Part shown: positions 1 through 64,000 of the stretch, piece after piece
How the letters are laid out: each line of letters opens with the position of its first letter
Numbering within the stretch: the first letter of the stretch is position 1
Notes under the pieces: generated by a model
What the model was told of the DNA's origin: nothing
The model's input: the letters and a program-made list of their open reading frames with translations, nothing else
Database searches by the model: none
Translations under genes and position numbers: made by a program
Source: a virus
Length of the DNA stretch: 64,000 bases
Virus record (IMG/VR): IMGVR_UViG_3300037069_002364
Location: 5,500 to 69,499 of that record
Strand: one strand, 5' to 3'

Positions 1-969
1 TGCGCGCAGTTTGTTGACGCGATTCTTCTCCCCGGTCGCTAGTCGTCCAACCAGCCGGGGGGAAATCCCATCAGCCATGACACCCACACTGCCGACAGGC
101 TCCCGCTCCCAGATGGCGGCGAGGGGCTGCCGTCCGTCCCATCCGAGCCACGGGTGATCGCCGTCTGCAAGTCCATCCCGCCCCGTCCATGCAGGCCCGG
201 ACTGTTCGCGTTTTGCGCTTTCGGCGTCGGGAACATCTGTACATGCCGTCCCAACAGGCTGTTCACCGGCACCGTCCCGTTCACCACTGACACACCCGTA
301 TCCTTGTGATCCCTGCTGGTCGGCGTGGGTATCATGCGCGACGATGAAGACTCTTTCCCTTTTGTGCCACGCGCCGACGCCGCAAGCCGGAAATACAACC
401 GGCCAGACTTCGTAACCTGCGGCTTCCAAGTCAAGGCACACATCATCGAGTGCCATTGCGATGAAGCCACTAACGTTTTCACCACAAATCCAAGTGGGCC
501 GGAGTTCCGCAATAAGTCGAGACATTTCAGGCCAGAGGTGGCGGTCGTCCGCCGTGCCGCGTTGCTGTCCCGCGATAGAAAATGGTTGGCACGGGAATCC
601 TCCGGTGAGGAGATCAACACTTGTACGTGGAGCGGATCGGCAAAGCGCACCTTCCCCGCCGCTACGCGAGCTCGCTGACGCTTCTCCCATGTCTCTGGCT
701 TCACCGTCCCGCGTCCCTCGTACCAACTCGCTGCTGGCGTACTGAACATCTGCGGTGGAGTCGCGGGCGAGGTGGGCGCGAACAATCTCGCCTGTGAGAG
801 TGTGGATGTCGCCATGTATCGGCACGTCCCTCCAGTGCTTCTCCAGCACCTTGCGGCAGTACGGGTCGATCTCGCAGTGCAGGGCCGTGGTGAAGCCCGC
901 CCACTGTGCCGCCAAACTGAAACCGCCAATGCCACTAAAGAGATCGACGTGGATAGGGCGTTTATTCAC
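1..969 (-). CDS. DNA (cytosine-5) methyltransferase, large (alpha) polypeptide; truncated by window edge; not in ORF track
   Basis: Manual translation from GTG at 969 is open to position 1: motif I HVDLFSGIGGFSLA, CEIDPYC, GDI, motif IV LLTGGFPCQPFSIAG, motif VI GENVSG, motif VIII HKRERVFIVAH, and motif X start RVNKLRA at the edge. Confidence 0.9.
   Translation of the reverse strand, partial: MNKRPIHVDLFSGIGGFSLAAQWAGFTTALHCEIDPYCRKVLEKHWRDVPIHGDIHTLTGEIVRAHLARDSTADVQYASSELVRGTRDGEARDMGEASASSRSGGEGALCRSAPRTSVDLLTGGFPCQPFSIAGQQRGTADDRHLWPEMSRLIAELRPTWICGENVSGFIAMALDDVCLDLEAAGYEVWPVVFPACGVGAWHKRERVFIVAHDTHADQQGSQGYGCVSGERDGAGEQPVGTACTDVPDAESAKREQSGPAWTGRDGLADGDHPWLGWDGRQPLAAIWEREPVGSVGVMADGISPRLVGRLATGEKNRVNKLRA
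39..815 (-). CDS. Nested alternative-frame ORF, probable beta polypeptide of the C5 methyltransferase carrying motif IX
   Basis: ATG at 815 (MATSTLSQARLF), three (F/I)(P/S)TP repeat units, and C-terminal WVSWLMGFPPGWLD resembling motif IX. Lies wholly inside the alpha gene in another frame. Confidence 0.65.
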   Translation of the reverse strand: MATSTLSQARLFAPTSPATPPQMFSTPAASWYEGRGTVKPETWEKRQRARVAAGKVRFADPLHVQVLISSPEDSRANHFLSRDSNAARRTTATSGLKCLDLLRNSGPLGFVVKTLVASSQWHSMMCALTWKPQVTKSGRLYFRLAASARGTKGKESSSSRMIPTPTSRDHKDTGVSVVNGTVPVNSLLGRHVQMFPTPKAQNANSPGLHGRGGMDLQTAITRGSDGTDGSPSPPSGSGSLSAVWVSWLMGFPPGWLDD

Positions 970-1169
970 GGCGCAACCGCGAAGCCGTGGTCGTCCAGCG
1001 TCAGTTCTTCGTCGGCGGTGACGGTGATCTGTACAAAGCGCGCACCCTTCACAACACGAAAGACGCGCCGCTCTTCGTGGACAACCAGATGATCGGGGAA
1101 CATGTCAGGCAGCATGTAATCGAGCGCATTCTCGACGTACTCAACTGCCTTCGTCGTGTCGTATGGCAT
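966..1169 (-). CDS. Hypothetical protein
   Basis: MPYDTTKAVEYVEN..., RBS upstream, stop overlaps the GTG of the methyltransferase. Confidence 0.6.
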   Translation of the reverse strand: MPYDTTKAVEYVENALDYMLPDMFPDHLVVHEERRVFRVVKGARFVQITVTADEELTLDDHGFAVAP

Positions 1170-1209
1170 CTCTCGTTTCTCCCACCTACACGTCATTGCC
1201 CATCCCCTC

Positions 1210-2052
1210 TCAATACACGGCCTTGCCTTGTGCCGGAATATCCGGGCTGAGTGGACGCTTCGGCTTCTCCGGGTCTTTGTTCATCGGGGGCGCTTCCCAC
1301 ATGTGCGCCGCGATGTACTTCGCCATCCCCGGCACGAAGCGCCCACCGTCCCGCATCCACTCCGAGGACTCCTTGTGTGCGTTCAGGGCGCGGAGCGTCG
1401 TTACCATGTCGGGGAGGTCGCCACTGCGAAAGGCTGCTGCCCACTCGCGCTTCGCCTCGTTGATATTCGTACGCCGTGCTGCCGGGTACGCCCGCTGGAA
1501 CGCCTCGAAGTCACGCACCACCGCTTTGGGGATCGCCGCGCTCTGTGTCTGCGTCTGGTCTGTCTCTGTGTCTGGTCTGTTCTGTATCTGGTCGGTTTCA
1601 GAAACGTTACTGAAACGTTTCATCGCCGTTTCGGAAACAATGGTCGGTAACGTTTCCGAAACAATGGGCCGTGGTGTTTCGGTAACAGTGAGGGGTGCTG
1701 TTTCGGAAACGTCCTCCACCGTTTCACCCCGCTTGGCGGCACGGTGTTTCTGCACCCGATTGGTGGAGGTCTGGTACTGGTGGGCGTCCCACTCGTGGGG
1801 GGAGAGTACGCCGTCCTCGTCGTCAAGGAGGCCACAGGCGGTGAGGGCGGTGAGGGAGGCGGTCACAGCGGACACGTCCTCGCGCAGTGTCCAGGCAAGG
1901 TCAGCAGCGGGGGGCAGGACGCCCCCCGGCTGATTCTCCATCGAGGCGATGCAGAGCAGGTTCACCCAGAACTTGAAAAGGTCGCCACTGAGCGCCTGCA
2001 CCTTGCGGTTATTGATTGTGGCGTTATGAAAGCGGAACCAAGTCATCGCCAT
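1210..2052 (-). CDS. Phage replication initiator protein
   Basis: N-terminal WFRFHNATINNRKVQALSGDLFKFWVNLLCIAS initiator-type domain, central VSET repeats (iterons), C-terminal FEAFQRAYP...GRFVPGMAKYIAAHMWE domain. Confidence 0.85.
   Translation of the reverse strand: MAMTWFRFHNATINNRKVQALSGDLFKFWVNLLCIASMENQPGGVLPPAADLAWTLREDVSAVTASLTALTACGLLDDEDGVLSPHEWDAHQYQTSTNRVQKHRAAKRGETVEDVSETAPLTVTETPRPIVSETLPTIVSETAMKRFSNVSETDQIQNRPDTETDQTQTQSAAIPKAVVRDFEAFQRAYPAARRTNINEAKREWAAAFRSGDLPDMVTTLRALNAHKESSEWMRDGGRFVPGMAKYIAAHMWEAPPMNKDPEKPKRPLSPDIPAQGKAVY
1545..1730. repeat. Iteron array / probable replication origin inside the initiator gene
   Basis: Repeated GTTTC(G/A)GAAAC, GAAACGTT(T/A)C and GTAAC units next to a strand-biased TCTG(T/G) tract. 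Confidence 0.75.
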
Positions 2053-2065
2053 GCCTCACCCCCGG

Positions 2066-2971
2066 CTAAAATGGTACGGCTTCGTCGTTGATGTGGACGC
2101 CGCCGTTCATGCCCGTGATCACTGCCGCCGCCTCATCGGGCACGTCACACTGCGAAATGAAATGGATGGCGTAATTGAGAATGTCCTTCGGCAGCGTGCC
2201 GGGGCCGTACTGCGGCTTCTCCGGGTTGACGGGGCCGGTGGGAATGATCTTCTCCTGCGTGTTGAAGGTCTGCGCGACCCACCCCTCCAACTCGCGCACG
2301 CACTGACCGACGTTGCCGCCCGTGAAGCCGTTGGCGGTCAGGTACTCGTTGACTTCCGCCATGCGCGTGCTGTTCCCGTTCGGGGCATGCTCCCCGTAGG
2401 GACTGGCCTGTGGGGGCGCGGTGCGTATCGGTGTCGGCGCTGCCTGTGGTGGACGCGGGCCGTTCGGGGCGTGACTGTCGGGGCGGGCCGCGCCAGTGGC
2501 GGGGGCGGGCGCGCTCGGTGCGGGCCGTGGGGTGGGGGCGGATGCAGCAGGCGGGACGTAATCGGGATACACGTCCTCATCGAACTCCGCATCGACCAGT
2601 TGATCCCAAATATATAGGGCGACTCCGAAGCGCATCGCGCACCGCTTGAGCGCGTCACTGTAGGCGTTCTTGATCTCGTTGGTAAAGCCGTCCTGACGCT
2701 GCGGGCCACCCGATTCGACACGGGAGACGCCACCAATCGTCATCTCCAGCGTCACGCCCGCACAGTGGATGACACCCTGCCCATCGAGGTAGGTGTGGGT
2801 GGCGACATTGCGTACCGACCAGTCGGGCGCGAGTTTGTTCAGGCGCTCCGTGACGATTGCGTGCGAGATGTAGGACATCGCGGGCGCGTTGCCGCGTCCC
2901 GGCTTCTTCTTGACCACTTCATCGGGGAACTTGGACGCCAGTTGCGCCAGTGTCGTTGCGTAGTCGGTCAT
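2066..2971 (-). CDS. Rad52/Rad22-family single-strand annealing protein with Pro/Ala-rich linker
   Basis: MSYISHAIVTERLNKLAPDWS...EIKNAYSDALKRCAMRFGVALYIW is the Rad52/Sak signature. Confidence 0.85.
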   Translation of the reverse strand: MTDYATTLAQLASKFPDEVVKKKPGRGNAPAMSYISHAIVTERLNKLAPDWSVRNVATHTYLDGQGVIHCAGVTLEMTIGGVSRVESGGPQRQDGFTNEIKNAYSDALKRCAMRFGVALYIWDQLVDAEFDEDVYPDYVPPAASAPTPRPAPSAPAPATGAARPDSHAPNGPRPPQAAPTPIRTAPPQASPYGEHAPNGNSTRMAEVNEYLTANGFTGGNVGQCVRELEGWVAQTFNTQEKIIPTGPVNPEKPQYGPGTLPKDILNYAIHFISQCDVPDEAAAVITGMNGGVHINDEAVPF

Positions 2972-3226
2972 CTAACCCTCCGTTGCGATATAGACATTCG
3001 TCAGGCGGGAGAGGCGGTTGAGCCGCACCATGCCGCTCGCCTCCACCACTCCCACCGCCAGCAACCGCGCCAGATGCGCCGCTGCTTCCGCATGCTCAAG
3101 GCCGAGTCCAACCTCGACCTCTTCAAGCGTGGCCCCATTACCGCGTTGCGCCGTGATGTGCGCCAGCACCCGACGCGCGTCAGCACTCAGTCGGGTCGGT
3201 ACTCTGCCATCGCCCGGGTCGTTCAT
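2972..3226 (-). CDS. Small winged-helix DNA-binding protein
   Basis: RRVLAHITAQRGNGATLEEVEVGLGLEHAEAAAHLARLLAVGVVEASG wHTH pattern. Confidence 0.6.
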   Translation of the reverse strand: MNDPGDGRVPTRLSADARRVLAHITAQRGNGATLEEVEVGLGLEHAEAAAHLARLLAVGVVEASGMVRLNRLSRLTNVYIATEG

Positions 3227-3262
3227 GCGTTGCTCCCTCTATGTACTTTTAGAAGAACACCA

Positions 3263-3556
3263 TCAGTCCCCGAGCATCTGGAAGGTGCCGCGCTCATTGA
3301 TGTGATCCGGCGCGTGGCGAAGACCCTCCAGGACGTGCACGGGGCGGCCAAAGGGATAGCGCGGCGTCATCGGGCGTGGCTTCTGCGCCAGCCGGTCGGC
3401 GATGGGCTGGATGAAGGCGAGGGAGGCGGCGACGGCATCGAGTTCTTCGGGCGCATCGAGTACGCGCTCATCATCGAGTATGGTCAATACGTCCTTGAGG
3501 ACGGCGATCAGTTCACGGCGGCGCTCGTTGCGGTGTTCGCCAACAGTCATACGCAT
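3263..3556 (-). CDS. Hypothetical protein
   Basis: Fits operon spacing between xis and the wHTH gene. Confidence 0.55.
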   Translation of the reverse strand: MRMTVGEHRNERRRELIAVLKDVLTILDDERVLDAPEELDAVAASLAFIQPIADRLAQKPRPMTPRYPFGRPVHVLEGLRHAPDHINERGTFQMLGD

Positions 3557-3888
3557 GATGCGACCCTCTTTCGTGTCTCGTGTGTGACCAGCCAGTGTTC
3601 CAGTGCCTCGCGGCGAATGAGGCGAATCTTCTCTCCCAGTGACACGCTCGGCAGTTCGCCACTGACGACGAAGCGCATCAGGAAACTGCGACTGACGCCG
3701 ATCAGCGCCGCCGCCTCGGTGACATTGAGGGCGATGCGGTTGTGCAGGGCTTCCGTTGACCGCGCCGCGTCGAGCAGTTCCGCCACCATCGTCTGCATAC
3801 GCCCCTCGGTGTACTCCACGAGTTCATTTGCCAGTCCGTCGAGGGCCGACGCGGGCTTGCCAACCGGGGTGATTCGTGCGATACTCAC
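3547..3888 (-). CDS. xis: Excisionase-like HTH_17 protein
   Basis: LNVTEAAALIGVSRSFLMRFVVSGELPSVSLGEKIRLIRREALEHWL; located next to cro/cI/int. Confidence 0.8.
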   Translation of the reverse strand: MSIARITPVGKPASALDGLANELVEYTEGRMQTMVAELLDAARSTEALHNRIALNVTEAAALIGVSRSFLMRFVVSGELPSVSLGEKIRLIRREALEHWLVTHETRKRVASCV

Positions 3889-3946
3889 GATATTCTCCTT
3901 TCCCTCTCGTTACCTGCGGGGATTACCCCTCCTCGCAGGCTGTCCA

Positions 3947-4213
3947 TCAGTCGGCAACGGCGGACATCACCTCCCTTCCACATGATTGATGATAGGCGGC
4001 GATCCGGTCGCGCGCCCGGGCTTGGAGCCAGGTGTGTAGATCATCGGGACACTGGTAATACGCGGCCAGTCGTTCGAGGAGGCGGAAGGTCGGCAGCATG
4101 ACGCCCCGTTCCGCTTTGGAGATACTGGAGTGGGGAATGTGTGATTCCCGTTCGACCTGATAGATCGAGCGAGAGGCGCGTGCCTCCCGCAGCAGTGCAC
4201 CAATCTCGGTCAC
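3947..4213 (-). CDS. Cro-like XRE HTH regulator
   Basis: IGALLREARASRSIYQVERESHIPHSSISKAERGVMLPTFRLLERLAAYY; divergent from the repressor. Confidence 0.85.
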   Translation of the reverse strand: MTEIGALLREARASRSIYQVERESHIPHSSISKAERGVMLPTFRLLERLAAYYQCPDDLHTWLQARARDRIAAYHQSCGREVMSAVAD

Positions 4214-4263
4214 GTTTTCCCCTTTCCTGTTCCCCCGATGCGTACTTATACAAGTACGTAACC

Positions 4264-4292
4264 ATCGTACAGGATGCCCCGAGGGGCGTCAA
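4264..4292 (-). promoter_or_regulatory. sigma70-type promoter for the cro-xis-rep operon
   Basis: TTGACG-N17-TACGAT on the minus strand; operator box at 4242-4257 just downstream. Confidence 0.7.
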
Positions 4293-4345
4293 GGGGGACG
4301 GGAAGTGGTATGCATACGGTCAACGATATTCGTCCCGCCACCCCC

Positions 4346-4374
4346 TAGTACGTTCCGAAAAAAGAACGTATACT
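4346..4374 (+). promoter_or_regulatory. Probable repressor promoter with an operator in its spacer
   Basis: TAGTAC-N17-TATACT; the spacer contains GTTCCG-AAAA-AAGAAC (4352-4367). Confidence 0.5.
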
Positions 4375-4434
4375 GACGCGTGACAGGAGCGACGCGAAGC
4401 CAGAATGGTTTCGGATGCGGAAGGTGTGACGGTC

Positions 4435-5199
4435 ATGACGAAAGGGATTCACCCACTGGCGCTCGGGACGATCCTCTTGGAGTTGCGCCGCAAGTACGAG
4501 GTTTCCAAGTATGCGATTGCCCACAGCACGGGCGGTATCCGCCCCCTCAATCACGGGCTGATCAGTCGCATCGAGTTGGGCGACTGCATTGCCCCGACGT
4601 ACGAGACCTTGCAGCGGATCATGGACGGCATGGATGCGGCGTCGCAGCGCGGCGCATTGGGGGCAGGAACGCGCAAGATGCTCTTTGAAACGGCCTTCGC
4701 CGACCGTATCACCTATGAGGCAGGGAAGTTTGCCGTCTATTACCTCTACCTGCTCGATGACACCGACGCGCCATTGCACCCGGCGCTCGAACGGCTGCGC
4801 GCCATGATGCTCGAAGAGTTCCCGTACATGGGAGAAGACAACCCCGACGCGCCACGCCCGATTCCCGGCACGGCACAGGGGAAGGGACGCACAGCGATTC
4901 GCGGCGTCCGTCACGAGCACGTCAACCTGCGCACCGCGACGGGATTCGAGGCGGTGCGGGTGATGGCGGAGACGCAGGAGGCCCACCACTTGCGTATGGG
5001 CCTGCTCGTGGATGTCGTGCCGTGGCTCACAATGGACTGGGAGGGGGAGCAACTTCGTTTGGGTCAAGGAGACCTTGTGCGCGCAACCATACGGAAATCC
5101 GGGGGCGACGTGTCAAGGGGGGCAGCGGCACCGAGCGATACGACCGATACCCGCATCGTGCAATTGTTTGCGGACCAAGAAGATGAACAGCCGCAATGA
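4435..5199 (+). CDS. CI-like XRE-family repressor, no recognisable intact S24 peptidase domain
   Basis: LGTILLELRRKYEVSKYAIAHSTGG...LISRIELGDCIAPTYETLQRIMDGM HTH; divergent from cro, upstream of int. Start 4435 preferred over 4405. Confidence 0.8.
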   Translation: MTKGIHPLALGTILLELRRKYEVSKYAIAHSTGGIRPLNHGLISRIELGDCIAPTYETLQRIMDGMDAASQRGALGAGTRKMLFETAFADRITYEAGKFAVYYLYLLDDTDAPLHPALERLRAMMLEEFPYMGEDNPDAPRPIPGTAQGKGRTAIRGVRHEHVNLRTATGFEAVRVMAETQEAHHLRMGLLVDVVPWLTMDWEGEQLRLGQGDLVRATIRKSGGDVSRGAAAPSDTTDTRIVQLFADQEDEQPQ

Positions 5200-5410
5200 C
5201 ACGCTTGGTCGTCTCGGTGTCCAGTTCGTCAAACGCATGTTCTAATCCCACGTCCCCATTTCCCTTCGTGCGAGAAAGCCACCGCAGGCTCTCACCCCAT
5301 CTCGCGTACTCTCGGATACACCACGCAGTATATATGGCGGAACAATTCTTGGCAATACCTTTATTATACAATCGGTGGGATTGTCGCAGGACAGGAGGCG
5401 CAGCAAGGCG

Positions 5411-6556
5411 ATGGGGACGATCAAGCGACATGAGGGGAAGCGGGGTGTCGTCTGGCGGGTACGGGAGGAGTTGCCGCGTGACCCGCTGACCGGAGCGCGC
5501 AAGTGGCAATGGGTGACGGGGCCGACGAAGCGGGCGGTGCAGGAGGAAGTGACGGCGATCCGCCACCGGATTGCCACCGGCACGCAGATCACGGCCAACC
5601 GCCTGACGCTCGGTGACTACCTCATCCAGTGGTTGCGCGCCAACCATGCAGATGTGCGTGGCTCGACATGGGAGCGCAACGAGCGCGATGTGCGCCTCCA
5701 CCTCATCCCGACGCTCGGCGCGCTGAAACTGGCCGATGTCACTCCCCTCCACATTCAGGCGCTCTACGACCGACTGAACACCCGGCTGGCCCCGGCCTCG
5801 GTGCGCCGCGTCCATGCCGTCCTCGCGGCCTCGCTCGATCAGGCGGTGGCGTGGCAGTTGATGCTCCGCAACCCGGCGAAGGGAGTCGTGCTGCCGCGTG
5901 ACGCCCACCGCGAGATGCAGGTCTGGGACGAGCGGGAGGTGGCGACCTTCCTCACGGCGACGCACGCCCATCCCTATGCCGCGCTCTGGCGGCTGGCAGT
6001 GCTCGTTGGCCTGCGCCGTGGCGAACTGCTCGCCCTCCAGTGGGACGATCTCGACACCGCACGCGCCACACTGACGGTGCGCCGCACGCTGACCGTGGAT
6101 GATCAGCGCCGCCTGATCGTCGGCACGCCCAAGACCCGCAAGGGGAGCCGCACGCTCACCCTGCCCGCGTCCTGCGTCACCGCGCTGCACGCCCACCGTC
6201 GCCAGCAGAATAGTGAGCGATTACGCATCGGCAGCGCATGGCAGGACAAGAACCTCGTCTTCCCGGCCAGTGACGGCGACCTCCTCTGGCCCTCGTATCC
6301 GGGCCACTGGCTCGACACCATCGCCAAGCACGCCAAACTCCCGCGTCTGCGCTTCCATGACCTGCGCCACACCGCCGCCACCCTCGCGCTCCTCCAGGGC
6401 ATCTCGCCCCGCGTCGTGCAGGAGCGGCTTGGTCACGCCTCGCTGGAGATGACGCTCGGACTCTACTCGCATGTCACCCTGACGATGCAGACGGATGCTG
6501 CGGCGAAGATGGACGCGATGTTCGCCGATCTACCGGCGCGTTTGACCTCCATGTGA
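5411..6556 (+). CDS. int: Tyrosine recombinase (phage integrase)
   Basis: GLRRGELLAL, KT, RFHDLRHTAAT, RLGH, YSH catalytic motifs; N-terminal arm-binding region. AGGAGG upstream of ATG 5411. Confidence 0.97.
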   Translation: MGTIKRHEGKRGVVWRVREELPRDPLTGARKWQWVTGPTKRAVQEEVTAIRHRIATGTQITANRLTLGDYLIQWLRANHADVRGSTWERNERDVRLHLIPTLGALKLADVTPLHIQALYDRLNTRLAPASVRRVHAVLAASLDQAVAWQLMLRNPAKGVVLPRDAHREMQVWDEREVATFLTATHAHPYAALWRLAVLVGLRRGELLALQWDDLDTARATLTVRRTLTVDDQRRLIVGTPKTRKGSRTLTLPASCVTALHAHRRQQNSERLRIGSAWQDKNLVFPASDGDLLWPSYPGHWLDTIAKHAKLPRLRFHDLRHTAATLALLQGISPRVVQERLGHASLEMTLGLYSHVTLTMQTDAAAKMDAMFADLPARLTSM

Positions 6557-6830
6557 TACCAATGTGAAAAATATGCCTCAATCCGTTTTCCATTTCTTGC
6601 CCCACAAGGGCAAATGGCCCGCTCTTCTGGCAACATGAATGCCACGGGCCGCTGCTTTTACCGCTCACAGCGGTCATTTTCGGCATTGTGAGCGTCATTG
6701 TACTTGTATTAGCACGTAATCGTCGGTGGTGGCGTGTGAGGGACGTGATACGATTTGTGATACGTGATGTGTTGAGCATTCTTTGGCTCTGGAGCCACGA
6801 GGAAAGGAACAATCATCATCGTGAGTAACA
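6553..6830. other. Probable attP region
   Basis: AT-richer non-coding gap after int; direct repeats GTGATAC at 6553, 6745 and 6757; inverted repeats CGCTCACA/TGTGAGCG (6662/6687) and TTGCCC/GGGCAA. Core sequence not identified. Confidence 0.55.
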
Positions 6831-6897
6831 TCGTCCCGGTGCCCGCACTTCCAGCAGCGCGTACCCTGCTCACCTCCGTCCACGCAGCACCGCCCGC

Positions 6898-7353
6898 TCA
6901 TGCGTCGTCCCCGTCGTCTGTCGCGGCGAGGGCGTCCATCCACTCATCGAACGCCGCCATCGGTACTGAGTGGGTGTGCCGCATCGCATCGTGCAGCGCC
7001 GCCCGCAGCACCCGCACGCGCTCCCGTTCGGCAGAGACGTCCCGATAGAGTCGCGCCCGCTCGCGGCGCAAATCTGCAATCTTCGGACTGTAAGAATACC
7101 GCGCGCATCGCTCATCGAGTTCCGCCCAAATTTGCTCGTTGGATGCGCGACGCAGCGGGTTAAGATCGAACATTTCGTCCAATTCCTCATTTGCTGCGCG
7201 TATCTCGGCGTTCTCTGTTTCGAGCACCTTCACCCGCTCCCGTTCGGCGGTGAGCGCGTCGCAGAGGGCGATGATCTGATGGCCCGTCAGTAGGGCATAG
7301 TTATCGCCCCACAGCCTCCCGGATGCCCGAATCGCCTCCACGTCTATCGTCAT
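6898..7353 (-). CDS. Hypothetical coiled-coil protein
   Basis: MTIDVEAIRAS..., internal repeat AERERVKVL/AERERVRVL. Confidence 0.65.
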   Translation of the reverse strand: MTIDVEAIRASGRLWGDNYALLTGHQIIALCDALTAERERVKVLETENAEIRAANEELDEMFDLNPLRRASNEQIWAELDERCARYSYSPKIADLRRERARLYRDVSAERERVRVLRAALHDAMRHTHSVPMAAFDEWMDALAATDDGDDA

Positions 7354-7564
7354 CCCGCATCCCCCTTCGCTCTCGTAACATGGCATTGAGTTCACGGTTC
7401 GCGCAGTTGTCGCCCCTCATAAGCCATTCCTTCGCCCGCTCCGTAATCATGTAAATAGGGCCGTCAGCGGTGTCCAGACGCACGATGCCATTCCGCACAT
7501 AATCGGGCATCTCCTCGATGTCGAGTCCCAATGCCGCGCCTTCATTGTGTTGCTCAATCGTCAT
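7301..7564 (-). CDS. Hypothetical protein
   Basis: MTIEQHNEG... with GGAGG RBS. Confidence 0.55.
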   Translation of the reverse strand: MTIEQHNEGAALGLDIEEMPDYVRNGIVRLDTADGPIYMITERAKEWLMRGDNCANRELNAMLRERRGMRDDDRRGGDSGIREAVGR

Positions 7565-7809
7565 CCCGCACCTCCTTCGCGTTGTACGCCCCCGTACGGC
7601 CCCTCTGTCCGTACATGTGGCAAATGCATCCTGTCCGCCCCGTTCGTCGCTTCTGCGCGATCTGAGCGGCACGCACGGGCCTGATCCGTACGTTCGGGCC
7701 AGAGCGCATTCACCTCATCGGCGGTCTCGAACCACGCGGGCGTCACGGTGCGGCTGCCGAGCAGCGGGCCGGAGCAGACGACGCGGACGATCAGCGGTTC
7801 ATCGGTCAT
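7561..7809 (-). CDS. Hypothetical protein
   Basis: Coupled start/stop overlaps with both neighbours. Confidence 0.55.
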   Translation of the reverse strand: MTDEPLIVRVVCSGPLLGSRTVTPAWFETADEVNALWPERTDQARACRSDRAEATNGADRMHLPHVRTEGPYGGVQREGGAG

Positions 7810-8003
7810 GGTTGCCGCCCTGATTCTGTCGCGTTCGGCGAGGCGAGACGGCGATTGGGATTCTCATTGAGGGCCATACACGTCAGGCACGTCTCAGGAC
7901 ACGGCACATCGCGTGTGCCGCAATCCATCCGCAGTCGCCGTTGATGAAACCGTAAGTGCGCCTCTAACTCCGCCATCCGCAGAGAGACATCAGCCTCGTT
8001 CAT
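7806..8003 (-). CDS. Hypothetical Cys-rich protein
   Basis: DCGTRDVPCPETCLTC; RBS present. Confidence 0.55.
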   Translation of the reverse strand: MNEADVSLRMAELEAHLRFHQRRLRMDCGTRDVPCPETCLTCMALNENPNRRLASPNATESGRQP

Positions 8004-8017
8004 ACCCCGCCCCCTTC

Positions 8018-8227
8018 CTACATGCCCGCCCCATACTTGTTCGGCGCGGTCAGTCGGCGATGCGAGCGATACGTCGGATCGTACCGTTCGCGGTGAAACT
8101 CAATAATCTCGTCCATCATACGGCTCCGTGAGAGTTCGCGGTGTGTGCACTGGCGCACAACGTATTCGGCGTTCTCCGGCTTGAGCGTGTAACTTTTCGG
8201 TGGCTTGTTGCGTGGATGATCGGGCAT
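8018..8227 (-). CDS. Ribbon-helix-helix DNA-binding protein
   Basis: PKSYTLKPENAEYVVRQCTHRELSRSRMMDEII RHH pattern; operator box at 8248-8263 upstream. Confidence 0.6.
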   Translation of the reverse strand: MPDHPRNKPPKSYTLKPENAEYVVRQCTHRELSRSRMMDEIIEFHRERYDPTYRSHRRLTAPNKYGAGM

Positions 8228-8301
8228 GCACTCCCCTTTCCATCAATGTTCTTCTATAAGTACATATCACGAAAGGAGAAATTGCACAAGGGGTACGACC
8301 G

Positions 8302-8556
8302 TTATGGCGTCTTCGTCTCCACCCCGCCCGCGCCATCGAGCGCGGCCCGCAGCCGGTCTATCGCCTCGATGATCTCGCCCGTCTGGTCGGCGTCCCGCAG
8401 CGCGTCCATCGCGGCGGGGTCGAGGTCGAGGGTGGTCAGCAACTCCTCGGCGGCGGCGACAAGGCGGGCGCAGAGATCATCAGTCGCATGTGCGGACGCC
8501 CCTGCCTCGCGCGGGTACATGAAGAGATCATCGTGCGGCTCGTCAGTGTGTGCCAT
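8302..8556 (-). CDS. Hypothetical protein
   Basis: Acidic helical ORF with RBS. Confidence 0.6.
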   Translation of the reverse strand: MAHTDEPHDDLFMYPREAGASAHATDDLCARLVAAAEELLTTLDLDPAAMDALRDADQTGEIIEAIDRLRAALDGAGGVETKTP

Positions 8557-8624
8557 CTACCACCGCCTCCTTCGTCGCATCGCCCGGAACAGATAATGAA
8601 ACGCCACGGCCCGCCAGAGCCACA

Positions 8625-8837
8625 TCACGCTTGCTCCTTCTCAACTATCTCAACGAGAGCGCGGATCGCCGCCTCACGCCGCTCCATTGCGTCATCAAGG
8701 GGCGCGGAGCCAGGATACGGCCCCGCGTCGCCCTCGAAGGCAACCATCGCGTTCTCCGCCTCTTGCACTGCCATCTGCGCCTCATAGAGGTCGCGCAGTA
8801 GTCGCTCATAGGTCGCGAGCCTTCCCTGTCGCACCAT
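8625..8837 (-). CDS. Hypothetical protein
   Basis: MVRQGRLATYERLLRDLYEAQ...; GAGGGG RBS. Start uncertain (8867 alternative). Confidence 0.5.
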   Translation of the reverse strand: MVRQGRLATYERLLRDLYEAQMAVQEAENAMVAFEGDAGPYPGSAPLDDAMERREAAIRALVEIVEKEQA

Positions 8838-8850
8838 CCCCTCATCCCCC

Positions 8851-9216
8851 TCAATACGGCCCGTCATCGCCGTCACACGCGGCGAACAGCGCCCGCCGCT
8901 CCGCTTCCCGCTCCTGCTCGATACGCTGCTGCTTGGCCTGCCACAACGCCTCGTCGCGCCGTTCGTCGGCGGCTTCGGCATCGAGGGCGGCGTGGAAGGC
9001 GGCGATGGCTTCCTCCGCTTCCCGCTCACGCTCTTTCGCCTCCTGAGCCACTGCTTCCGCTTCGGACTCTGTTGCAAATCGTCCGATTTCTGTGCGGGTG
9101 TAGCCATGCACATAGTCTACTCGCCAACGCTCATGCCACGGCGCATAAGGCCACTGAAAGACGACCTCGCAGTAAACACCTGCTTGTTGCATGTCAAACT
9201 GCTTCCCCTGAAACAT
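8851..9216 (-). CDS. Hypothetical protein with coiled-coil C-terminus
   Basis: ORF track; consistent codon usage and spacing. Confidence 0.6.
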   Translation of the reverse strand: MFQGKQFDMQQAGVYCEVVFQWPYAPWHERWRVDYVHGYTRTEIGRFATESEAEAVAQEAKEREREAEEAIAAFHAALDAEAADERRDEALWQAKQQRIEQEREAERRALFAACDGDDGPY

Positions 9217-9231
9217 CGCCCTGCTCCCATC

Positions 9232-9567
9232 CTACGTCACGTCCTCGTCGTACGGCGTGTCATCAATCGGCACGACATCGGCGAGGTCTACGCGCTCATC
9301 TTCCCCGAGGAAGTCTGCCGCCTGCGACTCCGCGAGGTCGGTGCACAGTGCCGCGTTGAATCGGAGTGCATCCAGCAGATAGGTCGGCGCATCGGTGGGT
9401 GCGGTCAGAAGGACGTGCTCCATTGCCCGGGCTGCCCCCTCGTACCAGTTACCCTCCCCGACCATCGGTGGCGTCCAACCCTCCGGCTTGCTTGTCCCCT
9501 GTGCCTGCTCGATGGCCTCGCGCAGCACCAGCGCGTCAATCGTCAGGGGAAGCGTGATCAGTGTCAT
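9232..9567 (-). CDS. Hypothetical protein
   Basis: ORF track; RBS. Confidence 0.6.
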   Translation of the reverse strand: MTLITLPLTIDALVLREAIEQAQGTSKPEGWTPPMVGEGNWYEGAARAMEHVLLTAPTDAPTYLLDALRFNAALCTDLAESQAADFLGEDERVDLADVVPIDDTPYDEDVT

Positions 9568-9836
9568 TGGGTGCGCTCCTTGCGTGGCCTACCGCGTGGT
9601 CGGCCCGTGCTATGTAGCAGGCGATACCGTTTCAGGCGTTCCCGCTCCTTCTTGCGGTGTCGGGCAAGCGCGACGGGATCAGCGGCCATCTCTTGTCGGT
9701 AGCGCGCCACCCGTGCGGCGGAACAGGACAGGCACTCGCCATAGATATACCCCTTCGTGCTGCGCGGAAACTCCTCGGGCGGCAGGTTCTCGCGCCCACA
9801 GGTCGAGCAGCGCGTGGGCTGTTTCGTCCAGACCAT
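9564..9836 (-). CDS. Zinc-finger protein with C-terminal AT-hook
   Basis: CSTC...CLSC, basic helix, then GRPRGRPRK; ATG overlaps the upstream stop. Confidence 0.65.
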   Translation of the reverse strand: MVWTKQPTRCSTCGRENLPPEEFPRSTKGYIYGECLSCSAARVARYRQEMAADPVALARHRKKERERLKRYRLLHSTGRPRGRPRKERTQ

Positions 9837-10198
9837 CAGCGCGCCGCCTCCAGTTGCGCCGCCACGACGAAGGGGCCGAGCGCGTCTATCGCCTCTGCCG
9901 CCGTGATCGCAGTGGAGGCGTTGTGGAAACAGCGACCGAAGAGCGTGACCTGGTATTCCAGCGTCCAGTGCGGCATGGTGGCTTCGCCGTCGTTCCACTT
10001 CGCCTGGGCAACGCCGATAACAAATCCCTGAGCGCCATAGCGCGCCGTGAAGTAGTTGTGAAAGACGCATTTCCTCGCGTCCATTGACTCGCAGACGTGA
10101 TCCTCGGGGTTGAAGGTACTGAGCCATTGATAGAGTTCCTGTGGCGTCACCCGCTCAATATCCTGCGGCCTGACGATTGCCGTTGGATGCATGTTCAT
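9836..10198 (-). CDS. Hypothetical protein, distant member of the intragenomic Cys-motif paralogue family
   Basis: VCESMDARKCVFHNYF...TMPHW...ITAAEAIDAL. Confidence 0.6.
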   Translation of the reverse strand: MNMHPTAIVRPQDIERVTPQELYQWLSTFNPEDHVCESMDARKCVFHNYFTARYGAQGFVIGVAQAKWNDGEATMPHWTLEYQVTLFGRCFHNASTAITAAEAIDALGPFVVAAQLEAAR

Positions 10199-10204
10199 CT
10201 CCTG

Positions 10205-10543
10205 TCAGTCAGTCTCTTTTGCCCGTAGCCACGCCTCGGCAGCCTCCCAGGAGTCGAACCGACGCGTGCAGACAAAGCCATCGTACTCCGACTCAAAGCG
10301 GTGATCGCCGCGCCCCCTCGCAACATAGTAGGCACGCAGGGCGGGGAGGTCGCGCCACTGGCATCCCGCGATGCGGTTGACCTCCTGGCCCAATCGGTTG
10401 TGTGTGAACGCGAATATCTCCTTGCCCCCGCGTATCGCATGGCGCTCGAACCACGGGTGGCCCGTCTCGATGCCCGGTTCAATCAGTCGGCATGCGGAGG
10501 CGTCGTCAATGGCGCGACACGCGTGGTCGAGGATGGAATCCAT
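10205..10543 (-). CDS. Hypothetical protein
   Basis: ORF track; RBS GGAGG. Confidence 0.6.
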   Translation of the reverse strand: MDSILDHACRAIDDASACRLIEPGIETGHPWFERHAIRGGKEIFAFTHNRLGQEVNRIAGCQWRDLPALRAYYVARGRGDHRFESEYDGFVCTRRFDSWEAAEAWLRAKETD

Positions 10544-10845
10544 TCGGTTGCCTCCATAATCTGTGCTGCTTTCAGGATGGTGACTGCGCCATTCGTGCGG
10601 CGCACCTTCGCCTCAACGGGTGACGAGGGATAGACGGCGATGATCTCCACGCGATCACGCCAGACGAGCGGCTTACCGGGGCGGGTGTCATCGGCGGCGT
10701 CGGCACCGAGCGTGGCGATGCGATTGCTGTTGCGCGCATAGAGGATGGCGAGGCGCATCGCACGCGCCTTCGCCAGCATGAGCATCGCCGCTTGATTCGG
10801 TCCCGTCATCCCCACATGCCATGCAAAGCGGGGTGGCAGGCTCAT
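10483..10845 (-). CDS. Hypothetical protein
   Basis: ORF track; start uncertain. Confidence 0.45.
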   Translation of the reverse strand: MSLPPRFAWHVGMTGPNQAAMLMLAKARAMRLAILYARNSNRIATLGADAADDTRPGKPLVWRDRVEIIAVYPSSPVEAKVRRTNGAVTILKAAQIMEATEWIPSSTTRVAPLTTPPHAD

Positions 10846-11649
10846 CTATGCCGCCTCACGCTTGCTGATGCCGAGGACGCGAACGGCGCGCTGCCAGATC
10901 GGGAACATCTTCGTCAGTTGTCCCGGCACGATTGCGACCACGACCTCGCCCGAGGGATCGGCGGTCATCGTCGCGCCCGCAAACGCATCGGTGAAGTCGA
11001 GCAGGACGCTCTCGGCCTCCGACTTGACTTCACGCACGGGGACGACCGGCGAGGCAATCGTGGGCGTGATCGTTGCGACCTCACGCATCTGACGCATCTC
11101 TTCCTGTACCGTGTTGCGCTCGCGCTCGATGCGCAGGATGTCGGCGCGCATCGCTTGGATCGTGCGCTCGTGCTCCGTGACCTTCGCGATGCGATTGGCG
11201 AGCAGGGCGTGTGCGTCCACGAGCCGCCTGACCGCTTCCAGTTGACTCGGCAGGTTGTGCTTCTGCTGGAAGGCGGCGAGGATGTTCGCTGCTTCCGCCG
11301 TGATGGGGCTGGTGCTGACTGGCTTGGCCTGCCGCTGCTCGTAGGCGTCCAGCAACGCGGCAAGAAAGGTGACGCGGGGCATCGTCCCTTGCATGGCAAT
11401 GAAGCGATTATGCAACTCCTCGCTCATGCTCGTATTGAGTTGTCGGGCCGTGCCGAATGTCCGACGCTTCGGCTTGTTCGCCTCAATGACCACCTGTGCC
11501 ATCGGATTGTCCTCCATCGCGGTCAGTGCCGCATACTGCTTTGTGCGGCTGCCGTTGCCGCCCCGGGTCATGCGTCGTGCGGTTTTCGGGTCGGTGTGCC
11601 GCAACTGGTCGAGTTTCCAGACGCTTTTCGGACTCATGCGCTCGGTCAT
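10846..11649 (-). CDS. Putative DNA-binding protein with RHH-like segments and coiled coil
   Basis: RQLNTSMSEELHNRF...TFLAALLDAY and EAANILAAFQQKHNLPSQLEAVRRLV, followed by heptads. Confidence 0.55.
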   Translation of the reverse strand: MTERMSPKSVWKLDQLRHTDPKTARRMTRGGNGSRTKQYAALTAMEDNPMAQVVIEANKPKRRTFGTARQLNTSMSEELHNRFIAMQGTMPRVTFLAALLDAYEQRQAKPVSTSPITAEAANILAAFQQKHNLPSQLEAVRRLVDAHALLANRIAKVTEHERTIQAMRADILRIERERNTVQEEMRQMREVATITPTIASPVVPVREVKSEAESVLLDFTDAFAGATMTADPSGEVVVAIVPGQLTKMFPIWQRAVRVLGISKREAA

Positions 11650-11657
11650 CGCACTCC

Positions 11658-12068
11658 TTACTGCGCGCTGTGCGCTTCGAGTAACCGGGAAGCGACCGCG
11701 TAATCCATTCTTCTTCGCATGAGCGACATCGTGCCGCGTGCGAGTTCCAGCCTCCCCTCAAGGCGTCCTGCCTCAGTTTCATCGTCACGCTGGTGCAGGA
11801 GTTCAGTCTGATATTCTGAGTCGCCCTTCTTTTTCAGGGCGAGAATGGCGTCACGCTCTTGCACGTTTTTGCAGGCGGCATACAGATTTTCTGCATAAAC
11901 CCATGCCGCCTCTATCTCGACAAACACACCCTTGCGGTAGGCAATCGCCTGCTTGAGGGCGCTCAGGGTCGTCGTCAGTTCCGCGACCGTCTCATTGGCG
12001 CGCTCGAATCGCTCACTGGCGTCACCAAAGACCCGATTGAGCGCGTCCGTCATCGTCATTGCTGCCAT
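11658..12068 (-). CDS. Hypothetical coiled-coil protein
   Basis: Long helical ORF; RBS. Confidence 0.6.
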   Translation of the reverse strand: MAAMTMTDALNRVFGDASERFERANETVAELTTTLSALKQAIAYRKGVFVEIEAAWVYAENLYAACKNVQERDAILALKKKGDSEYQTELLHQRDDETEAGRLEGRLELARGTMSLMRRRMDYAVASRLLEAHSAQ

Positions 12069-12281
12069 TCATTCCTCCCGGTACGCCTCGACGCAGCCAA
12101 CGGTGCGGCAGTGCGCATCAAAACAGTGCCATTTCAGGGGGCCGTCACACTGTAGCGGCTCCTCCTCCTCCTCGTCCTCCTCGACAGCGTAGAAGCCGCA
12201 CGCGCCGGAGCAGACCTCACGCAGCACGAGTGCATCCATCGCCATGCCACAGTGCGGGCAGAGCGGGGCGAGGCAGTTCAC
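12069..12281 (-). CDS. Small Cys-rich acidic protein
   Basis: CPHC, CSGAC, CFDAHC and an EEDEEEEE tract. Confidence 0.55.
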   Translation of the reverse strand: MNCLAPLCPHCGMAMDALVLREVCSGACGFYAVEEDEEEEEPLQCDGPLKWHCFDAHCRTVGCVEAYREE

Positions 12282-12565
12282 AGGCCAATCTCGCGCAGGA
12301 TGTCCCGCAACTCGGTGGCGATGGTGTGCGCCCGCTCCAGTTTGTCGAGTCCGGGCATGACGAGCGGGACTTCAACGGCATTGACGGGGCGGTAGATGTG
12401 CTCGAACTGGTCCGCCGCGAGGAAGAACGATGTCATCGTGGTGTAGTTGACGAGGTAATCACCCGGCTTGCCCGTGTCGGACAAGACGTTTCTTGTGATC
12501 ATCATTGGTTCGACAATTTGCATCGCCTCGACCACCTCACCGCTCGTGCGTGCCTGATATTTCAT
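12278..12565 (-). CDS. Conserved phage protein (PGDY-type motif)
   Basis: EVVEAMQI...GKPGDYLV...ADQFEHIYRPV. Confidence 0.6.
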   Translation of the reverse strand: MKYQARTSGEVVEAMQIVEPMMITRNVLSDTGKPGDYLVNYTTMTSFFLAADQFEHIYRPVNAVEVPLVMPGLDKLERAHTIATELRDILREIGL

Positions 12566-12840
12566 CGCCGCTCCCTCCACTGTGGCATCTCTGCCGCCAT
12601 GCGCTCACGCACCCGTTGTGCGGAGACACCCGTGATCGGGTGATGGATGCCGTGGGTCGTGATCTTCGCGATCGGGATACCCGCCTCGTCCATCGCCCGC
12701 CACCAGCCTTCGTCGTACGTGGCGACCGTGAAAAAGCGGCGCGGCGGTGGCGGGACGGGCTTCGGGCGGATCGTTGGTCGCAAGCCCGTACTCGGTGGCG
12801 CGGGTCGGGCGGCGCGGCGGGTCGGTGGCGGCATCGGCAT
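12562..12840 (-). CDS. Hypothetical protein with Pro/Arg-rich N-terminus
   Basis: RBS AAGGAG; first gene after the promoter at 12853-12881. Confidence 0.55.
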   Translation of the reverse strand: MPMPPPTRRAARPAPPSTGLRPTIRPKPVPPPPRRFFTVATYDEGWWRAMDEAGIPIAKITTHGIHHPITGVSAQRVRERMAAEMPQWRERR

Positions 12841-12852
12841 CTCCTTCTCCCT

Positions 12853-12881
12853 ATCGTATACGTTCTTGTATAAGTACGCAA
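12853..12881 (-). promoter_or_regulatory. sigma70-type promoter with an operator across its spacer
   Basis: TTGCGT-N17-TACGAT; box at 12862-12877. Confidence 0.7.
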
Positions 12882-12921
12882 TAGGGGAAAACAAAATCGG
12901 CGGGGGCGCTCGTGTTAAGTG

Positions 12922-13140
12922 TCATACTCGGTCATGCGTGTCCCCGCCGACGTACCGTTCCCAACCAGCGTGATAGGGCACGAGCGCGAGATAGCCATCG
13001 CCCTGGTCATACTCAATGAAGGCCAGCGGATTGACCGCATTGCCCTCGGCGTCACTGAGCATGAATACGGGCGCGTTGCCGGGTTGTTCGCGAAGTAGGG
13101 CGATCAGGTCGTTGACGGTAACAAAGGTGATTTCGGTCAT
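12922..13140 (-). CDS. Conserved small phage protein
   Basis: TVNDLIALLREQPGNAPVFMLSDAEGN pattern. Confidence 0.65.
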   Translation of the reverse strand: MTEITFVTVNDLIALLREQPGNAPVFMLSDAEGNAVNPLAFIEYDQGDGYLALVPYHAGWERYVGGDTHDRV

Positions 13141-13505
13141 CGCGTTCCCTCCTTCGTCGCTTCCAACCATGCGGGCACGACAGGCAGGAGCGGTGCCCAG
13201 TTTTCCTGTGCGAACGGAACCAGCCCTCCCTGTGACACGGACCACATCACCTTGAGTCGTGCGCCCTCACGCCCATCGAGATTTTCCGCCAGCCACGTCT
13301 CGCCCTCGACGCTCGGATCATCGAGTGTGGTGGGGAGCGAGAATACGGCGGGACGCTTGACCCAGGTGATTCTCCAGACCCCCTCCCCTCGATACGCGAG
13401 ATAGATGTTGTGGCTTTGGCTAACGGGCGACCATGCTTGTCGAATGATCACCTCATACATCTCGACCTCAAACGAGGTGGAAGGGGTGTGCTTGACAATC
13501 TCCAT
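13137..13505 (-). CDS. Hypothetical protein
   Basis: ORF track; coupled overlap. Confidence 0.55.
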   Translation of the reverse strand: MEIVKHTPSTSFEVEMYEVIIRQAWSPVSQSHNIYLAYRGEGVWRITWVKRPAVFSLPTTLDDPSVEGETWLAENLDGREGARLKVMWSVSQGGLVPFAQENWAPLLPVVPAWLEATKEGTR

Positions 13506-13522
13506 CGGTGATCTCCCTCTCC

Positions 13523-14020
13523 TTACCAGATTGTGCCATCCTCCGCCAGCAACTCGGGCAGCAGATGGTTCATGTTCGCGCTGTTCCGCTCGTCATTCGA
13601 CTGGGAGAGGGCGATGCGCTCCGCGACCGACATCTCCCCGAGCCATTCGCGATAGAGCGCGCAGAGCGCGTCGTAGTCGGGGCGTCCCTGCTGGTCAAGG
13701 TTGTACAGTATCTCGTCATCCAGAAAGGCGTAGAAGCGGCCAATCGGCCCCATCGTCGGCCCGATCTCTTTGAGTCGGGTGATGTACAACACGGTCACGC
13801 GCTCCTCGTCAATGTATTCGTCAAAGAACTGCTCGGGCGTCACGGTGGAGATGGAGCCGAGGCCGAACGAGAGTCGTGTGTAGCCTGCGGGCTGGTCGTT
13901 GAGCCAGATGACGATCTTGCCCGAATCCTCGTTGACCTTGTACGATTCCTCCCCGGAAAAGCCGTTACCCATCGCCTCCGCGACCCATTGCATCGCCGCT
14001 TTCGTACGTTCGTCACTCAT
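13523..14020 (-). CDS. Hypothetical protein
   Basis: ORF track; GGAGG RBS. Confidence 0.65.
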   Translation of the reverse strand: MSDERTKAAMQWVAEAMGNGFSGEESYKVNEDSGKIVIWLNDQPAGYTRLSFGLGSISTVTPEQFFDEYIDEERVTVLYITRLKEIGPTMGPIGRFYAFLDDEILYNLDQQGRPDYDALCALYREWLGEMSVAERIALSQSNDERNSANMNHLLPELLAEDGTIW

Positions 14021-14077
14021 TCTGCCCTCCTTTTGGCGCAGTATACGACAGGCAAGGCGAACGCATTGCTTCCCCTC

Positions 14078-15493
14078 TTAGCCGAGATATTCCAGGTACT
14101 TGATCTCGCTCATCGCCTCGGGCGTGACGGTGCCGTTGATGCCCATCAGGAAGGCGTCACCGTCAATCGCAATCGGCGTCGCAGCGACCAGCGCGCCGTT
14201 GTGCTTGGCGACTTTCGCGTAGCGCACCTCGGCACCCTGCTTCATCGCCCGCTGAAAGAACTTCTCAATCGTCGGTGGCGTGTAGCCGAAGCGCAGTTTC
14301 GTCGCCTTCGGTGGGCGCGACGGCTTGCTGGTGGCGGCGATTGCCGCTTTCGTTGCCTTCGCCACCATCTCGGCACGGGCGTCATGCTGCAACTGCTCTT
14401 GCTGCTGGATGGGATACTCATGAGGTGATGACGGCGAGAACGTCACGGGAATGTCACTGAAATGTCCGCCTGTAACCGCGCACGTCGCTTCTGCCTCGCA
14501 GAATGCAGGCGCATCACAATCGTTACACGGGATGCCGGGCGGTGGGCCAATGCGCTCAGTGCTCCATGTCTGCCCGTCGAGTGCGATGGAGTGACGCGCT
14601 TCCTTTGCCGCCGCCATCCCTGCGAGGGTGTACGCATCGAAGGCCACGGCCTCGTTATACCCCTCGACATCGCCCTCCCGAGCCGCGTGGTTCATCAGGA
14701 AGTCGGCGGTGAGTTCGTCTGCGCCATCATCCGTATCTTCCTCCGCGTTGCAGTCGCCGCACGAGGGATTGCCTTCGCCATCAAGGTGGGTCGCCGTATC
14801 GTCGCAATGCACACAGCGCGTTGCTCCTTTCGCCATGTACGCGTTGTACAGTGTGCGCATCTCCTCGACATTCGCCACCACGACTTTGCCGCGCTTGATG
14901 TCCTTGATCCAGTAGCCGTTACCGTTCCCCTCGCTGTCGTCGGTGGCCCATGCGGTCAGGGCGTCCTCAAGCGTGTCGAAATGCTCGGAGCCGGTGCCGC
15001 GTTCACCGTTGCGCATCCGGTAATACTCGAAGTCCTCGGGCAGCGCGGCAAGCCGTTCCTCTTCCTCCTTCTCAAGCGCGCCCCTCTCTTGCTCGCGCAC
15101 TTCCTCGTATATCTTACTGTCGAACACGCCGGGAAGCACGGGATAGTCGGCGGCATGCATGCAGCGGATCGTGGCGCGACTGCTGCCAAAGGTGATCGTC
15201 AGGCTCTCGCGCCGCCAGTCCCGTTCCAATGCCACCGGCACGCCCTTCGGCACCAGTTTCAGGTAATCGGCAAACTCCTTCGCGGGTACGCAGGTCGCGC
15301 CGTACGCGTCAATACCGCTACCGACGAAGCGGTGCGCCGTCTGTTCGAGGTTCGTTCCGGCGATGAGGAAGCCGCCCGCTTTCGCTTCGAGGACAAAGGT
15401 ATTGAGGATCGGCAGATGGGTTCGCTTGGCGATGCTCGGCTTGACCACCGCCAGCGCGTCGTTCAGGTCGTTGCTCATTGCGGTCAGTTTCAT
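14078..15493 (-). CDS. Beta sliding clamp domain I fused to ~350 aa unknown extension (Cys-rich and acidic segments)
   Basis: MKLTAMSNDLNDALAVVKPSIAKRTHLPILNTFVLEA...IAGTNLE...GATCVPAKEFADYLKLVP...LTITFGSSRATIRCMHAADYPVLP matches DnaN domain I; AAGGAGG RBS before ATG 15493. Confidence 0.8.
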   Translation of the reverse strand: MKLTAMSNDLNDALAVVKPSIAKRTHLPILNTFVLEAKAGGFLIAGTNLEQTAHRFVGSGIDAYGATCVPAKEFADYLKLVPKGVPVALERDWRRESLTITFGSSRATIRCMHAADYPVLPGVFDSKIYEEVREQERGALEKEEEERLAALPEDFEYYRMRNGERGTGSEHFDTLEDALTAWATDDSEGNGNGYWIKDIKRGKVVVANVEEMRTLYNAYMAKGATRCVHCDDTATHLDGEGNPSCGDCNAEEDTDDGADELTADFLMNHAAREGDVEGYNEAVAFDAYTLAGMAAAKEARHSIALDGQTWSTERIGPPPGIPCNDCDAPAFCEAEATCAVTGGHFSDIPVTFSPSSPHEYPIQQQEQLQHDARAEMVAKATKAAIAATSKPSRPPKATKLRFGYTPPTIEKFFQRAMKQGAEVRYAKVAKHNGALVAATPIAIDGDAFLMGINGTVTPEAMSEIKYLEYLG

Positions 15494-15503
15494 GGGTTCC
15501 TCC

Positions 15504-16340
15504 TTATGCGGCGAGATGCATCGGCATGATAACGGCGGCGACATCGCAGCCATCCTCAGTCTGCGGGAGAAAGACGCCGGGATTGTTGCGCCCCTGCATG
15601 CGGAAGATCACGTCGCGGGCCTTGTAACTGTTCAGGAGGTCGTGGACATAGCGCCAGTTGAAGGCAATCACGTTGCCATCGCCATCAAAGATACCCTCGT
15701 TGATCGTTTCCACGGCGTCACCGATCTCGGCGGCGTTCGCGCTCACGGTCAGGAAGCGTTCGTACTCGCCCTGGTCGGAGTTGATTTCCAGTTTCAGCAC
15801 GTCGTTGTTCTCTTTGGCGAAGATCGCGCACCGCTTGACGGCGGCAAGCAAGGCTTCACGGCGCACGCCAATCTCGGTAACGTGCTTCGTGGGAATGAGT
15901 TTCGCGCAGTCGGGGTACGTGCCTTCGATCAGGTGGCTCGTCAGCGAGAGATGGGCACTTTCCGCGCTGATCTGGATGGGCTTGGCGACGGTCGGCATTC
16001 CTTGCGACTCGACCGCTTCCACGTCGGGGTTGAGGTCGCGCCAGCGTTTCGTCGTCAGCGTGATTGGCTCGTCATACTTGCCGATCTGCTTGATCAGCGA
16101 CTTGACGAACTCGATGGGTACAATGGCACTATCCCACTCCTCATACTCAATGGTCGCATTCGCTACGGACAGGCGGAAGCCATCGGTCGCCTCGGCAAAG
16201 AGGCGTGCGCCATCCTGTCCCGAAACCGCCCGCAGATGGACAGCGTGCAGCACGGGCCGGGAATCGTCGGTCGCCGCCGCATAGACGGTGTGGGTGAGCA
16301 GGGATTTCAAAACTTGTGAATTGACCGTCAATTGGCTCAT
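15504..16340 (-). CDS. dnaN: Beta sliding clamp domains II+III only
   Basis: YAAATDDSRPVLHAVHL...ATDGFRL...LIEGTYPDCAKLIP...LLAAVKR...IAFNWRYVHDLL...VIMPMHL; domain I absent. Confidence 0.9.
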   Translation of the reverse strand: MSQLTVNSQVLKSLLTHTVYAAATDDSRPVLHAVHLRAVSGQDGARLFAEATDGFRLSVANATIEYEEWDSAIVPIEFVKSLIKQIGKYDEPITLTTKRWRDLNPDVEAVESQGMPTVAKPIQISAESAHLSLTSHLIEGTYPDCAKLIPTKHVTEIGVRREALLAAVKRCAIFAKENNDVLKLEINSDQGEYERFLTVSANAAEIGDAVETINEGIFDGDGNVIAFNWRYVHDLLNSYKARDVIFRMQGRNNPGVFLPQTEDGCDVAAVIMPMHLAA

Positions 16341-17242
16341 TGCGCTTTCCCTTCTTTCGCGTAGACATAGAGGACGCCCGCCACATCACACAACAGGCAG
16401 TATCCTTTCTGCCAAACGTTCCAGCGTGCTCGTACGTGGTCGCGGTGCGTTTGCGCGAGGGTCAGGCCGTCGCAGACAAGCATGCGGGCATACAGTTCCG
16501 CATCCGCCGCCGCAGCCCACGCCGCATCCCACGCCGCATCCCACGCCGCATCCCTCGCCGCAGCCCTCGCCGCATCCGCCGCCGCATCCGCCGCCGCAGC
16601 CCGCGCCGCAGCCCACGCCGCATCCCACGCCGCATCCCTCGCCGCAGCCCTCGCCGCAGCCCTCGCCGCATCCCACGCCGCAGCCCTCGCCGCATCCCAC
16701 GCCGCATCCCTCGCCGCAGCCCTCGCCGCAGCCCTCGCCGCATCCCACACCGCAGCCCGCGCCGCATCCCTCGCCGCAGCCCTCGCCGCAGCCCTCGCCG
16801 CATCCGCCGCCGCAGCCCGCGCCGCAGTGAGCGTCGGCGCGGTAAAGAGTCGCCACGCGGGATCGGGTTGACCATCCGGCTTGCCGAATGGCGTTGCCGG
16901 TATCTCCTCGGTGACGAACCGCTCGACGGCGTGCCACCAGTCAGGAACGGCCTCTGGAGCGGGCCGCAAGAGGCGGCAGCGATTGGTCACGATCTTGTCT
17001 GTTTGCGTGTCGTGAATGATGTCTGGCTCGGCGGCGTAGACCTCCATGCCAACGACCGGCCACTGCATCGGGTCAGTCGTCAGGTGGTATCCGCGCTCGC
17101 AGATGACGGGGCGTGTGATGGTCGGCGTCCAATCGCCGGGCGTCACACCGCCGCCACTCACAGTTGGCAGCGACCACGTATACCTGCCGCCGTGCGTGGA
17201 TTGGCCCGCTTTGAGTACCTTGTAGTATGTCGGTGCGCTCAT
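16337..17242 (-). CDS. Phage protein with AA(R/W)(D/A) tetrapeptide repeat region
   Basis: Globular N-terminus YYKVLK...VICERGYHL, then ~27 repeats such as [12 protein letters not shown]. Confidence 0.75.
16500..16826. repeat. 12-bp degenerate tandem repeat (GCCGCA-TCC/GCC-CAC/CTC/CGC), coding
   Basis: Directly visible; encodes the Ala-rich repeats on the minus strand. Confidence 0.9.
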
Positions 17243-17643
17243 TGTGCCTCCCATTTCTCCAAAAACTCGCCAGCGGTCACCATGCTTGCCTCGCCGCCCT
17301 CATCCAAGCGTCTTAAGTCCACCATGTCATCGAACTTGAGCGCCAAGCGATTGAGTGCCGGTGGCAGCGGCTCCATTGTCCCGTATTTCGCCGCAAGGCG
17401 GTGCTCGGCATAGTGTGGCTCCGAGTGATGGGTGTCGAACGCCTCCTTTGTGACGGAAGTCACGGTGCCCCCACCGGTCTGCGGCAGGACGAAGAAGTAA
17501 TAGTCGGGGTGCTGCTCGGTAAGGTATTCCGCGATGACGCACGCCGAGGGTTCCTGGCATTGCCCGACCACAGCGGTCGGCTTCATGCCCCGCACCCATG
17601 CGATGATCGGCTCAACACTTTCGGGAATAACGACTTCGCTCAT
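17239..17643 (-). CDS. Hypothetical protein, Cys-motif paralogue family
   Basis: VVGQCQEPSACVIAEYL...PDYYFFVLP...LPPALNRLALKFD. Confidence 0.7.
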   Translation of the reverse strand: MSEVVIPESVEPIIAWVRGMKPTAVVGQCQEPSACVIAEYLTEQHPDYYFFVLPQTGGGTVTSVTKEAFDTHHSEPHYAEHRLAAKYGTMEPLPPALNRLALKFDDMVDLRRLDEGGEASMVTAGEFLEKWEAQ

Positions 17644-17876
17644 GACTCCCCCTCCTCGTCGTGGTGTTCAGCGTGGTGCTCGTCCATGTATTCCGCCACC
17701 AATGGCGCAACGGCCTCGGTGACGCCGAGCATCTGCGTGAGACGGCGCAGGCCATCACCAATCGCGGAGGAGCGGTCGGAGAAATCGGGGTTTTCGTTGT
17801 CCTCGGCGTCCTGGTCACAACTGGCAATGCAGCAGGCGAGTTCGGCAATCGCCTCGTTACTGATGGTCGCGCTCAT
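17640..17876 (-). CDS. Hypothetical acidic protein
   Basis: MSATISNEAIAELAC...; GAGG RBS. Confidence 0.6.
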   Translation of the reverse strand: MSATISNEAIAELACCIASCDQDAEDNENPDFSDRSSAIGDGLRRLTQMLGVTEAVAPLVAEYMDEHHAEHHDEEGES

Positions 17877-18139
17877 GCCGCCTCCTCTTTGTGGTTGAAT
17901 AGCCCGATTGCGATCATTTTCCACTGGTGGATACTCAGTTCGCAGAGCGCCGCCCGTAGAAGGTCGTAGTCAACCGGGCCGAGCGTGTCGTCGGGTGCAA
18001 TCTCGTGAAGCCGTCGCTGAACGACGGTGGAGAGATGGTCAAAGCCCGCGTTATAGCGGTCGTTCGCCTGCGGTGCCTCCGAGTGGCGCACGCCATAGCC
18101 AAACTCTCTCGTGATAAGTTCGTTGGTCTCGCTGTTCAC
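17873..18139 (-). CDS. Hypothetical protein
   Basis: GTG start coupled to the upstream stop; GAGG RBS. Confidence 0.55.
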   Translation of the reverse strand: MNSETNELITREFGYGVRHSEAPQANDRYNAGFDHLSTVVQRRLHEIAPDDTLGPVDYDLLRAALCELSIHQWKMIAIGLFNHKEEAA

Positions 18140-18435
18140 GCCGCCTCCTCTTTCTTGTCCGTGGCTTCCGCCTTGCCCAACGCGGCCACCTCTCGCAAGA
18201 TGACACGGCGACACTCCAACAACTGCTCTGCGATGGCGGGCAGGTCAACGTGATCGCCATTGAGAAGCAGGGCGAGGGGTCGTTGCAACTCCCGCGTGGC
18301 GTCGAGCGTGTTCATATGCGCGATATAGGCGTTCGCGTACTCCTTGTTCGGACAGGTCGCTACCGCTTTCCAGCCCTTCGGGGTTGGCGTCAATACGACC
18401 GTCGTTTCGTTGTCCGAGATCGTCTTGTAGATCAT
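18136..18435 (-). CDS. Hypothetical protein
   Basis: ORF track; coupled. Confidence 0.6.
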   Translation of the reverse strand: MIYKTISDNETTVVLTPTPKGWKAVATCPNKEYANAYIAHMNTLDATRELQRPLALLLNGDHVDLPAIAEQLLECRRVILREVAALGKAEATDKKEEAA

Positions 18436-18767
18436 GCATTCCTCCGAAACTGTGACGACGAGTAGCCAAGCATGCCGAGGCAGTACCGCAGGACGCCAAT
18501 CGTGATACGGCTCTCGTAGCCGCCGTCAAGGACACGCACAACGTCCTCCGCCCACCGTGGCAGCGCGATGAGCGATATACCCGACATACTGGCAACGTCC
18601 CACTTGCGAATCTTCACGCGCTCGCCCGTGACTTCCGCCGCGAAGGTGTGCAGGGGACAGGCGATGCTGCTGTTCGAGTAGCCAACGAAGTCGTGTTCCT
18701 CCTGCTTCTTTACCCACGTCAGGAACGGCCCCGCGTCGTCAGTGAATATCTCAGCGAGTGTTGTCAT
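18432..18767 (-). CDS. Hypothetical protein, distant Cys-motif paralogue
   Basis: FVGYSNSSIACPLHTF...IALPRWAEDVVRVLD. Confidence 0.6.
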   Translation of the reverse strand: MTTLAEIFTDDAGPFLTWVKKQEEHDFVGYSNSSIACPLHTFAAEVTGERVKIRKWDVASMSGISLIALPRWAEDVVRVLDGGYESRITIGVLRYCLGMLGYSSSQFRRNA

Positions 18768-19465
18768 GCCGCCTCCATATCGAGCAAATCGCTCTCTCGT
18801 AAATCCTCGCCCTCGTCCACATCTTCCGCGCGGCATCGTGCACGATACTCGCTCATCGTCAGTACTTCGACGCCATCACCCCATCGGCTTTTGCCCCACG
18901 CCATATGCTCAGTGCGGCGATCATTCGCATAGACGAGCGTGAGTGGCCTTTCGTCAGGCAAGGCTTCCTGTACCGCTTCGCGTAGGGAGTCAAGGCCGAT
19001 AAATCCCCAACACGAATCGTCATAGGCGAAGTCGAGTCCGGTGAGCGCGTAGCCGTAACACTCGCCGTTGGCCCATCGCTCATATTCCGCAAGCGTGCTG
19101 CGGGCATCGCGTCTGCGACCTTCTTTGGTCGTGCTTCCCATATCGCTTGGGTCGTGCTCCCACACCAGCAGTCCACATATACGGTCGCTCGGGTCGTACT
19201 CCTGCACGTAGACACTGATCCCCTGTGAGCCACCGTCGAGATAGCCGCCCACCGTCCACGCGAGGCCATTGCGCAGTTTCCAGAAGAGGTCGAGGGTGTC
19301 CGGTATCCATCGGTATTCGCGCCAACTGCCACTGCGGTCGGTCATGCGCTCTTCGAGGTCGCGCCCGGTATACAGCGTCCACATGCCATCGCAACTGGTG
19401 AGGGGATTGTCACAATCCTGGTCGTAGTCAATCATCAACTCGACGGCGTGCGTAATCGCGGTCAT
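18764..19465 (-). CDS. Conserved hypothetical phage protein
   Basis: DQDCDNPL...EYERWANGECYGY...DSCWGFIG pattern. Confidence 0.65.
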   Translation of the reverse strand: MTAITHAVELMIDYDQDCDNPLTSCDGMWTLYTGRDLEERMTDRSGSWREYRWIPDTLDLFWKLRNGLAWTVGGYLDGGSQGISVYVQEYDPSDRICGLLVWEHDPSDMGSTTKEGRRRDARSTLAEYERWANGECYGYALTGLDFAYDDSCWGFIGLDSLREAVQEALPDERPLTLVYANDRRTEHMAWGKSRWGDGVEVLTMSEYRARCRAEDVDEGEDLRESDLLDMEAA

Positions 19466-19752
19466 GCTGCCCTCCGTTTTGCCGTATGCTCGTACTGGTA
19501 GTCAGGGCCAAAGAGCGCCTTGCCGCACTGCTCGTCGGCGTTCTCCCACGCACCGACAATCGCATCCTCGAACGAGGCGAAGCGCCCAACGAGCGCGCCA
19601 TCCAGTGTCACGGTGTAGCCGCGTTTGACCTTGCTGATCGTGTGCGGGCAGGTGAGATGCGGAAAGATATTCGCCATGTTCAGCGACCAATGTGTAGGCG
19701 AACCGTGAACAAACCAACTCGCCCTGCGCGTCACCTCAAGTGCGGTTGGCAT
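19462..19752 (-). CDS. Hypothetical protein
   Basis: ORF track; start trimmed to MPTALEV. Confidence 0.5.
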   Translation of the reverse strand: MPTALEVTRRASWFVHGSPTHWSLNMANIFPHLTCPHTISKVKRGYTVTLDGALVGRFASFEDAIVGAWENADEQCGKALFGPDYQYEHTAKRRAA

Positions 19753-20119
19753 GGCGTCGCTCCTTGAATGCACGGATGAAGGTGACGCAATCCTCGGCGC
19801 GAATCAGACGCAGTTCGGATGAGCCAACGTCGTCGTCATCGTCATTGTTGTCCTCGTCGCGTCCGAGGAGATGGTCGAAATCTACCGCAAGGGCGTTGAG
19901 GTCGTCGGGTAGCGCGATGGAGTCAGCCCCGCTCATCACATCGACCATTCCCCACACACCTGATGGGTCAGGGCTGACAATGAATATAACATCGGGATAG
20001 CGATCCCGAAGCGGCATGGCGATCAGGCAAGCGGTGTCGTCACAGGTCGTGGCAAATGCATCGGGATGCTCGACGTAGAATCGTTCCAACTCGTCAATGC
20101 TCGGCAGTTCAATGCTCAC
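19736..20119 (-). CDS. Hypothetical protein, Cys-motif paralogue family
   Basis: ATTCDDTACLIAMPL...YPDVIFIVSP...IALPDDLNALAVDFD. Confidence 0.7.
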   Translation of the reverse strand: MSIELPSIDELERFYVEHPDAFATTCDDTACLIAMPLRDRYPDVIFIVSPDPSGVWGMVDVMSGADSIALPDDLNALAVDFDHLLGRDEDNNDDDDDVGSSELRLIRAEDCVTFIRAFKERRHANRT

Positions 20120-20352
20120 TCGTACACCTCCTGCACATCCTCGGGTGGCGCGACCTTCGTCAGTAGATCGGGGTCAATGAGCGCAAAGGGCAGCGCGATA
20201 GCCTGTCCGTTCTCCTGCGGTTCCAGTACCACCAGCGCGGTCGCCCATGCGCCGGTCGCGAGCACCTGGCACTCGATCATGCCGAGCCGCCCTTCCGCGC
20301 CTGCCGTGCAGACCTCCTTGAAAAACTCCTTGTGCGCATCGGGAATCGTCAT
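20116..20352 (-). CDS. Hypothetical protein
   Basis: MTIPDAHKEFF...IALPFALIDP...KVAPP. Confidence 0.6.
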   Translation of the reverse strand: MTIPDAHKEFFKEVCTAGAEGRLGMIECQVLATGAWATALVVLEPQENGQAIALPFALIDPDLLTKVAPPEDVQEVYE

Positions 20353-20353
20353 G

Positions 20354-20593
20354 TCACTCGCCCTCCTGAAACTCACGAAACGAATCGAGGGAGACAAAGC
20401 CGACTTCGCCGCGTGAGTAGCCTGCCCCGGCATCGAGAAAGCAGACTTCGACGCATTCCTGCACCGTATCCCCGTCGTCCGTGACTTCTGTCTCGCTGCT
20501 CACGACGCTACATTCGAGATCGTGTTCACTGGGGTATGCGTCAAGGGACGCAAAGTGCAGGATCATTCCACGTTCCAGTTCATCGGTTGTCAT
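20354..20593 (-). CDS. Small acidic protein
   Basis: First gene after the promoter at 20627-20655; D/E-rich. Confidence 0.65.
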   Translation of the reverse strand: MTTDELERGMILHFASLDAYPSEHDLECSVVSSETEVTDDGDTVQECVEVCFLDAGAGYSRGEVGFVSLDSFREFQEGE

Positions 20594-20626
20594 ACCGCCC
20601 CCTTTGTCGTACGTTCTTTCATAAGT

Positions 20627-20655
20627 ACATTATCAGGCGCAGGAATCGCATGCAA
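20627..20655 (-). promoter_or_regulatory. sigma70-type promoter (extended -10) overlapped by operator
   Basis: TTGCAT-N17-TAATGT preceded by TG; box at 20613-20628. Confidence 0.65.
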
Positions 20656-20717
20656 GCGTCAGCGCGCAGGCAATGAGAAAGAGCGAGAGGAGCACGCCGA
20701 CCAGAATCGCAGCGAGG

Positions 20718-20873
20718 TTATGCATCGTCTTCTCCGTCGCTATTGGCTCCGCACTTCGGGCAGTAGTCATCAGGAGTTTCGTTGTAGAGTTTTCCGCAGC
20801 GCGGACACTCGTACTCGTATTCGATGTGGCCGTAGTCTTCGCTGTCGTCGTAATACTCGTCGCCGCTATACAT
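20718..20873 (-). CDS. Acidic zinc-ribbon protein, 51 aa; not in ORF track
   Basis: MYSGDEYYDDSEDYGHIEYEYECPRCGKLYNETPDDYCPKCGANSDGEDDA; GAGG RBS. Confidence 0.7.
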   Translation of the reverse strand: MYSGDEYYDDSEDYGHIEYEYECPRCGKLYNETPDDYCPKCGANSDGEDDA

Positions 20874-21099
20874 CGGTAGCCTCTTTCGTCAGCGATTGGA
20901 AGTATTCAGGGCCATCGCTCCATCCCCAATAGGTCGCGAGTGCGAGCATTTCCTCGCGCACATCATCGTCCAGATTCTCGAAGCCGAGGACGCCGACAGA
21001 TTCGCAGATTTCGCCTGTCCCCTCGTGCTCCGCGCCACGGACCGCACGGGAGAGTGAGAACATCAGGGCTTGCATGAGCATGTTTTCGCGCTCAGTCAT
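20866..21099 (-). CDS. Hypothetical protein
   Basis: ORF track; GGAGG RBS. Confidence 0.6.
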   Translation of the reverse strand: MTERENMLMQALMFSLSRAVRGAEHEGTGEICESVGVLGFENLDDDVREEMLALATYWGWSDGPEYFQSLTKEATDV

Positions 21100-21256
21100 C
21101 GTCGCCCTCCTCGGTCATCGTCGCGGTGAGCCATGCGGGATACTCGGAACCGGCGAGGCGATCAGCGACGATTTCGGCGCAGAGTTCGTTGATGCGACTT
21201 TCCAGTTCCGGCCCGTCCGCATCGGCCTCGATGACCAGCGTGATTTGTACTGTCAT
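21092..21256 (-). CDS. Hypothetical protein, 54 aa; not in ORF track
   Basis: MTVQITLVIEADADGPELESRINELC...; ATG overlaps the upstream TAA. Confidence 0.55.
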   Translation of the reverse strand: MTVQITLVIEADADGPELESRINELCAEIVADRLAGSEYPAWLTATMTEEGDDD

Positions 21257-21561
21257 TACTCGTCCTCCTCCTCGTCCTCGCCCGCTTCGTCTCCGGGTTC
21301 GATGGCGAGTGATTCATAGGTATCACCCGTTTGCTCGTCCACGAGCGAATCCATCTCGACCTCGGCGCTCTCGACGGTGGTGCCGGGAGGCATGCGATGG
21401 CCGATGTCACCGTGGAAAAACTCACCGACCTCCGCTGCGTGGCATTCCTGCTCGGCTTGACGCTTGGCGTCTGCAAGCGACTCCGCCTCGATCTGAAAGG
21501 TCTTGCTCCACGGGATCGTGACGGTGTACTCGATGTCGTAGTGAAACGTGTACTCTTTCAT
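21256..21561 (-). CDS. Hypothetical acidic protein
   Basis: MKEYTFHYDIEYTV...EAGEDEEEDE. Confidence 0.6.
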   Translation of the reverse strand: MKEYTFHYDIEYTVTIPWSKTFQIEAESLADAKRQAEQECHAAEVGEFFHGDIGHRMPPGTTVESAEVEMDSLVDEQTGDTYESLAIEPGDEAGEDEEEDE

Positions 21562-22136
21562 ATGGCGCTCTCCTCGCGTTGTGGGCCAATCGGCGCATCG
21601 TTCCGCACGGCAGCAATAAGATCGTCGGAGGAGAGCCACTGGCAGGCGGTGATAGGAACGCGCATGTCGCCGTGTCGGGTCGCAAAGCAGAGTGTCTTGC
21701 GATTGACTTTGGTCACAATCACGTAGCCGCCCCCCAGTGGGGAGTAGATACGATCACCGACACGCACACACGTCGTCGCCGCGAAGCGGTTACTCCGGCC
21801 CGCGATGGAGAGTCGCTGTGAGTAATCGGCTTCCTCGCGGTCGCGCTGGTAGTGGAAGATGGCGGTTTTCGTCTCACTCGTCACGCCCTCGTCGGTCAGG
21901 GCGAAGTCGCCACGCTCGAAGGCTTCCACGATGAGTCGGAGCCACGTCCGCTTGATGGCGAAAGAGGCAGACCACTCCTGTCGCCGCGTAGCGTCGTATC
22001 GCGCTTGCGCCTGCTTGCCCAAAGTGCTGTACTGCCACGGGCTAATCTCTGCGATATAGGGCTGGTGGACACCCATCATCGCCTGATACTCGCTCGCGGT
22101 CTGTTGCCACACGGGGCGCGTGATCGTCGTGGTCAT
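21558..22136 (-). CDS. Hypothetical protein
   Basis: Start trimmed to MTTTITRPVW (coupled to upstream stop); SH3-like C-terminus VRVGDRIY...VTKVNRKT. Confidence 0.6.
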   Translation of the reverse strand: MTTTITRPVWQQTASEYQAMMGVHQPYIAEISPWQYSTLGKQAQARYDATRRQEWSASFAIKRTWLRLIVEAFERGDFALTDEGVTSETKTAIFHYQRDREEADYSQRLSIAGRSNRFAATTCVRVGDRIYSPLGGGYVIVTKVNRKTLCFATRHGDMRVPITACQWLSSDDLIAAVRNDAPIGPQREESAI

Positions 22137-22489
22137 CGTTCCCCCATCTCTTCGGCGCGGGCCAGAATGCCACGGTGCGCCCGGATCGCCTCGATTGCGA
22201 AGCGTACGTGGTCGTGCATCTCGCGCTTGCTGTACGATTGCAGGCCGTAGGGTCGGTGGACTTTGAGGATGCGCGCACCGACCGGCGCGAAATCCTGCTC
22301 CTTGGTCGTGTACCGATAGATGCCGAAGTAGTAGCGCCCGTTGCGCACGGCGTGACTTTCGAGTGTCAGATCGCCCGGTCGTGGCGTCAGTTTGTGCGCC
22401 TGCCCTTCGGGGATATACGCGACGCCCAGTGTGTCCGCGAGGTATTCCATCGCGTTGTGCAGGGCGAGATTCGTCACGCGCTCGCTCAT
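22133..22489 (-). CDS. Hypothetical protein
   Basis: ORF track; GGAGG RBS. Confidence 0.6.
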   Translation of the reverse strand: MSERVTNLALHNAMEYLADTLGVAYIPEGQAHKLTPRPGDLTLESHAVRNGRYYFGIYRYTTKEQDFAPVGARILKVHRPYGLQSYSKREMHDHVRFAIEAIRAHRGILARAEEMGER

Positions 22490-22740
22490 TGGTCTTCTCC
22501 TCCTGTTTCGCCTGCATAGAGGAAGATGCAGGGCCGGTGGATAATGTCGCCGCGCTGATTCGGGAAGGCGCGGAAGCCACTGCGATACGTTGTCACGGGC
22601 CGCGTCGTGCCGTCCTCCAACTCGACATAGACCTCGACACGATGCGGCATCGCATGGGTGCCACCATTCGGATAGCGGAAGCCGTGCGCGACCTCCTCAA
22701 TCGCATTCATCACCTGTCGCCCGTTGTATGGCTCGATCAT
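22486..22740 (-). CDS. Hypothetical protein
   Basis: ORF track; coupled. Confidence 0.55.
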   Translation of the reverse strand: MIEPYNGRQVMNAIEEVAHGFRYPNGGTHAMPHRVEVYVELEDGTTRPVTTYRSGFRAFPNQRGDIIHRPCIFLYAGETGGEDQ

Positions 22741-22940
22741 CAGTCCCGTCCCTTCCGGTTGAGGCGGGCGGTGTATCGCCGCTCGATCTGCGTGATGCGC
22801 ATCCGCTCCGCCTTGTTGCCATCGCGCCAGAGTGGGCCGAGGGCGTCCAAGTCCTGCCAGTGTTTGTATTGCGCATCAGGCGCATGCTGGCGCAGGTGGT
22901 TACGTGTATGCAACCAGCGGCGTAGAAGGTCCGTCGTCAT
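22740..22940 (-). CDS. Hypothetical protein
   Basis: ORF track; coupled. Confidence 0.55.
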   Translation of the reverse strand: MTTDLLRRWLHTRNHLRQHAPDAQYKHWQDLDALGPLWRDGNKAERMRITQIERRYTARLNRKGRD

Positions 22941-23137
22941 CAGTCGCCTCCCTCATAGTCATCGCTGATAAACTCCACCGCGTCATAGAGTGATTCCGCC
23001 TTGTAGCGGCACGCGCCACCAACAAGGACGGCGAATCGCCCGCTGTACAGTTCGCGCACGCGGTACTCGACGCCGCGATACACTGTGCCAAGCACACGGC
23101 TCGATAGCCGCGTGAAGTGCAAGCCAGAGAGTGTCAT
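22940..23137 (-). CDS. Hypothetical protein
   Basis: ORF track; coupled. Confidence 0.55.
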   Translation of the reverse strand: MTLSGLHFTRLSSRVLGTVYRGVEYRVRELYSGRFAVLVGGACRYKAESLYDAVEFISDDYEGGD

Positions 23138-23149
23138 GGGATTGTCCTT

Positions 23150-23536
23150 TCAGAGATAGAGCGTGGGGTCTTCGTCACTGTTCATCAGCGAGGAGAGCGC
23201 GTGGCCGTACCCCTCGTCGCTCAGGGTCGGCTTACCCGTACCCTTGCACGTTTCGCAGGGCCAGCGTTCCTTGCCCGTGCCCGCACAGGCGATGCATTCC
23301 GTCGCCTCGGAATAGTGGGGGCGGATGTACTTCATCCAGTACCCCTTGCCGCGGCACGACTCGCATTCCCGATGGCCGGTGCCGCGACACTGCGGGCATT
23401 TCGTTCCCATCCCGCAGCACTCGCAGCCCTGCCCGCTGAGAAATGCGATGCGCTCGGCCTCGTCCATCTCGTGATAGACAAAATAGACATCGGCGGGTTC
23501 GCCACATTTTCTGCAACAGATGTCAGCCAATGCCAC
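23150..23536 (-). CDS. DnaJ-type CxxCxGxG zinc-finger protein
   Basis: CPQCRGTG, CESCRGKG, CIACAGTG, CETCKGTG, plus N-terminal CRKCG and CECCG. Confidence 0.75.
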   Translation of the reverse strand: MALADICCRKCGEPADVYFVYHEMDEAERIAFLSGQGCECCGMGTKCPQCRGTGHRECESCRGKGYWMKYIRPHYSEATECIACAGTGKERWPCETCKGTGKPTLSDEGYGHALSSLMNSDEDPTLYL

Positions 23537-23708
23537 GCTCCTTCTCGTATGCCATCAGGTCGCAATAGCATTGGAGGTAGTAGATGGCGCGGGCGATGAG
23601 GCCGCGATCCGCGCCAAAGATTTCGAGGCCGTTGATGCACTCCTCCACTTCTCGAATCTCCGCGTCGTCATCAAACTCCTGCTCATCCACCACGGGTAGG
23701 TCGCTCAC
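23523..23708 (-). CDS. Hypothetical acidic protein
   Basis: GTG start coupled to the upstream stop. Confidence 0.5.
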   Translation of the reverse strand: MSDLPVVDEQEFDDDAEIREVEECINGLEIFGADRGLIARAIYYLQCYCDLMAYEKERGIG

Positions 23709-23953
23709 GCTGGCACCCCTTCCGCGCACGGCATCGCCGCAATGTAGTTCGCGTGTATGTACGCTATCGGCCCCAGATCGATCATGCGCTCCCCGACACG
23801 CACCTCAAAGTCGAGGTCGGGTCGTTGCGCCTGCATGTGCATGCCGATCAGACAATCGGACGGCGAGCCGCAGACACCGACAATCGCATTGTCCGGTAGA
23901 CGCGATACGCGCTCGAATATCTCCTGCACAGTCGGGATCGTTGGCTCGTTCAC
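23705..23953 (-). CDS. Shortened member of the Cys-motif paralogue family
   Basis: IPTVQEIFERV...IVGVCGSPSDCLIGMHM...PDLDFEV; lacks the C-terminal LP..FD part. Confidence 0.6.
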   Translation of the reverse strand: MNEPTIPTVQEIFERVSRLPDNAIVGVCGSPSDCLIGMHMQAQRPDLDFEVRVGERMIDLGPIAYIHANYIAAMPCAEGVPA

Positions 23954-24054
23954 TTCGCCTCCTCCTTCGCTTTCTTCGCCTTCACCTGTAGTGCCCGCAG
24001 TTCCGCATCCACTTTGCGCAGATACGGCCAGACGGGTGTGCCGCCCTTCTTCAT
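23950..24054 (-). CDS. Small basic peptide, 34 aa; not in ORF track
   Basis: MKKGGTPVWPYLRKVDAELRALQVKAKKAKEEAK; GGAGG RBS; box at 24093-24108 upstream. Confidence 0.5.
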   Translation of the reverse strand: MKKGGTPVWPYLRKVDAELRALQVKAKKAKEEAK

Positions 24055-24096
24055 CACGATGCCTCCATTTCTGCGTGAGCGCCCCGGAGAGCGTTC

Positions 24097-24411
24097 TTAC
24101 ACAAGAACAGCACTCCGCACGCCTTTTGCGTAGCAACGCGCCTCGTGCGCGACCACAGCGCGTACCGCGTCCTCGATAGAGTCGAACCAGCCCCAGAAGC
24201 CACGCTCGGTGTCGTACGTGTTGTCGCCGCAGCAGACCTGCCCGTTATCGAGGAAGAGTTCAAAATCGTAGAAGCGATCAGGATTCCAGAGGCTTTTGGT
24301 GTAGAAGCGCACGGGTCGGCCCATGCTCGTCGGCACGGTATGGGGAATGCGCTGCATGCGAAAGCCGTCAACGACCGTCCATCCGGCATTGTTTTCCACC
24401 AGTTCGTACAT
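24097..24411 (-). CDS. Hypothetical protein
   Basis: ORF track; stop codon lies inside an operator box. Confidence 0.6.
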   Translation of the reverse strand: MYELVENNAGWTVVDGFRMQRIPHTVPTSMGRPVRFYTKSLWNPDRFYDFELFLDNGQVCCGDNTYDTERGFWGWFDSIEDAVRAVVAHEARCYAKGVRSAVLV

Positions 24412-24599
24412 TACGACACCTCCCGCGCCAGCATCGCCGCCAGTTCGTCGTCGGTGTGGATTTCAGCCAACACCGCGATCTCTGGATGGGCACACTCCAT
24501 CTCGCGCATCGCCGCATCGAGCGCAAAGGCGAGTTCGGGTTGCTCGTTACGCATGTAGGACAAGGCCAGTTCACAATAGGCACGTTCCTCGCTTGTCAT
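24411..24599 (-). CDS. Hypothetical protein
   Basis: ORF track; coupled. Confidence 0.55.
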   Translation of the reverse strand: MTSEERAYCELALSYMRNEQPELAFALDAAMREMECAHPEIAVLAEIHTDDELAAMLAREVS

Positions 24600-24775
24600 G
24601 ACACCTCCCGCCCATCCACGGACTGCTCATGCGTGGGATGGGTGTACTTCGCCATATGCTCGCGGTATTTCTCCCACTCGTACTGTGAGTAGACGGTGCC
24701 GGGTTGCTCAGGCGCGGCAGTGCGCCGCTCGTCCTGCTCGATGAGAATGGCGAGGTCGTCCCAGAGTTTACTCAT
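24596..24775 (-). CDS. Hypothetical protein
   Basis: MSKLWDDLAILIEQ...; preceded by two coupled micro-ORFs at 24772-24867 and 24864-24947. Confidence 0.5.
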   Translation of the reverse strand: MSKLWDDLAILIEQDERRTAAPEQPGTVYSQYEWEKYREHMAKYTHPTHEQSVDGREVS

Positions 24776-25047
24776 GGCGTGATCTCCTCTCGATGGATCA
24801 TCGTCTGCGCCACCGCTCGATAGCGCCGCCTGGTGAGATAGGCGCGAAAGGCCGCGAAGATCGTCATGGGGTCGCCTCCACTGCTTCGATGACTTCGACA
24901 ATCTCTCCGCTGCGATAGGTCGCCAGGAGCGCGCGCTCGATGTCCATGACTCGTTCCTCCCGTTCGTGCGTCCATCGCACCATGCTGCCGACAACGGCTC
25001 GTCATCGGCAGACAGGTGAGAGCGGCGCTCAGGCGTAGCCCATCGCG

Positions 25048-25170
25048 TTAGATAATGCCGCGCTTCCTGGCGATCTCGCGTGCCTGCGCCGCGCTACTGG
25101 CGTAGATGTAGACAAAGCGCCATTTGCCGTGGGGGATGACGTAGATCGCCATCCCTGTATCGCTTTTCAT
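25048..25170 (-). CDS. Hypothetical protein, 40 aa
   Basis: MKSDTGMAIYVIPHGKWRFVYIYASSAAQAREIARKRGII. Confidence 0.45.
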   Translation of the reverse strand: MKSDTGMAIYVIPHGKWRFVYIYASSAAQAREIARKRGII

Positions 25171-25180
25171 GGCTCGTTTC

Positions 25181-25492
25181 TCATTTCTTGAACCGATGGA
25201 CGATGCTCGATACGCGCCGCTTGATCGCGGAGCCAACATGCCGCGCGCCGCTCGATAGACGGTGCACATGGCTCGTTACATGGGGCAGTGAAACGTGCCG
25301 CACGCTCGATACATGCCGCACGCTCGATGTGTGCACGCTCGATGTACGCACGCTCGCTCGATGGGTCGTGGTCGTTGAGCGGTGCGTGGTCGTCGTGCGG
25401 TGCGTGGTCGTGACATGCGTAGCAGCGTCCACGGTCGGTGCGCCGAGGATCAGGGAGAGCGCGAGCGCCGCGCCTGCGATCTGCTTCTTCAT
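25181..25492 (-). CDS. Predicted exported His/Thr/Ser/Arg/Val-rich low-complexity protein
   Basis: Signal peptide MKKQIAGAALALSLILGAPTVDA, then TTTHR/SSVRHV repeats. Confidence 0.65.
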   Translation of the reverse strand: MKKQIAGAALALSLILGAPTVDAATHVTTTHRTTTTHRSTTTTHRASVRTSSVHTSSVRHVSSVRHVSLPHVTSHVHRLSSGARHVGSAIKRRVSSIVHRFKK

Positions 25493-25824
25493 GCCAGTAA
25501 CCACAACAGCCATTGCGCCGCGCGCCGTTCTGCCGCGATCTCCTCATGGTGCTCCCATGTCCGGGGATGCGTGTCCATGAGCCGGGTTTGGTAGTGTGAC
25601 GCATAGAGCGCCAGCGCCCCGCGTGCAAACGCCGGTTCCACCATGCCGAGCGCGGTCGTCGCGCCCTCCAGTACCGTCAGGTAGCCGCGTGCGCCCGTGA
25701 TCGCGAAGCCGTTCCGCTCCGCCAGTGCGCCCCGGAGTTCCTGTTCCTTCATCTCCCGTTTCACGCTGATCGCGTCTCTGAGTGTCGTCGGGATCACGAT
25801 GTGGGTTTCTGCCTGTGCGCTCAT
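25489..25824 (-). CDS. Hypothetical protein
   Basis: ORF track; coupled. Confidence 0.6.
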   Translation of the reverse strand: MSAQAETHIVIPTTLRDAISVKREMKEQELRGALAERNGFAITGARGYLTVLEGATTALGMVEPAFARGALALYASHYQTRLMDTHPRTWEHHEEIAAERRAAQWLLWLLA

Positions 25825-26066
25825 GCCTGGTTTCCCTTCGCACCTTGCAATTTCGCGATCTGGCGCTCAATCGCGGCCAGCCGTTGCTGCTCTTCCCGTG
25901 TCTCTTGCTGGTACGTGTACAGGAGGCCAACACCAATCGCGTCTGAGGCGTATCCCTCGTGCGCCTGCGCGTATTTGAGGTTTCGGGCGATCGCCGCTGA
26001 TTCCTGTTTCAACCGGCGAATATCCGTGATGCCCTGAATGTCGCGTGCGTCCCACATCACCTGCAT
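25821..26066 (-). CDS. Hypothetical coiled-coil protein
   Basis: AAAGGAG RBS; box at 26100-26115 upstream. Confidence 0.6.
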   Translation of the reverse strand: MQVMWDARDIQGITDIRRLKQESAAIARNLKYAQAHEGYASDAIGVGLLYTYQQETREEQQRLAAIERQIAKLQGAKGNQA

Positions 26067-26147
26067 CGCCCTGCTCCTTTCATCCTACGCCATCCATCTG
26101 TACTTACACAAGTACATGGCGTGGCGCTCTCTCGCGTGTGTGTGCGC

Positions 26148-26345
26148 GTCTGGTCTGGTCTGTGTCTGTTCTGTGTCTGTTCTGTATCTGTATCTGTTCT
26201 GGTGCGTTTCAGAAACGTTTCACCCGATTGTTCCCGAAACGTTTCAGTAACGTTCCATGAAACGGCATGAAACGTTACATCGTGTTACCGTAACGTTTCT
26301 GAAACGTTTCATCATCGTTTCAGAAACACGCATGAAACGGGCATG
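26148..26345. repeat. Non-coding second iteron-like block homologous to the rep-gene origin
   Basis: Exact shared strings with 1576-1624: TCTGTTCTGTATCTG, GTTTCAGAAACGTT, CTGAAACGTTTCATC. Confidence 0.8.
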
Positions 26346-26451
26346 GAAAAACGGGCATGAAAAATCAACCTCGGCCACCTGGGGCGCACGCCGAAACGCC
26401 GGTGCCACGCGCACGCGGGCGCACGGGGGAACCGGCGGGCACACGAAAGCA

Positions 26452-26483
26452 CCAGAGGGCCACCCTTACGGGCAGCCCTCTGG
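26452..26483 (-). terminator. Hairpin / possible terminator after the 26503 gene
   Basis: CCAGAGGGC...GCCCTCTGG stem with an inner CCC-GTAA-GGG hairpin; weak U tract. Confidence 0.45.
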
Positions 26484-26502
26484 CTTAGGATTGTACTAGG
26501 GG

Positions 26503-27234
26503 TTAGTTGGTCGCGATCTCCCGCATTTTGGCAACGATGCCAGCGGGCGTTGTGCCAGCGTCTAACGCGGCATGGTTGACCAATTCAATCAAACTACCCA
26601 GAGACGATTCGGAATCGTCCATCGGCTTGGCTTGGATGACGCCATCATTGACGCGTCCTTCGGTGGGCGTAGATGCCGCGCGGATCACGGTCGCGTCCGG
26701 CTTGCCGCTCATCATTGCCGCTCCCGCAATGGCAACGCTATCGGCAGCTGCCTTGCGTGCGGCGGCATGTGCTTCGAAGCGCGTACGGTGTTCTGATTCC
26801 GTGATTCCCCATGCCTTGACCAGAGAGAGGTACTCTGCATACCGCGCATTAGCACGCGCCACCACGCCAAGTCCCGTCAACAGGATGGGCACACGCCGTC
26901 CGTCTACCATTGCGCTTACGGACAGATTGCCCTTGTTGTCTGGCGCGCAAAACCGGAACGGGCCTGCCAGTAGGAATGGGGCATGCGTATCGGGTGATTG
27001 CGATGCATACCAACCGAACACCTCAGGCACTTCCCCTTGTGCCTGTTCGTCCACAATCTTCTGAAAGAATGCCAGCATGCCAACGCGGTTCTTACACACC
27101 AGCATCTCATCTTGCGGTCGCGTAGTTTCGGGCAGTTTGCCCGTTTTCGCGATGCGTGCCATCTGTGCGGCTACCGCGGGATCGTACCCCGCAACGCGGT
27201 TCTTGAGCGTGCTAACGGAAAATGTGTTACCCAT
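26503..27234 (-). CDS. Hypothetical protein with atypical codon usage
   Basis: Start trimmed to MGNTFSVSTLKN; more A/T-ending codons than neighbours. Confidence 0.65.
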   Translation of the reverse strand: MGNTFSVSTLKNRVAGYDPAVAAQMARIAKTGKLPETTRPQDEMLVCKNRVGMLAFFQKIVDEQAQGEVPEVFGWYASQSPDTHAPFLLAGPFRFCAPDNKGNLSVSAMVDGRRVPILLTGLGVVARANARYAEYLSLVKAWGITESEHRTRFEAHAAARKAAADSVAIAGAAMMSGKPDATVIRAASTPTEGRVNDGVIQAKPMDDSESSLGSLIELVNHAALDAGTTPAGIVAKMREIATN

Positions 27235-27236
27235 GG

Positions 27237-27488
27237 CTAATCCCAACCTTTCACGCGCCGAATGCGTTCTAGAATACTGCCACCTGCCACATTGACAGGT
27301 GATGCTAACCCGCCGTACACGTCGTCTACTGTCCACCTGTCCAACTGTGATGTGTACCCCTGCGTCCGTACCGCGTTGACTTGACGGATCACTGCATGTT
27401 GTACATCGTGCCGCTGTGTTGCGAAGCGGCTGTCCGAAGCGACTCCCGCCAATACTTGTCGCCGCAATGCACGCCCCGTACGGTTCAT
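27237..27488 (-). CDS. Hypothetical protein
   Basis: MNRTGRALRRQ..., GAGGGG RBS, ends just before the 27234 start. Confidence 0.45.
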   Translation of the reverse strand: MNRTGRALRRQVLAGVASDSRFATQRHDVQHAVIRQVNAVRTQGYTSQLDRWTVDDVYGGLASPVNVAGGSILERIRRVKGWD

Positions 27489-27772
27489 ACACGCCCCTCT
27501 CTGTTCAGGCATAGCGGTACTGAATACCTGCCATGCCCTGCCTGTTCACCGTGCCGCCGATCTCTGACGACAACCACAGCATGCGCCAGCCGCAGCAAGG
27601 TCGAAACGCCCAAAGGTACAGACTGCGTGGGAAGCACCGGCACCTGGCGGTTTTGGCAGTGGTGGCAAGGCTGCGGGGGGTGGCAATCTTGGGCGCGGGT
27701 CGGGAAAGCGAGTCCCCTCGCCCAGAAAACAAATCTCCACAGCGTATGACCGAGTACGACAATCCGGCCCAC
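27485..27772 (-). CDS. Possible hypothetical protein
   Basis: Stop overlaps the next ATG (ATGA), but no clear RBS; start uncertain. Confidence 0.25.
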   Translation of the reverse strand: MGRIVVLGHTLWRFVFWARGLAFPTRAQDCHPPQPCHHCQNRQVPVLPTQSVPLGVSTLLRLAHAVVVVRDRRHGEQAGHGRYSVPLCLNREGRV

Positions 27773-27845
27773 AGGGGAATGAGCGAGAAAGACGCAATAC
27801 GGCGCGGGCCTCAGTACAATATTACTTAGAGAACTGGGTACGAGA

Positions 27846-27874
27846 AAGATAGCAAAAGTGCCGTTCTTTTACAA
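27846..27874 (-). promoter_or_regulatory. sigma70-type promoter heading the long leftward arm, overlapped by operator
   Basis: TTGTAA-N17-TATCTT with TGn extension; box at 27863-27878 covers the -35. Confidence 0.6.
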
Positions 27875-27986
27875 GTACGTCAAGTGGGGACAACTCCTAT
27901 GGCTGTGATAGACAAAACCTATCATCGCATGGGGATGCGGTAAAATGGAGGCATATTCAATGAAGATCAATTTCGATCAGTGAAAA

Positions 27987-28556
27987 TCAGCGGTTATTGA
28001 GGCCGAGGAGGGTATTGAAGGCACGATCATCAGCGAGTGCCTGCACCTCACTGCGGCGGATCACCCAGATGTCCTCAAAAGAGAGGCGGTGCAACCGCTT
28101 GTGGCGCTGACGGCACATATGCTCGATGCGTGTCCGACTGAGCGAGAGCATCTTCGCCGCCTCGGTGATCGTCACAAATCCCTCGTTGTGGGCACGCTCG
28201 ACCGTCTGGCGATACCCGGCACTGACGCCCCGCTTCTGAGTCATCGCGGCAAAGCGATCCACCTCACTACGGCGCACGCGCCAGTTCCGGTGACTGGGCG
28301 GCGTTTCCGGGGGATGGAAGGGGATGGCGACGAGCCTGCCCGAGCGGATCGCGTGGCGGATCGCATTCTCCGTCACGCCCCGGTAGGCAGCGGCCTCGGC
28401 CACCGTCCACAAGGGATCGGTGAGCGACGCCTCCTTGATCGCTTCCTGATCGGCCAGCCACCGCTCTTCTGCCCGCCGAATCGCCTCCACCACCGCCATA
28501 CGCGTATTCTGCACCGTTCGCTCCATTCTTGACACCCACACCATATCACTCAGCAT
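27987..28556 (-). CDS. Regulator with two excisionase-type (HTH_17) domains
   Basis: LWTVAEAAAYRGVTENAIRHAIRSGRL and FVTITEAAKMLSLSRTRIEHMCRQ. Confidence 0.8.
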   Translation of the reverse strand: MLSDMVWVSRMERTVQNTRMAVVEAIRRAEERWLADQEAIKEASLTDPLWTVAEAAAYRGVTENAIRHAIRSGRLVAIPFHPPETPPSHRNWRVRRSEVDRFAAMTQKRGVSAGYRQTVERAHNEGFVTITEAAKMLSLSRTRIEHMCRQRHKRLHRLSFEDIWVIRRSEVQALADDRAFNTLLGLNNR

Positions 28557-28583
28557 ACCCCATCCACGGCGCGTAACAAGGGG

Positions 28584-28964
28584 CTACCGATGATGGGCGG
28601 CGCGATGGTGATTGGGGCAGAGGGTGACGAGATTGGACGGGGCGTTCGTGCCGCCTCGGGAGCGTGGCACGATGTGGTGGACATCGAGCGATCCACCGCA
28701 GCCACACACCGTGCAGCGATGCCCGTCCCGTTCCAGCACCGCGCGCCGCATCCGGCGAAACTCATCCTCGTAGGACTTGCTCGTATAGTGGGCGCTCCCC
28801 GTACCGAGAATGGCCCGCTTGAATGCCCAGACGAAATAGCATGTGACTAGCGTCACCACGATGATCCAGAGGGCGATCCCGTAGGCGATCATCCCCCGGG
28901 AGGCAATCGCGTGACACGTCTTGTCCAATCCGTCGTTGAGGCACATCTGCTCCATCGGGTCCAT
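28584..28964 (-). CDS. HNH endonuclease with N-terminal transmembrane helix
   Basis: IAYGIALWIIVVTLVTCYFVWAF, then VLERDGHRCTVCG...VHHIVPRSRGGTNAPSNLVTLCPNHH. Confidence 0.85.
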   Translation of the reverse strand: MDPMEQMCLNDGLDKTCHAIASRGMIAYGIALWIIVVTLVTCYFVWAFKRAILGTGSAHYTSKSYEDEFRRMRRAVLERDGHRCTVCGCGGSLDVHHIVPRSRGGTNAPSNLVTLCPNHHRAAHHR

Positions 28965-29095
28965 CGCGCTTCTCCTTGTAAAACATCACAATTTCCCACA
29001 CCATCATACACGATGGTCGTACCGGGTCATAGGTTTTCTGCACGGATTTCCCTGACCAAAATCGTGAATCGCATGGGGATGCGCCAAACACCCGC

Positions 29096-29124
29096 TTGAC
29101 AACCGGGCGTTCCTTGTGTACTTT
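29096..29124 (+). promoter_or_regulatory. Probable late-operon promoter overlapped by operator
   Basis: TTGACA-N17-TACTTT; box at 29118-29133 covers the -10. Confidence 0.7.
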
Positions 29125-29148
29125 GATAAGTACGTAGGAGTATATCCA

Positions 29149-29421
29149 ATGGAGTGGGACGACGAACGCGGCGTATCGGTAGTGATGGTGACGAGCCACC
29201 TCCGGGCGCGGATCGCGCTCCTCCTCATTGCGGTGGTTGCCCCACTCTCGCGTCTCTCGGCAGACCTCGCCAACACGCTCTTGTGGCTGGCATGGCGATG
29301 TGGTCAGGGCCAGTACCGCATCAATGGCGGCGCGCTCCGGCCCCTCTCCCGCGAAGTGATCGAGCCATATCTGCTCTGCGCCGATGGCGTCAATACCGAA
29401 GTTTGGATACCGAGCGCATGA
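29149..29421 (+). CDS. Hypothetical protein with hydrophobic segment
   Basis: AGGAG RBS, MEWDDERGVSVV... Confidence 0.55.
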   Translation: MEWDDERGVSVVMVTSHLRARIALLLIAVVAPLSRLSADLANTLLWLAWRCGQGQYRINGGALRPLSREVIEPYLLCADGVNTEVWIPSA

Positions 29422-29609
29422 CGACTGCAAACTACCGTGGCACCTGGCTGAACGAGAACCGCGCCGACCTCTGTGCAGCGGCGGGGCGTGGTGATGACGC
29501 CTATGGCCTGCGCCGTGACTGGCATCCGCAGGTCAGGATGGCGCAACGCCACTTCCTCCCCCCCGGCGGCCGGTTGGTCGAACGCCTGAAAGCGAGGCAG
29601 ACCCGATGA
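29418..29609 (+). CDS. Hypothetical protein
   Basis: ATGA coupling at both ends. Confidence 0.5.
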   Translation: MTTANYRGTWLNENRADLCAAAGRGDDAYGLRRDWHPQVRMAQRHFLPPGGRLVERLKARQTR

Positions 29610-29761
29610 TGACGCTCCCCACGCCGACCGCCGAGCAGGTGCGTTTCCATAAGAGCATCACGATTGCCTTCGCCAACGTCATCCTCCAGCAGGACATGGC
29701 GATGCGCGCGGCGATCTTCTCGCGCCAGTTGGCCCTCTTCCCGAAGGGCAATCAGATATGA
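29606..29761 (+). CDS. Hypothetical protein, 51 aa; not in ORF track
   Basis: MMTLPTPTAEQVRFH...SRQLALFPKGNQI; coupled at both ends. Confidence 0.5.
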   Translation: MMTLPTPTAEQVRFHKSITIAFANVILQQDMAMRAAIFSRQLALFPKGNQI

Positions 29762-29970
29762 CGGCCCGCAACGGCTCGTCACCGCCGAGTATCCATCGCC
29801 CCAAGCCCGATGACCGCGAGGCGTACTTCAACGGCGCGATGCGGCAAGTCGTTGACGCACTCAAAGTGCAGCAGGGCTTCTCCGAGAAGGACGAGGCGCG
29901 TCTGCAAGAGGCCCGCGACCTGAAACGTGACGCATTGCGCGGCGTCGCATGGCGACGGCAACACGCATGA
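29758..29970 (+). CDS. Hypothetical protein
   Basis: ORF track; coupled. Confidence 0.5.
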   Translation: MTARNGSSPPSIHRPKPDDREAYFNGAMRQVVDALKVQQGFSEKDEARLQEARDLKRDALRGVAWRRQHA

Positions 29971-30581
29971 GCGATGAACTCTCCATCGAATACATCCCCC
30001 TTTCTCAACTCCGCAAATATGCCCGCAATGCCAAGGACCATGACATCGGCCTCCTGGATGCATCGGTGGCGCGCTTCGGCTTCCTCGACCCGATGGCGAT
30101 TGACGAAGCCTCGGGCGAACTGGTGGAGGGGCACGGGCGCATCGAGACGCTGGAGCAACAGCAGCGCGCGGGCGAACCGCTGCCAAAGCACATCATCCTC
30201 AAGGATGGCGAGTGGGCAGCCCCCGTCATTCGCGGCATCCGTTTTGACGACGATTTTGAACGACGCGCCTACACCATCGCCGCCAACCGGCTCACCGAGA
30301 TGGGTGGCTGGCACGACGAACTGCTGCTGGACGAACTCAAACAACTGGCGGAGGCCGCAGTACCGCTCGATGGCGTCGGCTACGACCTCGATGACCTCGA
30401 CCAGATGCTTAGTGACGAGGCGTTCCGTGACGCGCCCCTGCCGGAGCCATTACCCACGGGGGACGTGACGCACTCGACCCGCTATGGCGTGCACGTGGAT
30501 GCCAAGAGTCTTGACGCGGAAAACGACCTCGTTGACCTCCTCGCCGCGCATGGCTACGAGGCGAAGCGCCTTTCCGAGTAA
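29967..30581 (+). CDS. ParB/Srx-like N-terminal domain protein
   Basis: IEYIPLSQLRKYARNAKDH...FGFLDPMAID...VEGHGRIE...YTIAANRLTEMGGW. Confidence 0.8.
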   Translation: MSDELSIEYIPLSQLRKYARNAKDHDIGLLDASVARFGFLDPMAIDEASGELVEGHGRIETLEQQQRAGEPLPKHIILKDGEWAAPVIRGIRFDDDFERRAYTIAANRLTEMGGWHDELLLDELKQLAEAAVPLDGVGYDLDDLDQMLSDEAFRDAPLPEPLPTGDVTHSTRYGVHVDAKSLDAENDLVDLLAAHGYEAKRLSE

Positions 30582-30592
30582 GCGAGGCCACG

Positions 30593-30913
30593 ATGACCAC
30601 ACGCACCGCGACCCGCATCGTCGGGGATCGCGAACCGTTCACGCTCGCCGAAGTGCCCGTGACGCCGAAGTGCCAGATGCGGAGCACGCGGATCATTGCC
30701 GCCCATTCGCCCCTCGACGCGCTGGTGCGCTACTGCGACCGCCATGCATGGCACACGGGGGCGACGACCCCGGAACGCAACGGGGCGATGCGCGCCGAGA
30801 TTTACGCGAGCGACGATGTGCCGGAAACACTGACCATCGCTGTCCGCCCCATCGCGTGTGGCGCGCCCCTCTCCCATCGCGGCATGCGCACCTACGACAT
30901 CGTAATCGAGTGA
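30593..30913 (+). CDS. Hypothetical protein
   Basis: ORF track; GAGG RBS. Confidence 0.55.
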   Translation: MTTRTATRIVGDREPFTLAEVPVTPKCQMRSTRIIAAHSPLDALVRYCDRHAWHTGATTPERNGAMRAEIYASDDVPETLTIAVRPIACGAPLSHRGMRTYDIVIE

Positions 30914-31732
30914 GTGATGGACAAACCAACGCATAATTGGGCGGGATACGAGCACGTCGCCAAGGAGAACCCGCGCCCCCTGCCGGAGGGGTATGTCCTC
31001 GATGGGCTTTCGGCCCTGCCGGGGGAGAGCAAGGAAGCATACGAGGCGTATCGCTTCTACCTCGAACTGGGGCCGGGTCGCACCTTCGCACAGGTCGCGG
31101 TACATTGCGGCACATCGAACCCCGCCGTCGTTGATCGCGCGTTCCGAGAACGCTGGAAGCAGCGCGCCGCGCTCTTTGACCGCTTCATGGTCGAGGAGGA
31201 GCAGGCGGCGATCCGCGCCCAGATGGAGAAGAAGGCCGCCGTGATGGTTGAGCGGCGCATGAAACTCCAGGACGAGGAGTGGGAAGACCACCTCAAAATC
31301 CAGAAGAAGACTGACCTGATGCTGACGTGGCCGACCTTCATTCAGGAAGTGCAGCGCGACGGCAAGACGATCAAGTACATCCCCTACAAATGGTCGGCGA
31401 CCTCCCTCGCCCAACTGCTTGAACAGAAGTCGATTCTCGCGCGCCGGAGTGCCGAACTGCCGACGACCTACACGCAGATGGACATCAACGCGGGCACCTC
31501 GCAGGAAATCTCCACGGCGCACATGACACCCGAGGAGAAGGCACGGCACGAGAACGCGCAGCGGATCGCCGCCGAAGCCTATCTCGCCGCGATGCAGGCC
31601 GAGGAAATCCCCGCCCTGACGGCGCGTGTCACCCCCATGCCGGAGCCACCTGCCTGGTACGCGGCCACGGGCGAGACGAAGGAAGCCGCCGATGTCCCTG
31701 ACGCCGAACACAGCGAACCCAATCGCGAGTAA
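30914..31732 (+). CDS. terS: Terminase small subunit (probable)
   Basis: GESKEAYEAYRFYLELGPGRTFAQVA...WKQRAALFD N-terminus; immediately precedes and overlaps terL. Confidence 0.7.
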   Translation: MMDKPTHNWAGYEHVAKENPRPLPEGYVLDGLSALPGESKEAYEAYRFYLELGPGRTFAQVAVHCGTSNPAVVDRAFRERWKQRAALFDRFMVEEEQAAIRAQMEKKAAVMVERRMKLQDEEWEDHLKIQKKTDLMLTWPTFIQEVQRDGKTIKYIPYKWSATSLAQLLEQKSILARRSAELPTTYTQMDINAGTSQEISTAHMTPEEKARHENAQRIAAEAYLAAMQAEEIPALTARVTPMPEPPAWYAATGETKEAADVPDAEHSEPNRE

Positions 31733-33071
31733 CATCGCCGTCCGCATCGCGGCGGAAGCCTCGATCATTCACCCGACACGCGGGCGCATCAAGTTCATCC
31801 CCTACCCCTATCAACTGGCGTTCTGGATGGACACCTCCCGCTTCCGCCTGATCCTCAAGGCGCGGCAGATCGGGTTCTCGCAGGCGGTCGCGGCGGAAGC
31901 CCTCTACAAGGCGATGCTCACGCCGCACCGCACGATCCTCTTCATCTCGAAGAACGGCCCGGACGCGATCCGCCTGCTCAAGCAGGCGCGGGACATCTAC
32001 AGCGCGCTGGAGACGCCGCCCTGCAAGGCGACGAAAGACATCCAGCAGGAGATGCAGTTCGCCAACGGCTCCTCGATCACCTCGATTCCGTCGCAGCGGC
32101 ACGCGGGCCGTGGCTATCCGGCCTCGGACATCTACCTCGATGAAGCGGCCTACCTGCAATACGCCGAGGATATTTACGTCTCGGTGATGCCCGCGATTGC
32201 CAATGGCGGCACGATCACCATTCTCTCGACACCGAACGGCCAGCAAGGACTCTTCTACGATCTCTGGCGCGGCATCATGGGCAATGAGTGGTCGAAGCAC
32301 GAAATCCCCTTCTGGATGTGCCCGGAGCGCGACCAGAAGTGGTATGAGGAGAACCGCCCACCCAAGATGGCGATCTCCAAGTTCGCGGCGGAACATGAGT
32401 GCTCCTTTCAGGGATCGGGCGATCCGGTCTTCCGCGAGGACGGCATTCTCGCCTGCGCCGAGGGGTGGAACGGCCCGACCTTCGCGATGGCGGGGCGCTT
32501 CTATGTCACCAGTTGGGACATCGCCCGCAAGCGCGACTGGACGGTGGGCACGACGATTGATGCCACGGAGCGTGTCCATCAGGTCGTCGCGTGGCAGCGC
32601 GAGCAGGGGATGAAGATTCCCGTGCAGCAGCAGTTGATCGCCGAGCGATGGGCGATGTACCCGGGGCTGCATATCATCGAAGGTAACAACATGGGCGATA
32701 GCGTCCTTGACGCGATCCCCGGGCCTGCGGGCGCGCACGTCATTCAGGAGATGCACCTGACGCAGATGATCAACGCGGGCATCCCCCTGCCGATGGGCGC
32801 GATCATCGCCTTCCAGACACAGACGCGCAGTAAAGAGAACATCATCACGGCGCTGCAACTCGCCGTCGAGTCCCAGACCTACAAGGTCGGCATCCCCGAT
32901 GTCCTGAGCGAGATGCGCGCCTACACCCGCAACGACAAAAAACTCGTGCAGGACACGATCATGTCCGCCGCGATTGGCGAGTGGGCGGCAACGCACGTCC
33001 CGGTGATCGAGAAGATGGACTTCGAGGAACGCGCCGATGTCTCCCAATGGGAGCGGGACTACCTGGGTTAG
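31692..33071 (+). CDS. terL: Terminase large subunit
   Basis: Walker A LKARQIGFS, Walker B IYLDEAAY, STPNG, nuclease SWDIARKRDWT, EGNN, DTIMS. Confidence 0.95.
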   Translation: MSLTPNTANPIASNIAVRIAAEASIIHPTRGRIKFIPYPYQLAFWMDTSRFRLILKARQIGFSQAVAAEALYKAMLTPHRTILFISKNGPDAIRLLKQARDIYSALETPPCKATKDIQQEMQFANGSSITSIPSQRHAGRGYPASDIYLDEAAYLQYAEDIYVSVMPAIANGGTITILSTPNGQQGLFYDLWRGIMGNEWSKHEIPFWMCPERDQKWYEENRPPKMAISKFAAEHECSFQGSGDPVFREDGILACAEGWNGPTFAMAGRFYVTSWDIARKRDWTVGTTIDATERVHQVVAWQREQGMKIPVQQQLIAERWAMYPGLHIIEGNNMGDSVLDAIPGPAGAHVIQEMHLTQMINAGIPLPMGAIIAFQTQTRSKENIITALQLAVESQTYKVGIPDVLSEMRAYTRNDKKLVQDTIMSAAIGEWAATHVPVIEKMDFEERADVSQWERDYLG

Positions 33072-33106
33072 GTTCGGACACTCGCCACATACGACGGAGG
33101 ACACTA

Positions 33107-33427
33107 ATGACCCGTTACAAGCGACGTGCGACACGCAACGAAACGATGCAGGAATTGATCGCGGAAGTGCGGGCCTTGCGCGCGGACGTGGCGATGCTGC
33201 GTGCTGAGCGCGTGCAGGTTGTGCCGATGCCCTATCCGCAGCCGTACCCCGTCTATCCACACCCCGTGCAGCCGTATCGTCCGTGGAATCCATCCCTTTG
33301 GACGTCCACGATCATCGGCAGCGCGCAAGGCTTGACAAATGTCCTCAGCAGCACGAGCACCGACCTGACCTTCGGAAGCGGCGCGAGCGATGCGACAACC
33401 GTGATCGCCTACAACGCAGGCGACTGA
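33107..33427 (+). CDS. Hypothetical protein with Pro/Tyr-rich segment
   Basis: GGAGG RBS; PMPYPQPYPVYP. Confidence 0.55.
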   Translation: MTRYKRRATRNETMQELIAEVRALRADVAMLRAERVQVVPMPYPQPYPVYPHPVQPYRPWNPSLWTSTIIGSAQGLTNVLSSTSTDLTFGSGASDATTVIAYNAGD

Positions 33428-33443
33428 CGATGAGGAGCGACGC

Positions 33444-33632
33444 ATGAGCGAACTCGACCATCCACGTTACACCCCCGTCAATCCCTCCGACGAGATTCAG
33501 GTCGGCATTCTCCGCGAGATGCAGGCGATCCATGCCGACATCGAGGCAATCAAGGCGGCCTTCGATACGGCGGTCAAGCAGTTCCGCGCCACCGAGCCGG
33601 AAGCGAAGAAGACCACCGCCACCAAGAAATAG
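33444..33632 (+). CDS. Hypothetical protein
   Basis: GAGGAG RBS. Confidence 0.6.
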   Translation: MSELDHPRYTPVNPSDEIQVGILREMQAIHADIEAIKAAFDTAVKQFRATEPEAKKTTATKK

Positions 33633-33642
33633 CCCACCATCC

Positions 33643-33797
33643 GCAGACAGAGGCGAAAGCATCGACGCGACCCGACAAGGGACAGTTAGCGGGTGTGAGT
33701 CCCGCCTGCCTGCACTCTCCCTCGACTCCCCGCGCTGGACTCGTCCCAGGCAATACCGCGCCCCAATAGCAGCCGTAAGGCGAACGCGGGGGGCCGA
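33643..33797 (+). ncRNA. Candidate structured RNA: tRNA-like element plus multi-stem domain upstream of portal
   Basis: Acceptor-like GCAGACAG/CTGCCTGC, T-arm-like GCGGG-TGTGAGT-CCCGC, then a 13-bp stem (33722-33734/33785-33797) enclosing CTGG/CCAG and GCC-GTAA-GGC hairpins. Confidence 0.4.
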
Positions 33798-33817
33798 CTT
33801 CACACAAAGGACATGCG

Positions 33818-35575
33818 ATGACGACACTGCTCGACAACATCGTGGATCGGGCGGCGAACTTCGTCACGCGCGGCGAATATCAACGCTTTCGGGAAGCCCT
33901 GCCCGGGGTGGAAGCGCAACTCGCCATTGAGGATGCGGGGTGGGCGCGCTGGAACTCCCCCACGGGACGTGACGCGAACGATCTCCCCGATCAGGCGCGC
34001 GGTGAACTTGTCCGCCGCTCACGCAAATACTTCATCTATGATCCCTTGTGCCGTCAGGCGATCCGCCTCTTCGTCGGCTATTGCATCGGGCGTGGCCTCT
34101 CCATTCAGGCGAGCGACGCGACGGTGCCGAACCCGCCCGCCGAGGCACTTGACCCCCATGCGAACCCGAACCCCGTCACGCCGAGCGCCCACACCTTGCA
34201 GCAGGACGCCGATGAGTTCTGGGAGCACCCGGATAACGCCGTCGTCTTCTCCGTCCTCGGCCAGCACAAGAGCGCCGAGAAACTGAACATCGACGGCGAA
34301 CTCTTCTTCGTCGCCTTCCCGGGCGCGAGTCCGAGCGACGTGACGCGCGTGCGCACGCTGATGGACTGCCTCGAAGTGACGAAGATCATCACCAACCCCG
34401 ACGACTATTCGGAGGTCTGGTATTACCTGCGTCAGTGGAACGACATCGCGGGCGGGCGGCAATCGCTCCTCTACCCCGATATTGCCCTCCACGACCGCGA
34501 GGGTGGTCTGCCGCCGATCACCGACGCGATGTTCCGCGCCTACCAGTTGCCGGAAAGTGTCAAGATTGCCTCCTGCAACGACGACATGGACACGCCCTAC
34601 ATCCTGCACATCCCGCTCAATACGGTCGGCTTGCGCGGCTATCCGACGCTCACCCCGGCGATGGACTGGGCGAAGATGCAGCGGAAGTTCCTTGAGGACC
34701 GCGCGACGATCAGCGCCGCACATGCCCGCTTCGCGTGGGAGCGGAAGATCAGCGGGCCGCAGAGCGCCCTCGCGAATCTGCCGCAGGGAGCCAACGCGGG
34801 CAGTCCGACCGGCCCCTTCATGCCGGGGACGACCTACCCGGGGATGGCCTACCCCGCAGCGGCGACCCTCAGTACGAACGGCGGCGCGTCGTGGACACCC
34901 GTCAACGCGCAGGCGGGCGGTCAGAACGCCTACATCGAGAGCCGCAACTTCACCTTGCAGTTCTGCCGCGCGGTCGGCCTGCCCGAGCACTATTTCGCCG
35001 ATGGCAGTATGGGGACGCGGGCGACCTCGAAGACGATGGAGCGCCCGGTCGAACTGCTCTTCACCGACTTCCAGACCGTTTTCAAGAGCATCTACGGTCG
35101 CCTCTTTGCCTTCGCGATGGCGGTCAAGGGACGCACCTACGACGCGCACGCCGTCCGGGTGGATGCGCCGAAGATTCTCGAAGCGGACACCGAGACGATC
35201 ATCGCCTCGCTCGTGGAACTGATCGGTGTCTTGCCGGAGTTCGACATCGAGGAGATGCGCCTGATGGTGCTCAACGTCCTGATGCTCGACAACCCGCAAG
35301 ACCTCCTGCCGAAGATCGCCACGAAGCGCAAGGAACTGGACGACTACCAAATGCAACTGGCCGAACTGATGTCCGGCTCACCCGACCTGATGGAACCCCC
35401 GGACACGAACGATCCCGAGGGGAACGCGCGCAAACTGGCGGCGACACAGCAGTTGATCAAGAACACCTCCCGCGCGGGCCAGTTTGCCCCGGGCGAGGCA
35501 GGCTCCCCATTGACCGCCCGCAAACTCGCTCCGGCGAAAACGAAGATCGCCGACGATCCCACACGCCTCAAATAA
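33818..35575 (+). CDS. Portal protein
   Basis: 585 aa after terL; DGELFF and YFADGSMGTRATSKTMERP portal-type segments. Confidence 0.85.
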   Translation: MTTLLDNIVDRAANFVTRGEYQRFREALPGVEAQLAIEDAGWARWNSPTGRDANDLPDQARGELVRRSRKYFIYDPLCRQAIRLFVGYCIGRGLSIQASDATVPNPPAEALDPHANPNPVTPSAHTLQQDADEFWEHPDNAVVFSVLGQHKSAEKLNIDGELFFVAFPGASPSDVTRVRTLMDCLEVTKIITNPDDYSEVWYYLRQWNDIAGGRQSLLYPDIALHDREGGLPPITDAMFRAYQLPESVKIASCNDDMDTPYILHIPLNTVGLRGYPTLTPAMDWAKMQRKFLEDRATISAAHARFAWERKISGPQSALANLPQGANAGSPTGPFMPGTTYPGMAYPAAATLSTNGGASWTPVNAQAGGQNAYIESRNFTLQFCRAVGLPEHYFADGSMGTRATSKTMERPVELLFTDFQTVFKSIYGRLFAFAMAVKGRTYDAHAVRVDAPKILEADTETIIASLVELIGVLPEFDIEEMRLMVLNVLMLDNPQDLLPKIATKRKELDDYQMQLAELMSGSPDLMEPPDTNDPEGNARKLAATQQLIKNTSRAGQFAPGEAGSPLTARKLAPAKTKIADDPTRLK

Positions 35576-35587
35576 GGAGCCAGCAGT

Positions 35588-35956
35588 ATGGCAGAACTGA
35601 TTGCCGGTCCCGGGGGTATCCCCGAGGACCAGAAGGGCGATGCCTCGGGCGAGGCGTACGTGAATGCGGGGGCGGGGGCGGCGGTCGCCGTCGCCGGGGT
35701 CTCGAACACGAATGTCGGCACCGACACGCCCTACACCTTCGCCTCGACCGTCCACCACATCGCGCTCCAAAACAACACCGCCGCCGCCCTCAACTACAAC
35801 TTCGATGCGACGGCGACGGCGGGCAGTTTCGCACTCGCCGCAGGTGCGCTCGTCCTCTTTGATGTTCCCTGCACCGTCCTCCATCTCCTGACCGCCGCCG
35901 CGCAGAGCGTCAACGGCGCGACGGCAGCGGGCATCGTCCTCAAAGGGTGGGCCTAA
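35588..35956 (+). CDS. Hypothetical, probably structural, protein
   Basis: AAGGAG RBS; Ala/Gly/Thr-rich beta-type composition. Confidence 0.6.
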   Translation: MAELIAGPGGIPEDQKGDASGEAYVNAGAGAAVAVAGVSNTNVGTDTPYTFASTVHHIALQNNTAAALNYNFDATATAGSFALAAGALVLFDVPCTVLHLLTAAAQSVNGATAAGIVLKGWA

Positions 35957-37795
35957 ATGCCAACGAAAGCCAAGGGCAAATATGCCGATGTGCCAGCGGA
36001 GGACTTCGCCGGTCCCCATCGGTCGTTTCCCATTGATTCGCCCGAGCACTTCAAGAGCGCCCTCCATCTCGTCGGCCACGCGGATGACCCGGCAGCGGTG
36101 CGTGCCCGGGCGATTGCCATTGCCAAGCGCAAGGGCTACCCGATGCCTGCGGGGGTCAAGGAATCCGACGCGCCCGCGACCGCCATGCGGGAGTCGGTCA
36201 GTCCGACGATGAACGACGGCGACGTGAAGAGCGCCATCCAGCGGGAGATGGACGCCGAGCACGAAGCGACGAAGCCGCGTAACGACTACAGCGGCCCGGG
36301 TCAGGTCGGGGACGTATACGATACGTTCTTCACCTTCACGAAGGGGTACGACAGCGGCTACGGTACGCCGAAGCACTTCGCACGCGGCTACAAGGTGGAC
36401 GGCACGCACAAGGCGACACTCGGCCCGCACTCGCGCCCCGTCGTCAAGAAGGCCGTCTACATGGATGTCGATCCCGACCATGACGGCGACAACGACCTGA
36501 CGAACCCGGATGAGAGTAAGGAGAGCGCCGCCTTCGATGGCGAGACGCCCCACACGCTCGTCTATCTCGCGGAAGCGGGCAGCCGCCACTCGCAAGACGA
36601 TAAGGCGCGTATCCAGTCGATCCACGACTCGGCGCACTCCATCGTCCATCACGCGGTCGAGATGCTTGGCCCCTCGACGCCGCCCGCCGATGCCTACGGG
36701 AGCGGCTTCCTGCCGATGATGCAGTCCACACGCGAGAGCGACTTGCCCCTCCTGGAGAGCGGCGAGGACGTAGCGATCACCGACATCGGGGTGATCACCT
36801 CCTTCACGGAATCGACGGGTGGCACCAATAAGGGCACCTTCGATATGACGATTATTCGTCCCGGCTTCAACACGAGCGGGAAACGGTACTACACGAAGGG
36901 AGCGATTACCGAAGCAGCCACAAAGAACCTCTTCACGGATCGGAAGATGTACATCGACCATCCGACCGTACGCGAGGAAAAGGAACTCCCCGAACGGAGT
37001 TTTTCCCGCATCGGGGCAGTGATCAAGGAGACGTATCTCGGTACGGAGGGGGAACTGCGGGGTCGGGCGGCAATCGTCAACCCGCAACTCAAAGAGACGC
37101 TGGCGCTCTACAAGGAACAGGGCGTGCTGCATCATGTCGGCGTCTCCATCAACGCCACCGGCACCGTGCGTGAGGGCGAAGTCGAAGGTCGCCAGACGCA
37201 CATTGTCGAGGGCTTTACCTCGGGAAAGAGCGTCGATTTCGTCACCGAGCCAGGTGCCGGTGGGCGAATCGGCCTCTACGAAAGTGATCGCGGGGACGCA
37301 CCCGTGATGGAAACCCATAAGGAGCCACCAGTGAACGAAGAGCAGGCCAAGCAGATTCTCGCGGAACTGGCAGAAGTCAAGGAGTCCAACGCGAAGTTGA
37401 GCGCCCAACTGACCGAGAGCGATAAGCGCGCCACGGACGCGGAAGCCCGCGCCGCAGTACAGGCGAAGGTCGCCACCCGCCTCGCAGCGGTCAGCGAGAC
37501 CGAACTGCCCGCGATTGCCAAGGAGCGGATTGCCCGCATGTTTGAGAGCGCGACGAACGCCGACCGCCTCGAAGAGGCCGTGACGAGCGAGATCGCCTAC
37601 ATCAAGAGTGCCGCCGAAGCGATTGCCCCGAAAGCGGCGGCGCGCGGTGGTGTGACGGGCCTCGGCTCGCGCGTCACGGAGGGCGCGCAGGACGTGATCG
37701 CCCCCTCGGAGAACAAGGAACTCGTGGAAGCGATGTCCTCGATGTTCGGTGGTGCGGAGAGCGCACGCGACCTGATCAAGCAGATGGTCGGCTAA
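35957..37795 (+). CDS. Prohead protease with N-terminal extra domain and C-terminal scaffold
   Basis: IIRPGFNTSGKRYY...MYIDHP...VGVSINA...SVDFVTEPGAGGRI, followed by a helical scaffold region. Confidence 0.85.
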   Translation: MPTKAKGKYADVPAEDFAGPHRSFPIDSPEHFKSALHLVGHADDPAAVRARAIAIAKRKGYPMPAGVKESDAPATAMRESVSPTMNDGDVKSAIQREMDAEHEATKPRNDYSGPGQVGDVYDTFFTFTKGYDSGYGTPKHFARGYKVDGTHKATLGPHSRPVVKKAVYMDVDPDHDGDNDLTNPDESKESAAFDGETPHTLVYLAEAGSRHSQDDKARIQSIHDSAHSIVHHAVEMLGPSTPPADAYGSGFLPMMQSTRESDLPLLESGEDVAITDIGVITSFTESTGGTNKGTFDMTIIRPGFNTSGKRYYTKGAITEAATKNLFTDRKMYIDHPTVREEKELPERSFSRIGAVIKETYLGTEGELRGRAAIVNPQLKETLALYKEQGVLHHVGVSINATGTVREGEVEGRQTHIVEGFTSGKSVDFVTEPGAGGRIGLYESDRGDAPVMETHKEPPVNEEQAKQILAELAEVKESNAKLSAQLTESDKRATDAEARAAVQAKVATRLAAVSETELPAIAKERIARMFESATNADRLEEAVTSEIAYIKSAAEAIAPKAAARGGVTGLGSRVTEGAQDVIAPSENKELVEAMSSMFGGAESARDLIKQMVG

Positions 37796-37845
37796 CCACG
37801 ACCCGAACTGTACTTATATAAGTACGCAGTTGAAAGGAACCTCTA

Positions 37846-38211
37846 GTGGCCCTCAACGAGCAGCAACAGCCCGGTAATGTCTTTGTGGCGACGCTGGCGG
37901 GTATTGCCAGTGGCGCACCGGCGAACGTCGGCCAGTTCACGGGCGTTGCCCCGGTGGGCAGCGTGACGATTGACGGCGTGGCGAACCAGTGCGTGATCGA
38001 CATGTCGCACAAATATTGGAATCTCTCGGTCAAGGGCGTCACGAACGGCGCGGTCAGTGCCGCCGTTGCGGTGGGCGACCAACTCTACATCAATCTCGCG
38101 CACACTCCGGCGATTGACAAGGACACGACGGGCGTCCCCTTCGGCATCGCCGCAGGCGCGGTTGCCTCCGGTGCGACGACGACGATCTCCGTCCGCCACG
38201 GCGCGATTTAG
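37846..38211 (+). CDS. DUF2190-like head decoration protein
   Basis: AVAVGDQLYIN...GVPFGIAAGAVASGATTTISVR; precedes the capsid gene. Confidence 0.75.
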   Translation: MALNEQQQPGNVFVATLAGIASGAPANVGQFTGVAPVGSVTIDGVANQCVIDMSHKYWNLSVKGVTNGAVSAAVAVGDQLYINLAHTPAIDKDTTGVPFGIAAGAVASGATTTISVRHGAI

Positions 38212-38235
38212 TCCCTTCCCCGCTGTCGCTTTTGT

Positions 38236-38256
38236 GCCCCCGCGTGGGGGCTTTTT
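38236..38256 (+). terminator. Intrinsic terminator-like hairpin directly upstream of the capsid gene
   Basis: GCCCCC-GCGT-GGGGGC-TTTTT. Confidence 0.65.
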
Positions 38257-38274
38257 CGTGTGCAGGAGCAACCA

Positions 38275-39486
38275 ATGGACGAGTTTGACCAGAAGCGCGA
38301 TTTCCTCTCGCTCTACGAGTCGGTCGAGAACGAGGAAGACCTTTCCGCGTGGCACCGCACGACCAAAGAGAACATGCGCCGCCGCGTGAAGAACCCCCTC
38401 TACCAGAAGAAACTGGCCGCTGTCGTCCGCTTTGTCGAGGCGGTACGTGATGACCGCCTCAGTGACAACGCGATCCGTGAAGCGATGTCCACGGCGGACT
38501 TCACGACCCTGACGACCAACATCCTCTCCTGGAAACTGGCGCAGGCGTACCAGTCCTACCCGCTCATTCAGGGGCCGTATGTCCGCAAGGGCAAGGTGCA
38601 GGACTTCCGCGTGGCGCGGACGACCCGCCTCGACGGGCTGGATCAGCCCTTCACCGTCGTTCCCGAGTTCGGCGAATACCCCGAGGGGACGCAGAGCGAA
38701 CGCGGCTACGGCTACAAGGTGCAGAAACTCGGCAAGGGCTTCGGCCTCTCGTTCGAGGCGAAGGTCAACGACTTCCTCGGCATCTTCGATGACACCCCGA
38801 CCGATTTGGCCCGGGGCGCGCGGAACACCGAGACCTACCGCACGACGCAGTTGTACATGGGCGCATCCGGCCCGATCAACTCCTACGTCGATTACGCGGG
38901 CGTCACCCGCAAGGTCTTCGATGCCTCGAACAACAACTTCGGCCACGGCGTCCTCAACTTCGCCAACCTCTCTGCCGCGATCACCGCGATGATGAGCCAA
39001 TTGAGCGAGAGCGGCCAGCCGATTGTCAACGTGCCGAAGTTCCTCGAAGTGCCGCCGAACCTCTACCTGCTCGCCAAGCAGTTGATTTCCCCGGGCAACC
39101 TCTTCGCCGCGACGGTTGGGCGCACCGATGCCGCCGCAGCGGGGCCGACCGTGGGTGTGAGCACGAACTACCTCGCCGAGCAGGGCATCCAAGTCGTGAT
39201 GAACCCCTTCCTCCCCGTGGTCGGCTCGACCGCGAACGGGCAGACGAGTTGGTTCCTCTGGGGCGATCCGCAGTTCGGCAGCGCCATCGAGGTCGGCTAT
39301 CTCGCCGGTCACGAGTCGCCGGAACTCTGGATGCGCAAGCCGAACGCGATCATCGTCGCCGGGGGCGAAGTGCCGATGGACGAAGGCTCCTTCGAGAACG
39401 ACACCCTCCAGTGGCGGGCGCGCATGTTCTTCGGCGGGACGATGCTCAATCCCAAATTTGCGTACGCCAGCGATGGCACGGTCTAG
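38275..39486 (+). CDS. Major capsid protein (Mu gpT-like)
   Basis: EAMSTADF, VQDFR...VPEFGEYP, KLGKGFGLSFEAKVND, PKFLEVPPNL, IEVGYLAGHESPEL. Confidence 0.9.
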   Translation: MDEFDQKRDFLSLYESVENEEDLSAWHRTTKENMRRRVKNPLYQKKLAAVVRFVEAVRDDRLSDNAIREAMSTADFTTLTTNILSWKLAQAYQSYPLIQGPYVRKGKVQDFRVARTTRLDGLDQPFTVVPEFGEYPEGTQSERGYGYKVQKLGKGFGLSFEAKVNDFLGIFDDTPTDLARGARNTETYRTTQLYMGASGPINSYVDYAGVTRKVFDASNNNFGHGVLNFANLSAAITAMMSQLSESGQPIVNVPKFLEVPPNLYLLAKQLISPGNLFAATVGRTDAAAAGPTVGVSTNYLAEQGIQVVMNPFLPVVGSTANGQTSWFLWGDPQFGSAIEVGYLAGHESPELWMRKPNAIIVAGGEVPMDEGSFENDTLQWRARMFFGGTMLNPKFAYASDGTV

Positions 39487-39511
39487 GATCACTAATTAGG
39501 GGAGTCGCCTG

Positions 39512-39949
39512 ATGCCACTCGCAAGTTATGTCGCGACGTACACGGGCGGCTCCTCCCAGATCGACACGATCCGCCGCCTGATCATGGACATCGACGTGGA
39601 CACGGTGCCTCCCTCGGGGCCGCCCGCTGCCCGCTCGGACTGGTCGTGCATCTTCGTGGATTCGGAGATCATGGCCGTCGCCGCCAACTATCCCGTCAAC
39701 ACGGCGTATCTGGCGGCGGCGGAACTGCTCGACAACATCGCCGCGAACGCCGCCTTCCTCGCGAAGCGCATTCGCATCGGTGACTACGAGGAGGACACCA
39801 AGACGGTGAGCCGTGAGTTGCATGCGCAGGCAGACGCGCTGCGGCACCTCCTGGACACGGTTCCCGCCGAACTGATCACCAACGAGCCATACACCGATGC
39901 GAACTGGGCGCGGATCGTCATTGCGCCCGGTGCGACGGTCACGGGGTAA
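39512..39949 (+). CDS. Head-tail adaptor (probable)
   Basis: DTIRRLIMDID...IFVDSEI...AAAELLDNIA; position after capsid. Confidence 0.7.
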   Translation: MPLASYVATYTGGSSQIDTIRRLIMDIDVDTVPPSGPPAARSDWSCIFVDSEIMAVAANYPVNTAYLAAAELLDNIAANAAFLAKRIRIGDYEEDTKTVSRELHAQADALRHLLDTVPAELITNEPYTDANWARIVIAPGATVTG

Positions 39950-39952
39950 GCG

Positions 39953-40318
39953 ATGCCGATTCAATCGAACACGCTGCTGCGTGACACCGCGAACCTCGTC
40001 GGCCCGGGGACAACCCTCGCCGACGATGGGTACGGCAACCTCGAAGCGGGGCCGACGACCGATGTCGTCAAGCAGGCGAACATCAAGGTCGGCCTCTTCC
40101 CCATGTCCACGGTGCATGACTGGATTCGCAAACTCGGCGGTGGCCCGGAGAACACCCGCGACTGGCAGGTGGCCCTTCCGGGCCGCTACGAGGTGGTGAC
40201 GGGCTACGCCTTCGTCGTCCCTGCCGGGGCCAATCCCGGCACCTACCGCGTCAAGCAAGTGACCCGGGGGCCGACCCGCGCCTCCCTGACCTTGTGTATC
40301 TGTAATCGAGAGAAGTGA
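39953..40318 (+). CDS. Head closure/stopper protein (probable)
   Basis: Synteny; DDGYG and TYRVKQV beta-rich pattern. Confidence 0.6.
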   Translation: MPIQSNTLLRDTANLVGPGTTLADDGYGNLEAGPTTDVVKQANIKVGLFPMSTVHDWIRKLGGGPENTRDWQVALPGRYEVVTGYAFVVPAGANPGTYRVKQVTRGPTRASLTLCICNREK

Positions 40319-40333
40319 TTGAGGAGTTGATCA

Positions 40334-40615
40334 ATGGATAACCAGAACCTTCCTCCGGGCGCGTTCGTCACGGACGAGGTGGCGCAAGAAGCCGCTCCCG
40401 TCGCCGAACCCGTTGCCGAACCCGCCGACGACGACCTCTATGCCGCTGCGACGCATGACGCCGCCAACGGCCTGATGATCATCTCCTCGCCGGGTGGTCA
40501 GGGCGTGCGCGAGATTACCGCCGCGCAGTGGCCCCGCTATGCGGGCAGTGAGCGCGAGTGGGTGATCAAGCAGAGCAACTATGTCGGCGCGCATCACAGC
40601 GACAACGTGTTCTAA
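40334..40615 (+). CDS. Hypothetical protein in neck module
   Basis: GAGGAG RBS. Confidence 0.6.
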   Translation: MDNQNLPPGAFVTDEVAQEAAPVAEPVAEPADDDLYAAATHDAANGLMIISSPGGQGVREITAAQWPRYAGSEREWVIKQSNYVGAHHSDNVF

Positions 40616-40618
40616 GCG

Positions 40619-41239
40619 ATGTCGTTCCGGGTGACGGGCCAGATCAATACGTCACGCCTCCGCCTCACACGGGGGTTCGTGGAATCGCTCGCGGGCGAGA
40701 TGCGGGACACCCTCGATGTCGTGCGCAAAGAGGGCGAGGATTTTCTCAGGAGCATCGTCCCCGTGGATCAGGGCTTCCTCGTGCAGTCGGCCCACGGCGG
40801 CACGAACCAAGTGGTCGTCTACTGGGCGGTCGCGATTGCGCCCAATCCCGAGCGCGACGCTCCCTATGCCGTCTATCAGAACCGGGGCTGGACGGATCGC
40901 GGCGGCGGCTTCCACGAAGGACACTTCTTCATGGAGCGCACCGAGGCGTTCGGCGCGGCCCTGCTCTACCGGATGACCGGGGACGTGCTGGCCCGTGTGG
41001 GCTTCATCAACGCCGCCCAGAAGGTGCCCGGTGGACTGGCGGGCATCGAGGAAGCCCTCGGCCCCGCCCCAACGATGGGCAAGGGTGTCGCGCGCCAACT
41101 CGCCCACATCGCCCGTGTCCGCAGTGGGACGGGGATTGTCGCCAGTTACGACCGTGTGCGTGAAGCGCAAGGGATTGCCGCCAGTCGGCGGGCGCTGCTA
41201 GGGAGTACCCGCGCCACCCGCGACATCATCAGCCGTTAG
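40619..41239 (+). CDS. Neck/tail completion protein (HK97 gp10-like)
   Basis: IVPVDQGFLVQS...APYAVYQNRG...GHFFMER. Confidence 0.7.
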   Translation: MSFRVTGQINTSRLRLTRGFVESLAGEMRDTLDVVRKEGEDFLRSIVPVDQGFLVQSAHGGTNQVVVYWAVAIAPNPERDAPYAVYQNRGWTDRGGGFHEGHFFMERTEAFGAALLYRMTGDVLARVGFINAAQKVPGGLAGIEEALGPAPTMGKGVARQLAHIARVRSGTGIVASYDRVREAQGIAASRRALLGSTRATRDIISR

Positions 41240-41248
41240 GAGTCCGCT

Positions 41249-41677
41249 ATGGATGATGATGTCGTACGCGCAATCATCACGCAACTGCGCACCATCACGG
41301 GCATTACCGCCCTCGTCGGCACGCGCATCTACCCCGCCGCGCAAGTGCCCCCCGACGCCCCCTTCCCGCGTGGCTATGTCGGTCAGGCAGCGGGGGGCAC
41401 CGATCAATGGTCGGACGGCGGTCAGTATGACACGCGCCTGCCGTGGTTCTCGGTCGAATGGGTGACACGCACCATCGAATCCCCGACCGCGAACAAGGAT
41501 GTCCAGACCCTCGACGCGCTGGCGAACACCGCCCTGCGCGGCACGATCAGCCTGCCCAACCTCACCTACCTGCGCCGCTACCGGACCCTGCGGCCCGAGG
41601 TGCAGGATAACGATAACGTGGAGTACATCTCCGGTGGCGGTCTCTGGATCGCCCTGCGCGAGTACTCCTACTCCTAA
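41249..41677 (+). CDS. Tail terminator protein (DUF3168-like)
   Basis: ITALVGTRIYPAAQVPPDAPFP; position before major tail. Confidence 0.75.
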   Translation: MDDDVVRAIITQLRTITGITALVGTRIYPAAQVPPDAPFPRGYVGQAAGGTDQWSDGGQYDTRLPWFSVEWVTRTIESPTANKDVQTLDALANTALRGTISLPNLTYLRRYRTLRPEVQDNDNVEYISGGGLWIALREYSYS

Positions 41678-41690
41678 GTTTCCGTTGTGC

Positions 41691-41718
41691 GCCGCCTTCG
41701 TGTTGAGGGCGGCTTTTT
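41691..41718 (+). terminator. Intrinsic terminator-like hairpin directly upstream of the major tail gene
   Basis: GCCGCCTTC-GTGTT-GAGGGCGGC-TTTTT. Confidence 0.65.
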
Positions 41719-41745
41719 CGCGTTCCCACGCAAGGAGCACGCCCG

Positions 41746-42792
41746 ATGCCACGTTGGATTGAGACGTTTTCAAAGGCGTATATCGGCTTTGAATTCGAGA
41801 GCCAGCCGTTCACGTCCCTGCCGATGAGCGATCTGGACAGCCCCGCTGCCCGCACGAACTTCTATATCACCGACCGCACGAAGCAGTATTTCGACATCGC
41901 CGCCACGATCACCGTCCTCAACAACGGCGTCGCGGTCACGCAGGCGAGCAATCCCTACACCTTGCAGCGGCTCGGCGGTATCGTCCGCTTCGCCAGCCCG
42001 CTGCCCGTCTTCCTCACTGACCCGGCGACTACCCTCACCCCGACCCCATCGGCCACAGGTGGCACGATCCCGGCAGGCGTCTATCCCGTCTCCTACACCT
42101 ATGTCCAGGTGACGGGCAAGGAGACAAAGCCCGCGCCGGTCGCCAGTGTCACGACCACGGGTGCGACATCGACCATCACCACAGGCGCGGCTCCGGCCCT
42201 GCCAACGGGCGCGACGGCGGTCAACTGGTACGTCGGCACGGCGGGCGGTGGTGCCAGCAGCCTCGTCCTCCAGTCGAGCACGGCGGGCGTCACAGGCGTC
42301 ACCTTCGGCTCCCTCCCGGCAGCGGGCGCGCAGGCCGCACCGACGACGAACGGCACCTCACTGGTGACGATCTCGGGGTCGAGCCTGCCCGTGTACCGCA
42401 TGCTCGGCGCGAAGAACGTCGGTAACACCGCGCAACGCGCCGAGATCGACACGACCGGCTCCGGTGACACCGACATGACAGGCGCACCGGGTCGCCCGAA
42501 GCGTGGCGGCTCCTTCACCTTCATCCCGGGCGCGACGATTGTCAACGCTGCCGGGAAGACGGTCGGCCTCAAGACGATGATCGAGACTGCCGCCAAAGCG
42601 GGCACCGAGGTCGTCACCGTGACGGTCAACGACATTCGTGACGCCATGCAGCCCCGGGACGCTTCCTACAACTTCGTCGGCAACACCGACATGCAACGCA
42701 ACTTGAACGCCGCCATCGACATGCCGGTGACGCTCTATCAGGCCGCGTGCAACGACGCCGACTCGTACAACTTCATAGATTACGTCGCATAG
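41746..42792 (+). CDS. Major tail (tube) protein with inserted Thr/Ala-rich beta domain
   Basis: Position before chaperone/TMP; RAEIDTT...GGSFTF tube-type C-terminal part. Confidence 0.7.
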   Translation: MPRWIETFSKAYIGFEFESQPFTSLPMSDLDSPAARTNFYITDRTKQYFDIAATITVLNNGVAVTQASNPYTLQRLGGIVRFASPLPVFLTDPATTLTPTPSATGGTIPAGVYPVSYTYVQVTGKETKPAPVASVTTTGATSTITTGAAPALPTGATAVNWYVGTAGGGASSLVLQSSTAGVTGVTFGSLPAAGAQAAPTTNGTSLVTISGSSLPVYRMLGAKNVGNTAQRAEIDTTGSGDTDMTGAPGRPKRGGSFTFIPGATIVNAAGKTVGLKTMIETAAKAGTEVVTVTVNDIRDAMQPRDASYNFVGNTDMQRNLNAAIDMPVTLYQAACNDADSYNFIDYVA

Positions 42793-42830
42793 GCAACACG
42801 ACTCGTTCGTGTCTCCCATTGCGTGTGGAT

Positions 42831-42863
42831 GCGGTGAGGGAATTGTCCCTCACCGCTCTTTTT
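42831..42863 (+). terminator. Intrinsic terminator after major tail gene
   Basis: GCGGTGAGGGA-ATTG-TCCCTCACCGC-TCTTTTT. Confidence 0.8.
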
Positions 42864-42882
42864 GATTCAGGAGGTATCCCCG

Positions 42883-43350
42883 ATGGCGAAGACGCTCGAT
42901 TTCTCCGCTGCCAAGGCACACCGCACGAAAGACGTGACGGAATACATCGTTGAACTCAACCCCGAGGACATGGGCCTCGCGCTGACCGCCGAGGAGATGG
43001 GCGTCGATGAGAACGGCAAGCCAAACAAGATGATCGCCGTCAAATTCCGCCCCTTCACGCGCGACGAATATAACGACATTTTGGAAGCAATCAAGGACGA
43101 GAAGGGCACGGCATGGGTGGACGAGAAGGACTTCATGATCGTCCAACTCTGCCTCCTCGAACCCGCCATCCCGCCCACCGCCGAGGGGCGCAAGTTCCTT
43201 GAGGGGTGGCTGCCGGGGACGGTCGCCAATGTGCGCCAGCAGATCGAAGAACATAGCGGCTACCGCCGTAATTACTTTGTCGAAAAAGCAACTGACGCAA
43301 TAAAAAACTTGCCAGCCGGGACGCCGAATCGTACATCCTCCTCAAAGTAA
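42883..43350 (+). CDS. Tail assembly chaperone G
   Basis: GGAGG RBS; between tail tube and TMP; slippery site near 3' end. Confidence 0.8.
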   Translation: MAKTLDFSAAKAHRTKDVTEYIVELNPEDMGLALTAEEMGVDENGKPNKMIAVKFRPFTRDEYNDILEAIKDEKGTAWVDEKDFMIVQLCLLEPAIPPTAEGRKFLEGWLPGTVANVRQQIEEHSGYRRNYFVEKATDAIKNLPAGTPNRTSSSK

Positions 43351-43541
43351 CCGCCGCCTATCGCATGACCTTCGCGCAGTGGGATGCCCTCCCTCGGGGG
43401 GAGCAATGGCTGCGCGCGGTCGAGTGGCTGGAGGTGCGTGAAGCGGAGCAGGAAGCGTCGGAGGAACGGCACGAACAGCAGATGAACGCAATCGCCGCTG
43501 CCGAACTGCAACGCGGGTTCGACAAAGGATTAGGTGGCTAG
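43302..43541 (+). CDS. -1 frameshift extension (GT chaperone)
   Basis: A AAA AAC heptamer at 43302-43308 in frame; -1 frame reads KLASRDAESYILLKVTAAYRMTFAQWDALPRGEQW... to TAG 43541, just before the TMP ATG. Confidence 0.8.
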   Translation, partial: KKLASRDAESYILLKVTAAYRMTFAQWDALPRGEQWLRAVEWLEVREAEQEASEERHEQQMNAIAAAELQRGFDKGLGG

Positions 43542-43542
43542 G

Positions 43543-46500
43543 ATGTCGGCAACGAACAGCGGCGGCGAGATGCAAGTTGGCCTCTCGCTCAACGACCAGA
43601 TGAGCGCGGGGCTGCGCGCCGCAGCGGATAACCTGACCGTCTTTAGCGGTTCCGTCGAGCGGTCGCTGGCGATGCTTGGCCGGATGGGGCCAGCGGCAGC
43701 GGGGATTGCGTCGCTCGGACTGGCGATGAAGGCGAGTGTCGGCGCGGCAGCGGAGTTGCAGCAGCAGACGGCGAACCTCAATGCCGTCCTCGCGGCGACG
43801 CCACAGCAGATGGCGAAGATCACGCAAGCCTCGATGGAGATGTCCCGGCAGACGCAGTTCACGACGGCGCAGATCATCCAGGCGCAAGCGCAACTGGCGA
43901 AAGCGGGTAACAGCCCCGCCGATGTGGGCGGACAGGCCCGCAACGTCCTCGACCTCGCTTCCGCCACCTTTAGCGCCCCGACCGACGCGGCGAACGCCTA
44001 TATCGCCGCGATGAAGGATTTCCGCCTGACGACGGCGGACTCCAAGGATACCGTCAATACCCTCGCGCAGGCGGTGGATTCCTCCACAGGCACCCTCGCC
44101 AACTTCCAGACCGCCTTCAAGCAGATCGGCCCGACCGCGCAAGCCAGCAATCTCTCGCTCAAGGATACGACGGTCGCGATTGCCGACTTGATGCAGGCGG
44201 GGATGAAGGGGGACGCGGGCACCGCGTTCAAGACCTTCCTCACCCGCATCCAGCACGAGACGCCCGCCGCGAAGAAAGCGATGGATGACCTCGGCCTCTC
44301 CTTCTACGACCAGCAGGGGAAGATGCTTCCCCTTGTTGACATCGCCAATCAGTTGCGCTCGGCGACGATTGGCCTCTCGGACGAGCAGAAGAACAGTGAC
44401 CTGACGGCGATCTTCGGCACGCGCGGCGTGCGTGTTGCCGATGTCTTCGCCAACGAGGGCGCGCAGGGGATGGCCGATGTCGCGCAGCACATGGCGGACA
44501 TTGGTGACGCGAGTGACATCGCCAGTAAGAAACTGGACACCCTGCAAGGGCAGGGGCACATCCTTGCCTCGTCGCTGAACATCCTCGCGGTACAGGGCGG
44601 CAATACCCTCCTGCCGATGCTCAAGGGCGTGACGGAGGATGCGAACGCGGCGGCGAAAGCCTTCTCGCTCCTCAACGGCTCGGTCGGCTTCCTGCCCCAA
44701 CTGATCGCCGGTATCGGCGCGCTCGCGGGCGAGCAGAAGATCAATAGCGCCCTCATGCAGCGATCCACGGATCGGAAGGCGTCGCAGACACTCGCCGACA
44801 CTGCCCCAACACAGCATTACTACGACCAGCAGGCGGCGGCCTATCAGCGCGACCTCGCCTCGTACGAGAACTATCAGAAACAGAAAGAGCAGTTTCTTGC
44901 CGAGGAAGATGTGCGCTACCAGCAGCACGTCCTCAAGGTCGAGGAGATGGAGCAGGCACATCAGGCACGTATGGCGCAGATTCAGGCCGAGGGCGCGGCG
45001 AAACTGGACGCCACAATCAAAAATCCATCCGCGCCATTTGGGAATCGGCAAGCGGTCAGGGCGGAAACAGAGGCGCAACTTGCCGCGCAGCAGGCGGCCT
45101 TCGAGAAGCAAAGTGCCTATGTGATGGGGAAGGGGCCGACTCCGGTCAGCAAGCCGCTACCGATTGCGCTGCCCGTGGAGACCGACCTCGTACAGGCAGG
45201 CGACCTCAAGACGGTGGGGTTGATCGCGGGACTCAAAACGAAGGTCGGCGGCGCAATCGCAGCGGTGGGCGCGGGGCTTGGCGAGATTGCCATGCCAGTG
45301 ATTATCGCCCTCACCGTCAAGCAGATGATCATCGACCCGCTCTTTGGCGGCGTGCAGGACGCGATTGCCAAGAAGATGCTCGGCCAGTCGAACGCGGGCA
45401 AGGACAGCGCGACCTTCACGGCAGCACTCGGCTCCCTCTATGACCCCGCCGCGATCCATGCCGCCTCCGCCGATTTCGTCCAGCAGATGCAGGACGACAT
45501 CGACCAGATCGCCAACGCGCAGGCATCCGAGCATTCGGGCGTGAGCGGTTGGCTCAAGGATCGTCTCGGACTCAATGCGGGCCTCGACCGTGAGTACGCC
45601 GCGCAGATGCAGCAAGCGAAGAACGCGCAGTCGCAATACAACTCCGCGAACACCGCCACCGACCCGCAGGTGATCGACGCGGGAGCGATCACGAACCTGA
45701 CTGAGCAGTTCGGCACGCTCCAACAGACGATCACCCTCGGGCGCACGACGACCGATGAGGCGAAGAACTCACTCGCCGCCTATGGCGCGCAACTCGTCTC
45801 ACAGGGCGCGAATGCCTCGGTGGTCAGCGATAACGTTGCTCTCCTGACCAAGAACCTCGATGACCAGGCGACCGCCGCGAAAGTCGCCGCCGACGCACAG
45901 GCCGAGGCAGTCGCGCAGCAGTACGACGATATGGCGAAATTGCAGGCGATGGGTGTCTCGAACGAGGACATCTCGCGCGGCGTCTTTGGCGTCACGGGTG
46001 GGGGCGATGCCGCCTCGAAGCAGCAGCAGAAGGCGGCACAACAGGACGCGAAGGATATTACGAAGGCGTGGAATGACGCCAACAGTGCGGTTAGCAAGGT
46101 GGACATCACCAAGGGGATCGCCAACCTGATCGGCCTCGCCGACCCCCTGCACCGTGCCGTTGCCGATTTGGAGAAGTTCGGTATCAGCAATGCGGCGCTC
46201 AGTAGCCTCGCCGCGACCGCCGATGCCTTCAAGAATATTCAGGACGCGGAAGAGCAGGCACAGGCGTCGTTCAACGGCTACATGCTGACACTCAACCAGA
46301 CGGATGCCGGGATCAAGAAACTCGATGACGTGAAGAAGGCATTTCTCTCCGCCCTCGATGCCGCCGAGCAGCGTCAGGCCCGGGGCACCGCGAATGCCGA
46401 CGATCTGACGATGATCGCCAATGCACCGAACGTCATCAATCAACTCAACAACGGCGTCAACACCTTGCAGCAGCACCAGTCGAAGGACTGGATCGGCATC

Positions 46501-49500
46501 GGTGATAACGTCGGCCAACTCGTGCAGAGCGTCACCGATGCCGACACGAAAATCCGCCAGACGATTGACAGCGAGGGGGGCGGCAAGCAAGTCGCGCTCA
46601 AACTCATCGCCGACACGAAGGACGCGACCGACGCCATCCAAACGGCGCTCGGCCTGATTCCCGACAAGAAGACGATGACCGTCGAGGTCGTCTACACCTA
46701 CCCGAACGGTATGCCCGCTGGCCCCTACCCTGTCATCGGTGGCGGGGCGGCGAGCGCGGCCCTCTCCGTGGGCGGGAGTATTCCCGGTAACGGCAGTGGC
46801 CTCACCGATTACGGTAATCAGAATGTCATGCCGGGAGGCACGGCGACGCCGCGTGGGAACGCCAGCGCGCTCCTGCCCTACAAGGACATGATCGAGAAGG
46901 CGGCGGCAGCCTACGGCGTTCCCGATTGGCTGATCGGCGCGATCATCATGCATGAAAGCGGCGGTCAGGTCGGCGCGCAGCAGCAGGGTGGTCTGGGCGT
47001 CGGTCTGATGCAAGTCGATCTCGGCCAGCACCCCGATATGTATTCCCACAAGGCGGAACTCACGGGCACATCGCCCGCCGATGCCGCCTTCCAGATCAAT
47101 ACGGGCACGAAGATTCTCGCCGACATGCTGGCGACGCGCGGACCCGTTGCGGGCATCCAGGGATACGCTGGCCCCGCGTATCAGTCCGTCGCGGGCGACC
47201 TCGGTGTACCTGCGGGACTGAGCCTACCGACCGAACTTGAGCAATTCTACAAGAACCCTGTGACCAATGCCCTCGCCTACGACACCGCACCCGGTGGCCC
47301 GAACGGGAACGGCACACTCTTCCCCACCGGCTCCGGTGGCCCACTCGCCAATGGTGGGGCAGATGTCTCCGCCGCGACCGTGACCAGTGTCCGCCAACAG
47401 ATCGTGGACAAGGCGCTCCAGAGCGTCAATACCGACCATCTCGCGGGACTGTGCGAACAGTTCGTTGAGGAAACCGTCCAGTCCATCACCGGTCGGCGCG
47501 GCGCGACCGGCACGAATGAGGCGAACGCCACCGCTGGCTTCAATGACGCCGCCAAAGCGGGCCTCGTCACGAAAGACCCGCAAAAGGGCGATCTCGTCTA
47601 CTACCCCGACGCCTCCGGCAACGGGCACGTCGCGATCTATGCCGGGAACGGCATGCAGGTTTCGACTTCCGACGTGGGCGGCAATCTCGTTCACATCGAG
47701 CCAGTCGGCGCGAAAGCGCAGTACGTCCGCGTGCCGGGGCTGCCCGACGACACGAGTGGGGGTCTCGGCGCTGGCACGGGCGGCGCTTCCGCCACCACGG
47801 GTGCGGCGGGTGTCGGCGCGGTCAACACGGCACTCGACAATACGAAGAAGATCATCGTTGATGTCTCGGCGCAAGCGGCGAAGGTGCAGCAGCAGTTCGC
47901 GAACATGAACCCGCAGGACATCGCCGAGGTCAACAAGCAGTTCCAGACGACGCTCCCACTGCTGGAGAAGATCAGCGAAACGGGCTGGAACAAGGGCGCG
48001 GGTCTCCTCACGCCGCAGGACAAGATCGACGCCGACAACGCCGCGCTCAAGCAGGGACTCGATCTCGAAGTCTTGCAGGCACAGGCACTCGACGCGATCC
48101 GCACGAAGAGCGGCGACCTTCCCGCCATCTATGCCAAGATCGCGCAGGCCGGGGGGCCAATCGGCGCGAACCTCGTCCAGCAGTTGACCCTCTACGGCCA
48201 GCAGCAGGACGCGCTCAATCAGGTACTTGCCCTGACCGCGCAGAAGAAACAGGCCGAGGACGGGCAGACGCTCGTGACGGAAGCGCGCCGGGTAGCAGAT
48301 CAGGCCGATCAGCGCGCCCAGACGCAACTCCAATGGACGAACCAGCAAGCGGACGAGGATCGACAGAAGCAGGAAACGGCCTATCAGCGGACCACCGCAG
48401 ACACCCGGCAGGCGATCACGCGCGGCCAGCAAGACGACGCCTACCAACGGCAACTGTCGGCCACCGCGCGCACGAACACGCACACGCAGGAGATGCGGGG
48501 CATCCAGGATCGCATCCAAGCGGAGAACGATGCCTACACGGTGACGAGTCGCCAGCAGCAGGACAAGACGCGCTACCTGCAATTCTACGGCTCGGAGCAG
48601 AAGCGCATCCTCGCTGACAGCCTCTTTGATCAGCAGGAAGCGTTCACGAAGAACCGCAACAGCGAGAATGCCCAGTCTCAACTCCTCACCGCCGACGCGA
48701 AGGGCGCGACGACCAACGCGGGCGCGGAATCGTTCGCCAGTCAGAACGCGATCCTCAAGGATAAGATGGCGACCGAGGACGACGCCCTCAAAAAGGCCGA
48801 GGACAATAACAAGCACCTGCAAATGCTCGAAGACCGCAAGCACGCGCAGGAGCAGTACGATCTCGAAACGATCACCCTCCAGCAGCAGCGTGCCCACGAG
48901 GACGCCTTGCAGCGGCTCGCGAAGGAATCGACGGCGAGTGATCGCGCCTTTCAGGATGAGTCGGCACGCCTCTCCGCCGAGGATCAAATTCGTCAACACG
49001 GGTACATGCTCCAGCAGCGGCAATGGGCGGACGAGGACAAGCAACACCAGCGCAGTTATGATGACCAAACCCTCCAGATTCAGGACACACGCAAGCAGGC
49101 GGACATCAGTCACCAGAAAGACCTCTGGAACATTCAGGACATCCGTGACGCCGAGGACGCCGCCTACAAAGCGAAACTGGCCCAGTTTGACCGGGACATT
49201 GTGACCCAGAACGCCATTGCCAAGGCGCGTGGCGATGAACTGACGGCAGCGCAAGCGGTCGAGCAGCAATGGAGCAATATCTACGCGATGGCGGGCGGCA
49301 CGGCCAGCCTGATCGCGAACGCCTTTGGGCAGAGCGCACAGCAATCCAACGGGAATCAGACGTATATCCGCACCTTGGGTGGCGTCTCCTCCCATGCCGG
49401 GGGTGGCGCGATCACGACCCCCTACGCGCTCGTCGGTGACGGGCCGAACGGGGAAATCCTCCCCACGACGGAACTGATCACTGCCCCCGGCTACAACGTC

Positions 49501-49710
49501 ACCAGTGGCCGTTCACTGGCGGCAATGCTCCGGGCGCGTCCGACCGCCACACCGCAGCCCACGGGCGGGACGACGATTGCCATCACGGTCATTCAACAGC
49601 AGGGCGAAGACGGCGAAGCCCTCGCCCAACGGGTCGCGGCGATCCTGCGACCGCAGTTCGGGGCACACGACGTTTCGGTGCGGCACGCGGCAGTCGGAGG
49701 AGCGCGATGA
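43543..49710 (+). CDS. Tape measure protein with lytic transglycosylase and NlpC/P60-like domains
   Basis: TP901-type N-domain; IEKAAAAYGVPDWLIGAIIMHESGG...GLMQV (SLT); LCEQFVE...GDLVYY...GHVAIYAG (NlpC/P60-CHAP). Confidence 0.95.
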   Translation: MSATNSGGEMQVGLSLNDQMSAGLRAAADNLTVFSGSVERSLAMLGRMGPAAAGIASLGLAMKASVGAAAELQQQTANLNAVLAATPQQMAKITQASMEMSRQTQFTTAQIIQAQAQLAKAGNSPADVGGQARNVLDLASATFSAPTDAANAYIAAMKDFRLTTADSKDTVNTLAQAVDSSTGTLANFQTAFKQIGPTAQASNLSLKDTTVAIADLMQAGMKGDAGTAFKTFLTRIQHETPAAKKAMDDLGLSFYDQQGKMLPLVDIANQLRSATIGLSDEQKNSDLTAIFGTRGVRVADVFANEGAQGMADVAQHMADIGDASDIASKKLDTLQGQGHILASSLNILAVQGGNTLLPMLKGVTEDANAAAKAFSLLNGSVGFLPQLIAGIGALAGEQKINSALMQRSTDRKASQTLADTAPTQHYYDQQAAAYQRDLASYENYQKQKEQFLAEEDVRYQQHVLKVEEMEQAHQARMAQIQAEGAAKLDATIKNPSAPFGNRQAVRAETEAQLAAQQAAFEKQSAYVMGKGPTPVSKPLPIALPVETDLVQAGDLKTVGLIAGLKTKVGGAIAAVGAGLGEIAMPVIIALTVKQMIIDPLFGGVQDAIAKKMLGQSNAGKDSATFTAALGSLYDPAAIHAASADFVQQMQDDIDQIANAQASEHSGVSGWLKDRLGLNAGLDREYAAQMQQAKNAQSQYNSANTATDPQVIDAGAITNLTEQFGTLQQTITLGRTTTDEAKNSLAAYGAQLVSQGANASVVSDNVALLTKNLDDQATAAKVAADAQAEAVAQQYDDMAKLQAMGVSNEDISRGVFGVTGGGDAASKQQQKAAQQDAKDITKAWNDANSAVSKVDITKGIANLIGLADPLHRAVADLEKFGISNAALSSLAATADAFKNIQDAEEQAQASFNGYMLTLNQTDAGIKKLDDVKKAFLSALDAAEQRQARGTANADDLTMIANAPNVINQLNNGVNTLQQHQSKDWIGIGDNVGQLVQSVTDADTKIRQTIDSEGGGKQVALKLIADTKDATDAIQTALGLIPDKKTMTVEVVYTYPNGMPAGPYPVIGGGAASAALSVGGSIPGNGSGLTDYGNQNVMPGGTATPRGNASALLPYKDMIEKAAAAYGVPDWLIGAIIMHESGGQVGAQQQGGLGVGLMQVDLGQHPDMYSHKAELTGTSPADAAFQINTGTKILADMLATRGPVAGIQGYAGPAYQSVAGDLGVPAGLSLPTELEQFYKNPVTNALAYDTAPGGPNGNGTLFPTGSGGPLANGGADVSAATVTSVRQQIVDKALQSVNTDHLAGLCEQFVEETVQSITGRRGATGTNEANATAGFNDAAKAGLVTKDPQKGDLVYYPDASGNGHVAIYAGNGMQVSTSDVGGNLVHIEPVGAKAQYVRVPGLPDDTSGGLGAGTGGASATTGAAGVGAVNTALDNTKKIIVDVSAQAAKVQQQFANMNPQDIAEVNKQFQTTLPLLEKISETGWNKGAGLLTPQDKIDADNAALKQGLDLEVLQAQALDAIRTKSGDLPAIYAKIAQAGGPIGANLVQQLTLYGQQQDALNQVLALTAQKKQAEDGQTLVTEARRVADQADQRAQTQLQWTNQQADEDRQKQETAYQRTTADTRQAITRGQQDDAYQRQLSATARTNTHTQEMRGIQDRIQAENDAYTVTSRQQQDKTRYLQFYGSEQKRILADSLFDQQEAFTKNRNSENAQSQLLTADAKGATTNAGAESFASQNAILKDKMATEDDALKKAEDNNKHLQMLEDRKHAQEQYDLETITLQQQRAHEDALQRLAKESTASDRAFQDESARLSAEDQIRQHGYMLQQRQWADEDKQHQRSYDDQTLQIQDTRKQADISHQKDLWNIQDIRDAEDAAYKAKLAQFDRDIVTQNAIAKARGDELTAAQAVEQQWSNIYAMAGGTASLIANAFGQSAQQSNGNQTYIRTLGGVSSHAGGGAITTPYALVGDGPNGEILPTTELITAPGYNVTSGRSLAAMLRARPTATPQPTGGTTIAITVIQQQGEDGEALAQRVAAILRPQFGAHDVSVRHAAVGGAR

Positions 49711-50609
49711 AACTGGCCCACGCGATCCATCCGATTACCCGTGCCGTCTACGACTTTCCCGCTGTGCAGGACACGCTCTCGGTGCCCAATACCCGCAAGA
49801 ACCCCGTCTTTATCGTACCGGGGGGCGGCGGCCCGATCAATCCGAAAGGGTCGGCCCCCTTCGACCGCGACGTGAATCTGATCTCCTATCACTTTCGTAT
49901 CACGCCGAAGAAGTCGGGACAGAACTTTACACAGGCACGGAGGGCGTTCTTGCAGGCGCTCGACCACGGCCTGCCCCAGATGCTTGAGTTCGTGGACGAT
50001 GACGGGACGACGTGGCTGATGCGCGCGGTGCTCACCCGCGATCCGCTCCAGTACGATGTCAACTCCCCGTACTACGCCGACTTTCAGGTGGAGTGGGTCG
50101 CGCTCTCTGACTTCCTCTCCTCCAATGCGGCCCCCGGTGCCATCGTGTACGGCCACACGACCAAATGGGGCACGGGCGCGAAATGGGGGGCGAGTTTTCC
50201 TTCCACCCCACTCACCACCGCCTCCGTGACGATCCCGCTCGACAACAGCGCCACGAACGCGACCGCCGCCACCACCGATGCCGTCTTCTCGTTGCGCGGC
50301 CAGTGGGGTGCGTCGTCGCCGAGCGGGGCGGGTGCGATCACCATCTCGTGCCTGGAGAGTAACACCAGTTTCTCAATCCCGATCAACCTGCTCGCGGGCG
50401 ACACGCTCCTCGTTGATCTCGCCAGTCGGCGCGTCCTCAAGAACGGTCAGCCGATCTTTGGCCTCCTCACCCGCCCCGCATTGCAGCGTACCTACCTCGA
50501 CCTGCTCCCGAACACGGTCAACCACGTCTCGTTCAGTTTCGTGGGTGCGCCACTCAGCCCGCTGAATGGCAGCGTGCAGATCAAATGGAAGCCGAAAAAG
50601 GGATTCTAA
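49707..50609 (+). CDS. Distal tail (Dit)-like protein
   Basis: Directly after TMP; LLAGDTLLVDLASRRVLKNG...LDLLPNTVNHV C-terminal Dit pattern. Confidence 0.75.
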   Translation: MKLAHAIHPITRAVYDFPAVQDTLSVPNTRKNPVFIVPGGGGPINPKGSAPFDRDVNLISYHFRITPKKSGQNFTQARRAFLQALDHGLPQMLEFVDDDGTTWLMRAVLTRDPLQYDVNSPYYADFQVEWVALSDFLSSNAAPGAIVYGHTTKWGTGAKWGASFPSTPLTTASVTIPLDNSATNATAATTDAVFSLRGQWGASSPSGAGAITISCLESNTSFSIPINLLAGDTLLVDLASRRVLKNGQPIFGLLTRPALQRTYLDLLPNTVNHVSFSFVGAPLSPLNGSVQIKWKPKKGF

Positions 50610-50624
50610 AGGAGGGCTATTCCT

Positions 50625-53552
50625 TTGCCCGTCACACCGCTGGTCATTCCACAGGACAACGTGGACGACATCACCGCTGCGTCCGTCTTCAACGAAATGC
50701 AGAAGCCCGTCAACACGCTCAACGATCACATGGTTGGTGCCACCACCAACGGTGCGACGCGCCATACCGATGAAATGATTGACGCGACGGCGCTGCCGGA
50801 GACGACGACGCCGACGCAATCACCGACCACGCAGCACGATTTCAACGACGGCACCTACCATGCGCTCTCCTCCTTCCTCGGCGCGTTCTCCGGCACGGGA
50901 TTCGTGGCGAAGGCCGCCGCTGCCGCCGCCGCGATGACCTACAAAGCGATGCTCACCCTCCTGCAATCGCACAGCCACGCGGACGCCGCCACGGGCGGGC
51001 AACTGGCGCAGGCGAACACGCATCAGAGCGCGGACACGGACACGGGACCGGCCTCGCTCCACCACACGCTCGGCGTGGGCGCGAATCAGGCAGCGGCGGG
51101 TAATCACCTGCACGCCGGGGTCTATGCGCCCGTTGGCGGCGCGGGCACAAGCGGCACTTGGCCGATCAGTGTCAGCGGCAACGCGGCGACCGCGACAACG
51201 GCGAATACCGCGACAACGGCGGGCAATGTCACCGGCACCGTCGCCGTCGCCAATGGCGGCACGGGCGCGACGACGGCGGCAGCGGCGCAGACCGCACTCG
51301 GCGTGCCGAGTACGACGGGGACAGGCGCGAGCGGCACCTGGCCGATCAGCGTCACGGGTAATGCGGCGACGGCGACGAGCGCGACGAGCGCGACGAGCGC
51401 AGCGGCAGCGACCGACCTCGCAGCGGGCAGCATTCTCAGTGTGGCGAAGGGCGGCACGGGCGCGTCCACGCTCCCGGCAAGCGGCGTCGTGATCGGGAAT
51501 GGCACGAGCGCGGTCACGACGGTCGCGCCGGGCGTCTTGGGCAATGTCCTGATCTCCAACGGCACGGCATGGACGGCGGGCGTCGTCGCGGTGCCGGACT
51601 TCTCACTGACGACAAAGAAGCTCTCCGATGGCGCGGTGATCCCCTACGTGCCCGGCACGCTGCACGTCTACGTCAATGCGATGAAGAAGTTCGACGGCGC
51701 GGGCAACCCCGTCCAGTGGAGCGGCGGCGACCTCGATCTTTCCTCATACGTCCCTGGCACCGGCACAAGCGTCTGGGTGATGATCTACCTCAACGCGACG
51801 GCAGCGGTCTACGCGGCAGCAGGGCAGGCATCGGCCACGCCACAGAAGCCGCAGGCCATCGGCGGGCAGACACCACTCTCCTATGTGCTGATGTACGCGG
51901 GGATGACGCAGATCAACAGTGCCGACATTTACGAGTGGCGCACCGATTTCGCTGCCTTCGCGGTCGGCGGCGGGACGGGCAGCGGTTACTCAGCGGTCGG
52001 CCACCTGCACGGACAGGGCGGCGAGTCGTTTGTCGCTGTTTCCGCCACGGACGAGGGGCGCGTCACGACGCCGAACGTACCGGGCATGACGGTCTATGTC
52101 CAGCCGATGCGCTACAGTGATACGAGCGCGGTCGTGCAGCAGTTCCCCGGTGGGCCGTCCGCGACGATTGCCCGACCGGTCAGTAACCCCTACCTCGTCG
52201 CGGTCGGCCTGTCGCAAGCGGGGAGTGTGACGCTCAGTTACGGGCCGGAGAACGCCAGCCCGGTGCGTGGCCCCTTCCTCAATGCGACGGACGTCCCCCT
52301 CGCCTATGTGCTGGTACGCCCCGCCTCGACGCGCACGATCCTCAACGACGACAATACGAACGCGCTGATTATCGACGCGCGCCGCCCCTACACCTTTTCC
52401 TCGCCCGCCGCCTCCGGCGTCTCCGGCGTCTCGACAGGCGGCACGGGGCAATCGTCCTTCGCCACGGCGGGCATTCTCGTCTCTCCCGGTGGCACCTCCC
52501 CGCTCGCGACCATCCCCGGCGCGGCGAGTGCAACGGTGGGCATGGGCGTCACGCCGACCGTTGCACCCGCTGGACTCGATGCCGACGGCTTCCAGATCGG
52601 CCCGGTGACGGTGGCGACGACCGGGACGAATATCACGAACTTCCGCTCAATGCACCTGCGCCCCCCGACGCTGACCGGCACCGGCACGGTGGCGAACATG
52701 TACGGCGTCTACACCGAGGGGCCGACGACGGCGGGGACGACAACGACGATTGCCGACTACATCAAAACGGGCACGACGGGCAGTATCGGCGTCGTCGTGG
52801 ATACCGTCGCCGCACCGACGGGCAACCTCCAGGAATGGCGCGCAAACGGCACGCCGGTGGCGACGCTTTCGCCCCTCGGCACCTTCGCGCCGACCGGGAT
52901 GCGTGGTGTGACATCATTCCCGGCCTCGCCCACCACCAGCCTGAGCGTCTATCGTGAGGATTTGGGCGCATGGTTCCGCTACGACGGCACGGCATGGCGG
53001 CAGGTGGGCGATGCGTATTTCACGACCGCTGCCCGCCCTGCTGCCCCGCCGACCGACTATCGCTACCGCGACCTGACCGACCGCTTCACCTATCGGTGGA
53101 CGGGCAGCGCCTATATCAAGCAGCAGACGGCGCTCAATCTGCTCAACTATCAAGCCGTCGCCGACATCTTCAATAGTTCAGCGGCGGTGGTGTCAACAAT
53201 GACCGACGTGATCACCAACCAGTCCTTCACGGTGCAGGACGCGAACTCACGCATCCTTGTCGCGACCTCTGGCGCGGCGCAGTATCTGGCAGGCGCAGGG
53301 CAGGCGTCACTGGGAGCGCGTGTCCTGATTGACAGTACAACGGCCTATCAGATGCCCGTCGGTGGCGCAAACGCGGGTCAGTTCACCAATTGGCTCGGCG
53401 CGGCGACGTTCGATGTCGGGCCGCTCTCCGCAGGCTCGCATACCGTCAAAGTCCAATACTACGCGGGCGGGGCAGCGACGCTTTACCTACGGCCCTCCAC
53501 GCAACCGAACTTTGAGGCACTACGTATTCAAGTGACCGAGTTCCTGCCATAA
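50625..53552 (+). CDS. Tail fibre / receptor-binding protein
   Basis: 975 aa, Gly/Thr/Ala-rich; duplicated GTWPISV(S/T)GNAATA; VANGGTGA and VAKGGTGA fibre repeats. Confidence 0.75.
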   Translation: MPVTPLVIPQDNVDDITAASVFNEMQKPVNTLNDHMVGATTNGATRHTDEMIDATALPETTTPTQSPTTQHDFNDGTYHALSSFLGAFSGTGFVAKAAAAAAAMTYKAMLTLLQSHSHADAATGGQLAQANTHQSADTDTGPASLHHTLGVGANQAAAGNHLHAGVYAPVGGAGTSGTWPISVSGNAATATTANTATTAGNVTGTVAVANGGTGATTAAAAQTALGVPSTTGTGASGTWPISVTGNAATATSATSATSAAAATDLAAGSILSVAKGGTGASTLPASGVVIGNGTSAVTTVAPGVLGNVLISNGTAWTAGVVAVPDFSLTTKKLSDGAVIPYVPGTLHVYVNAMKKFDGAGNPVQWSGGDLDLSSYVPGTGTSVWVMIYLNATAAVYAAAGQASATPQKPQAIGGQTPLSYVLMYAGMTQINSADIYEWRTDFAAFAVGGGTGSGYSAVGHLHGQGGESFVAVSATDEGRVTTPNVPGMTVYVQPMRYSDTSAVVQQFPGGPSATIARPVSNPYLVAVGLSQAGSVTLSYGPENASPVRGPFLNATDVPLAYVLVRPASTRTILNDDNTNALIIDARRPYTFSSPAASGVSGVSTGGTGQSSFATAGILVSPGGTSPLATIPGAASATVGMGVTPTVAPAGLDADGFQIGPVTVATTGTNITNFRSMHLRPPTLTGTGTVANMYGVYTEGPTTAGTTTTIADYIKTGTTGSIGVVVDTVAAPTGNLQEWRANGTPVATLSPLGTFAPTGMRGVTSFPASPTTSLSVYREDLGAWFRYDGTAWRQVGDAYFTTAARPAAPPTDYRYRDLTDRFTYRWTGSAYIKQQTALNLLNYQAVADIFNSSAAVVSTMTDVITNQSFTVQDANSRILVATSGAAQYLAGAGQASLGARVLIDSTTAYQMPVGGANAGQFTNWLGAATFDVGPLSAGSHTVKVQYYAGGAATLYLRPSTQPNFEALRIQVTEFLP

Positions 53553-53562
53553 GGGGTGTTAC

Positions 53563-53871
53563 ATGCAGCTGTTGATTGACAAAGCAACTCGGCATGTGCT
53601 GGCGTCTGGCGCATTTCCGACGCCGCCCGCCGATCCGAATGTGCTCTGCGTGGACATCACCGACAAAGAGGCGGCGAAACTGGCGCAGTCGGGGAGCAAG
53701 ACGCTCGGCGCGGGGGGCGGCGTGACGGTGAGCGTGCCGTCCGCGCCCACGCCCGACCCGCAGCAACAGAAGCGGGACACGGCAATCGTCGCTCTCAAGG
53801 GAGCGGCAAAGGGCAAGGACGCGATAGCGACACTTGCACAGGCGATGCTCGATATGCAGGGCATCAGTTAG
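53563..53871 (+). CDS. Small protein after fibre (possible fibre chaperone)
   Basis: Synteny; RBS. Confidence 0.5.
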   Translation: MQLLIDKATRHVLASGAFPTPPADPNVLCVDITDKEAAKLAQSGSKTLGAGGGVTVSVPSAPTPDPQQQKRDTAIVALKGAAKGKDAIATLAQAMLDMQGIS

Positions 53872-53881
53872 GGGGCAAGCA

Positions 53882-54067
53882 ATGCGCGGCACCGTCACGA
53901 ATCTGAGGATGATTGATAACGGATACATCGAGGTGACGATCACCGCCGACCTCCCGCCGACCCCGCCGCCGAACGGGCAGCGCATGACGGCCACCGTGCA
54001 GGTGTCGCAGGGGGCGGAGCCGCGACTGGGCGCATTGGTGGAAGTGACGCTCAGCGTCGTGGGATGA
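53882..54067 (+). CDS. Hypothetical protein
   Basis: MRGTVTNLRMIDNGYIEVTIT...; RBS. Confidence 0.5.
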   Translation: MRGTVTNLRMIDNGYIEVTITADLPPTPPPNGQRMTATVQVSQGAEPRLGALVEVTLSVVG

Positions 54068-54077
54068 GGGGTGGGTG

Positions 54078-56570
54078 ATGGCACAACTTTCGCTCGTCCT
54101 CTGCGATCTGGCGGGCAATGCACTGCCGCAGGAATGGGCGATTGAAGATGTCCTTTCCGCGACGGTGATGATGGAGGAACTGGATCGCTTCTCGCCGCAC
54201 AGTGTGACGACCAGTGCCAGTTTCCGCCGCAACCTCGCCCTCCTCAGTGGCCTCGCCACCGTGAAGATCATCGACGCCGACGTGGGCGTGGTCGCCTGGG
54301 GGATCATCGACAACCCGCAGGAGCAGATCACGCGTGCCGATGCGCACACGATCACCCTCTCCCTGCCGAACATCACCGAGGCATTGCGCTACTCGACCAC
54401 CGGACAAGGGTGGGCGGCGGGATCGAACGCGCAGCCGCTCGCCTTGCAAACCATCGTTCAGCGCCTCGGCGCATTGCATTATGGCTGGTCGGCCCACTGC
54501 CTCGACTACGGCAGTGACCCCTTCATCCTCGCCTATGACGACGCGACGGTACTGGGCGCACTGACCGAGACAGCGGCGGCGACCTTCGGGCATATCCGGC
54601 AGGGACGGGACACGAGCGGCGCACCGAATCAGACGATGGAACTCCTCCAGAACAGCGCCGCGCCGACCTTGCAACTGATCTCCCCTGATGGCGGCAATGC
54701 GAACGATATTGTCAACAGCAATCCGTACGCGCGTCTCGTGGACTCGATTACGCGCAACCCCGCCGACTGCACGAAACTCGTCAACGCGATGACACCCATC
54801 GGCGGTGGGTCGGGGTCGAGTCAGGTGCGATTCCGCCGCCTCTTCAAAATCCTCCACGATCCCGCGTACGAGCATTTCGGGCAGGCGGCGTACTTTCCTG
54901 AGTACGACCCAAACTTCCCGCTGCCCGCGCTCTATAACGCGGCAGCAGGTATCTGGCAACCCGCCCGCCTGATGAAGGGTGACAGCACGCAGTGGGAAGT
55001 GGCGGCGCGACTCGATGGCGGCGCGGACGGCTACGAGTACCACATCGTCAATCTGGCGTCCCTCGCCACCTATAACGCGCGCTTCCCGCATGAGGGGGAG
55101 TTCCGCAGCCAGTTCTCGGACAGCACCTTCTCCTACACGACTGACGCGACGGACATCACCTCGCAGGAGCAGACGGAACGCGCCCTCTATGTCGCGGCGA
55201 AGGCGCAACTCCAGTGGTACGGCTTCCCGCAGCGCACCGTCACGGTGACGACGGTCGGCAGTGGCCGTCCACCCCGCGCGGGCGATCAGGTGACACTCGG
55301 CTACCGGCGCATTGGCGTGGACGAGCAGGGGCCGTTCAGCGAGATGGACGAGAACGGCACCTATACCATTGTCGCAGTGCAGCGCACGTATGATACGAGC
55401 GGCGTGGCGACCGATACGTGGACACTGACGAACAATGGCAAGCAGCCACCGGACGCGGCGAGCAGGGGGATTGACGGGACACGCAAACTGATCGAGGCGA
55501 TACGCTCAGTACCGACGACGGTGAGCGCGCCCTATCAGATCGCGAGCGGCGTCTGGGACATCGACGCCATTCATCCCCTGACGAACTACTGGGAGATTCC
55601 CACCCAGTCCTTCCGGGTGCAATCGGCAAAGATCAGAATCAACCTCTTCCCCTCGCGTGCCAATGTCAGGGTCACGGATGCGCCGCCGCTGGCGGTGAGT
55701 GTGCCGATCCCGGCGCTCAACGTCGTCAGTTTCGGCCTGCCGCTGCATTCACATAGCTCGCCGATCCCGCTGCACGCGCACGGCGGCATCCACAGTACAC
55801 TCGGCACGAGCGGGACCACCGACATCAGCCACGGGCAAGGGACGAGCGTGCCCGCGTCAAAGAGCGGCACGTCGGACAACGCGAACAACGTCGCCGGGGT
55901 GGACACGCACGGTCATTACATCCCTGTTTTCGGCGGATTGACGAACCCGAATGCCGACCAGGATTTGTGGTTCAAGGGTGACTCGCAGGTACTGGCGATG
56001 AAGGCGGGCGGGAACTATCGCGGTCCAGCGACCGGTTCGCAGACGCTCAACTCGAATCACGCTCACGCCGACACGATTGGCGTGGGCGGCGGCGGCACGG
56101 TAAACAACCTCGGACCGACCGGCAAGGGACTGGGGAGCGGCGCAACGCCCATCGGCTTTGACACGAGCAACTACAGCGTACTCACCTCCACCTATGCCGA
56201 CAACGGCGGAACAGTGCTTGGGGTCACAACGCAGGGCACCACGACCGGGACAACGGCGACGCACTCCCACAATCTCCTGCCGGGCATCTTCGAGACCAAC
56301 CTGCCGATGCGCGTCGGCCTCTACATTGACGCCGGGGACGGCAACCTCGTTGACCGCAGCCCCGAACTGGGCGGCCCGTGGACGGCGACGATGACCGCCT
56401 CCGTGGACATCAGCAAATATCTCGTGGCAACGAAGGGCGGCCAGGTTGTGCGCTTCCAAGTCGTCGCGCTGACCGATGCAAACAATCCAACGGGCCTCGG
56501 ACGTGCCGAGGTGTCAGGTGTGGGCGTCTTGGAGATGTCGAGTGCTTCGGCAACCTTCTTCGCCGCGTAA
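54078..56570 (+). CDS. Baseplate hub / Tal-like minor tail protein with HxH-rich C-terminal region
   Basis: RAGDQVTL...YTIVAVQRTY hub-type end, then multiple HxH motifs. Confidence 0.65.
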   Translation: MAQLSLVLCDLAGNALPQEWAIEDVLSATVMMEELDRFSPHSVTTSASFRRNLALLSGLATVKIIDADVGVVAWGIIDNPQEQITRADAHTITLSLPNITEALRYSTTGQGWAAGSNAQPLALQTIVQRLGALHYGWSAHCLDYGSDPFILAYDDATVLGALTETAAATFGHIRQGRDTSGAPNQTMELLQNSAAPTLQLISPDGGNANDIVNSNPYARLVDSITRNPADCTKLVNAMTPIGGGSGSSQVRFRRLFKILHDPAYEHFGQAAYFPEYDPNFPLPALYNAAAGIWQPARLMKGDSTQWEVAARLDGGADGYEYHIVNLASLATYNARFPHEGEFRSQFSDSTFSYTTDATDITSQEQTERALYVAAKAQLQWYGFPQRTVTVTTVGSGRPPRAGDQVTLGYRRIGVDEQGPFSEMDENGTYTIVAVQRTYDTSGVATDTWTLTNNGKQPPDAASRGIDGTRKLIEAIRSVPTTVSAPYQIASGVWDIDAIHPLTNYWEIPTQSFRVQSAKIRINLFPSRANVRVTDAPPLAVSVPIPALNVVSFGLPLHSHSSPIPLHAHGGIHSTLGTSGTTDISHGQGTSVPASKSGTSDNANNVAGVDTHGHYIPVFGGLTNPNADQDLWFKGDSQVLAMKAGGNYRGPATGSQTLNSNHAHADTIGVGGGGTVNNLGPTGKGLGSGATPIGFDTSNYSVLTSTYADNGGTVLGVTTQGTTTGTTATHSHNLLPGIFETNLPMRVGLYIDAGDGNLVDRSPELGGPWTATMTASVDISKYLVATKGGQVVRFQVVALTDANNPTGLGRAEVSGVGVLEMSSASATFFAA

Positions 56571-56581
56571 AGGGGGAAACA

Positions 56582-56914
56582 GTGTTGAGTGACAAGATTC
56601 GTCGGATGCTGGATCAGGGACGCCCGACGACGGCGCTCGTTGATGATGTCAACGAGGCGCGGGAGATCGTGCAGCGGTCGATACTGCTCGATCCGCTGGA
56701 CGGCAAGAAGCGCGTCCTGATCACGGTGGGCGCTGACGGCAACTTCGAGCCGGTGGCGTGGTTCGGCCTGACACACGGATTGGTGGAAGCATCGAATATC
56801 GCCGCGCATGGCGCGCTCATTCTCACCGAGTGCGTCTGGCAGGAGAGCGTCACGGCGGCGGAAGCGGAAGCAAGCCGACAGTCAGCGGCGCGGGCGGCAT
56901 CGCATGGCGAGTAA
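56582..56914 (+). CDS. Hypothetical protein
   Basis: GTG start with AAAGGGG RBS. Confidence 0.55.
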   Translation: MLSDKIRRMLDQGRPTTALVDDVNEAREIVQRSILLDPLDGKKRVLITVGADGNFEPVAWFGLTHGLVEASNIAAHGALILTECVWQESVTAAEAEASRQSAARAASHGE

Positions 56915-57263
56915 TCCACGCGCCCTCGTCGCGCGCCTGGTCACGCATTTCGTCGGTGAAGCGGCGGTCGTGCCCTATGCGCCACGGGCACTGAAACGGC
57001 CCGAACCGATGACAGCGGTGGACTTCCTGCACGATGAGGCGCACCTGCCGTTCGAGTTCGTCTGCGACGTGATGGGCAAGCAGCGCGACCTCCCCTCCAA
57101 CTCCGGCACGATCAGTCTCAGTGATCCGACCGTCAACGGCAAGACCTTCTCCGTAGGTCACAACACGATCACCCTCAACCGCCTGCCAATGGCGATGTAC
57201 CGCCTGATTCCCGAGGAGGCGGTGGTACGCGTGACGATTGAGGTACTAACCGGGGGCGCGTAA
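56904..57263 (+). CDS. Hypothetical protein
   Basis: MASNPRALVARLV...; overlaps neighbours. Confidence 0.55.
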   Translation: MASNPRALVARLVTHFVGEAAVVPYAPRALKRPEPMTAVDFLHDEAHLPFEFVCDVMGKQRDLPSNSGTISLSDPTVNGKTFSVGHNTITLNRLPMAMYRLIPEEAVVRVTIEVLTGGA

Positions 57264-57685
57264 TGCAACAACGACAACAACAGGAATGCTCACCCTCGCT
57301 CCGGCAGCGGGTGACGCGCGTCATTGACCAGTGGGAGACGAGCCTAACCTTCTTCTGTCTGGTCTTTGGCTTCTTCATCGGTTGGGTACTGGTCATCCAG
57401 CCCTTCCATCATCTCCTCCCCCCGGACAGTCCGTACCTCTCCTTCGGCACCGTGGGCATGGTCGTCGTCGGCGCGGCATACATCCTCGCCACGACCTACA
57501 GCGCGCTCTACCCGGAGCGGCACGGTGCCTATGCCGCCATCTCCCTGATCGCGGGCACGGGCCTCTATGCGGGCCTGCGGGCGCACGACATCGTGGCGAC
57601 CGGCTTCTGGACACTCGCCTTGATCACCGTTTCGGTCGGTGTCGCGCGCCTCTTACGTGCGCTCTATCGAGGAGCGCGCCAATGA
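57263..57685 (+). CDS. Membrane protein (about 4 TM), lysis module
   Basis: Four hydrophobic segments. Confidence 0.65.
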   Translation: MQQRQQQECSPSLRQRVTRVIDQWETSLTFFCLVFGFFIGWVLVIQPFHHLLPPDSPYLSFGTVGMVVVGAAYILATTYSALYPERHGAYAAISLIAGTGLYAGLRAHDIVATGFWTLALITVSVGVARLLRALYRGARQ

Positions 57686-58089
57686 TCGCCGTCGTCACCA
57701 GCACACCGGGGGGCGTCATCGGGACCATCGCGCTCATCCTCTCGCTCCTCGGCGTGGGCGAGATCGTCCGCGTCTACGTCGGACGGGCAGCGGGACGCTA
57801 TCGCGAACGGCGCGTGGACCGACGCGAAGAGAATGCCGACGACCGCGCCGAACTGGAAAGTTGGCGCAGCAACAGCAATCAGTGGCAGGGGCAAGTGATG
57901 ACGCTCCAGGGCGAATTAGTCAAACGGGATACACGGATCGCCCAGTTGGAGCGGGATGTCAGCGACCTCCGCGAGGAGATGCGCACCCTCCACGGCGAGA
58001 TGACCGACATCCTCAGAGAGAACCGGCGCTACCGCATCCTCCTCGAAGCACGGGCCGACAATGGCATCGACACCGGAAAGGCGGACTGA
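57682..58089 (+). CDS. N-terminal TM plus coiled-coil protein (holin-like/lysis accessory)
   Basis: GVIGTIALILSLLGVGEIV, then heptad-rich region. Confidence 0.65.
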   Translation: MIAVVTSTPGGVIGTIALILSLLGVGEIVRVYVGRAAGRYRERRVDRREENADDRAELESWRSNSNQWQGQVMTLQGELVKRDTRIAQLERDVSDLREEMRTLHGEMTDILRENRRYRILLEARADNGIDTGKAD

Positions 58090-58090
58090 C

Positions 58091-58240
58091 ATGGACCTCC
58101 TGATCATCCTGATCGTGCTTTTGCTGATCCTGTGGGTCTTCGGACTGGCGACGGCGATTGGTGGGTCGCTGATCCATCTGCTCCTCGTCGTCGTGGTGAT
58201 CGTCCTGATCATTCGCCTCCTGCAAGGGCGGGGGGTGTAG
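58091..58240 (+). CDS. Lmo0937-family small membrane protein, 49 aa; not in ORF track
   Basis: MDLLIILIVLLLILWVFGLATAIGGSLIHLLLVVVVIVLIIRLLQGRGV. Confidence 0.75.
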   Translation: MDLLIILIVLLLILWVFGLATAIGGSLIHLLLVVVVIVLIIRLLQGRGV

Positions 58241-58241
58241 C

Positions 58242-58652
58242 GTGCCGTACCACCGTCACTACATCCATCAGCCACACTCCGTGGGTGAGCGCGCGGCGGA
58301 TCGGGTCGCCACCGCGATGGGGTCGTGGCGCTTCATCATCATTCAGACCGTTTTCGTCGCCCTCTGGATGGCCTGTAATGTCGTCGGCTTCGTCCACCAT
58401 TGGGATATTTTCCCGTTTATCCTCCTCAACCTCCTGTTTAGCACGCAGGCCGCATACGCCGCGCCGATCATCATGATGTCGCAGAACCGGCAGGCCGCGA
58501 AGGATCGACTCCGTGACGACCATGAGGCGGGCGAGGTGTCGCAGATTCTCGCCATCCTCGATCTCGTCCATACCCTGTCCGTCAATCAGATGGCGATCTT
58601 GCAGGAGATGGTGCTGGCACGGCAGGAGCGCGACCGGGCGACCGAGGTATGA
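58242..58652 (+). CDS. DUF1003 family membrane protein
   Basis: ADRVATAMGSWRFIIIQ...DIFPFILLNLLFSTQAAYAAPIIMMSQNRQAAKDR. Confidence 0.9.
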   Translation: MPYHRHYIHQPHSVGERAADRVATAMGSWRFIIIQTVFVALWMACNVVGFVHHWDIFPFILLNLLFSTQAAYAAPIIMMSQNRQAAKDRLRDDHEAGEVSQILAILDLVHTLSVNQMAILQEMVLARQERDRATEV

Positions 58653-58909
58653 GCGCGCCTCTCGCGGTCGTGATCCTCCTCGCCCTCTGGCTCCTCGTCT
58701 ACGTCTCCCGACCACAGCGCCCCGAGGGGCTGAATGAGACGGCGTGGCGCGTCTACGTGCACCTCCAGGGGTCGTGGGAGCGGCTGCGCCTGACCGCGCT
58801 CCTCCTCACGATGTTCGCGTTCTTCCTGATGATCGGCCTCTTCATGCAGGCCGCGTCCCCGCACGCTCCGCACTGCACCGAGCACCAGAGCGCCACCGTT
58901 GACTGTTAG
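58649..58909 (+). CDS. Small 2-TM membrane protein
   Basis: Two hydrophobic helices; directly before endolysin. Confidence 0.6.
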   Translation: MSAPLAVVILLALWLLVYVSRPQRPEGLNETAWRVYVHLQGSWERLRLTALLLTMFAFFLMIGLFMQAASPHAPHCTEHQSATVDC

Positions 58910-58926
58910 TAGTGAGGGAGGGAATC

Positions 58927-60945
58927 ATGCCGAAGAATATCCTCGGCCTCCATGCGCCCGTACAGGGAGCCACGGACGCCTTCAAGCAGTGCCGCGCCAA
59001 CATCGGTGCGTCCTGCGTGTTGTTTACTGCCGCCTGCGGCCCGCAAGACGCGACGGATGGGGTGACGAACCTCGTGCGCCTGCCGTCCCCGCAGCAGGGC
59101 GAGAGCAGCGACGGCTACATTGCCCGCACCCACGATCAGATCGCCCGCTGGTACGCATCGGGTATTGCGGCGCTCTTCATTCCCGGTAACGAACCCGACC
59201 TCGCCGAATCCAGTGGCGATGTACCCACGGCGTATACACAGGCCGCGTGGGAAGCGCAGATGGAGGCCGTGGTGTCTGCGTTACGGAGTGTATGGGGTGG
59301 CATCGTCCTCGCCGCGCCCGCGTATAGCGTCGGTAACATGTCATGGTACACCCCGCGCTACGCGGGACTCTTTGATAGTGTCACCGCACACGCCTACTGG
59401 TGGGCAGACAAAGACGAGATGCACGACACCGCCGCAGGCGCGGCATGGCAGTACGCGACCCCCTTCGGGAAGCCGGTCTACATCACCGAGGCGAACAGCA
59501 ACCCAACGACGCCCGACCAACTGGCGGCATGGGCGGCGGGACTACCGGAGATCGTCAAGGGGGTCTGTTTCTATATCACCGACGATCAGGGGCATGACCC
59601 CCAGTACAACATCACCCCCGCGCAGGCAGCGGCGATCCGGCAGGCATACGACGCGCCCGTGGTTGTCCCTGATCCCGTGCCGACGCCGGAGCCATTGCCG
59701 ACACCACCGCCCGCGCCCACGGGAGGGTACAGCGGCGACAGCGATCCGCGCGGCTTCCGTGCCCTCGATGGTCGCTGGCTTCCGTATCTCACCGCCCACA
59801 ACGCGAGCGAAGCGGCAGCGATCTGCGCGACCTACCATGATGCCTGCCAGACGATTGGCTATGACGCCAACCTTGCCATCGCGCAGGGGTGTGTGGAGAC
59901 GGCCACCTTCACCTCCGCGCGGTGGCAGAACGCGCACGCGGCGGCAGGGGTCGGCATCTACAGTGACGGCACCCCGGACATCATCTGGGGCGAGAGTGAC
60001 GCGACGCCGCACGGCACCGTTGAAGCGGGTATTCGCGCGCAGTGCGAACTCCTCTCCGACTACTACTGTGGCGGCACGGAACCGTGGGGCATTCTCAAGC
60101 CGCATCACTTCGGCGGCATGAACCTCGGCAAGACGAAACTCTCCGACATGGATGGCGTCTGGGCGGCGGATACGCAGTACTCTGCCACGATCAGCGCGCT
60201 TGCAAACGGCGTCCTCGGTGACACCGTGCCCGCACCGACGCCGCCGCCCATCCCTGATCCGGCACCCGCACCGCTCGGGCCGATCACCCTCGCGGACATC
60301 CTGCGGGTCGCAACGGCGCACATCGGCAACACGAAGACCGATGAGGGGCAGCCGGAGTACGAGTGGTGCGAACAGGAAGTCGAGGAGTGGCTGGCGGAGG
60401 CGGGATTGGCCCGCGTGCGCTATCCCTCGGCGGCGGTACATGGCGACGCGGTGGCCGCAGCGGGCCTCTTCCATATGGAGATGCCGCCACCGCCCGGAGC
60501 CGTCCTGATTGGTGGGCGGGCTTTCGATCCAAACGGCCACATCTTCGTCGCGGACACCTACCCGTTCGTGATTACGACCTACCCCGGCACGGTGAGCCGC
60601 ATTGATGCGGTGGCGAATGGTTGGTATGCGTCGGCGGGACTCTTGGGCTGGTACATCCCCGCAGGCGTTCGCACAGAGGAGGACGACATGGCACTCCCCA
60701 TCGAAGGGAAAGCGGACGACGGGTTGTACGAGTATGCGTTCCAACGCTCGGGGCAGGCGCTCAACAAAGAGAGCGGTATCTATACGCGCTGGCTCGGCAT
60801 GGTGAAGGCGGGCGTACCGATTGGTATTCCGACCTCACCCGAATTCTCTTTTCCCGATGGCCGCACCTGCCAGACCTTCTCCTCGGGCGCGGTGATGACC
60901 GCCGTCAAGCAGGAGGACGGCACCTTCCACGTCTATGTGAACTAA
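58927..60945 (+). CDS. Multidomain endolysin: TIM-barrel glycoside hydrolase + glucosaminidase-like + CHAP/NlpC-like + LGFP-like binding repeat
   Basis: GNEPD...AHAYW...KPVYITE; AIAQGCVET...GVWAADTQY; EWCEQEV...GHIFV; IYTRW...IGIPTSPE...QTFSSG; Pro-rich linkers between domains. Confidence 0.8.
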   Translation: MPKNILGLHAPVQGATDAFKQCRANIGASCVLFTAACGPQDATDGVTNLVRLPSPQQGESSDGYIARTHDQIARWYASGIAALFIPGNEPDLAESSGDVPTAYTQAAWEAQMEAVVSALRSVWGGIVLAAPAYSVGNMSWYTPRYAGLFDSVTAHAYWWADKDEMHDTAAGAAWQYATPFGKPVYITEANSNPTTPDQLAAWAAGLPEIVKGVCFYITDDQGHDPQYNITPAQAAAIRQAYDAPVVVPDPVPTPEPLPTPPPAPTGGYSGDSDPRGFRALDGRWLPYLTAHNASEAAAICATYHDACQTIGYDANLAIAQGCVETATFTSARWQNAHAAAGVGIYSDGTPDIIWGESDATPHGTVEAGIRAQCELLSDYYCGGTEPWGILKPHHFGGMNLGKTKLSDMDGVWAADTQYSATISALANGVLGDTVPAPTPPPIPDPAPAPLGPITLADILRVATAHIGNTKTDEGQPEYEWCEQEVEEWLAEAGLARVRYPSAAVHGDAVAAAGLFHMEMPPPPGAVLIGGRAFDPNGHIFVADTYPFVITTYPGTVSRIDAVANGWYASAGLLGWYIPAGVRTEEDDMALPIEGKADDGLYEYAFQRSGQALNKESGIYTRWLGMVKAGVPIGIPTSPEFSFPDGRTCQTFSSGAVMTAVKQEDGTFHVYVN

Positions 60946-61005
60946 TCTGTACTTGTATAAGACCGTAGTGGTAGACAACCGTACCTGTATACGAACGGAG
61001 GCACC

Positions 61006-61410
61006 GTGAATCCCACGACGACCCAGATGATTCTCCAGTCCCTCGCCTCACTCGTGCTGCTCGTTATCCCAGTGGTCGGGGCGTACGGCGTGACGCTACT
61101 CAAGAAGCACGCGACCCAGAACCAGATCGTCATCGGCCTCTCGATTGCGCACATCGTCGTGCGGGCCACGGAGCAGGTAGCGGCGACGACGGGCATGACA
61201 TCGAGCACGAAGTACGCCGAAGCCCTCGACCGGGCGCTCAACCTCGGCAAGCGGCTCGGTGTGGACTTCACGACCGAGCAGTGGCGCGGCTTCATCGAGC
61301 AGGCAGTGCATGAACTCAATCTCTCCTTCGCGCCGATCCTGCCCGCGATTGCCGTCCCCGCCGTGCCCGCCGCGCCGCCTCCGGGTGTGCCCGCCACTCC
61401 CGCCGCCTAA
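61006..61410 (+). CDS. Holin, LL-H family
   Basis: N-terminal TM, then VVRATEQ...KYAEAL...EQWRGFIEQAVHEL. Confidence 0.8.
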   Translation: MNPTTTQMILQSLASLVLLVIPVVGAYGVTLLKKHATQNQIVIGLSIAHIVVRATEQVAATTGMTSSTKYAEALDRALNLGKRLGVDFTTEQWRGFIEQAVHELNLSFAPILPAIAVPAVPAAPPPGVPATPAA

Positions 61411-61688
61411 TGGCGCGCTACGTCCACTTGGCCTCCAAAGCCGAGCAGCCCGACCAGCCTTGCACGGTGGAGGCGCACCGCTTCGCGCACCACGCGCGCT
61501 GGCATCCCCCGGACGCGGAGAAGGTCTCGATTGCCGGGGCGGGCAATGAACCGTGGATCGCCTACGAGCACGTCTCCCCGGGTGACTGGGAAGTGGAGAC
61601 GGGTGCGACTCTGGGAACGAAGAAACTGATCGTCCCCGGCCTCGTCTTCCCCCTGCTCTACGTTCTCGCCGAGGAACCAACCCCCTAA
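61410..61688 (+). CDS. Hypothetical protein
   Basis: Coupled to holin stop. Confidence 0.55.
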   Translation: MARYVHLASKAEQPDQPCTVEAHRFAHHARWHPPDAEKVSIAGAGNEPWIAYEHVSPGDWEVETGATLGTKKLIVPGLVFPLLYVLAEEPTP

Positions 61689-61855
61689 CCAACACGGGCG
61701 GGCAACGGCGAACGAGAGAGAGCGGCTACATACCCTCCAGCGGCCCTCAGAGCGAAAAAAGCCGTCAGGCTGGAGAACGCTCGCCGTCCCGTCACTTTTT
61801 TTGTGGAGGACGCATCTGTACGCTGCCGCGTCTGCGGCACGGAGGGAGCCAGCGC

Positions 61856-62956
61856 GTGAGTTACACCCGGGCCGAACTGGAAGAGTTCGCGACCTTCAAG
61901 CAACGCTTCACGGGCGATCCGCGCCCCAACGCCGAGATACACACCCTCTGGATTGACGCCCGCCGCGCCCGCAAGAACCGGGGGCTGGCGAAGGCGTGGC
62001 CGGAAGCGACGTGGCTGATGTCCAAACGAGAGCGCACCGCCTATCTCCTGGGCACGCAGACCGAGGCCGCACCGCCGCCGCCCCCGCACGCCGCCTTCAC
62101 GAGCGACAAGAAGACGGGCGCGGCCTTCTCGTGGCGCAGTATGAATCGCCTCATCGAGCAGCGGCAGGAGATGAAGCGGGAGTCGGCGTGGTCACAGAAG
62201 ACGGCGCGTATTGACTTCTCCCACCTCGACCACCCGATCTGCGTCATCGCGCTCTCGGACACGCACATTGGCTCATGGGGCACCGACCACACCCTGCTCG
62301 AAAAAGTCGTGGACGAGATCATGGCGGTGCCAAATCTCTACATCGCGTTTCTCGGTGACGTAGCGGAGATGGCAGTCAAGATGCGCTCCGTCGCCGAGGT
62401 GATGGGCAACATGCTCGACATCGAGGAACAGGAGATGTACGCCGAGGATTTCCTCAACGAGATCGCGCCGCGCATCCTGTTCTCGACGTGGGACAACCAC
62501 TCCATCGAGCGCGCCGAGCAGCAGGTGGGAACGAGCGCGATTGCTAAACTCTTCTCGCGCCGCGTCGTCTATCACAGCGGCATCGGCCACCCAGATATTG
62601 TTGTCGGCAACCAGACCTACCGGGTGGCGGCGACGCACCGCTTCCGTGGCTCCTCGATAGATCACCCCTGTCACGGCGGCATGCGCTACCTACTGCGCGA
62701 GGGGAACGACCGCGAGATCGCGCTGGAAGGGGACAAGCATCGCCCCGGCAAAGAGACGGCGGTGCATTCGGGCGTGCCGAAACTGGCGCTCAACAGCGGC
62801 ACCTTCAACGTGAACAGCGGCTACGGCAATCGCTACTTCTCGCTCTACACCTGCCCCGCGTTCCCCTGCTTCACGCTCCATCCCGACAAGCACATGTTCA
62901 ACGATTACTGGTCGGTTGATCATTATCTATCCGCGACCGGCCAGCGCGCCGCATAA
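61856..62956 (+). CDS. Calcineurin-like metallophosphoesterase with N-terminal extension
   Basis: LSDTHIG, LGDVAE, WDNH, THRF, GDKH metal-binding motifs. Confidence 0.85.
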   Translation: MSYTRAELEEFATFKQRFTGDPRPNAEIHTLWIDARRARKNRGLAKAWPEATWLMSKRERTAYLLGTQTEAAPPPPPHAAFTSDKKTGAAFSWRSMNRLIEQRQEMKRESAWSQKTARIDFSHLDHPICVIALSDTHIGSWGTDHTLLEKVVDEIMAVPNLYIAFLGDVAEMAVKMRSVAEVMGNMLDIEEQEMYAEDFLNEIAPRILFSTWDNHSIERAEQQVGTSAIAKLFSRRVVYHSGIGHPDIVVGNQTYRVAATHRFRGSSIDHPCHGGMRYLLREGNDREIALEGDKHRPGKETAVHSGVPKLALNSGTFNVNSGYGNRYFSLYTCPAFPCFTLHPDKHMFNDYWSVDHYLSATGQRAA

Positions 62957-62963
62957 ACGCATC

Positions 62964-63003
62964 GAGGGCGCAGGGGAGAAAATCCCCTGCGCCCTCTTTT
63001 TTT
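62964..63003 (+). terminator. Strong intrinsic terminator ending the late operon, between convergent arms
   Basis: 14-bp stem GAGGGCGCAGGGGA/TCCCCTGCGCCCTC plus T7. Confidence 0.9.
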
Positions 63004-63009
63004 GTTTGC

Positions 63010-63516
63010 CTACTTTTCGGCGGCACCCCTCATCGACATGTCCCGAATGATATTGTGGTATGCCTTCTTTTTCTCCGTTGCCAGCCACTCTCTGAACGTG
63101 ACAGCATTTGCGGCTTCCTGTTGGGCAGCGGGTTCCTTGACGGCAGTATGGTCATGGTCGCGGCAAAAGGAGCATGATTGTTTCGCAAGGGAAGCATTCA
63201 CCTCCGCGAGGGCTAAGGCCGCCCACACATTGCAGGCGAGCGGCGGTACTGGTTGAGGCGTCACGGCATCGCGCGCCTTCTTTTCCGCCAAGAGCGCGTC
63301 GTATTTCCCTGTCATCTCAGCCAACTGTAGCCGTGATCTATCCAATGCCCGCTTGAGGGATTGCGCTTCGATCATCCACTCGGTCGCATGATGGGGAGGG
63401 AGCGCCGTGTCCTTTTCCCGCTCATACATCGTCTTGGGTGCGGCCTTCGGCGGATCGAAGACACTGACAAGGGCAACGACGAGAACGATCCCGAGGAATC
63501 CCAGAAACAGTGCCAT
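63010..63516 (-). CDS. Hypothetical protein with N-terminal TM/signal segment
   Basis: MALFLGFLGIVLVVALVSVF, coiled coil, CSFC. Confidence 0.6.
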   Translation of the reverse strand: MALFLGFLGIVLVVALVSVFDPPKAAPKTMYEREKDTALPPHHATEWMIEAQSLKRALDRSRLQLAEMTGKYDALLAEKKARDAVTPQPVPPLACNVWAALALAEVNASLAKQSCSFCRDHDHTAVKEPAAQQEAANAVTFREWLATEKKKAYHNIIRDMSMRGAAEK

Positions 63517-63735
63517 TTAGTCCCCTCCAATCGTCTCTGCGATCACGCCCTGCAAGGCGAGCAGTTGCGCCCGCGTGAAGGTGTGGCGCACGGACTGGGG
63601 CAACCCCTCGTAGGCCGTGACCTCACTCCAGACCGTCAGGCGGTACTCATCCACGGGCAGGCGTGTCGTTGCATCAATCGCCTGCGCCGCGCGAATCTTG
63701 ACGTGCGGCTTGTCGTGGAAGGCGAGGCTAATCAT
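63517..63735 (-). CDS. Hypothetical protein
   Basis: MISLAFHDKPHVKI...; coupled to the upstream stop. Confidence 0.5.
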   Translation of the reverse strand: MISLAFHDKPHVKIRAAQAIDATTRLPVDEYRLTVWSEVTAYEGLPQSVRHTFTRAQLLALQGVIAETIGGD

Positions 63736-64000
63736 ACGGGCACCACGCTGAACCACTGTGCGAGTGCGCCCGGGCTGACGAGGCGTGCGTCTTCCGGTGG
63801 CGTCTTGCCGACCGTGGCATAGCACGCCGCGACAAAGGCAGAACAGATCACATGCTTGTCCGTGCCCATCACGAAGCGCGTCCTGGTCAGGGTGTCAATG
63901 CCGATGCCGACAATATCGAGCCAGTCGTACAACTCGCCAATGTCGAGCGCGGCTGCTGCACAGACGGCGGCGCGCTGCGTGTCCGTGAGGCCGCTATCGA
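63732..64000 (-). CDS. Permuted papain-like NlpC/P60 (YiiX/YebB-like) protein, C-terminal part; truncated by window edge
   Basis: Open from the edge: IGELYDWLDIVGIG...VICSAFVAACYATVG...VSPGAL. Confidence 0.65.
   Translation of the reverse strand, partial: DSGLTDTQRAAVCAAAALDIGELYDWLDIVGIGIDTLTRTRFVMGTDKHVICSAFVAACYATVGKTPPEDARLVSPGALAQWFSVVPV

What the first reader, a model, noticed from the sequence alone, without database searches (positions are those of the whole stretch)
1..969. Dual-frame C5 methyltransferase with motif IX in a nested ORF, plus repeat units that appear constrained in the nested frame
Seen: the true MTase frame (969 to <1, missed by the ORF track) has motifs I-VIII and the start of X but no motif IX. 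An overlapping frame from ATG 815 carries WVSWLMGFPPGW and three (F/I)(P/S)TP units. One unit falls between alpha motifs III and IV, where alpha reads as a ~40-aa low-complexity insertion. Established: M.EcoHK31I is an alpha/beta heterodimer whose beta chain, encoded in an alternative frame within the alpha gene, supplies motif IX. Inference: this is a phage version, and the beta-frame repeats may be modular specificity elements.
Basis: partly seen in the sequence, partly recalled or inferred. Interest (0 to 1): 0.7.

Follow-up and report, generated by a model that had tools for sequence, protein, structure and literature searches.

The report
Methyltransferase gene with nested second subunit
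This soil phage's DNA cytosine methyltransferase gene is read in two overlapping frames: one gives the catalytic core and the other gives the missing DNA-recognition part, a layout shown experimentally for one E. coli enzyme (M.EcoHK31I) but conserved in every related gene I could resolve and rarely annotated.

Summary
[quoted passage not shown] The +1 frame (window 935-39, minus strand) carries three PTP-type units and motif IX.

This is not a GC-rich accident.
- All 90 viral and metagenome loci held have the nested ORF in the same +1 register. So do 67 of 80 bacterial loci; the other 13 were not resolved by my patterns.
- The genes range from 43 to 63% GC.
- Substitution periodicity follows alpha in motifs I-III and X. 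It follows beta between motifs VIII and IX. Alpha's wobble rate is damped about 2.6-fold where both frames code (IV-VIII).
- A complex model scores 0.88 against 0.02 for the best control, with beta's motif IX packed on alpha's motifs X and I.

- Beta most likely starts at ATG 749, which is conserved in the three closest relatives. ATG 815 is not conserved.
- Beta homology begins upstream of alpha motif IV, so beta is a roughly 236-aa subunit and not merely a motif IX peptide.
- The 40-aa alpha insertion is the shadow of an extra N-terminal beta unit.

This scan has noted the same layout before on other DNA (129 notes). I class it as a new member of the M.EcoHK31I kind. Direct sequence comparison with M.EcoHK31I could not be run.

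The parts
1..969 (-). Alpha gene: C5 cytosine methyltransferase core, 346 aa. It starts at GTG 969 (GTGA overlap with the stop of the upstream ORF) and ends 72 nt left of the window (L001:1429). [quoted passage not shown]
   Evidence: Pfam PF00145 E 1.5e-37; phrog_363 E 1.9e-74
39..749 (-). Beta gene in the +1 frame of alpha: 236 aa from ATG 749 to the TAG stop at 41-39. It has an N-terminal PTP unit, an N-domain, two PTP units and motif IX. Other possible starts are TTG 785, ATG 815, GTG 704, GTG 650 and GTG 620.
   Evidence: (phrog_1008 E 9e-27)
631..786 (-). Alpha insertion between motifs III and IV (about 40-50 aa, low model confidence). It is the alpha-frame shadow of beta's N-terminal extension and its first PTP-type unit.
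   Evidence: (L008 shows the same pairing)
334..627 (-). Truly dual-coding stretch. Alpha motifs IV-VIII and the beta N-domain (RRTTATSG ... LTWKP ... GRLYFRL) are read from the same bases.
   Evidence: fixed 49-nt offset from PCQ to T.TSG; alpha wobble rate 0.157 against 0.413 in motifs I-III
315..332 (-). Beta PTP unit 2 (IPTPTS, then RDHKDTG...VPVNSLLGR).
216..233 (-). Beta PTP unit 3 (FPTPKA). The alpha frame reads DVPDAE here.
51..86 (-). Beta motif IX (WVSWLMGFPPGW).
   Evidence: touches alpha 320-331 and 14-19
577..600 (-). Alpha motif IV (GFPCQPFS, catalytic Cys127).
334..366 (-). Alpha motif VIII (HKRERVFIVAH).
1..333 (-). Alpha linker from motif VIII to motif X (residues about 213-323). 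It is not conserved in the alpha frame and is modelled as disordered; here the bases serve beta.
   Evidence: (pLDDT under 50 for residues 221-309)

Best explanation
The locus encodes a two-polypeptide DNA (cytosine-5) methyltransferase from one stretch of DNA.

- Alpha (346 aa) is the AdoMet-binding and catalytic large domain (motifs I-VIII) plus motif X.
- Beta (about 236 aa) is started independently inside alpha's variable region between motifs III and IV and is read in the +1 frame. It supplies what alpha lacks: a domain that docks on alpha's motif VII-VIII sheet and C-terminal helix, a target-recognition region built of PTP-type units, and motif IX, which packs against motifs X and I.
- Alpha and beta together would rebuild the canonical enzyme that methylates the phage's (or host's) DNA, presumably to escape restriction.

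Shown here: both frames are conserved and selected, the register is fixed, and the complex model is confident.

Inferred: both proteins are made, both are needed, beta carries the specificity, and the exact start of beta.
For: 1. Motif split. Alpha has motifs I-VIII and X only, and beta has motif IX.

2. Conservation of the layout.
- The beta frame matches phrog_1008 (E 9e-27).
- It has tblastn matches in 85 phage records, including 47-53% GC phages of Paenibacillus, Lacticaseibacillus, Klebsiella and E. coli. Each of the six I opened has the same +1 nested ORF.
- All 90 loci held have beta in frame +1 of an alpha ORF.
- 67 of 80 bacterial loci from many phyla have it with one fixed 49-nt offset from PCQ to T.TSG.
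- A beta profile finds 39,801 representative proteins at E up to 1e-3 and 22,076 at E up to 1e-10.

3. Selection in both frames. Differences per site at alpha codon positions 1/2/3, in 33 gene-disjoint pairs (the same pattern in 135 pairs):
- motifs I-III: 0.094/0.053/0.413;
- motifs IV-VIII: 0.116/0.058/0.157;
- motifs VIII-IX: 0.323/0.179/0.171, with the peak at beta's third position;
- motif X: 0.126/0.111/0.318.
- Sign tests gave 33/33, 31/33 and 30/33.

4. ORF length. The +1 ORF is longer than codon shuffles give, P = 0.0026 here and at most 0.0008 in six homologues.

5. Independent initiation. A beta-frame start codon with a Shine-Dalgarno-like 4-mer is present in 73 of 92 genes, against 35 of 92 in the +2 control.

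6. Complex model. ipSAE is 0.88 against 0.02 for the best of 3 controls. The calibration mark was reached by 58 of 80 solved complexes and 2 of 110 mismatched pairs. The runs agree in at least 74% of contacts, and the partner pLDDT is at least 61. Beta 214-234 lies on alpha 320-331 and 14-19, and beta 82-124 lies on alpha 187-212. The pass may partly reflect likeness to solved monomeric C5 methyltransferases.

7. Precedent. In M.EcoHK31I, beta is encoded wholly in another frame of alpha, and both are required for methylation (PMC2836561, PMC3404938).
Against: - There is no expression or activity data for this phage.
- No good Shine-Dalgarno sequence precedes ATG 749, and several starts are possible.
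- Beta alone models poorly (pLDDT 57).
- The window's first unit is degenerate and has no significant match by itself.
- In the window's own small clade the insertion is too diverged to show frame-specific selection.
- The literature places the recognition domain of M.EcoHK31I on alpha, not beta (PMC2836561). I could not compare sequences with that enzyme.
- A single-chain relative exists (P0370), so a frameshifted fusion product is conceivable.
Confidence: 0.85

Rival explanations
1. One fused protein is made by two programmed ribosomal frameshifts: +1 after motif VIII and -1 after motif IX. This would restore the canonical order I-VIII, recognition region, IX, X.
For: The single-chain relative P0370/L099 has exactly this order in one frame, with PTP units very like the window's. 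The frame changes needed are +1 and then -1.
Against: - The beta N-domain upstream of motif VIII is conserved and damps alpha's wobble rate, which a fusion product would not need.
- Beta-frame start codons with Shine-Dalgarno-like sequences are enriched.
- Two efficient shifts in one gene would be unprecedented.
- M.EcoHK31I works as two separately expressed chains (PMC2836561).
- I did not scan systematically for slippery sites.
Confidence: 0.05
2. Beta is made but is not a subunit of the enzyme. It could be, for example, a regulator of alpha or an independent DNA-binding protein.
For: No activity data exist. Beta alone models poorly. Some beta homologues carry long unrelated extensions (P0357, 869 aa).
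Against: - Alpha lacks motif IX, which canonical enzymes need, and beta has it.
- The complex model places motif IX on motifs X and I as in monomeric enzymes.
- Motif X can sit on either chain in relatives (L122, P0250), as expected for parts of one enzyme.
Confidence: 0.05
3. The two-frame picture is an artefact. Either a pair of assembly indels broke a single-frame gene (or it is a pseudogene), or the second ORF is a chance open frame in 61% GC DNA.
For: The window is GC-rich and has other long shadow ORFs. Codon shuffles give a median +1 run of 123 codons.
Against: - The same register is seen in all 90 viral or metagenome loci and in 67 of 80 bacterial loci, from independent assemblies at 43-63% GC.
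- The +1 frame has protein homologues at E down to about 1e-40.
- The periodicity switch between frames is clear.
Confidence: 0.01

Closest known systems
M.EcoHK31I (E. coli HK31, YGGCCR), alpha/beta C5 methyltransferase (Lee, Kam and Shaw 1995, as described in PMC2836561 and PMC3404938)
   Same: - Beta is encoded entirely in another reading frame inside the alpha gene.
[quoted passage not shown]
- The two chains must associate.
- The plasmid names pET3a-M38 and pET3a-C23 in PMC2836561 hint at chains of about 38 and 23 kDa, close to 346 and 236 aa here. This is my inference from the names only.
   Different: - The literature puts the recognition domain on alpha and only motif IX on beta. Here the region between motifs VIII and X evolves as beta's frame, not alpha's, so the recognition region lies on beta.
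- This copy has an extra N-terminal beta unit with a matching alpha insertion.
- It sits in a phage replication module with no restriction enzyme seen next to it.
- Sequence identity to M.EcoHK31I was not tested.
M.AquI (alpha: motifs I-VIII plus part of the variable region; beta: the rest plus IX-X; PMC3404938)
   Same: It is a natural two-chain C5 methyltransferase. M.AquIA is the second-best Swiss-Prot structural match of alpha residues 3-214. Relatives of this family with motif X on beta (L122, L146, P0250, P0259) divide the motifs as M.AquI does.
   Different: In this window motif X stays on alpha, and the beta gene is fully nested rather than following alpha.
Monomeric C5 methyltransferases (M.HhaI, M.HaeIII) and the single-chain relative P0370/L099
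   Same: The catalytic fold and motif order are the same. P0370 has the same PTP units and motif IX as beta, in line with motifs I-VIII and X.
   Different: They are one frame and one chain, and they have no beta N-domain. The +1 frame of P0370 shows no beta-like sequence.
Multispecific Bacillus phage C5 methyltransferases (SPR, phi3T, rho11s) with tandem target-recognising modules (my own knowledge, not checked here)
   Same: Specificity is carried by short modules arranged in series in the variable region, and these can be gained, lost or swapped.
   Different: Those are single chains in one frame. Their modules were mapped experimentally, whereas the PTP units here are only inferred to recognise DNA.
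Out-of-frame HNH endonuclease insertions in phage methylase genes (ShiLan element, PMC11855218)
   Same: This is another hidden ORF in an alternative frame of a phage methylase gene. The relative L096 carries an HNH-motif ORF (not run against Pfam) in the +1 frame between motifs IX and X.
   Different: That element is a selfish insertion, not a subunit of the enzyme. The window has none.

Membership tests
M.EcoHK31I-type nested alpha/beta C5 methyltransferase | The beta ORF lies entirely within the alpha ORF in a different reading frame on the same strand. | tested here: met
   Beta at 749-39 lies inside alpha (969 to 72 nt left of the window), in frame +1.
M.EcoHK31I-type nested alpha/beta C5 methyltransferase | Alpha carries motifs I-VIII and X but not IX. 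| tested here: met
   Pfam matches only profile positions 4-56 and 60-166, and LGNAVVP is at residues 324-330.
M.EcoHK31I-type nested alpha/beta C5 methyltransferase | Beta carries motif IX. | tested here: met
   WVSWLMGFPPGW aligns with the invariant W..WLMGFP.GW of beta homologues. It is modelled against motifs X and I.
M.EcoHK31I-type nested alpha/beta C5 methyltransferase | Both polypeptides are made, and both are required for methylation. | not testable with these tools
   Indirect evidence only: selection in both frames, start-site enrichment and the complex model.
M.EcoHK31I-type nested alpha/beta C5 methyltransferase | [quoted passage not shown] | not tested
   The original paper (PMC306636) is not held, there was no supplement, and no entry appeared among 30 Swiss-Prot structural matches.
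M.EcoHK31I-type nested alpha/beta C5 methyltransferase | Target-recognition domain on alpha (as the literature describes M.EcoHK31I). | tested here: inconclusive
   Here the linker from motif VIII to X is unconserved in alpha's frame and is modelled as disordered. Whether M.EcoHK31I really differs cannot be judged without its sequence.
C-5 cytosine DNA methyltransferase (Pfam PF00145) | Score above the gathering cut-off, with catalytic PCQ and ENV motifs. | tested here: met
   130.2 bits against a cut-off of 22. PCQ is at residues 126-128 and ENV at 164-166.
PHROG 1008 (annotated DNA methyltransferase), the beta family | Significant match over most of the profile. | tested here: met
   E 9.2e-27, beta-frame residues 104-298 on profile positions 35-281 of 329. 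Neither Pfam nor NCBIfam has a model for it.

The most novel reading that the evidence does not exclude
The PTP-type units of beta are exchangeable target-recognition cassettes. Their number (1-8) and identity would set the methylated sequence, and they are swapped between otherwise near-identical genes. New units can even be added at beta's N-terminus, at the cost of inserting junk into alpha between motifs III and IV, as in this window.

Together with about 300 nt of real two-frame coding kept across tens of thousands of genes in many phyla, this would make the family one of the largest and oldest same-strand overlapping gene pairs known. It would also be a natural toolkit for retargeting cytosine methylation.
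Probability: 0.4. Interest if true: 0.7.

Novelty: new member of a known kind. Interest (0 to 1): 0.55.

Why it matters
- **Annotation.** Gene callers keep only one of the two frames. Beta is unannotated in five of the six phage records opened (three; three). In metagenomes beta is often called instead of alpha. Neither Pfam nor NCBIfam has a beta model, so many phage methyltransferases are recorded as incomplete or as hypothetical proteins.
- **Evolution.** About 300 nt in which two conserved protein domains are read from the same bases is a rare, well-replicated case for studying how overlapping genes evolve.
- **Application.** If beta carries the specificity, swapping its units could predict or re-engineer methylation targets. 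That matters for phage escape from restriction and for split-methyltransferase tools, which already use M.EcoHK31I.

Tried and rejected
- **Original paper.** I tried to read the original M.EcoHK31I paper (PMC306636), but it is not held. The follow-up paper has no held supplement.
- **Naming M.EcoHK31I by structure.** A Swiss-Prot search with the alpha model gave only ordinary C5 methyltransferases over residues 1-218.
- **Beta against other libraries.** Pfam and NCBIfam gave nothing. A beta profile against PDB sequences gave 0 matches.
- **Beta folded alone.** Confidence was too low (pLDDT 57, pTM 0.23) for a fold search, so none was run.
- **First unit alone.** The window's N-terminal unit, searched alone against 223 beta proteins, gave no hit.
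- **Codon-position test in the clade.** Applied to the alpha insertion within the window's own four-member clade, the sequences were too diverged and the result was uninformative.
- **ATG 815 as the start.** I considered it and rejected it as the best choice because it is not conserved in relatives.
- **A script error.** My first script on the bacterial loci used a wrong offset and found nothing. It was corrected.
- **Literature.** Searches for a description of the family-wide nested layout found only the M.EcoHK31I papers and an unrelated out-of-frame HNH case.

Full report
**What is in the sequence**

The window starts inside a gene. It is G000:C1:5500-69499 of a 71.6-kb uncultivated virus record.

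Reading leftward, the minus-strand ORF that starts at GTG 969 ends 72 nt beyond the window (L001:1429-2469, 346 aa). I call it alpha.
- It passes Pfam DNA_methylase (E 1.5e-37) and phrog_363 (E 1.9e-74).
- It has motif I (residues 9-16), PCQ (126-128), ENV (164-166), motif VIII (202-212) and, just outside the window, LGNAVVP (324-330).

The frame one base downstream (+1) is stop-free from 935 to 39.

**Is the second frame real?**

On its own a long shadow ORF in 61% GC DNA means little, and the window has others. Four lines of evidence say this one is real.

1. *Length.* Codon-order shuffles of alpha reach the observed 308-codon run in only 0.26% of trials. For six homologues at 47-54% GC the figure is at most 0.08%.

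2. *Homologues.*
   - The +1 product matches phrog_1008 over residues 104-298 (E 9e-27).
   - It has protein homologues down to about 1e-40.
   - It has tblastn matches in 85 phage records.
   - In each of the six annotated phage genomes I opened, an alpha ORF with motifs I-VIII and X contains a +1 ORF of 182-264 aa with the same conserved blocks. These were Paenibacillus phage Tadhana, phage C72C1, Lacticaseibacillus phage R9.1, Klebsiella phage KlebP_265, E. coli phage HC8A and Lactobacillus phage Lc-Nu.
   - Only the Paenibacillus phages annotate it.
   - In metagenome contigs the gene caller often kept beta and dropped alpha.

3. *Fixed register.*
   - All 90 loci held (80 viral contigs plus ten others) have beta in frame +1 of alpha.
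   - 67 of 80 loci from bacterial genomes of many phyla show one fixed offset, 49 nt from alpha's PCQ to beta's T.TSG.
   - The other 13 were truncated or missed by my patterns.
   - A beta profile finds 39,801 representative proteins at E up to 1e-3.

4. *Selection.* I counted differences per site at alpha codon positions 1, 2 and 3 in 33 pairs of genes, each gene used once, at 74-96% identity.

| Region | Position 1 | Position 2 | Position 3 |
|---|---|---|---|
| Motifs I-III (alpha only) | 0.094 | 0.053 | 0.413 |
| Motifs IV-VIII (both frames code) | 0.116 | 0.058 | 0.157 |
| Motifs VIII-IX | 0.323 | 0.179 | 0.171 |
| Motif X (alpha only) | 0.126 | 0.111 | 0.318 |

   - Alpha's wobble position evolves freely where alpha codes alone.
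   - It is damped 2.6-fold where both frames code.
   - Between motifs VIII and IX the fast position is beta's third position.
   - Sign tests across pairs gave 33/33, 31/33 and 30/33.
   - The 135 overlapping pairs show the same pattern.
   - The pairs are gene-disjoint but not strictly independent on a tree.

**Anatomy of beta**

Beta homology does not begin after motif VIII. It begins upstream of alpha's motif IV.

Beta therefore has three parts:
- an N-domain (RRTTATSG ... LTWKP ... GRLYFRL), read from the same bases as alpha motifs IV-VIII;
- a region of PTP-type units;
- motif IX.

Alpha's linker from motif VIII to X is unconserved in alpha's own frame and is modelled as disordered (pLDDT under 50 for residues 221-309). 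The small conserved DVAD/DVPD motif in that linker is the shadow of beta's MWPTP/MFPTP.

**The alpha insertion and beta's start**

The roughly 40-aa alpha insertion between motifs III and IX's upstream neighbour, motif IV, is absent from distant homologues. It is present in the three closest relatives, L094, L095 and L096, whose alpha chains are 50-60% identical to the window's.

In all four genes the beta frame there begins with a conserved ATG directly followed by a PTP-type unit. The unit is canonical in L094 and L096, partly degenerate in L095 and degenerate in the window.

More distant betas (P0057 in L008, and P0067) also have an N-terminal unit. In L008, where I read the alpha frame, it is paired with an alpha insertion at the same place.

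The start is better placed at ATG 749.
- ATG 815 has no counterpart in L094 and a differently placed one in L095 and L096.
- No candidate has a good Shine-Dalgarno sequence, so the start stays open.
- Family-wide, a beta-frame start with a Shine-Dalgarno-like 4-mer occurs in 73 of 92 genes, against 35 of 92 in the +2 control. It lies most often 33 codons before T.TSG. This argues for independent initiation.
- Within the window's small clade the insertion is too diverged for a frame-specific selection test. The window's unit has no significant match by itself.

**How it most likely works**

The complex model of alpha with beta (my own alignments) scores ipSAE 0.88, against 0.02 for the best of three controls.
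- The calibration mark was reached by 58 of 80 solved complexes and 2 of 110 mismatched pairs.
- The runs agree in at least 74% of contacts, and the partner pLDDT is at least 61.
- Beta's motif IX (214-234) lies on alpha's motif X (320-331) and motif I (14-19).
- Beta 82-124 pairs with alpha's motif VII-VIII strands (187-212) and C-terminal helix.

This is the arrangement of a monomeric C5 methyltransferase, so part of the score may come from likeness to solved enzymes. It supports binding but does not show it. Beta alone folds poorly, as expected for a chain that needs its partner.

My reading is that alpha and beta are made separately and assemble into one enzyme, with beta carrying recognition. 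The published behaviour of M.EcoHK31I is the precedent: beta lies wholly in another frame of alpha, and methylation is lost when beta's starts are removed and restored by beta in trans (PMC2836561).

**Variants that help the argument**
- *Single-chain relative.* P0370/L099 (74% GC) has motifs I-VIII, two PTP units, IX and X in one frame, and no beta-like sequence in its +1 frame. So beta's distal half is homologous to an ordinary variable region plus motif IX, and the N-domain is peculiar to the nested form.
- *Motif X on beta.* In others, beta runs on into motif X. For L122 I read both frames, and there alpha stops after motif VIII, the division known from M.AquI.
- *Unit number.* It ranges from 1 to 8 among 223 beta proteins.
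- *Mosaic relatives.* L095 and L096 differ by 2-8% in motifs I-VIII but by 16-40% in the unit regions. This mosaic fits exchange of recognition modules, but that is inference.

**Rivals**
- *Two programmed frameshifts making one chain.* These would mimic P0370. But they do not explain the selected N-domain or the enriched starts.
- *Assembly errors or a chance ORF.* Both are excluded by the fixed register across independent assemblies.
- *Beta with an unrelated role.* This is unlikely, because alpha lacks a motif that beta supplies.

**Comparison and novelty**

All sequence-testable defining features of the M.EcoHK31I kind are met.

I could not obtain the M.EcoHK31I sequences, so direct homology is untested. 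The literature's placing of the recognition domain on alpha may or may not be a real difference.

My literature searches found no description of the family-wide nested layout.

This scan has noted the same layout on other DNA many times: 129 notes. I saw those notes after reaching the same reading and re-tested the claims here.

I file it as a new member of a known kind. Its one distinctive feature is the N-terminal beta unit that forces an insertion into alpha.

Noticed in passing
L096:447-2048: The closest-clade relative has a 533-aa alpha. After beta's stop, the +1 frame carries an ORF with HNH-endonuclease motifs (not run against Pfam) inserted between motifs IX and X. This resembles the out-of-frame HNH element described in PMC11855218.
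   Followed up: partly
L122:2729-3807 and L146; also P0250, P0259, P0366, P0368: In these variants beta reads through into motif X. For L122 I read both frames, and alpha stops soon after motif VIII, so motif X can sit on either chain (an M.AquI-like division with overlapping genes).
   Followed up: partly
L099:1501-2595 (P0370): A single-chain relative at 74% GC has motifs I-VIII, two PTP units, IX and X in one frame. Its +1 frame has no beta N-domain. It is useful for working out which form came first.
   Followed up: partly
L028 and L078 (near 1131 and 1472): Here the alpha ORF begins exactly at PCQ, with a stop just before it, while beta continues upstream. Alpha may be interrupted by an insertion or split.
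   Followed up: no
L095 versus L096: These two genes are 92-98% identical in the catalytic part but have different PTP units in all three unit regions. This mosaic suggests cassette exchange.
   Followed up: partly
P0357 (869 aa): This beta homologue has a roughly 570-aa C-terminal extension of unknown nature after motif IX.
   Followed up: no
window 966-969 and L001:1-1332: Alpha's GTG start overlaps the stop of the upstream 76-aa ORF (GTGA). The gene downstream of alpha is a zinc-finger primase/DnaB-like helicase (my reading of its sequence), so the methyltransferase sits in the replication module.
   Followed up: no
window 1163-1933 (+) against 1210-2052 (-): A 256-aa antisense shadow ORF lies opposite a 280-aa gene. 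It shows that long alternative ORFs are common in this GC-rich phage and that ORF length alone is not evidence.
   Followed up: no

Follow-up and report, generated by a model that had tools for sequence, protein, structure and literature searches.

A dispersed 16-bp palindrome as the probable operator of a CI/Cro module in an uncultivated soil phage

The phage and its cro-cI region

The window analysed here, a stretch of 64,000 nucleotides, comprises bases 5500-69499 of a 71,590-bp IMG/VR record from an uncultivated soil phage, and the phage-positive public runs are all soil DNA metagenomes. Its terminase shares 27% identity with the nearest one from a cultured phage, and the host is likely a Thermomicrobia soil bacterium. 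A divergent pair of helix-turn-helix (HTH) repressor genes, one CI-like and one Cro-like, lies beside the integration module (Table 1), and a shared 16-bp palindrome is placed over both promoters of the pair, at 4242 on the cro promoter and at 4352 within the cI promoter. The latter copy is degenerate and probably a low-affinity autoregulatory site.

The CI-like protein has no match in Pfam or PHROG, and its Atlas neighbours are all HTH_31/HTH_3. Neither an S24 peptidase, the domain of RecA-stimulated autocleavage, nor any other inducer-sensing domain was recognisable in it with Pfam and PHROG. Its C-terminal 170 aa are conserved solely in its two homologue clusters, and its structure model (pLDDT 42) was too poor for use. 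Similarity between the CI and Cro proteins of this phage is confined to the recognition helix; the CI/Cro pairs of phages 434 and P22 are likewise alike over this helix.

Table 1. Copies of the palindrome and features of the switch region, in window coordinates
Feature	Position	Strand	Context
Exact copy	3243..3258		36-nt gap between cro-operon genes 3263-3556 and 2972-3226; 16 nt before ATG
Cro-like 88-aa HTH_31/HTH_3 protein	3947..4213	-	Divergent from cI
Exact copy, perfect putative operator GTACTTATACAAGTAC	4242..4257		About +1 to +16 of leftward cro promoter
cro promoter	-35 TTGACG 4292-4287, -10 TACGAT 4269-4264	leftward	17-nt spacer
cI promoter	TAGTAC 4346-4351, TATACT 4369-4374	rightward	Weak -35
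Degenerate putative operator GTTCCGAAAAAAGAAC, 2 mismatches	4352..4367		Fills 17-nt spacer of rightward cI promoter
CI-like repressor candidate	4435..5199 (alternative start 4405)	+	N-terminal XRE-type HTH and unknown C-terminal domain
Integrase	5375-6556		Beside divergent cro/cI pair
2-mismatch copy	6700..6715		Convergent gap 3' of integrase gene, beside terminator-like hairpin
Exact copy	8248..8263		20 nt 5' of ATG of minus-strand gene 8018-8227
Exact copy	12862..12877		Fills spacer of minus-strand TTGCGT(12881-12876)-17-TACGAT(12858-12853); 21 nt before ATG 12840
Exact copy	20613..20628		Abuts -10 of minus-strand TTGCAT-17-TAATGT (20655-20627); 19 nt before ATG 20593
Exact copy	24093..24108		35 nt 5' of 35-aa minus-strand ORF 23950-24057; no rule-passing promoter
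Exact copy	26100..26115		Holds -35 of minus-strand TTGTGT-18-TAGGAT (26111-26082)
Exact copy	27863..27878		Holds -35 of minus-strand TTGTAA-17-TATCTT (27874-27846)
Exact copy	29118..29133		Covers -10 of rightward late promoter TTGACA(29096)-17-TACTTT(29119-29124)
Exact copy, perfect palindrome GTACTTATATAAGTAC	37810..37825		50-nt gap from gene 35957-37795 to weak cement-protein match 37846-38211
Two imperfect copies	60949-60964 (1 mismatch), 60981-60996 (2)		60-nt gap before holin gene 61006-61410

Distribution and form of the palindrome

An earlier note on this DNA had reported ten exact copies of GTWCTT-N4-AAGWAC, and all ten are found in the window at the positions it gave (Table 1), while no exact match occurs in 100 dinucleotide-preserving shuffles. 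Its near copies were also recovered, including an intragenic one at 23327 (1 mismatch), and a further intragenic 1-mismatch copy, absent from its list, lies at 54890. With up to two mismatches, 23 matches are observed in the window against 1.65 expected. The GC content is 62% instead of the 65% assumed earlier, but the expected number of exact copies (about 0.004) is of the same order as the previous estimate of about 0.003. In the full 71,590-bp record we found an 11th exact copy at genome position 474 (window -5025) and an intergenic 1-mismatch copy at 5386 (window -114). All good copies are intergenic, 9-53 nt 5' of start codons, and stand at about sixteen gene starts. The GTACTT-N4 dyad is also the top over-represented palindromic dyad genome-wide.

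The refined consensus is GTACTTnTAnAAGTAC, with GTTCTT permitted in either half. Six of 11 exact copies have TA at the spacer centre when read on the plus strand, and of 13 sites read in the direction of their gene, 12 have T at spacer position 2 and 10 have A at position 3. The two W positions are independent of each other, being non-complementary in 6/11 exact sites. Moreover, the RNA folding energy is zero at 8 of 13 sites and only -3.2 to -4.0 kcal/mol at the others. Because the halves vary independently and most sites have no RNA fold, the box is a DNA site and not an RNA stem, as the earlier note had also argued. The two half-sites are spaced 10 bp centre to centre, i.e., one helical turn, and this spacing together with the dyad symmetry suggests that a repressor would bind the box as a dimer.

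Position of the copies relative to promoters

We searched for promoters with a loose sigma70 rule (TTGnnn-16..18-TAnnnT). Ten of the 21 matches genome-wide touch seven of the sites, against an expectation of about 0.3. Six promoters had been proposed earlier to overlap or abut the box, and five of them pass the rule (4264-4292, 12853-12881, 20627-20655, 27846-27874 and 29096-29124), whereas 4346-4374 fails with its weak -35 TAGTAC. Two further matches, at 26082-26111 and at a copy outside the window, bring in additional sites; the former removes 26100 from the copies previously listed as having no visible promoter, while 3243, 24093, 37810 and 60949/60981 stay on that list under the loose rule. 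In a stricter scan only the cro promoter (4292..4264) passes. At the seven sites the box overlaps a -35 or -10 element, the spacer between them or the +1, and the offset of the box from the -35/-10 elements ranges over about 35 nt. Such varying placement, from -35 to +1, is that of repressor operators rather than of a fixed promoter element.

The site at 26100 stands where a long array of leftward early genes begins (ATG 26066), and 15 nt separate the box at 29118 from the ATG of the first late gene (29149). The promoter at 27863 is directed into roughly 1.7 kb without a coding frame.

No match to the loose rule is present at 3243, 37810 and 60949/60981, which lie in 36-60-nt gaps inside co-directional gene arrays; sites inside operons and away from promoters, spread over the genome as in stoperator systems, are thus found here too. 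The weak cement-protein match that follows the 37810 box sits 5' of the capsid gene, and this box, lacking a detectable promoter, is a candidate roadblock. The copies at 60949 and 60981 are 32 bp apart, centre to centre.

Relatives carrying the box

An exhaustive phmmer search of 1.84 billion representatives recovered only two clusters of CI-like homologues. One of them has neighbouring DNA, a contig (L170) of a Thermomicrobia MAG that also encodes a portal protein 76% identical to that of our phage. The cro/cI pair of L170 shows 54% (Cro) and 46% (CI) identity, the gene order beside the integration module is the same, and both boxes are kept. Its exact box is located 21 nt before cro (Cro homologue 1502-1774), in the same place as here, with box, -35 and -10 all conserved, and a degenerate copy at 1901 overlaps the -35 of the cI promoter TTGTAC-17-TATAGT. 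Despite 46-54% overall identity, the HTH helices of CI and Cro are nearly invariant: helix 2-3 of Cro is almost unchanged, and the CI recognition helix NH..I is invariant in three proteins. In a third relative (L007), for which the comparison covers the late-promoter region and the recovered sequence does not extend to cI, the box GTACCTTTGTAAGTACGTA lies on the orthologous late promoter TTGACA-N17-TACCTT.

No covariation between operator and recognition helix is seen among these relatives, which keep the motif unchanged; hence it does not favour CI/Cro over some factor of the host clade that they share. The same palindrome also occurs six times in an unrelated marine viral contig (L108), so it is not unique to this immunity module. 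Since habitat and gene content differ, convergence is the simplest account of this occurrence.

Discussion

The copies are best read as dispersed operators of the phage's own XRE-type CI/Cro module, acting through promoter occlusion, an interpretation of the sequence data to which we assign a probability of roughly 0.7. The CI-like protein and Cro, which the earlier note had listed among its candidates, are the best-supported binders because the only homologue of the pair with neighbouring DNA carries boxes at the same positions of its cro-cI intergenic region. A CI-like dimer would bind GTACTTnTAnAAGTAC, each 6-bp half-site being contacted by one HTH, and the Cro-like protein would probably bind it as well. 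The bound repressor would then keep RNA polymerase off the cro operon, the promoter at 27863, the late operon and another four transcription units that run leftward, of which one lies just beyond the window, while the site in the cI promoter would allow autoregulation. The copies at 3243, 37810 and 60949/60981 may stop read-through into capsid and lysis genes, or may aid cooperative looping. As to the previous proposal that one dimeric protein silences the whole genome, promoter occlusion fits the seven overlapped promoters, whereas at the promoter-less sites before the capsid-region and holin genes we can only infer a roadblock action. That a symmetric operator has a dual use, occluding at least seven promoters and also halting read-through as a symmetric stoperator at the promoter-less capsid-region and holin gaps, is a tentative and rather doubtful extension.

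A host-encoded global regulator, such as an SOS or other stress repressor of the Thermomicrobia host whose operator was co-opted on all transcription units, seems unlikely. The site of the host LexA is reportedly used in this way by Bacillus phage GIL01, and the GTWC half-sites resemble known LexA words, Gram-positive and cyanobacterial LexA boxes being composed of GAAC/GTTC and GTAC. The known arrangements, however, are GAAC-N4-GTTC (Cheo) and AGTAC-N4-GTWCT (cyanobacteria), and neither is matched by the everted half-sites found here (GTWC-N8-GWAC, e.g., GTTC-N8-GAAC). No LexA motif has been defined for Sphaerobacteraceae or Chloroflexi (PMC3323433), which leaves some room for such a regulator, as do the lack of a recognisable cleavage domain in CI and a motif that is unchanged in three relatives though their regulatory proteins retain only 40-54% identity. 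Against it stand the textbook CI/Cro layout, with a strong site at the cro promoter and a weak one at the cI promoter, conserved together with the module, and the conservation of the HTH helices of both proteins but not of the rest of each. Moreover, sixteen near-perfect sites per 72 kb would be more usual for a repressor dedicated to the phage.

It is also quite improbable that another phage protein binds the box alone, without CI. The candidates would be Cro, serving to shut off expression in the lytic phase, an 84-aa protein with a weak winged-helix match (2972-3226), and the HTH_17 proteins (3547-3888 and 27987-28556). The HTH of Cro is the best-conserved element, but for silencing late and lysis genes a repressor of lysogeny is a better fit than a protein made early in lytic growth. 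The gene 2972-3226 lies directly 3' of the 3243 box, yet its HTH_20/MarR matches are weak and under the Pfam cut-offs. Boxes flank the tandem HTH_17 gene both here and in L007; this cassette, however, is flanked by a different palindrome of its own (ATCGCATGGGGATGCG), and its protein is only 40% conserved. Least credible of all is the view that the word serves a modified or alternative holoenzyme of RNA polymerase as promoter element, or forms a 5'-leader hairpin for RNA processing or translation. The short distance of the sites from start codons, a slight bias with gene orientation (G at +16, A at +18, CTTG preferred) and the six L108 copies, which share one orientation and closely precede Shine-Dalgarno sequences, would agree with it. 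But the palindrome is conserved in both of its halves, the distance from the -35/-10 elements varies, no sigma factor is encoded by the phage, and neither the folding energies nor the non-compensatory W/W changes favour a hairpin.

The CI/Cro reading places the phage among several known systems. In Cluster A mycobacteriophages (L5 gp71, Bxb1, TipsytheTRex) stoperators are transcription-oriented asymmetric 13-mers bound by a monomeric two-domain repressor (PMC9283540, PMC6550527). The earlier comparison with these phages was apt, including the contrast that it drew: many sites genome-wide, in late-operon gaps as well as at the early lytic promoter, and the logic of whole-genome silencing are shared, whereas here a palindrome of 16 bp is conserved in its two halves, implying a dimeric XRE-type HTH protein, with a Cro partner in addition. 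The bound Cluster A repressor blocks elongation, and that of our phage may do so too. In the temperate Streptomyces siphovirus phiC31, the c repressor has palindromic operators of ~17 bp at more than a dozen intergenic positions, some on promoters and others off, and this dispersal is similar to ours. However, its repressor belongs to an unrelated family and its operator has a different sequence. The phiC31 sites also cluster in the early region, while our phage has boxes at the late promoter and in the leaders of the capsid-region and holin genes as well. The lambdoid 434/P22 switch is likewise comparable in its divergent HTH repressor genes beside the integrase, its shared palindromic operators, strong on the lytic and weak on the repressor promoter, and its similar recognition helices. 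It differs in that our phage has one strong and one weak site instead of a tripartite OR, a CI without an S24 autocleavage domain, and about 14 further operators spread genome-wide.

The silencing of early, late and lysis genes by one protein is a type of control already known from other phages, and this is one more temperate phage with a single operator spread over its genome rather than a new principle. It nevertheless provides a concrete regulatory map, with operator, repressor pair, seven promoters and the late promoter, for a lineage without a cultured relative; to our knowledge, little is known about gene regulation in Chloroflexota phages. The operator/repressor pair could also serve as an orthogonal switch. 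If the dual use of the operator were true, no lysogeny circuit of a Thermomicrobia (Chloroflexota) phage would have been described before this one, and silencing of the whole genome by roadblocks would have arisen independently of the monomeric Cluster A repressors.

Distribution of the palindrome

A pattern scan of the window for the 16-bp palindrome GTWCTT-N4-AAGWAC (the box; single copies are named by their window start) recovered 10 exact copies, at 3243, 4242, 8248, 12862, 20613, 24093, 26100, 27863, 29118 and 37810, which are all the exact copies claimed in the earlier note, and none appeared in 100 dinucleotide-preserving shuffles. With up to two mismatches, 23 matches were found (1.65 expected), including the near copies previously proposed at 4352, 6700, 60949, 60981 and, within a gene, 23327, as well as an additional intragenic one at 54890. 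In the 71,590-bp IMG/VR record, of which bases 5500-69499 make up the window, an 11th exact box lies outside the window at genome position 474, and an intergenic box with one mismatch is located at genome position 5386 (window -114), 53 nt upstream of a start codon. Among the palindromic dyads of the genome, GTACTT-N4 is the most strongly over-represented; GC content is 62% rather than the roughly 65% assumed earlier. Alignment of 13 sites toward their downstream genes refined the consensus to GTACTTnTAnAAGTAC followed by G-n-A; the 3' ends of these boxes are 9-36 nt upstream of the start codon, directly 5' of the Shine-Dalgarno. A literature search for the box word gave primer matches only.

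The 6700 box, with two mismatches, sits in the convergent gap 3' of the integrase gene, beside a terminator-like hairpin (ACCGCT-CAC-AGCGGT; window 6640-6720). An attP would be expected around this location, and no tRNA fragment was found there. At 24093, the sole candidate gene downstream of the operator is a 35-aa lysine-rich ORF with a good Shine-Dalgarno (MMKKGGTPVWPYLRK..., 23950-24057, minus strand).

Boxes and promoters

A strict promoter scan gave one promoter adjoining a box, TTGACG-17-TACGAT at 4292..4264. When the rule was loosened to TTGnnn, 16-18 nt and TAnnnT, only 21 matches were present on both strands of the whole genome, and 10 of them touch seven box sites (~0.3 expected; see the table). 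These matches bear out the promoters that the earlier note had placed at the 4242, 12862, 20613, 27863 and 29118 boxes. The predicted cro promoter (Pcro) and late promoter are thus among seven promoters whose core elements are, in silico, overlapped by one conserved palindrome, and a degenerate copy lies within the predicted cI promoter (PcI). No promoter match was detected at 3243, 8248, 24093, 37810 or 60949/60981. The boxes described previously as having no visible promoter accordingly gave no match here either, with the exception of 26100. Those at 3243, 37810 and 60949/60981 occupy 36-60-nt gaps within co-directional gene arrays.

Genes, genome regions and promoter-associated boxes of the phage (window coordinates)
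Feature	Coordinates	Strand	Remarks
Cro-like HTH_31/HTH_3 gene	3947-4213	-	
CI-like gene	4405/4435-5199	+	Divergent from cro; Atlas neighbours all XRE-type HTH proteins
Tyrosine integrase	5375-6556		
Leftward early arm	to ~26100		Long
HTH_17/HNH cassette	27987-28964		
Rightward late arm			Terminase, portal, capsid, tail, holin and lysis genes
Box 4242	4242		+1 to +16 of promoter
Box 12862	12862		In promoter spacer
Box 20613	20613		Abuts promoter -10
Box 26100	26100		Contains promoter -35 (TTGTGT)
Box 27863	27863		Contains promoter -35 (TTGTAA)
Box 29118	29118		Over promoter -10
Box outside the window			Contains promoter -35 (TTGTAT)

Genome organisation and relatives

The record represents a temperate, siphovirus-like phage. 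Megablast returned no close phage relatives, and the best cultured terminase match is 27% identical. The closest portal (76% identical) occurs in two Thermomicrobia MAGs, GCA_020200375.1 and GCA_020200735.1. A portal search of viral, genome and metagenome contig collections gave no match; one distant viral match was seen. All public runs holding the phage are soil DNA metagenomes. When 54 proteins, mostly of the early arm, were compared with Pfam, no further DNA-binding family came to light.

Neither strand of a stretch of about 1.7 kb at window 26116-27860 offers a convincing coding frame, and Rfam gave no match. The box-controlled leftward promoter at 27874-27846 reads into this stretch, which also contains a strong terminator-like hairpin with a 15-bp stem (26484-26451) and might give rise to a long non-coding RNA or contain an origin. 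Iteron dyads of the GAAACGTTTC type are found inside a replisome-organiser-like gene (dyads at 1595-1700, gene at 1210-2052) and again at 26206-26317, within this non-coding stretch and close upstream of the 26100 box, in agreement with the second iteron block noted earlier. In the whole record, the word AGCT is nearly missing (5 copies against 128 expected), and CTAG (11 against 60) and TTAA (3 against 16) are strongly avoided, which suggests pressure from host restriction systems.

Conservation of the CI/Cro region

Pfam gave no match to the CI-like protein, and no homologue emerged from a word-indexed search. Exhaustive phmmer against 1.84 billion representatives recovered two clusters, with 46% and 56% identity. 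The family is therefore very small, with three clusters among these representatives (window 4435-5199, P0087 and P0088). Its C-terminal domain of ~170 aa is conserved without a Pfam match, and the structure model (pLDDT 42) is too low to use.

The first homologous cluster is encoded on L170, a 4.9-kb contig of a Thermomicrobia MAG that also holds the 76%-identical portal, and here the divergent cro/cI arrangement is the same as in the phage. Its cro-cI intergenic region carries an exact box (GTTCTTCTACAAGTAC) 21 nt upstream of cro and a degenerate one (GTTCTTGCCCTTGTAC) on the cI promoter, in line with the earlier candidacy of CI and Cro as binders. Aligned with each other, the two intergenic regions agree in blocks that correspond to the box, the -35 and -10 of Pcro and the -10 of PcI. 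The Cro proteins are 54% identical, with helix 2-3 almost invariant (RSIYQVE.E..I.HS.ISKAERG), and the CI proteins retain N-H-x-x-I in the recognition helix, the only part over which CI and Cro of the phage are alike. Scanning viral and metagenome collections with Cro gave no match. In L007, a third relative whose portal is 72% identical, the orthologous late promoter bears a box that differs at one position, and a second box with one mismatch lies on the opposite side of the HTH_17/HNH cassette.

Alternative explanations

The W positions of the two half-sites vary independently, being non-complementary in 6 of the 11 exact sites, and RNA folding gave no fold at 8 of 13 sites and only -3.2 to -4.0 kcal/mol at the remainder. 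For these reasons an RNA hairpin is rejected and the box is, as judged from its sequence, a double-stranded DNA site, the option that the earlier note had favoured over an RNA stem. Its half-site centres are 10 bp apart, as would suit a dimeric helix-turn-helix protein. Searches of the phage sequence for tRNAs and Rfam families found none. Restriction avoidance does not account for the box, as GTAC is not avoided (observed/expected 0.88). A dedicated promoter element is also rejected, since the phage has no sigma factor that we could find and the position of the box within promoters varies by site, as in repressor operators and unlike a fixed promoter element.

Binding by a host regulator seems unlikely: the motif is invariant among the relatives, as this explanation would have it, but its half-sites are everted with respect to known LexA boxes. 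No LexA motif has been defined for the Thermomicrobia-type host clade (Sphaerobacteraceae/Chloroflexi; PMC3323433). As a binder, the tandem HTH_17 protein is unconvincing, because it is only 40% conserved and its cassette is flanked by a different palindrome of its own. An IMG/VR scan for GTACTTNTANAAGTAC gave at least about 150 single chance matches in AT-rich contigs, and among the matches listed, L108 (IMGVR_UViG_3300025286_000413; 12 kb, 55% GC) has six exact copies at 1351-5557, mostly GTACTTGTAGAAGTAC in gene orientation, plus one with a single mismatch at 10779. All six share one orientation, and each precedes a small minus-strand gene by 6-29 nt. This contig comes from marine metagenomes, differs in GC content and resembles the phage in neither DNA nor protein sequence, and hence was rejected as evidence for a common host factor; no DNA-binding or HTH domain was recognised in it. 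In our reading, L108 and the phage arrived at this word by convergence and do not have a binder in common.

The second palindrome, ATCGCATGGGGATGCG, lies on both sides of the tandem-HTH_17/HNH cassette (window 27924-27939 and 29068-29083). The copy located 13 nt 5' of the late -35 has a partly conserved counterpart in L007 (ATCGCATTGGGAAGCC) and may be a late-promoter activator site.

Proposed mechanism and known systems

With CI and Cro as the putative binders, CI dimers on the boxes would exclude RNA polymerase in the lysogen, and the weak site in PcI would provide negative autoregulation, while Cro would occupy the same boxes during lytic growth. The promoter-less boxes before capsid-region and holin genes may serve as roadblocks or looping partners.

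Operator networks spanning a genome are known from the stoperators of Cluster A mycobacteriophages (PMC9283540, PMC6550527). Unlike these, the sites described here are a palindrome putatively read by an XRE CI/Cro pair, and unlike the operators of lambda-type switches they are spread over late and lysis genes. The conserved inverted repeats of phiC31 are another such network. To our knowledge, gene regulation in this phage lineage and host phylum is undescribed. Genome-wide operator networks as such are not new, and the present one is found in another phage lineage.

What the first reader, a model, noticed from the sequence alone, without database searches (positions are those of the whole stretch)
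14078..16340. Split and permuted beta sliding clamp: domains II+III as one gene, domain I fused to a large unknown cargo in the next gene
Seen: 15504-16340 starts at DnaN domain II (ATDDSRPVL, ATDGFRL, IEGTYPD) and ends at the canonical C-terminus (VIMPMHL). The next gene, in a different frame with its own AAGGAGG RBS 10 nt downstream, begins with a complete domain I (RTHLPIL...TNLE...ADYP), then ~350 aa with CxxC clusters, acidic tracts and a distinct C-terminal domain. Established: bacterial DnaN is one three-domain chain that dimerises head-to-tail through the domain I/III interface, and the partner-binding pocket lies between domains II and III. Inference: the pieces may assemble into a four-chain clamp that carries a cargo onto DNA. 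Alternatively, the II+III piece is a decoy for clamp-binding host proteins and the domain I fusion poisons host rings. Clean domain-boundary breaks and intact RBSs argue against simple decay.
Basis: partly seen in the sequence, partly recalled or inferred. Interest (0 to 1): 0.9.

Follow-up and report, generated by a model that had tools for sequence, protein, structure and literature searches.

The report
Two-gene, reordered phage sliding clamp
A soil phage makes the bacterial DNA sliding clamp from two neighbouring genes in swapped order: domains II+III come first, then domain I fused to a long tail ending in a small barrel domain. A distant relative keeps the same layout, so this looks like a working four-piece clamp, a form not described before.

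Summary
Window 15504-16340(-) encodes only DnaN domains II+III. The next gene, 14078-15493(-), encodes a complete domain I plus about 350 further residues. It starts 10 nt after the stop, behind AAGGAGG, in another frame.

It is not an assembly error. Three soil-metagenome runs and two JGI assemblies give the identical junction at about 80x depth.

It is not decay. A diverged relative in a Thermomicrobia MAG contig (L006; 51% and 37% identity, with syntenic neighbours) has the same II+III then I-tail order. dN is well below dS.

Both halves branch beside the same Thermomicrobiales DnaN clade, so one captured host gene was split and reordered.

A 2:2 co-fold scores 0.80 against 0.00 for the controls. 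Domain I touches both domain II and domain III of the partner, as in a closed ring.

The tail has no relatives among 1.84 billion representative proteins. Its conserved parts are a helix, short motifs and a basic Sm/WYL-like barrel. The CxxC clusters are inserts specific to this phage.

The phage has a primase-helicase and an initiator, but no polymerase or clamp loader was found.

Best reading (about 0.55): a four-chain beta-type ring that recruits host Pol III and carries a tethered barrel.

II+III-only phage clamps are published; the paired domain I fusion was not found in the literature. The scan has noted short phage clamps on other DNA, but not this pair.

The parts
15504..16340 (-). ORF1, 278 aa: beta-clamp domains II+III only. 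It carries the partner-pocket motifs ATDGFRL, IEGTYPD, FNWRY and the C-terminal VIMPMHL. Its start overlaps the stop of the upstream gene (ATGA).
15909..16325 (-). Domain II (ORF1 residues 6-144). It includes a 20-residue insertion (residues 103-122) that the 50 closest cellular DnaN lack, with an insertion at the same site in the L006 copy. The insertion flanks the predicted contact with domain I.
15519..15902 (-). Domain III (ORF1 residues 147-274). In the co-fold, residues 166-174 and 205-214 touch domain I.
15494..15506 (-). Junction: TAA stop of ORF1 (15504-15506), Shine-Dalgarno AAGGAGG (15499-15505) overlapping the stop, and a 10-nt spacer. ORF2's ATG is in the +1 frame. This layout fits translational coupling.
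14078..15493 (-). ORF2, 471 aa: domain I followed by a tail of about 350 residues.
15131..15493 (-). Domain I (ORF2 residues 1-121). It is a full-length Pfam PF00712 match, 53% identical to the L006 copy, and basic (pI 9.0, against 5.2-6.9 in cellular relatives).
14306..15130 (-). Tail (residues 122-396). It holds a conserved helix (122-150), a weakly conserved alpha/beta stretch, an acidic tether (pI 4.1-4.7), and the conserved short motifs GPPPGxPC and PHExPIQxQExLQHD. It is modelled with low confidence.
14750..14815 (-). CxxC-x14-CxxC zinc-knuckle-like insert (C227, C230, C245, C248), absent from the L006 copy.
14480..14527 (-). Second Cys cluster (C323, C326, C332, C338). Only C323 is kept in L006; the rest is an insertion.
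14081..14305 (-). C-terminal domain (residues 397-471): one helix plus five strands. It is basic (pI 9.1), 51% identical to the L006 copy, and has an Sm/Hfq/WYL/SH3-like small-barrel fold.

Best explanation
A phage of soil Thermomicrobiales (Chloroflexota) captured the host dnaN gene. In an ancestor shared with at least one now well-diverged relative, the gene was broken exactly in the domain I/II linker and the pieces were reordered.

Gene 1 makes domains II+III, which carry the partner-binding pocket and the C-terminal MPMHL. Gene 2 starts 10 nt later behind a Shine-Dalgarno site that overlaps the stop. It makes domain I fused to a long acidic tether that ends in a basic Sm/WYL-like barrel.

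Most likely, two II+III chains and two domain I-tail chains assemble into a six-domain beta-type ring. One contact is the canonical domain III-domain I dimer interface. The other is the domain I-domain II contact, which is normally within one chain and is here between chains.

The phage has a primase-helicase and a DnaD-like initiator, but no DNA polymerase or clamp loader was found. The ring would therefore use its conserved pockets to hold host Pol III on phage DNA. The two tails would hang a nucleic-acid-binding or partner-binding barrel on the ring.

Shown: the gene structure, the domain content, its conservation in a second phage, common ancestry of the two halves, and independent assemblies. 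Predicted: the ring contacts. Inferred: recruitment of Pol III and what the barrel does.
For: - **Domain content.** Pfam splits the three DnaN domains cleanly between the two genes.
- **Independent assemblies.** Identical DNA appears in five assemblies, with single contigs at about 80x across the junction.
- **Second instance.** L006 has the II+III piece at 51% identity, the domain I-tail gene at 37% identity over its full length, its own GAAGGAGG site, and downstream genes that are syntenic at 54-68%.
- **Selection.** dN/dS is roughly 0.3-0.4 in domain I, ORF1 and the barrel, although dS is near saturation.
- **Common origin.** Both halves are sister to the same 11-member clade of ~405-aa Thermomicrobiales DnaN (support 0.96 and 0.86) with similar stem lengths.
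- **Retained clamp residues.** ORF1 keeps 47 of 64 columns that are at least 90% conserved in cellular relatives. These include the pocket motifs (TDGFRL, P143, N228, Y231, M272-P273-M274), and R24 of domain I is also kept.
- **Shared derived changes.** Both phage copies share derived substitutions and a domain II insertion next to the new interface.
- **Co-fold.** The 2:2 co-fold gave ipSAE 0.80, 0.81 and 0.80 against a best control of 0.00. That mark was reached by 58 of 80 solved complexes and 2 of 110 mismatched pairs in the tool's calibration. Every domain I copy touches domain II residues (75-136) and domain III residues (166-174, 205-214) of ORF1.
- **Replication genes.** No PF07733 match and no polymerase-sized ORF lies in the early arm. 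A Toprim+DnaB-like protein, a DnaD-like initiator and a Rad52-like annealing protein are present.
Against: - No experiment exists. The co-fold may score high from memory of solved DnaN rings, it used my own alignments, and the residue pairs were not reported, so ring closure is my geometric inference.
- Domain I keeps only 17 of 36 columns conserved in cellular DnaN, so it may have shifted function.
- Only two instances are known, and no RNA evidence was listed.
- The virus record is estimated 82% complete, so a polymerase, a clamp loader or an intact dnaN could lie in the missing part.
- II+III-only clamps exist in other phages apparently without a partner (PMC3201878), so ORF1 might work alone.
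Confidence: 0.55

Rival explanations
1. The pieces act on the host clamp rather than with each other. The domain I-tail protein caps domain III of host DnaN monomers. The II+III piece binds host domain I or soaks up clamp-binding host proteins. The result would be shut-off or redirection of host replication, or mixed host-phage rings.
For: Both free edges are the natural partners of host DnaN edges, and the pocket is intact. Domain I has drifted further from cellular consensus than II+III (17 of 36 against 47 of 64 columns). From my own knowledge, phage proteins that target DnaN are known; I did not check this here.
Against: The halves are only 33-38% identical to the nearest host-type DnaN, which makes mixed interfaces less likely. 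The two genes are kept adjacent and tightly coupled in both phages. They share derived changes and an insertion at their mutual interface. They co-fold with each other at 0.80.
Confidence: 0.2
2. ORF1 is a self-sufficient short clamp. It would be either a PCNA-like homotrimer of two-domain chains or a non-ring processivity factor, like the published II+III-only phage homologues. ORF2 would be a separate adaptor whose domain I merely docks its barrel onto that clamp or elsewhere.
For: Five of twelve phage polIII-beta homologues surveyed in 2011 cover only domains II+III (PMC3201878). Domains II+III align with the two PCNA domains (PMC8357120). ORF1 also hits the short-clamp families phrog_3007 and phrog_12598.
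Against: ORF1 matches the full-length clamp family far better (phrog_947 at 1.4e-30, against 1.8e-12 for phrog_3007). Its pI of 5.1 is that of ring clamps, not of the basic loader-free factors. A complete domain I from the same donor lineage is kept next door in both phages. The co-fold places domain I between domains II and III.
Confidence: 0.17
3. The pair is a decaying remnant of a duplicated dnaN gene with no function.
For: Gene order II+III then I is what partial deletion of a tandem duplicate would leave. Only two instances are known.
Against: Both reading frames are intact, with strong ribosome-binding sites, in two phages whose proteins are 36-68% identical. All three domains score above Pfam thresholds. 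dN is below dS in every conserved segment. The tail shows no trace of decayed domains II-III (hhalign probability 0.5%).
Confidence: 0.03
4. The pair is an assembly or chimera artefact.
For: None was found. One 175-nt, 10x contig in run X3 overlaps 15471-15527 with 2 differences and 1 gap.
Against: Five assemblies from separate samples are identical. Contigs at 76-91x cross the junction without joints or indels. An independently assembled, diverged genome has the same order.
Confidence: 0.01

Closest known systems
Bacterial beta sliding clamp DnaN (Pfam PF00712 + PF02767 + PF02768), including the intact dnaN genes carried by many phages that lack a polymerase (Rhizobium phage 16-3, Arthrobacter phages, Sinorhizobium phage NV1.1.1)
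   Same: All three domains are present above threshold. The pocket and the C-terminal motif are kept. The nearest relatives are Thermomicrobiales DnaN. The predicted interfaces are the canonical ones.
   Different: The protein is two polypeptides instead of one. The break is at the domain I/II linker. The gene order is II+III then I. Domain I carries a 350-residue tail. The ring would have four chains and four non-covalent interfaces.
Short phage polIII-beta homologues covering only domains II+III (Kazlauskas and Venclovas 2011, PMC3201878; PHROG 3007 and 12598 'mini clamps')
   Same: ORF1 is a phage II+III-only clamp piece with an intact pocket, and it gives weaker hits to these PHROGs.
   Different: ORF1 is far closer to full-length clamps (phrog_947). 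Unlike what is described for those proteins, it has a complete domain I from the same lineage encoded immediately downstream.
Heteromeric clamps: crenarchaeal PCNA1-2-3 and the eukaryotic 9-1-1 complex, with the long C-terminal tail of Rad9
   Same: The ring is built from different chains, and one subunit carries a long flexible regulatory tail. This comparison rests on established knowledge; PCNA and 9-1-1 are described in PMC3201878 and PMC8357120.
   Different: Those are PCNA-type rings of three two-domain chains that arose by gene duplication. Here a beta-type three-domain chain underwent fission into 1+2 domains. The resemblance is analogy, not homology of the arrangement.
Phage 'genes in pieces' and clamp-derived fusion proteins, for example the PhiKZ split DNA polymerase with Rhc (RNase H plus a clamp-derived domain; bioRxiv 10.64898/2026.09.30.755723)
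   Same: A replication protein is split into separately encoded pieces that reassemble, and a clamp-type domain is fused to another module by a flexible link.
   Different: PhiKZ Rhc acts as a single non-ring subunit on its own B-family polymerase. Here no phage polymerase was found, the pieces are reordered, and a closed ring is predicted. No mobile endonuclease or intron lies between the pieces, only a 10-nt spacer.
Sm/Hfq and WYL small beta-barrels (Hfq; the WYL domains of PafBC, DriD, BrxR and CapW that bind ssDNA or RNA)
   Same: The C-terminal 70 residues are predicted as a helix plus five strands. VIA Z is 8-9.3 to Hfq and WYL domains over 60-69 residues, and Foldseek hits WYL, DUF2642 and YolD-like models. 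The domain is basic.
   Different: There is no sequence-family match. Z of 8-9 is what unrelated small barrels often reach. The ligand is unknown.

Membership tests
Beta sliding clamp DnaN | Three homologous domains: PF00712, PF02767 and PF02768 | tested here: met
   All three score above their gathering scores (49.4, 50.9 and 57.7 bits), spread over two genes.
Beta sliding clamp DnaN | One polypeptide with domains in the order I-II-III | tested here: not met
   There is a stop, a 10-nt spacer and a frame change between II+III and I, and the gene order is II+III then I. The order is the same in L006.
Beta sliding clamp DnaN | Hydrophobic partner-binding pocket between domains II and III, plus the C-terminal MPM(R/H)L | tested here: met
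   TDGFRL, IEGTYPD, FNWRY and VIMPMHL are retained. The invariant columns P143, N228, M272 and P273 are kept. The mapping of these motifs to pocket residues rests on established knowledge of E. coli beta.
Beta sliding clamp DnaN | Closed six-domain ring formed through the domain III-domain I interface | tested here: inconclusive
   The 2:2 co-fold scores 0.80 against 0.00 for controls, with contacts on domains II and III. This is a prediction only, and ring closure is inferred from the contact sets.
Beta sliding clamp DnaN | Loaded by a clamp loader and confers processivity on Pol III | not testable with these tools
   No clamp loader or Pol III alpha was found in the 82%-complete record.
Short phage polIII-beta homologues (II+III only; PHROG 3007 type) | Covers only domains II and III | tested here: met
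Short phage polIII-beta homologues (II+III only; PHROG 3007 type) | Best profile match is the short family | tested here: not met
   phrog_947 (full-length clamp) scores 1.4e-30, against 1.8e-12 for phrog_3007.
Short phage polIII-beta homologues (II+III only; PHROG 3007 type) | Stands alone, with no domain I in the genome | tested here: not met
   A complete domain I is encoded 10 nt downstream.
Split phage genes made by insertion of a mobile element (homing endonuclease, intron or intein) | A mobile element or its remnant lies between the pieces, and the pieces are in native order | tested here: not met
   The spacer is only 10 nt and the order is permuted. The tail has no Pfam or PHROG match and no clamp remnant.
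Sm-like / WYL domain | Fold of an N-terminal helix plus five bent strands | tested here: inconclusive
   The domain folded alone gives mean pLDDT 73.4, with the core at 74-89. VIA Z is 8-9.3 to Hfq and WYL domains, which is within the range that unrelated small barrels reach.
Sm-like / WYL domain | Sequence-profile membership (PF13280 WYL or PF17209 Hfq) | tested here: not met
   There was no Pfam hit at E up to 1. The profile search found only the two tail proteins.

The most novel reading that the evidence does not exclude
The four-piece ring is a self-assembling clamp that needs no clamp loader. The basic domain I and the basic Sm/WYL-like barrel on its acidic tether would bind the primer-template junction or a phage replisome protein, and nucleate closure of the II+III pieces around phage DNA. 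Host Pol III would thereby be captured for the phage alone. The invariant KLRFG(Y/F) peptide in front of the barrel may staple the tail into the II/III pocket.
Probability: 0.2. Interest if true: 0.9.

Novelty: new variant of a known kind. Interest (0 to 1): 0.7.

Why it matters
The bacterial beta clamp has been treated as a single three-domain chain that dimerises. A natural version kept under selection as 1+2 domains would have three consequences.

- It would show that the contact between domains I and II can hold without the covalent link.
- It would give a living model for the old question of how two-domain (PCNA) and three-domain (beta) clamps are related.
- It would offer a clamp that might assemble on DNA without a loader.

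It would also be a new way for a phage without a polymerase to take over the host replicase. The domain I-tail architecture suggests a design for hanging cargo on a sliding clamp.

Tried and rejected
- **Close relatives.** Near-DNA search of the phage collection found no match. Pattern scans with ORF2 or the two-sequence alignment found no further relatives in viral contigs, genome contigs or metagenome contigs. A word-indexed protein search with ORF2 found only itself and one ordinary DnaN.
- **Tail homologues.** An exhaustive profile search of the tail against 1.84 billion representatives found only the two known proteins. The ESM Atlas gave no usable feature hit and only low TM scores.
- **Tail as decayed domains II-III.** Rejected: hhalign probability 0.5%.
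- **Tail structure.** AF2 of the whole tail was mostly unusable (mean pLDDT 44). BFVD gave no match at E of 0.001 or better for the barrel.
- **Other candidate splits.** P0106 is a chromosomal dnaN cut by a contig end, next to recF. P0006 is likewise cellular.
- **Phage hits spanning two annotated genes.** Phrank15 and RR1-A carry intact dnaN genes with 4-8-nt gene overlaps. Pseudomonas phage 73 has a full-length clamp.
- **Which published short clamps.** The supplement of PMC3201878 that lists the five short clamps is not held, so I could not check them for a domain I partner.
- **Host genome of L006.** It is not held.
- **RNA evidence.** No run was listed.
- **Canonical clamp-binding motif (QLxLF type) in phage replication proteins.** I found only loose matches, KLRFGY in ORF2 and RLSFGL in the next gene. 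The latter reads RLRLLL in L006 and is probably a buried strand. KLRFGY forms a short, medium-confidence bridge next to the barrel, so it is not clearly a free peptide.
- **Read-through fusion of the two genes.** In L006 they share a frame, separated by one TAG and 12 sense codons. In the window the frames differ, so a fusion product is not the conserved feature.
Full report
**1. What is in the sequence**

On the minus strand, ORF1 (15504-16340, 278 aa) starts with an ATG that overlaps the stop of the upstream gene (ATGA). It ends ...VIMPMHLAA, followed by TAA.
- Pfam finds DNA_pol3_beta_2 at residues 6-144 (2.3e-13) and DNA_pol3_beta_3 at residues 147-274 (1.3e-15). No N-terminal domain is found.
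- phmmer aligns residues 6-274 to residues 139-377 of Bacillus subtilis DnaN, 4TR6.

The stop is followed by GGAGGAACCC and then ATG. AAGGAGG (15499-15505) overlaps the stop, the gap is 10 nt, and the ATG at 15493 is in the +1 frame.

ORF2 (14078-15493, 471 aa) matches the Pfam N-terminal clamp domain from end to end: residues 1-121 against profile positions 1-120 of 120, 6e-13. Nothing else matches in Pfam or PHROGs.

The break falls in the domain I/II linker. ORF2's domain I ends ...ADYPVLPGVFDS, and ORF1 begins at the first strand of domain II. The only correction is that ORF2 starts at 15493, not at the upstream ATG at 15553.

**2. It is neither an artefact nor a remnant**

The window lies in an IMG/VR virus record of 71.6 kb, estimated 82% complete. 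That record holds a single PF00712 match.

The exact 471-aa protein, preceded by the 278-aa gene, is present on contigs from two JGI samples and from Logan assemblies, and the DNA is 100% identical. In three soil-metagenome runs a single contig at 76-91x covers 13800-16537 with no differences, indels or joints. The contigs end only in the 12-nt tandem repeat of the upstream gene.

The decisive evidence is a 4.5-kb contig binned in a Thermomicrobia MAG (L006, GCA_020200375.1). It carries a II+III piece that is cut by the contig end and is 51% identical to ORF1. A 36-nt spacer with GAAGGAGG follows, and then a 429-aa gene that is 37% identical to ORF2 over its whole length. Four genes downstream are homologous to the window's downstream genes in the same order, at 54-68% identity.

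So L006 is a piece of a related phage, and the split predates the divergence of the two. Nei-Gojobori estimates between the two copies are rough because dS is near saturation:

| Segment | dN | dS |
|---|---|---|
| ORF1 | 0.46 | 1.15 |
| Domain I | 0.38 | 1.14 |
| C-terminal domain | 0.44 | 1.13 |

These values are consistent with purifying selection.

**3. Origin**

By BLAST, both halves find the same group of ~405-aa proteins best, at 33-38% identity. These are chromosomal dnaN genes followed by recF, from Thermomicrobiales and Chloroflexia MAGs.

In FastTree trees rooted on a deltaproteobacterial DnaN, the two phage II+III pieces form a clade (support 1.0), and so do the two phage domain I sequences (support 1.0). 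Each clade is sister to the identical set of 11 Thermomicrobiales sequences, with support 0.96 and 0.86. The stem lengths are similar, 0.82 and 0.98.

The simplest history is one capture of a host dnaN, followed by a tandem duplication or rearrangement. That event removed domain I from the first copy and replaced domains II-III of the second copy with new sequence. The tail keeps no trace of clamp domains (hhalign probability 0.5%).

**4. What the pieces keep**
- **ORF1** keeps 47 of the 64 columns that are at least 90% conserved in 50 cellular relatives (cellular median 63). The kept columns include the motifs that line the partner-binding pocket and the C-terminal MPM motif.
- **Domain I** keeps 17 of 36 such columns (cellular median 35.5).
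- **Shared changes.** Many changes are shared by both phage copies: R19P, A20S, T37A, L42F, T68C, L74F and G111C. These were fixed before the two phages diverged and have been kept since.
- **Insertion.** ORF1 has a 20-residue insertion in domain II (residues 103-122) that the cellular proteins lack. L006 has an insertion at the same site.
- **Charge.** Domain I is basic (pI 9.0, against 5.2-6.9 in the relatives). ORF1 has the acidic pI of ring clamps, 5.1.

**5. The tail**

Between the two phages the conserved parts are:
- a helix directly after domain I (55% identity);
- the motifs AALPxxFxY and FxTLxxAxTxW;
- GPPPGxPC and SxPHExPIQxQExLQHD;
- the last 75 residues (51% identity, pI 9.1-9.5).

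The region in between is acidic (pI 4.1-4.7) and poorly conserved. Both Cys clusters are insertions present only in this phage.

A profile of the tail found only these two proteins among 1.84 billion representatives.

AF2 models the tail poorly (mean pLDDT 44) except for the C-terminal domain. Folded alone, that domain gives mean pLDDT 73.4, with 74-89 in the core, as one helix followed by five strands. VIA-align places it with small Sm/SH3-like barrels. Hfq scores Z 8.0-8.6, and the WYL domains of PafBC, DriD, BrxR and CapW score Z 7.3-9.0, over 60-69 aligned residues. Foldseek hits WYL, DUF2642 and YolD-like models weakly.

Scores at this level are common for small barrels. I therefore take the fold class as likely and nucleic-acid binding only as plausible.

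**6. Do the pieces fit together?**

I folded two copies of ORF1 with two copies of ORF2 residues 1-128, using alignments of 52 and 51 rows. The ipSAE was 0.80, 0.81 and 0.80, and the best of three controls was 0.00. In the tool's calibration that mark was reached by 58 of 80 solved complexes and 2 of 110 mismatched pairs. Those counts hold only roughly here, because my own alignments were used and the job differs from the calibration set.
- Each ORF1 copy touches domain I through domain II residues (75-85, 98-104, 123-136) and through domain III residues (166-174, 205-214).
- Each domain I copy uses two surfaces: residues 15-20, 50-55 and 120-123, and residues 70-80, 97 and 104-110.

From established knowledge of E. 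coli beta, the second surface, paired with the domain III segments, corresponds to the canonical dimer interface. One domain I cannot reach both ends of the same half-ring. The contact sets therefore imply a closed 2:2 ring. That is my inference, since residue pairs are not reported. The pass may partly reflect memory of solved DnaN rings, and it shows likeness, not binding.

**7. Genomic setting**

The early arm is on the minus strand. It encodes:
- a DnaD-like initiator or helicase loader (1210-2052);
- a Rad52-like annealing protein (2066-2971);
- a methyltransferase (39-935);
- just outside the window, a Toprim plus DnaB-like primase-helicase, a DUF1064 protein and an ECF-sigma-like protein.

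There is no Pol III alpha match and no polymerase-sized ORF in the early arm. The phage therefore most likely replicates with host Pol III, as do the many temperate phages that carry an intact dnaN. No promoter-like or terminator-like site separates the pair from its neighbours.

**8. Mechanism**

The best-supported reading is a four-chain beta-type ring. The II+III chains supply the pockets for host Pol III. The domain I chains close the ring and carry a tethered basic barrel.

The overlap of stop and ribosome-binding site would favour equimolar synthesis. The shared insertion and substitutions at the domain I/II contact may compensate for the lost covalent link; this is inference.

What the barrel binds is unknown. 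The candidates are ssDNA or an RNA primer, or a phage replisome protein.

A ring with four non-covalent joints could in principle close around DNA without a loader. That is the most novel reading not excluded, and I put it at about 0.2.

The rival readings are given with their odds in the Rival explanations section:
- action on the host clamp, as a poison, a decoy or mixed rings;
- ORF1 as a self-sufficient short clamp, with ORF2 as a separate adaptor;
- decay;
- artefact.

**9. Comparison with what is known**

Phage-borne dnaN is common. Kazlauskas and Venclovas reported that five of twelve phage polIII-beta homologues cover only domains II+III (PMC3201878). Earlier notes of this scan describe such short clamps on other DNA. 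A II+III-only phage clamp is therefore not new in itself.

I found no report of a domain I partner gene, of a permuted gene order, or of a heteromeric beta-type clamp in three full-text searches. The nearest analogies are the heterotrimeric PCNAs, the 9-1-1 complex with the Rad9 tail, and the PhiKZ Rhc protein, a clamp-derived domain fused to RNase H.

I class this as a new variant of a known kind.

**10. Verdict**
- Interest is 0.7.

Noticed in passing
window 16337-17254 (-), repeat at 16498-16826: The gene just upstream of ORF1 overlaps it by ATGA. It contains 27 copies of a 12-nt tandem repeat that encodes Ala-rich AARAAxRDAAWDA units, and it hits only PHROGs of unknown function (phrog_8332). 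Short-read contigs break here, and summed contig depth rises to more than 2000, so similar repeats are common in these soils.
   Followed up: partly
L006:613-654: In the related phage fragment the II+III gene and the domain I-tail gene are in the same frame, separated by one TAG and 12 sense codons. Read-through would give a circularly permuted II-III-I fusion. In the window the frames differ, so this may be chance (roughly a 1 in 5 expectation).
   Followed up: partly
window 2066-2971 (-): The Rad52-like single-strand annealing protein ends ...NDEAVPF, which resembles the acidic-IPF tip of bacterial SSB that recruits replication and repair proteins.
   Followed up: no
L010 (G000:C1) 3556-5331 (-), 1685-2731 (-), 490-1035 (-): Just outside the window the virus record encodes a Toprim plus DnaB-like primase-helicase (591 aa), a DUF1064 protein and a small protein with an ECF-sigma region 4-like end.
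   Followed up: partly
window 13523-14020 (-): The 165-aa gene after ORF2 is conserved in L006 (61% identity over 72 residues). It holds RLSFGL (RLRLLL in L006), a loose look-alike of hexapeptide clamp-binding motifs, though it is probably a buried strand.
   Followed up: partly
window 15471-15527: Run X3 has a 175-nt contig at depth 10 of which only about 56 nt match the ORF1 end and ORF2 start, with 2 differences and 1 gap. It may come from a rarer relative or from an unrelated organism.
   Followed up: no
window 14750-14815 and 14480-14527 (-): Two Cys-rich inserts (CxxC-x14-CxxC and CxxC-x5-C-x5-C) sit in the acidic tether of ORF2. They are absent from the L006 copy, as if zinc knuckles were gained within a disordered linker.
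   Followed up: partly
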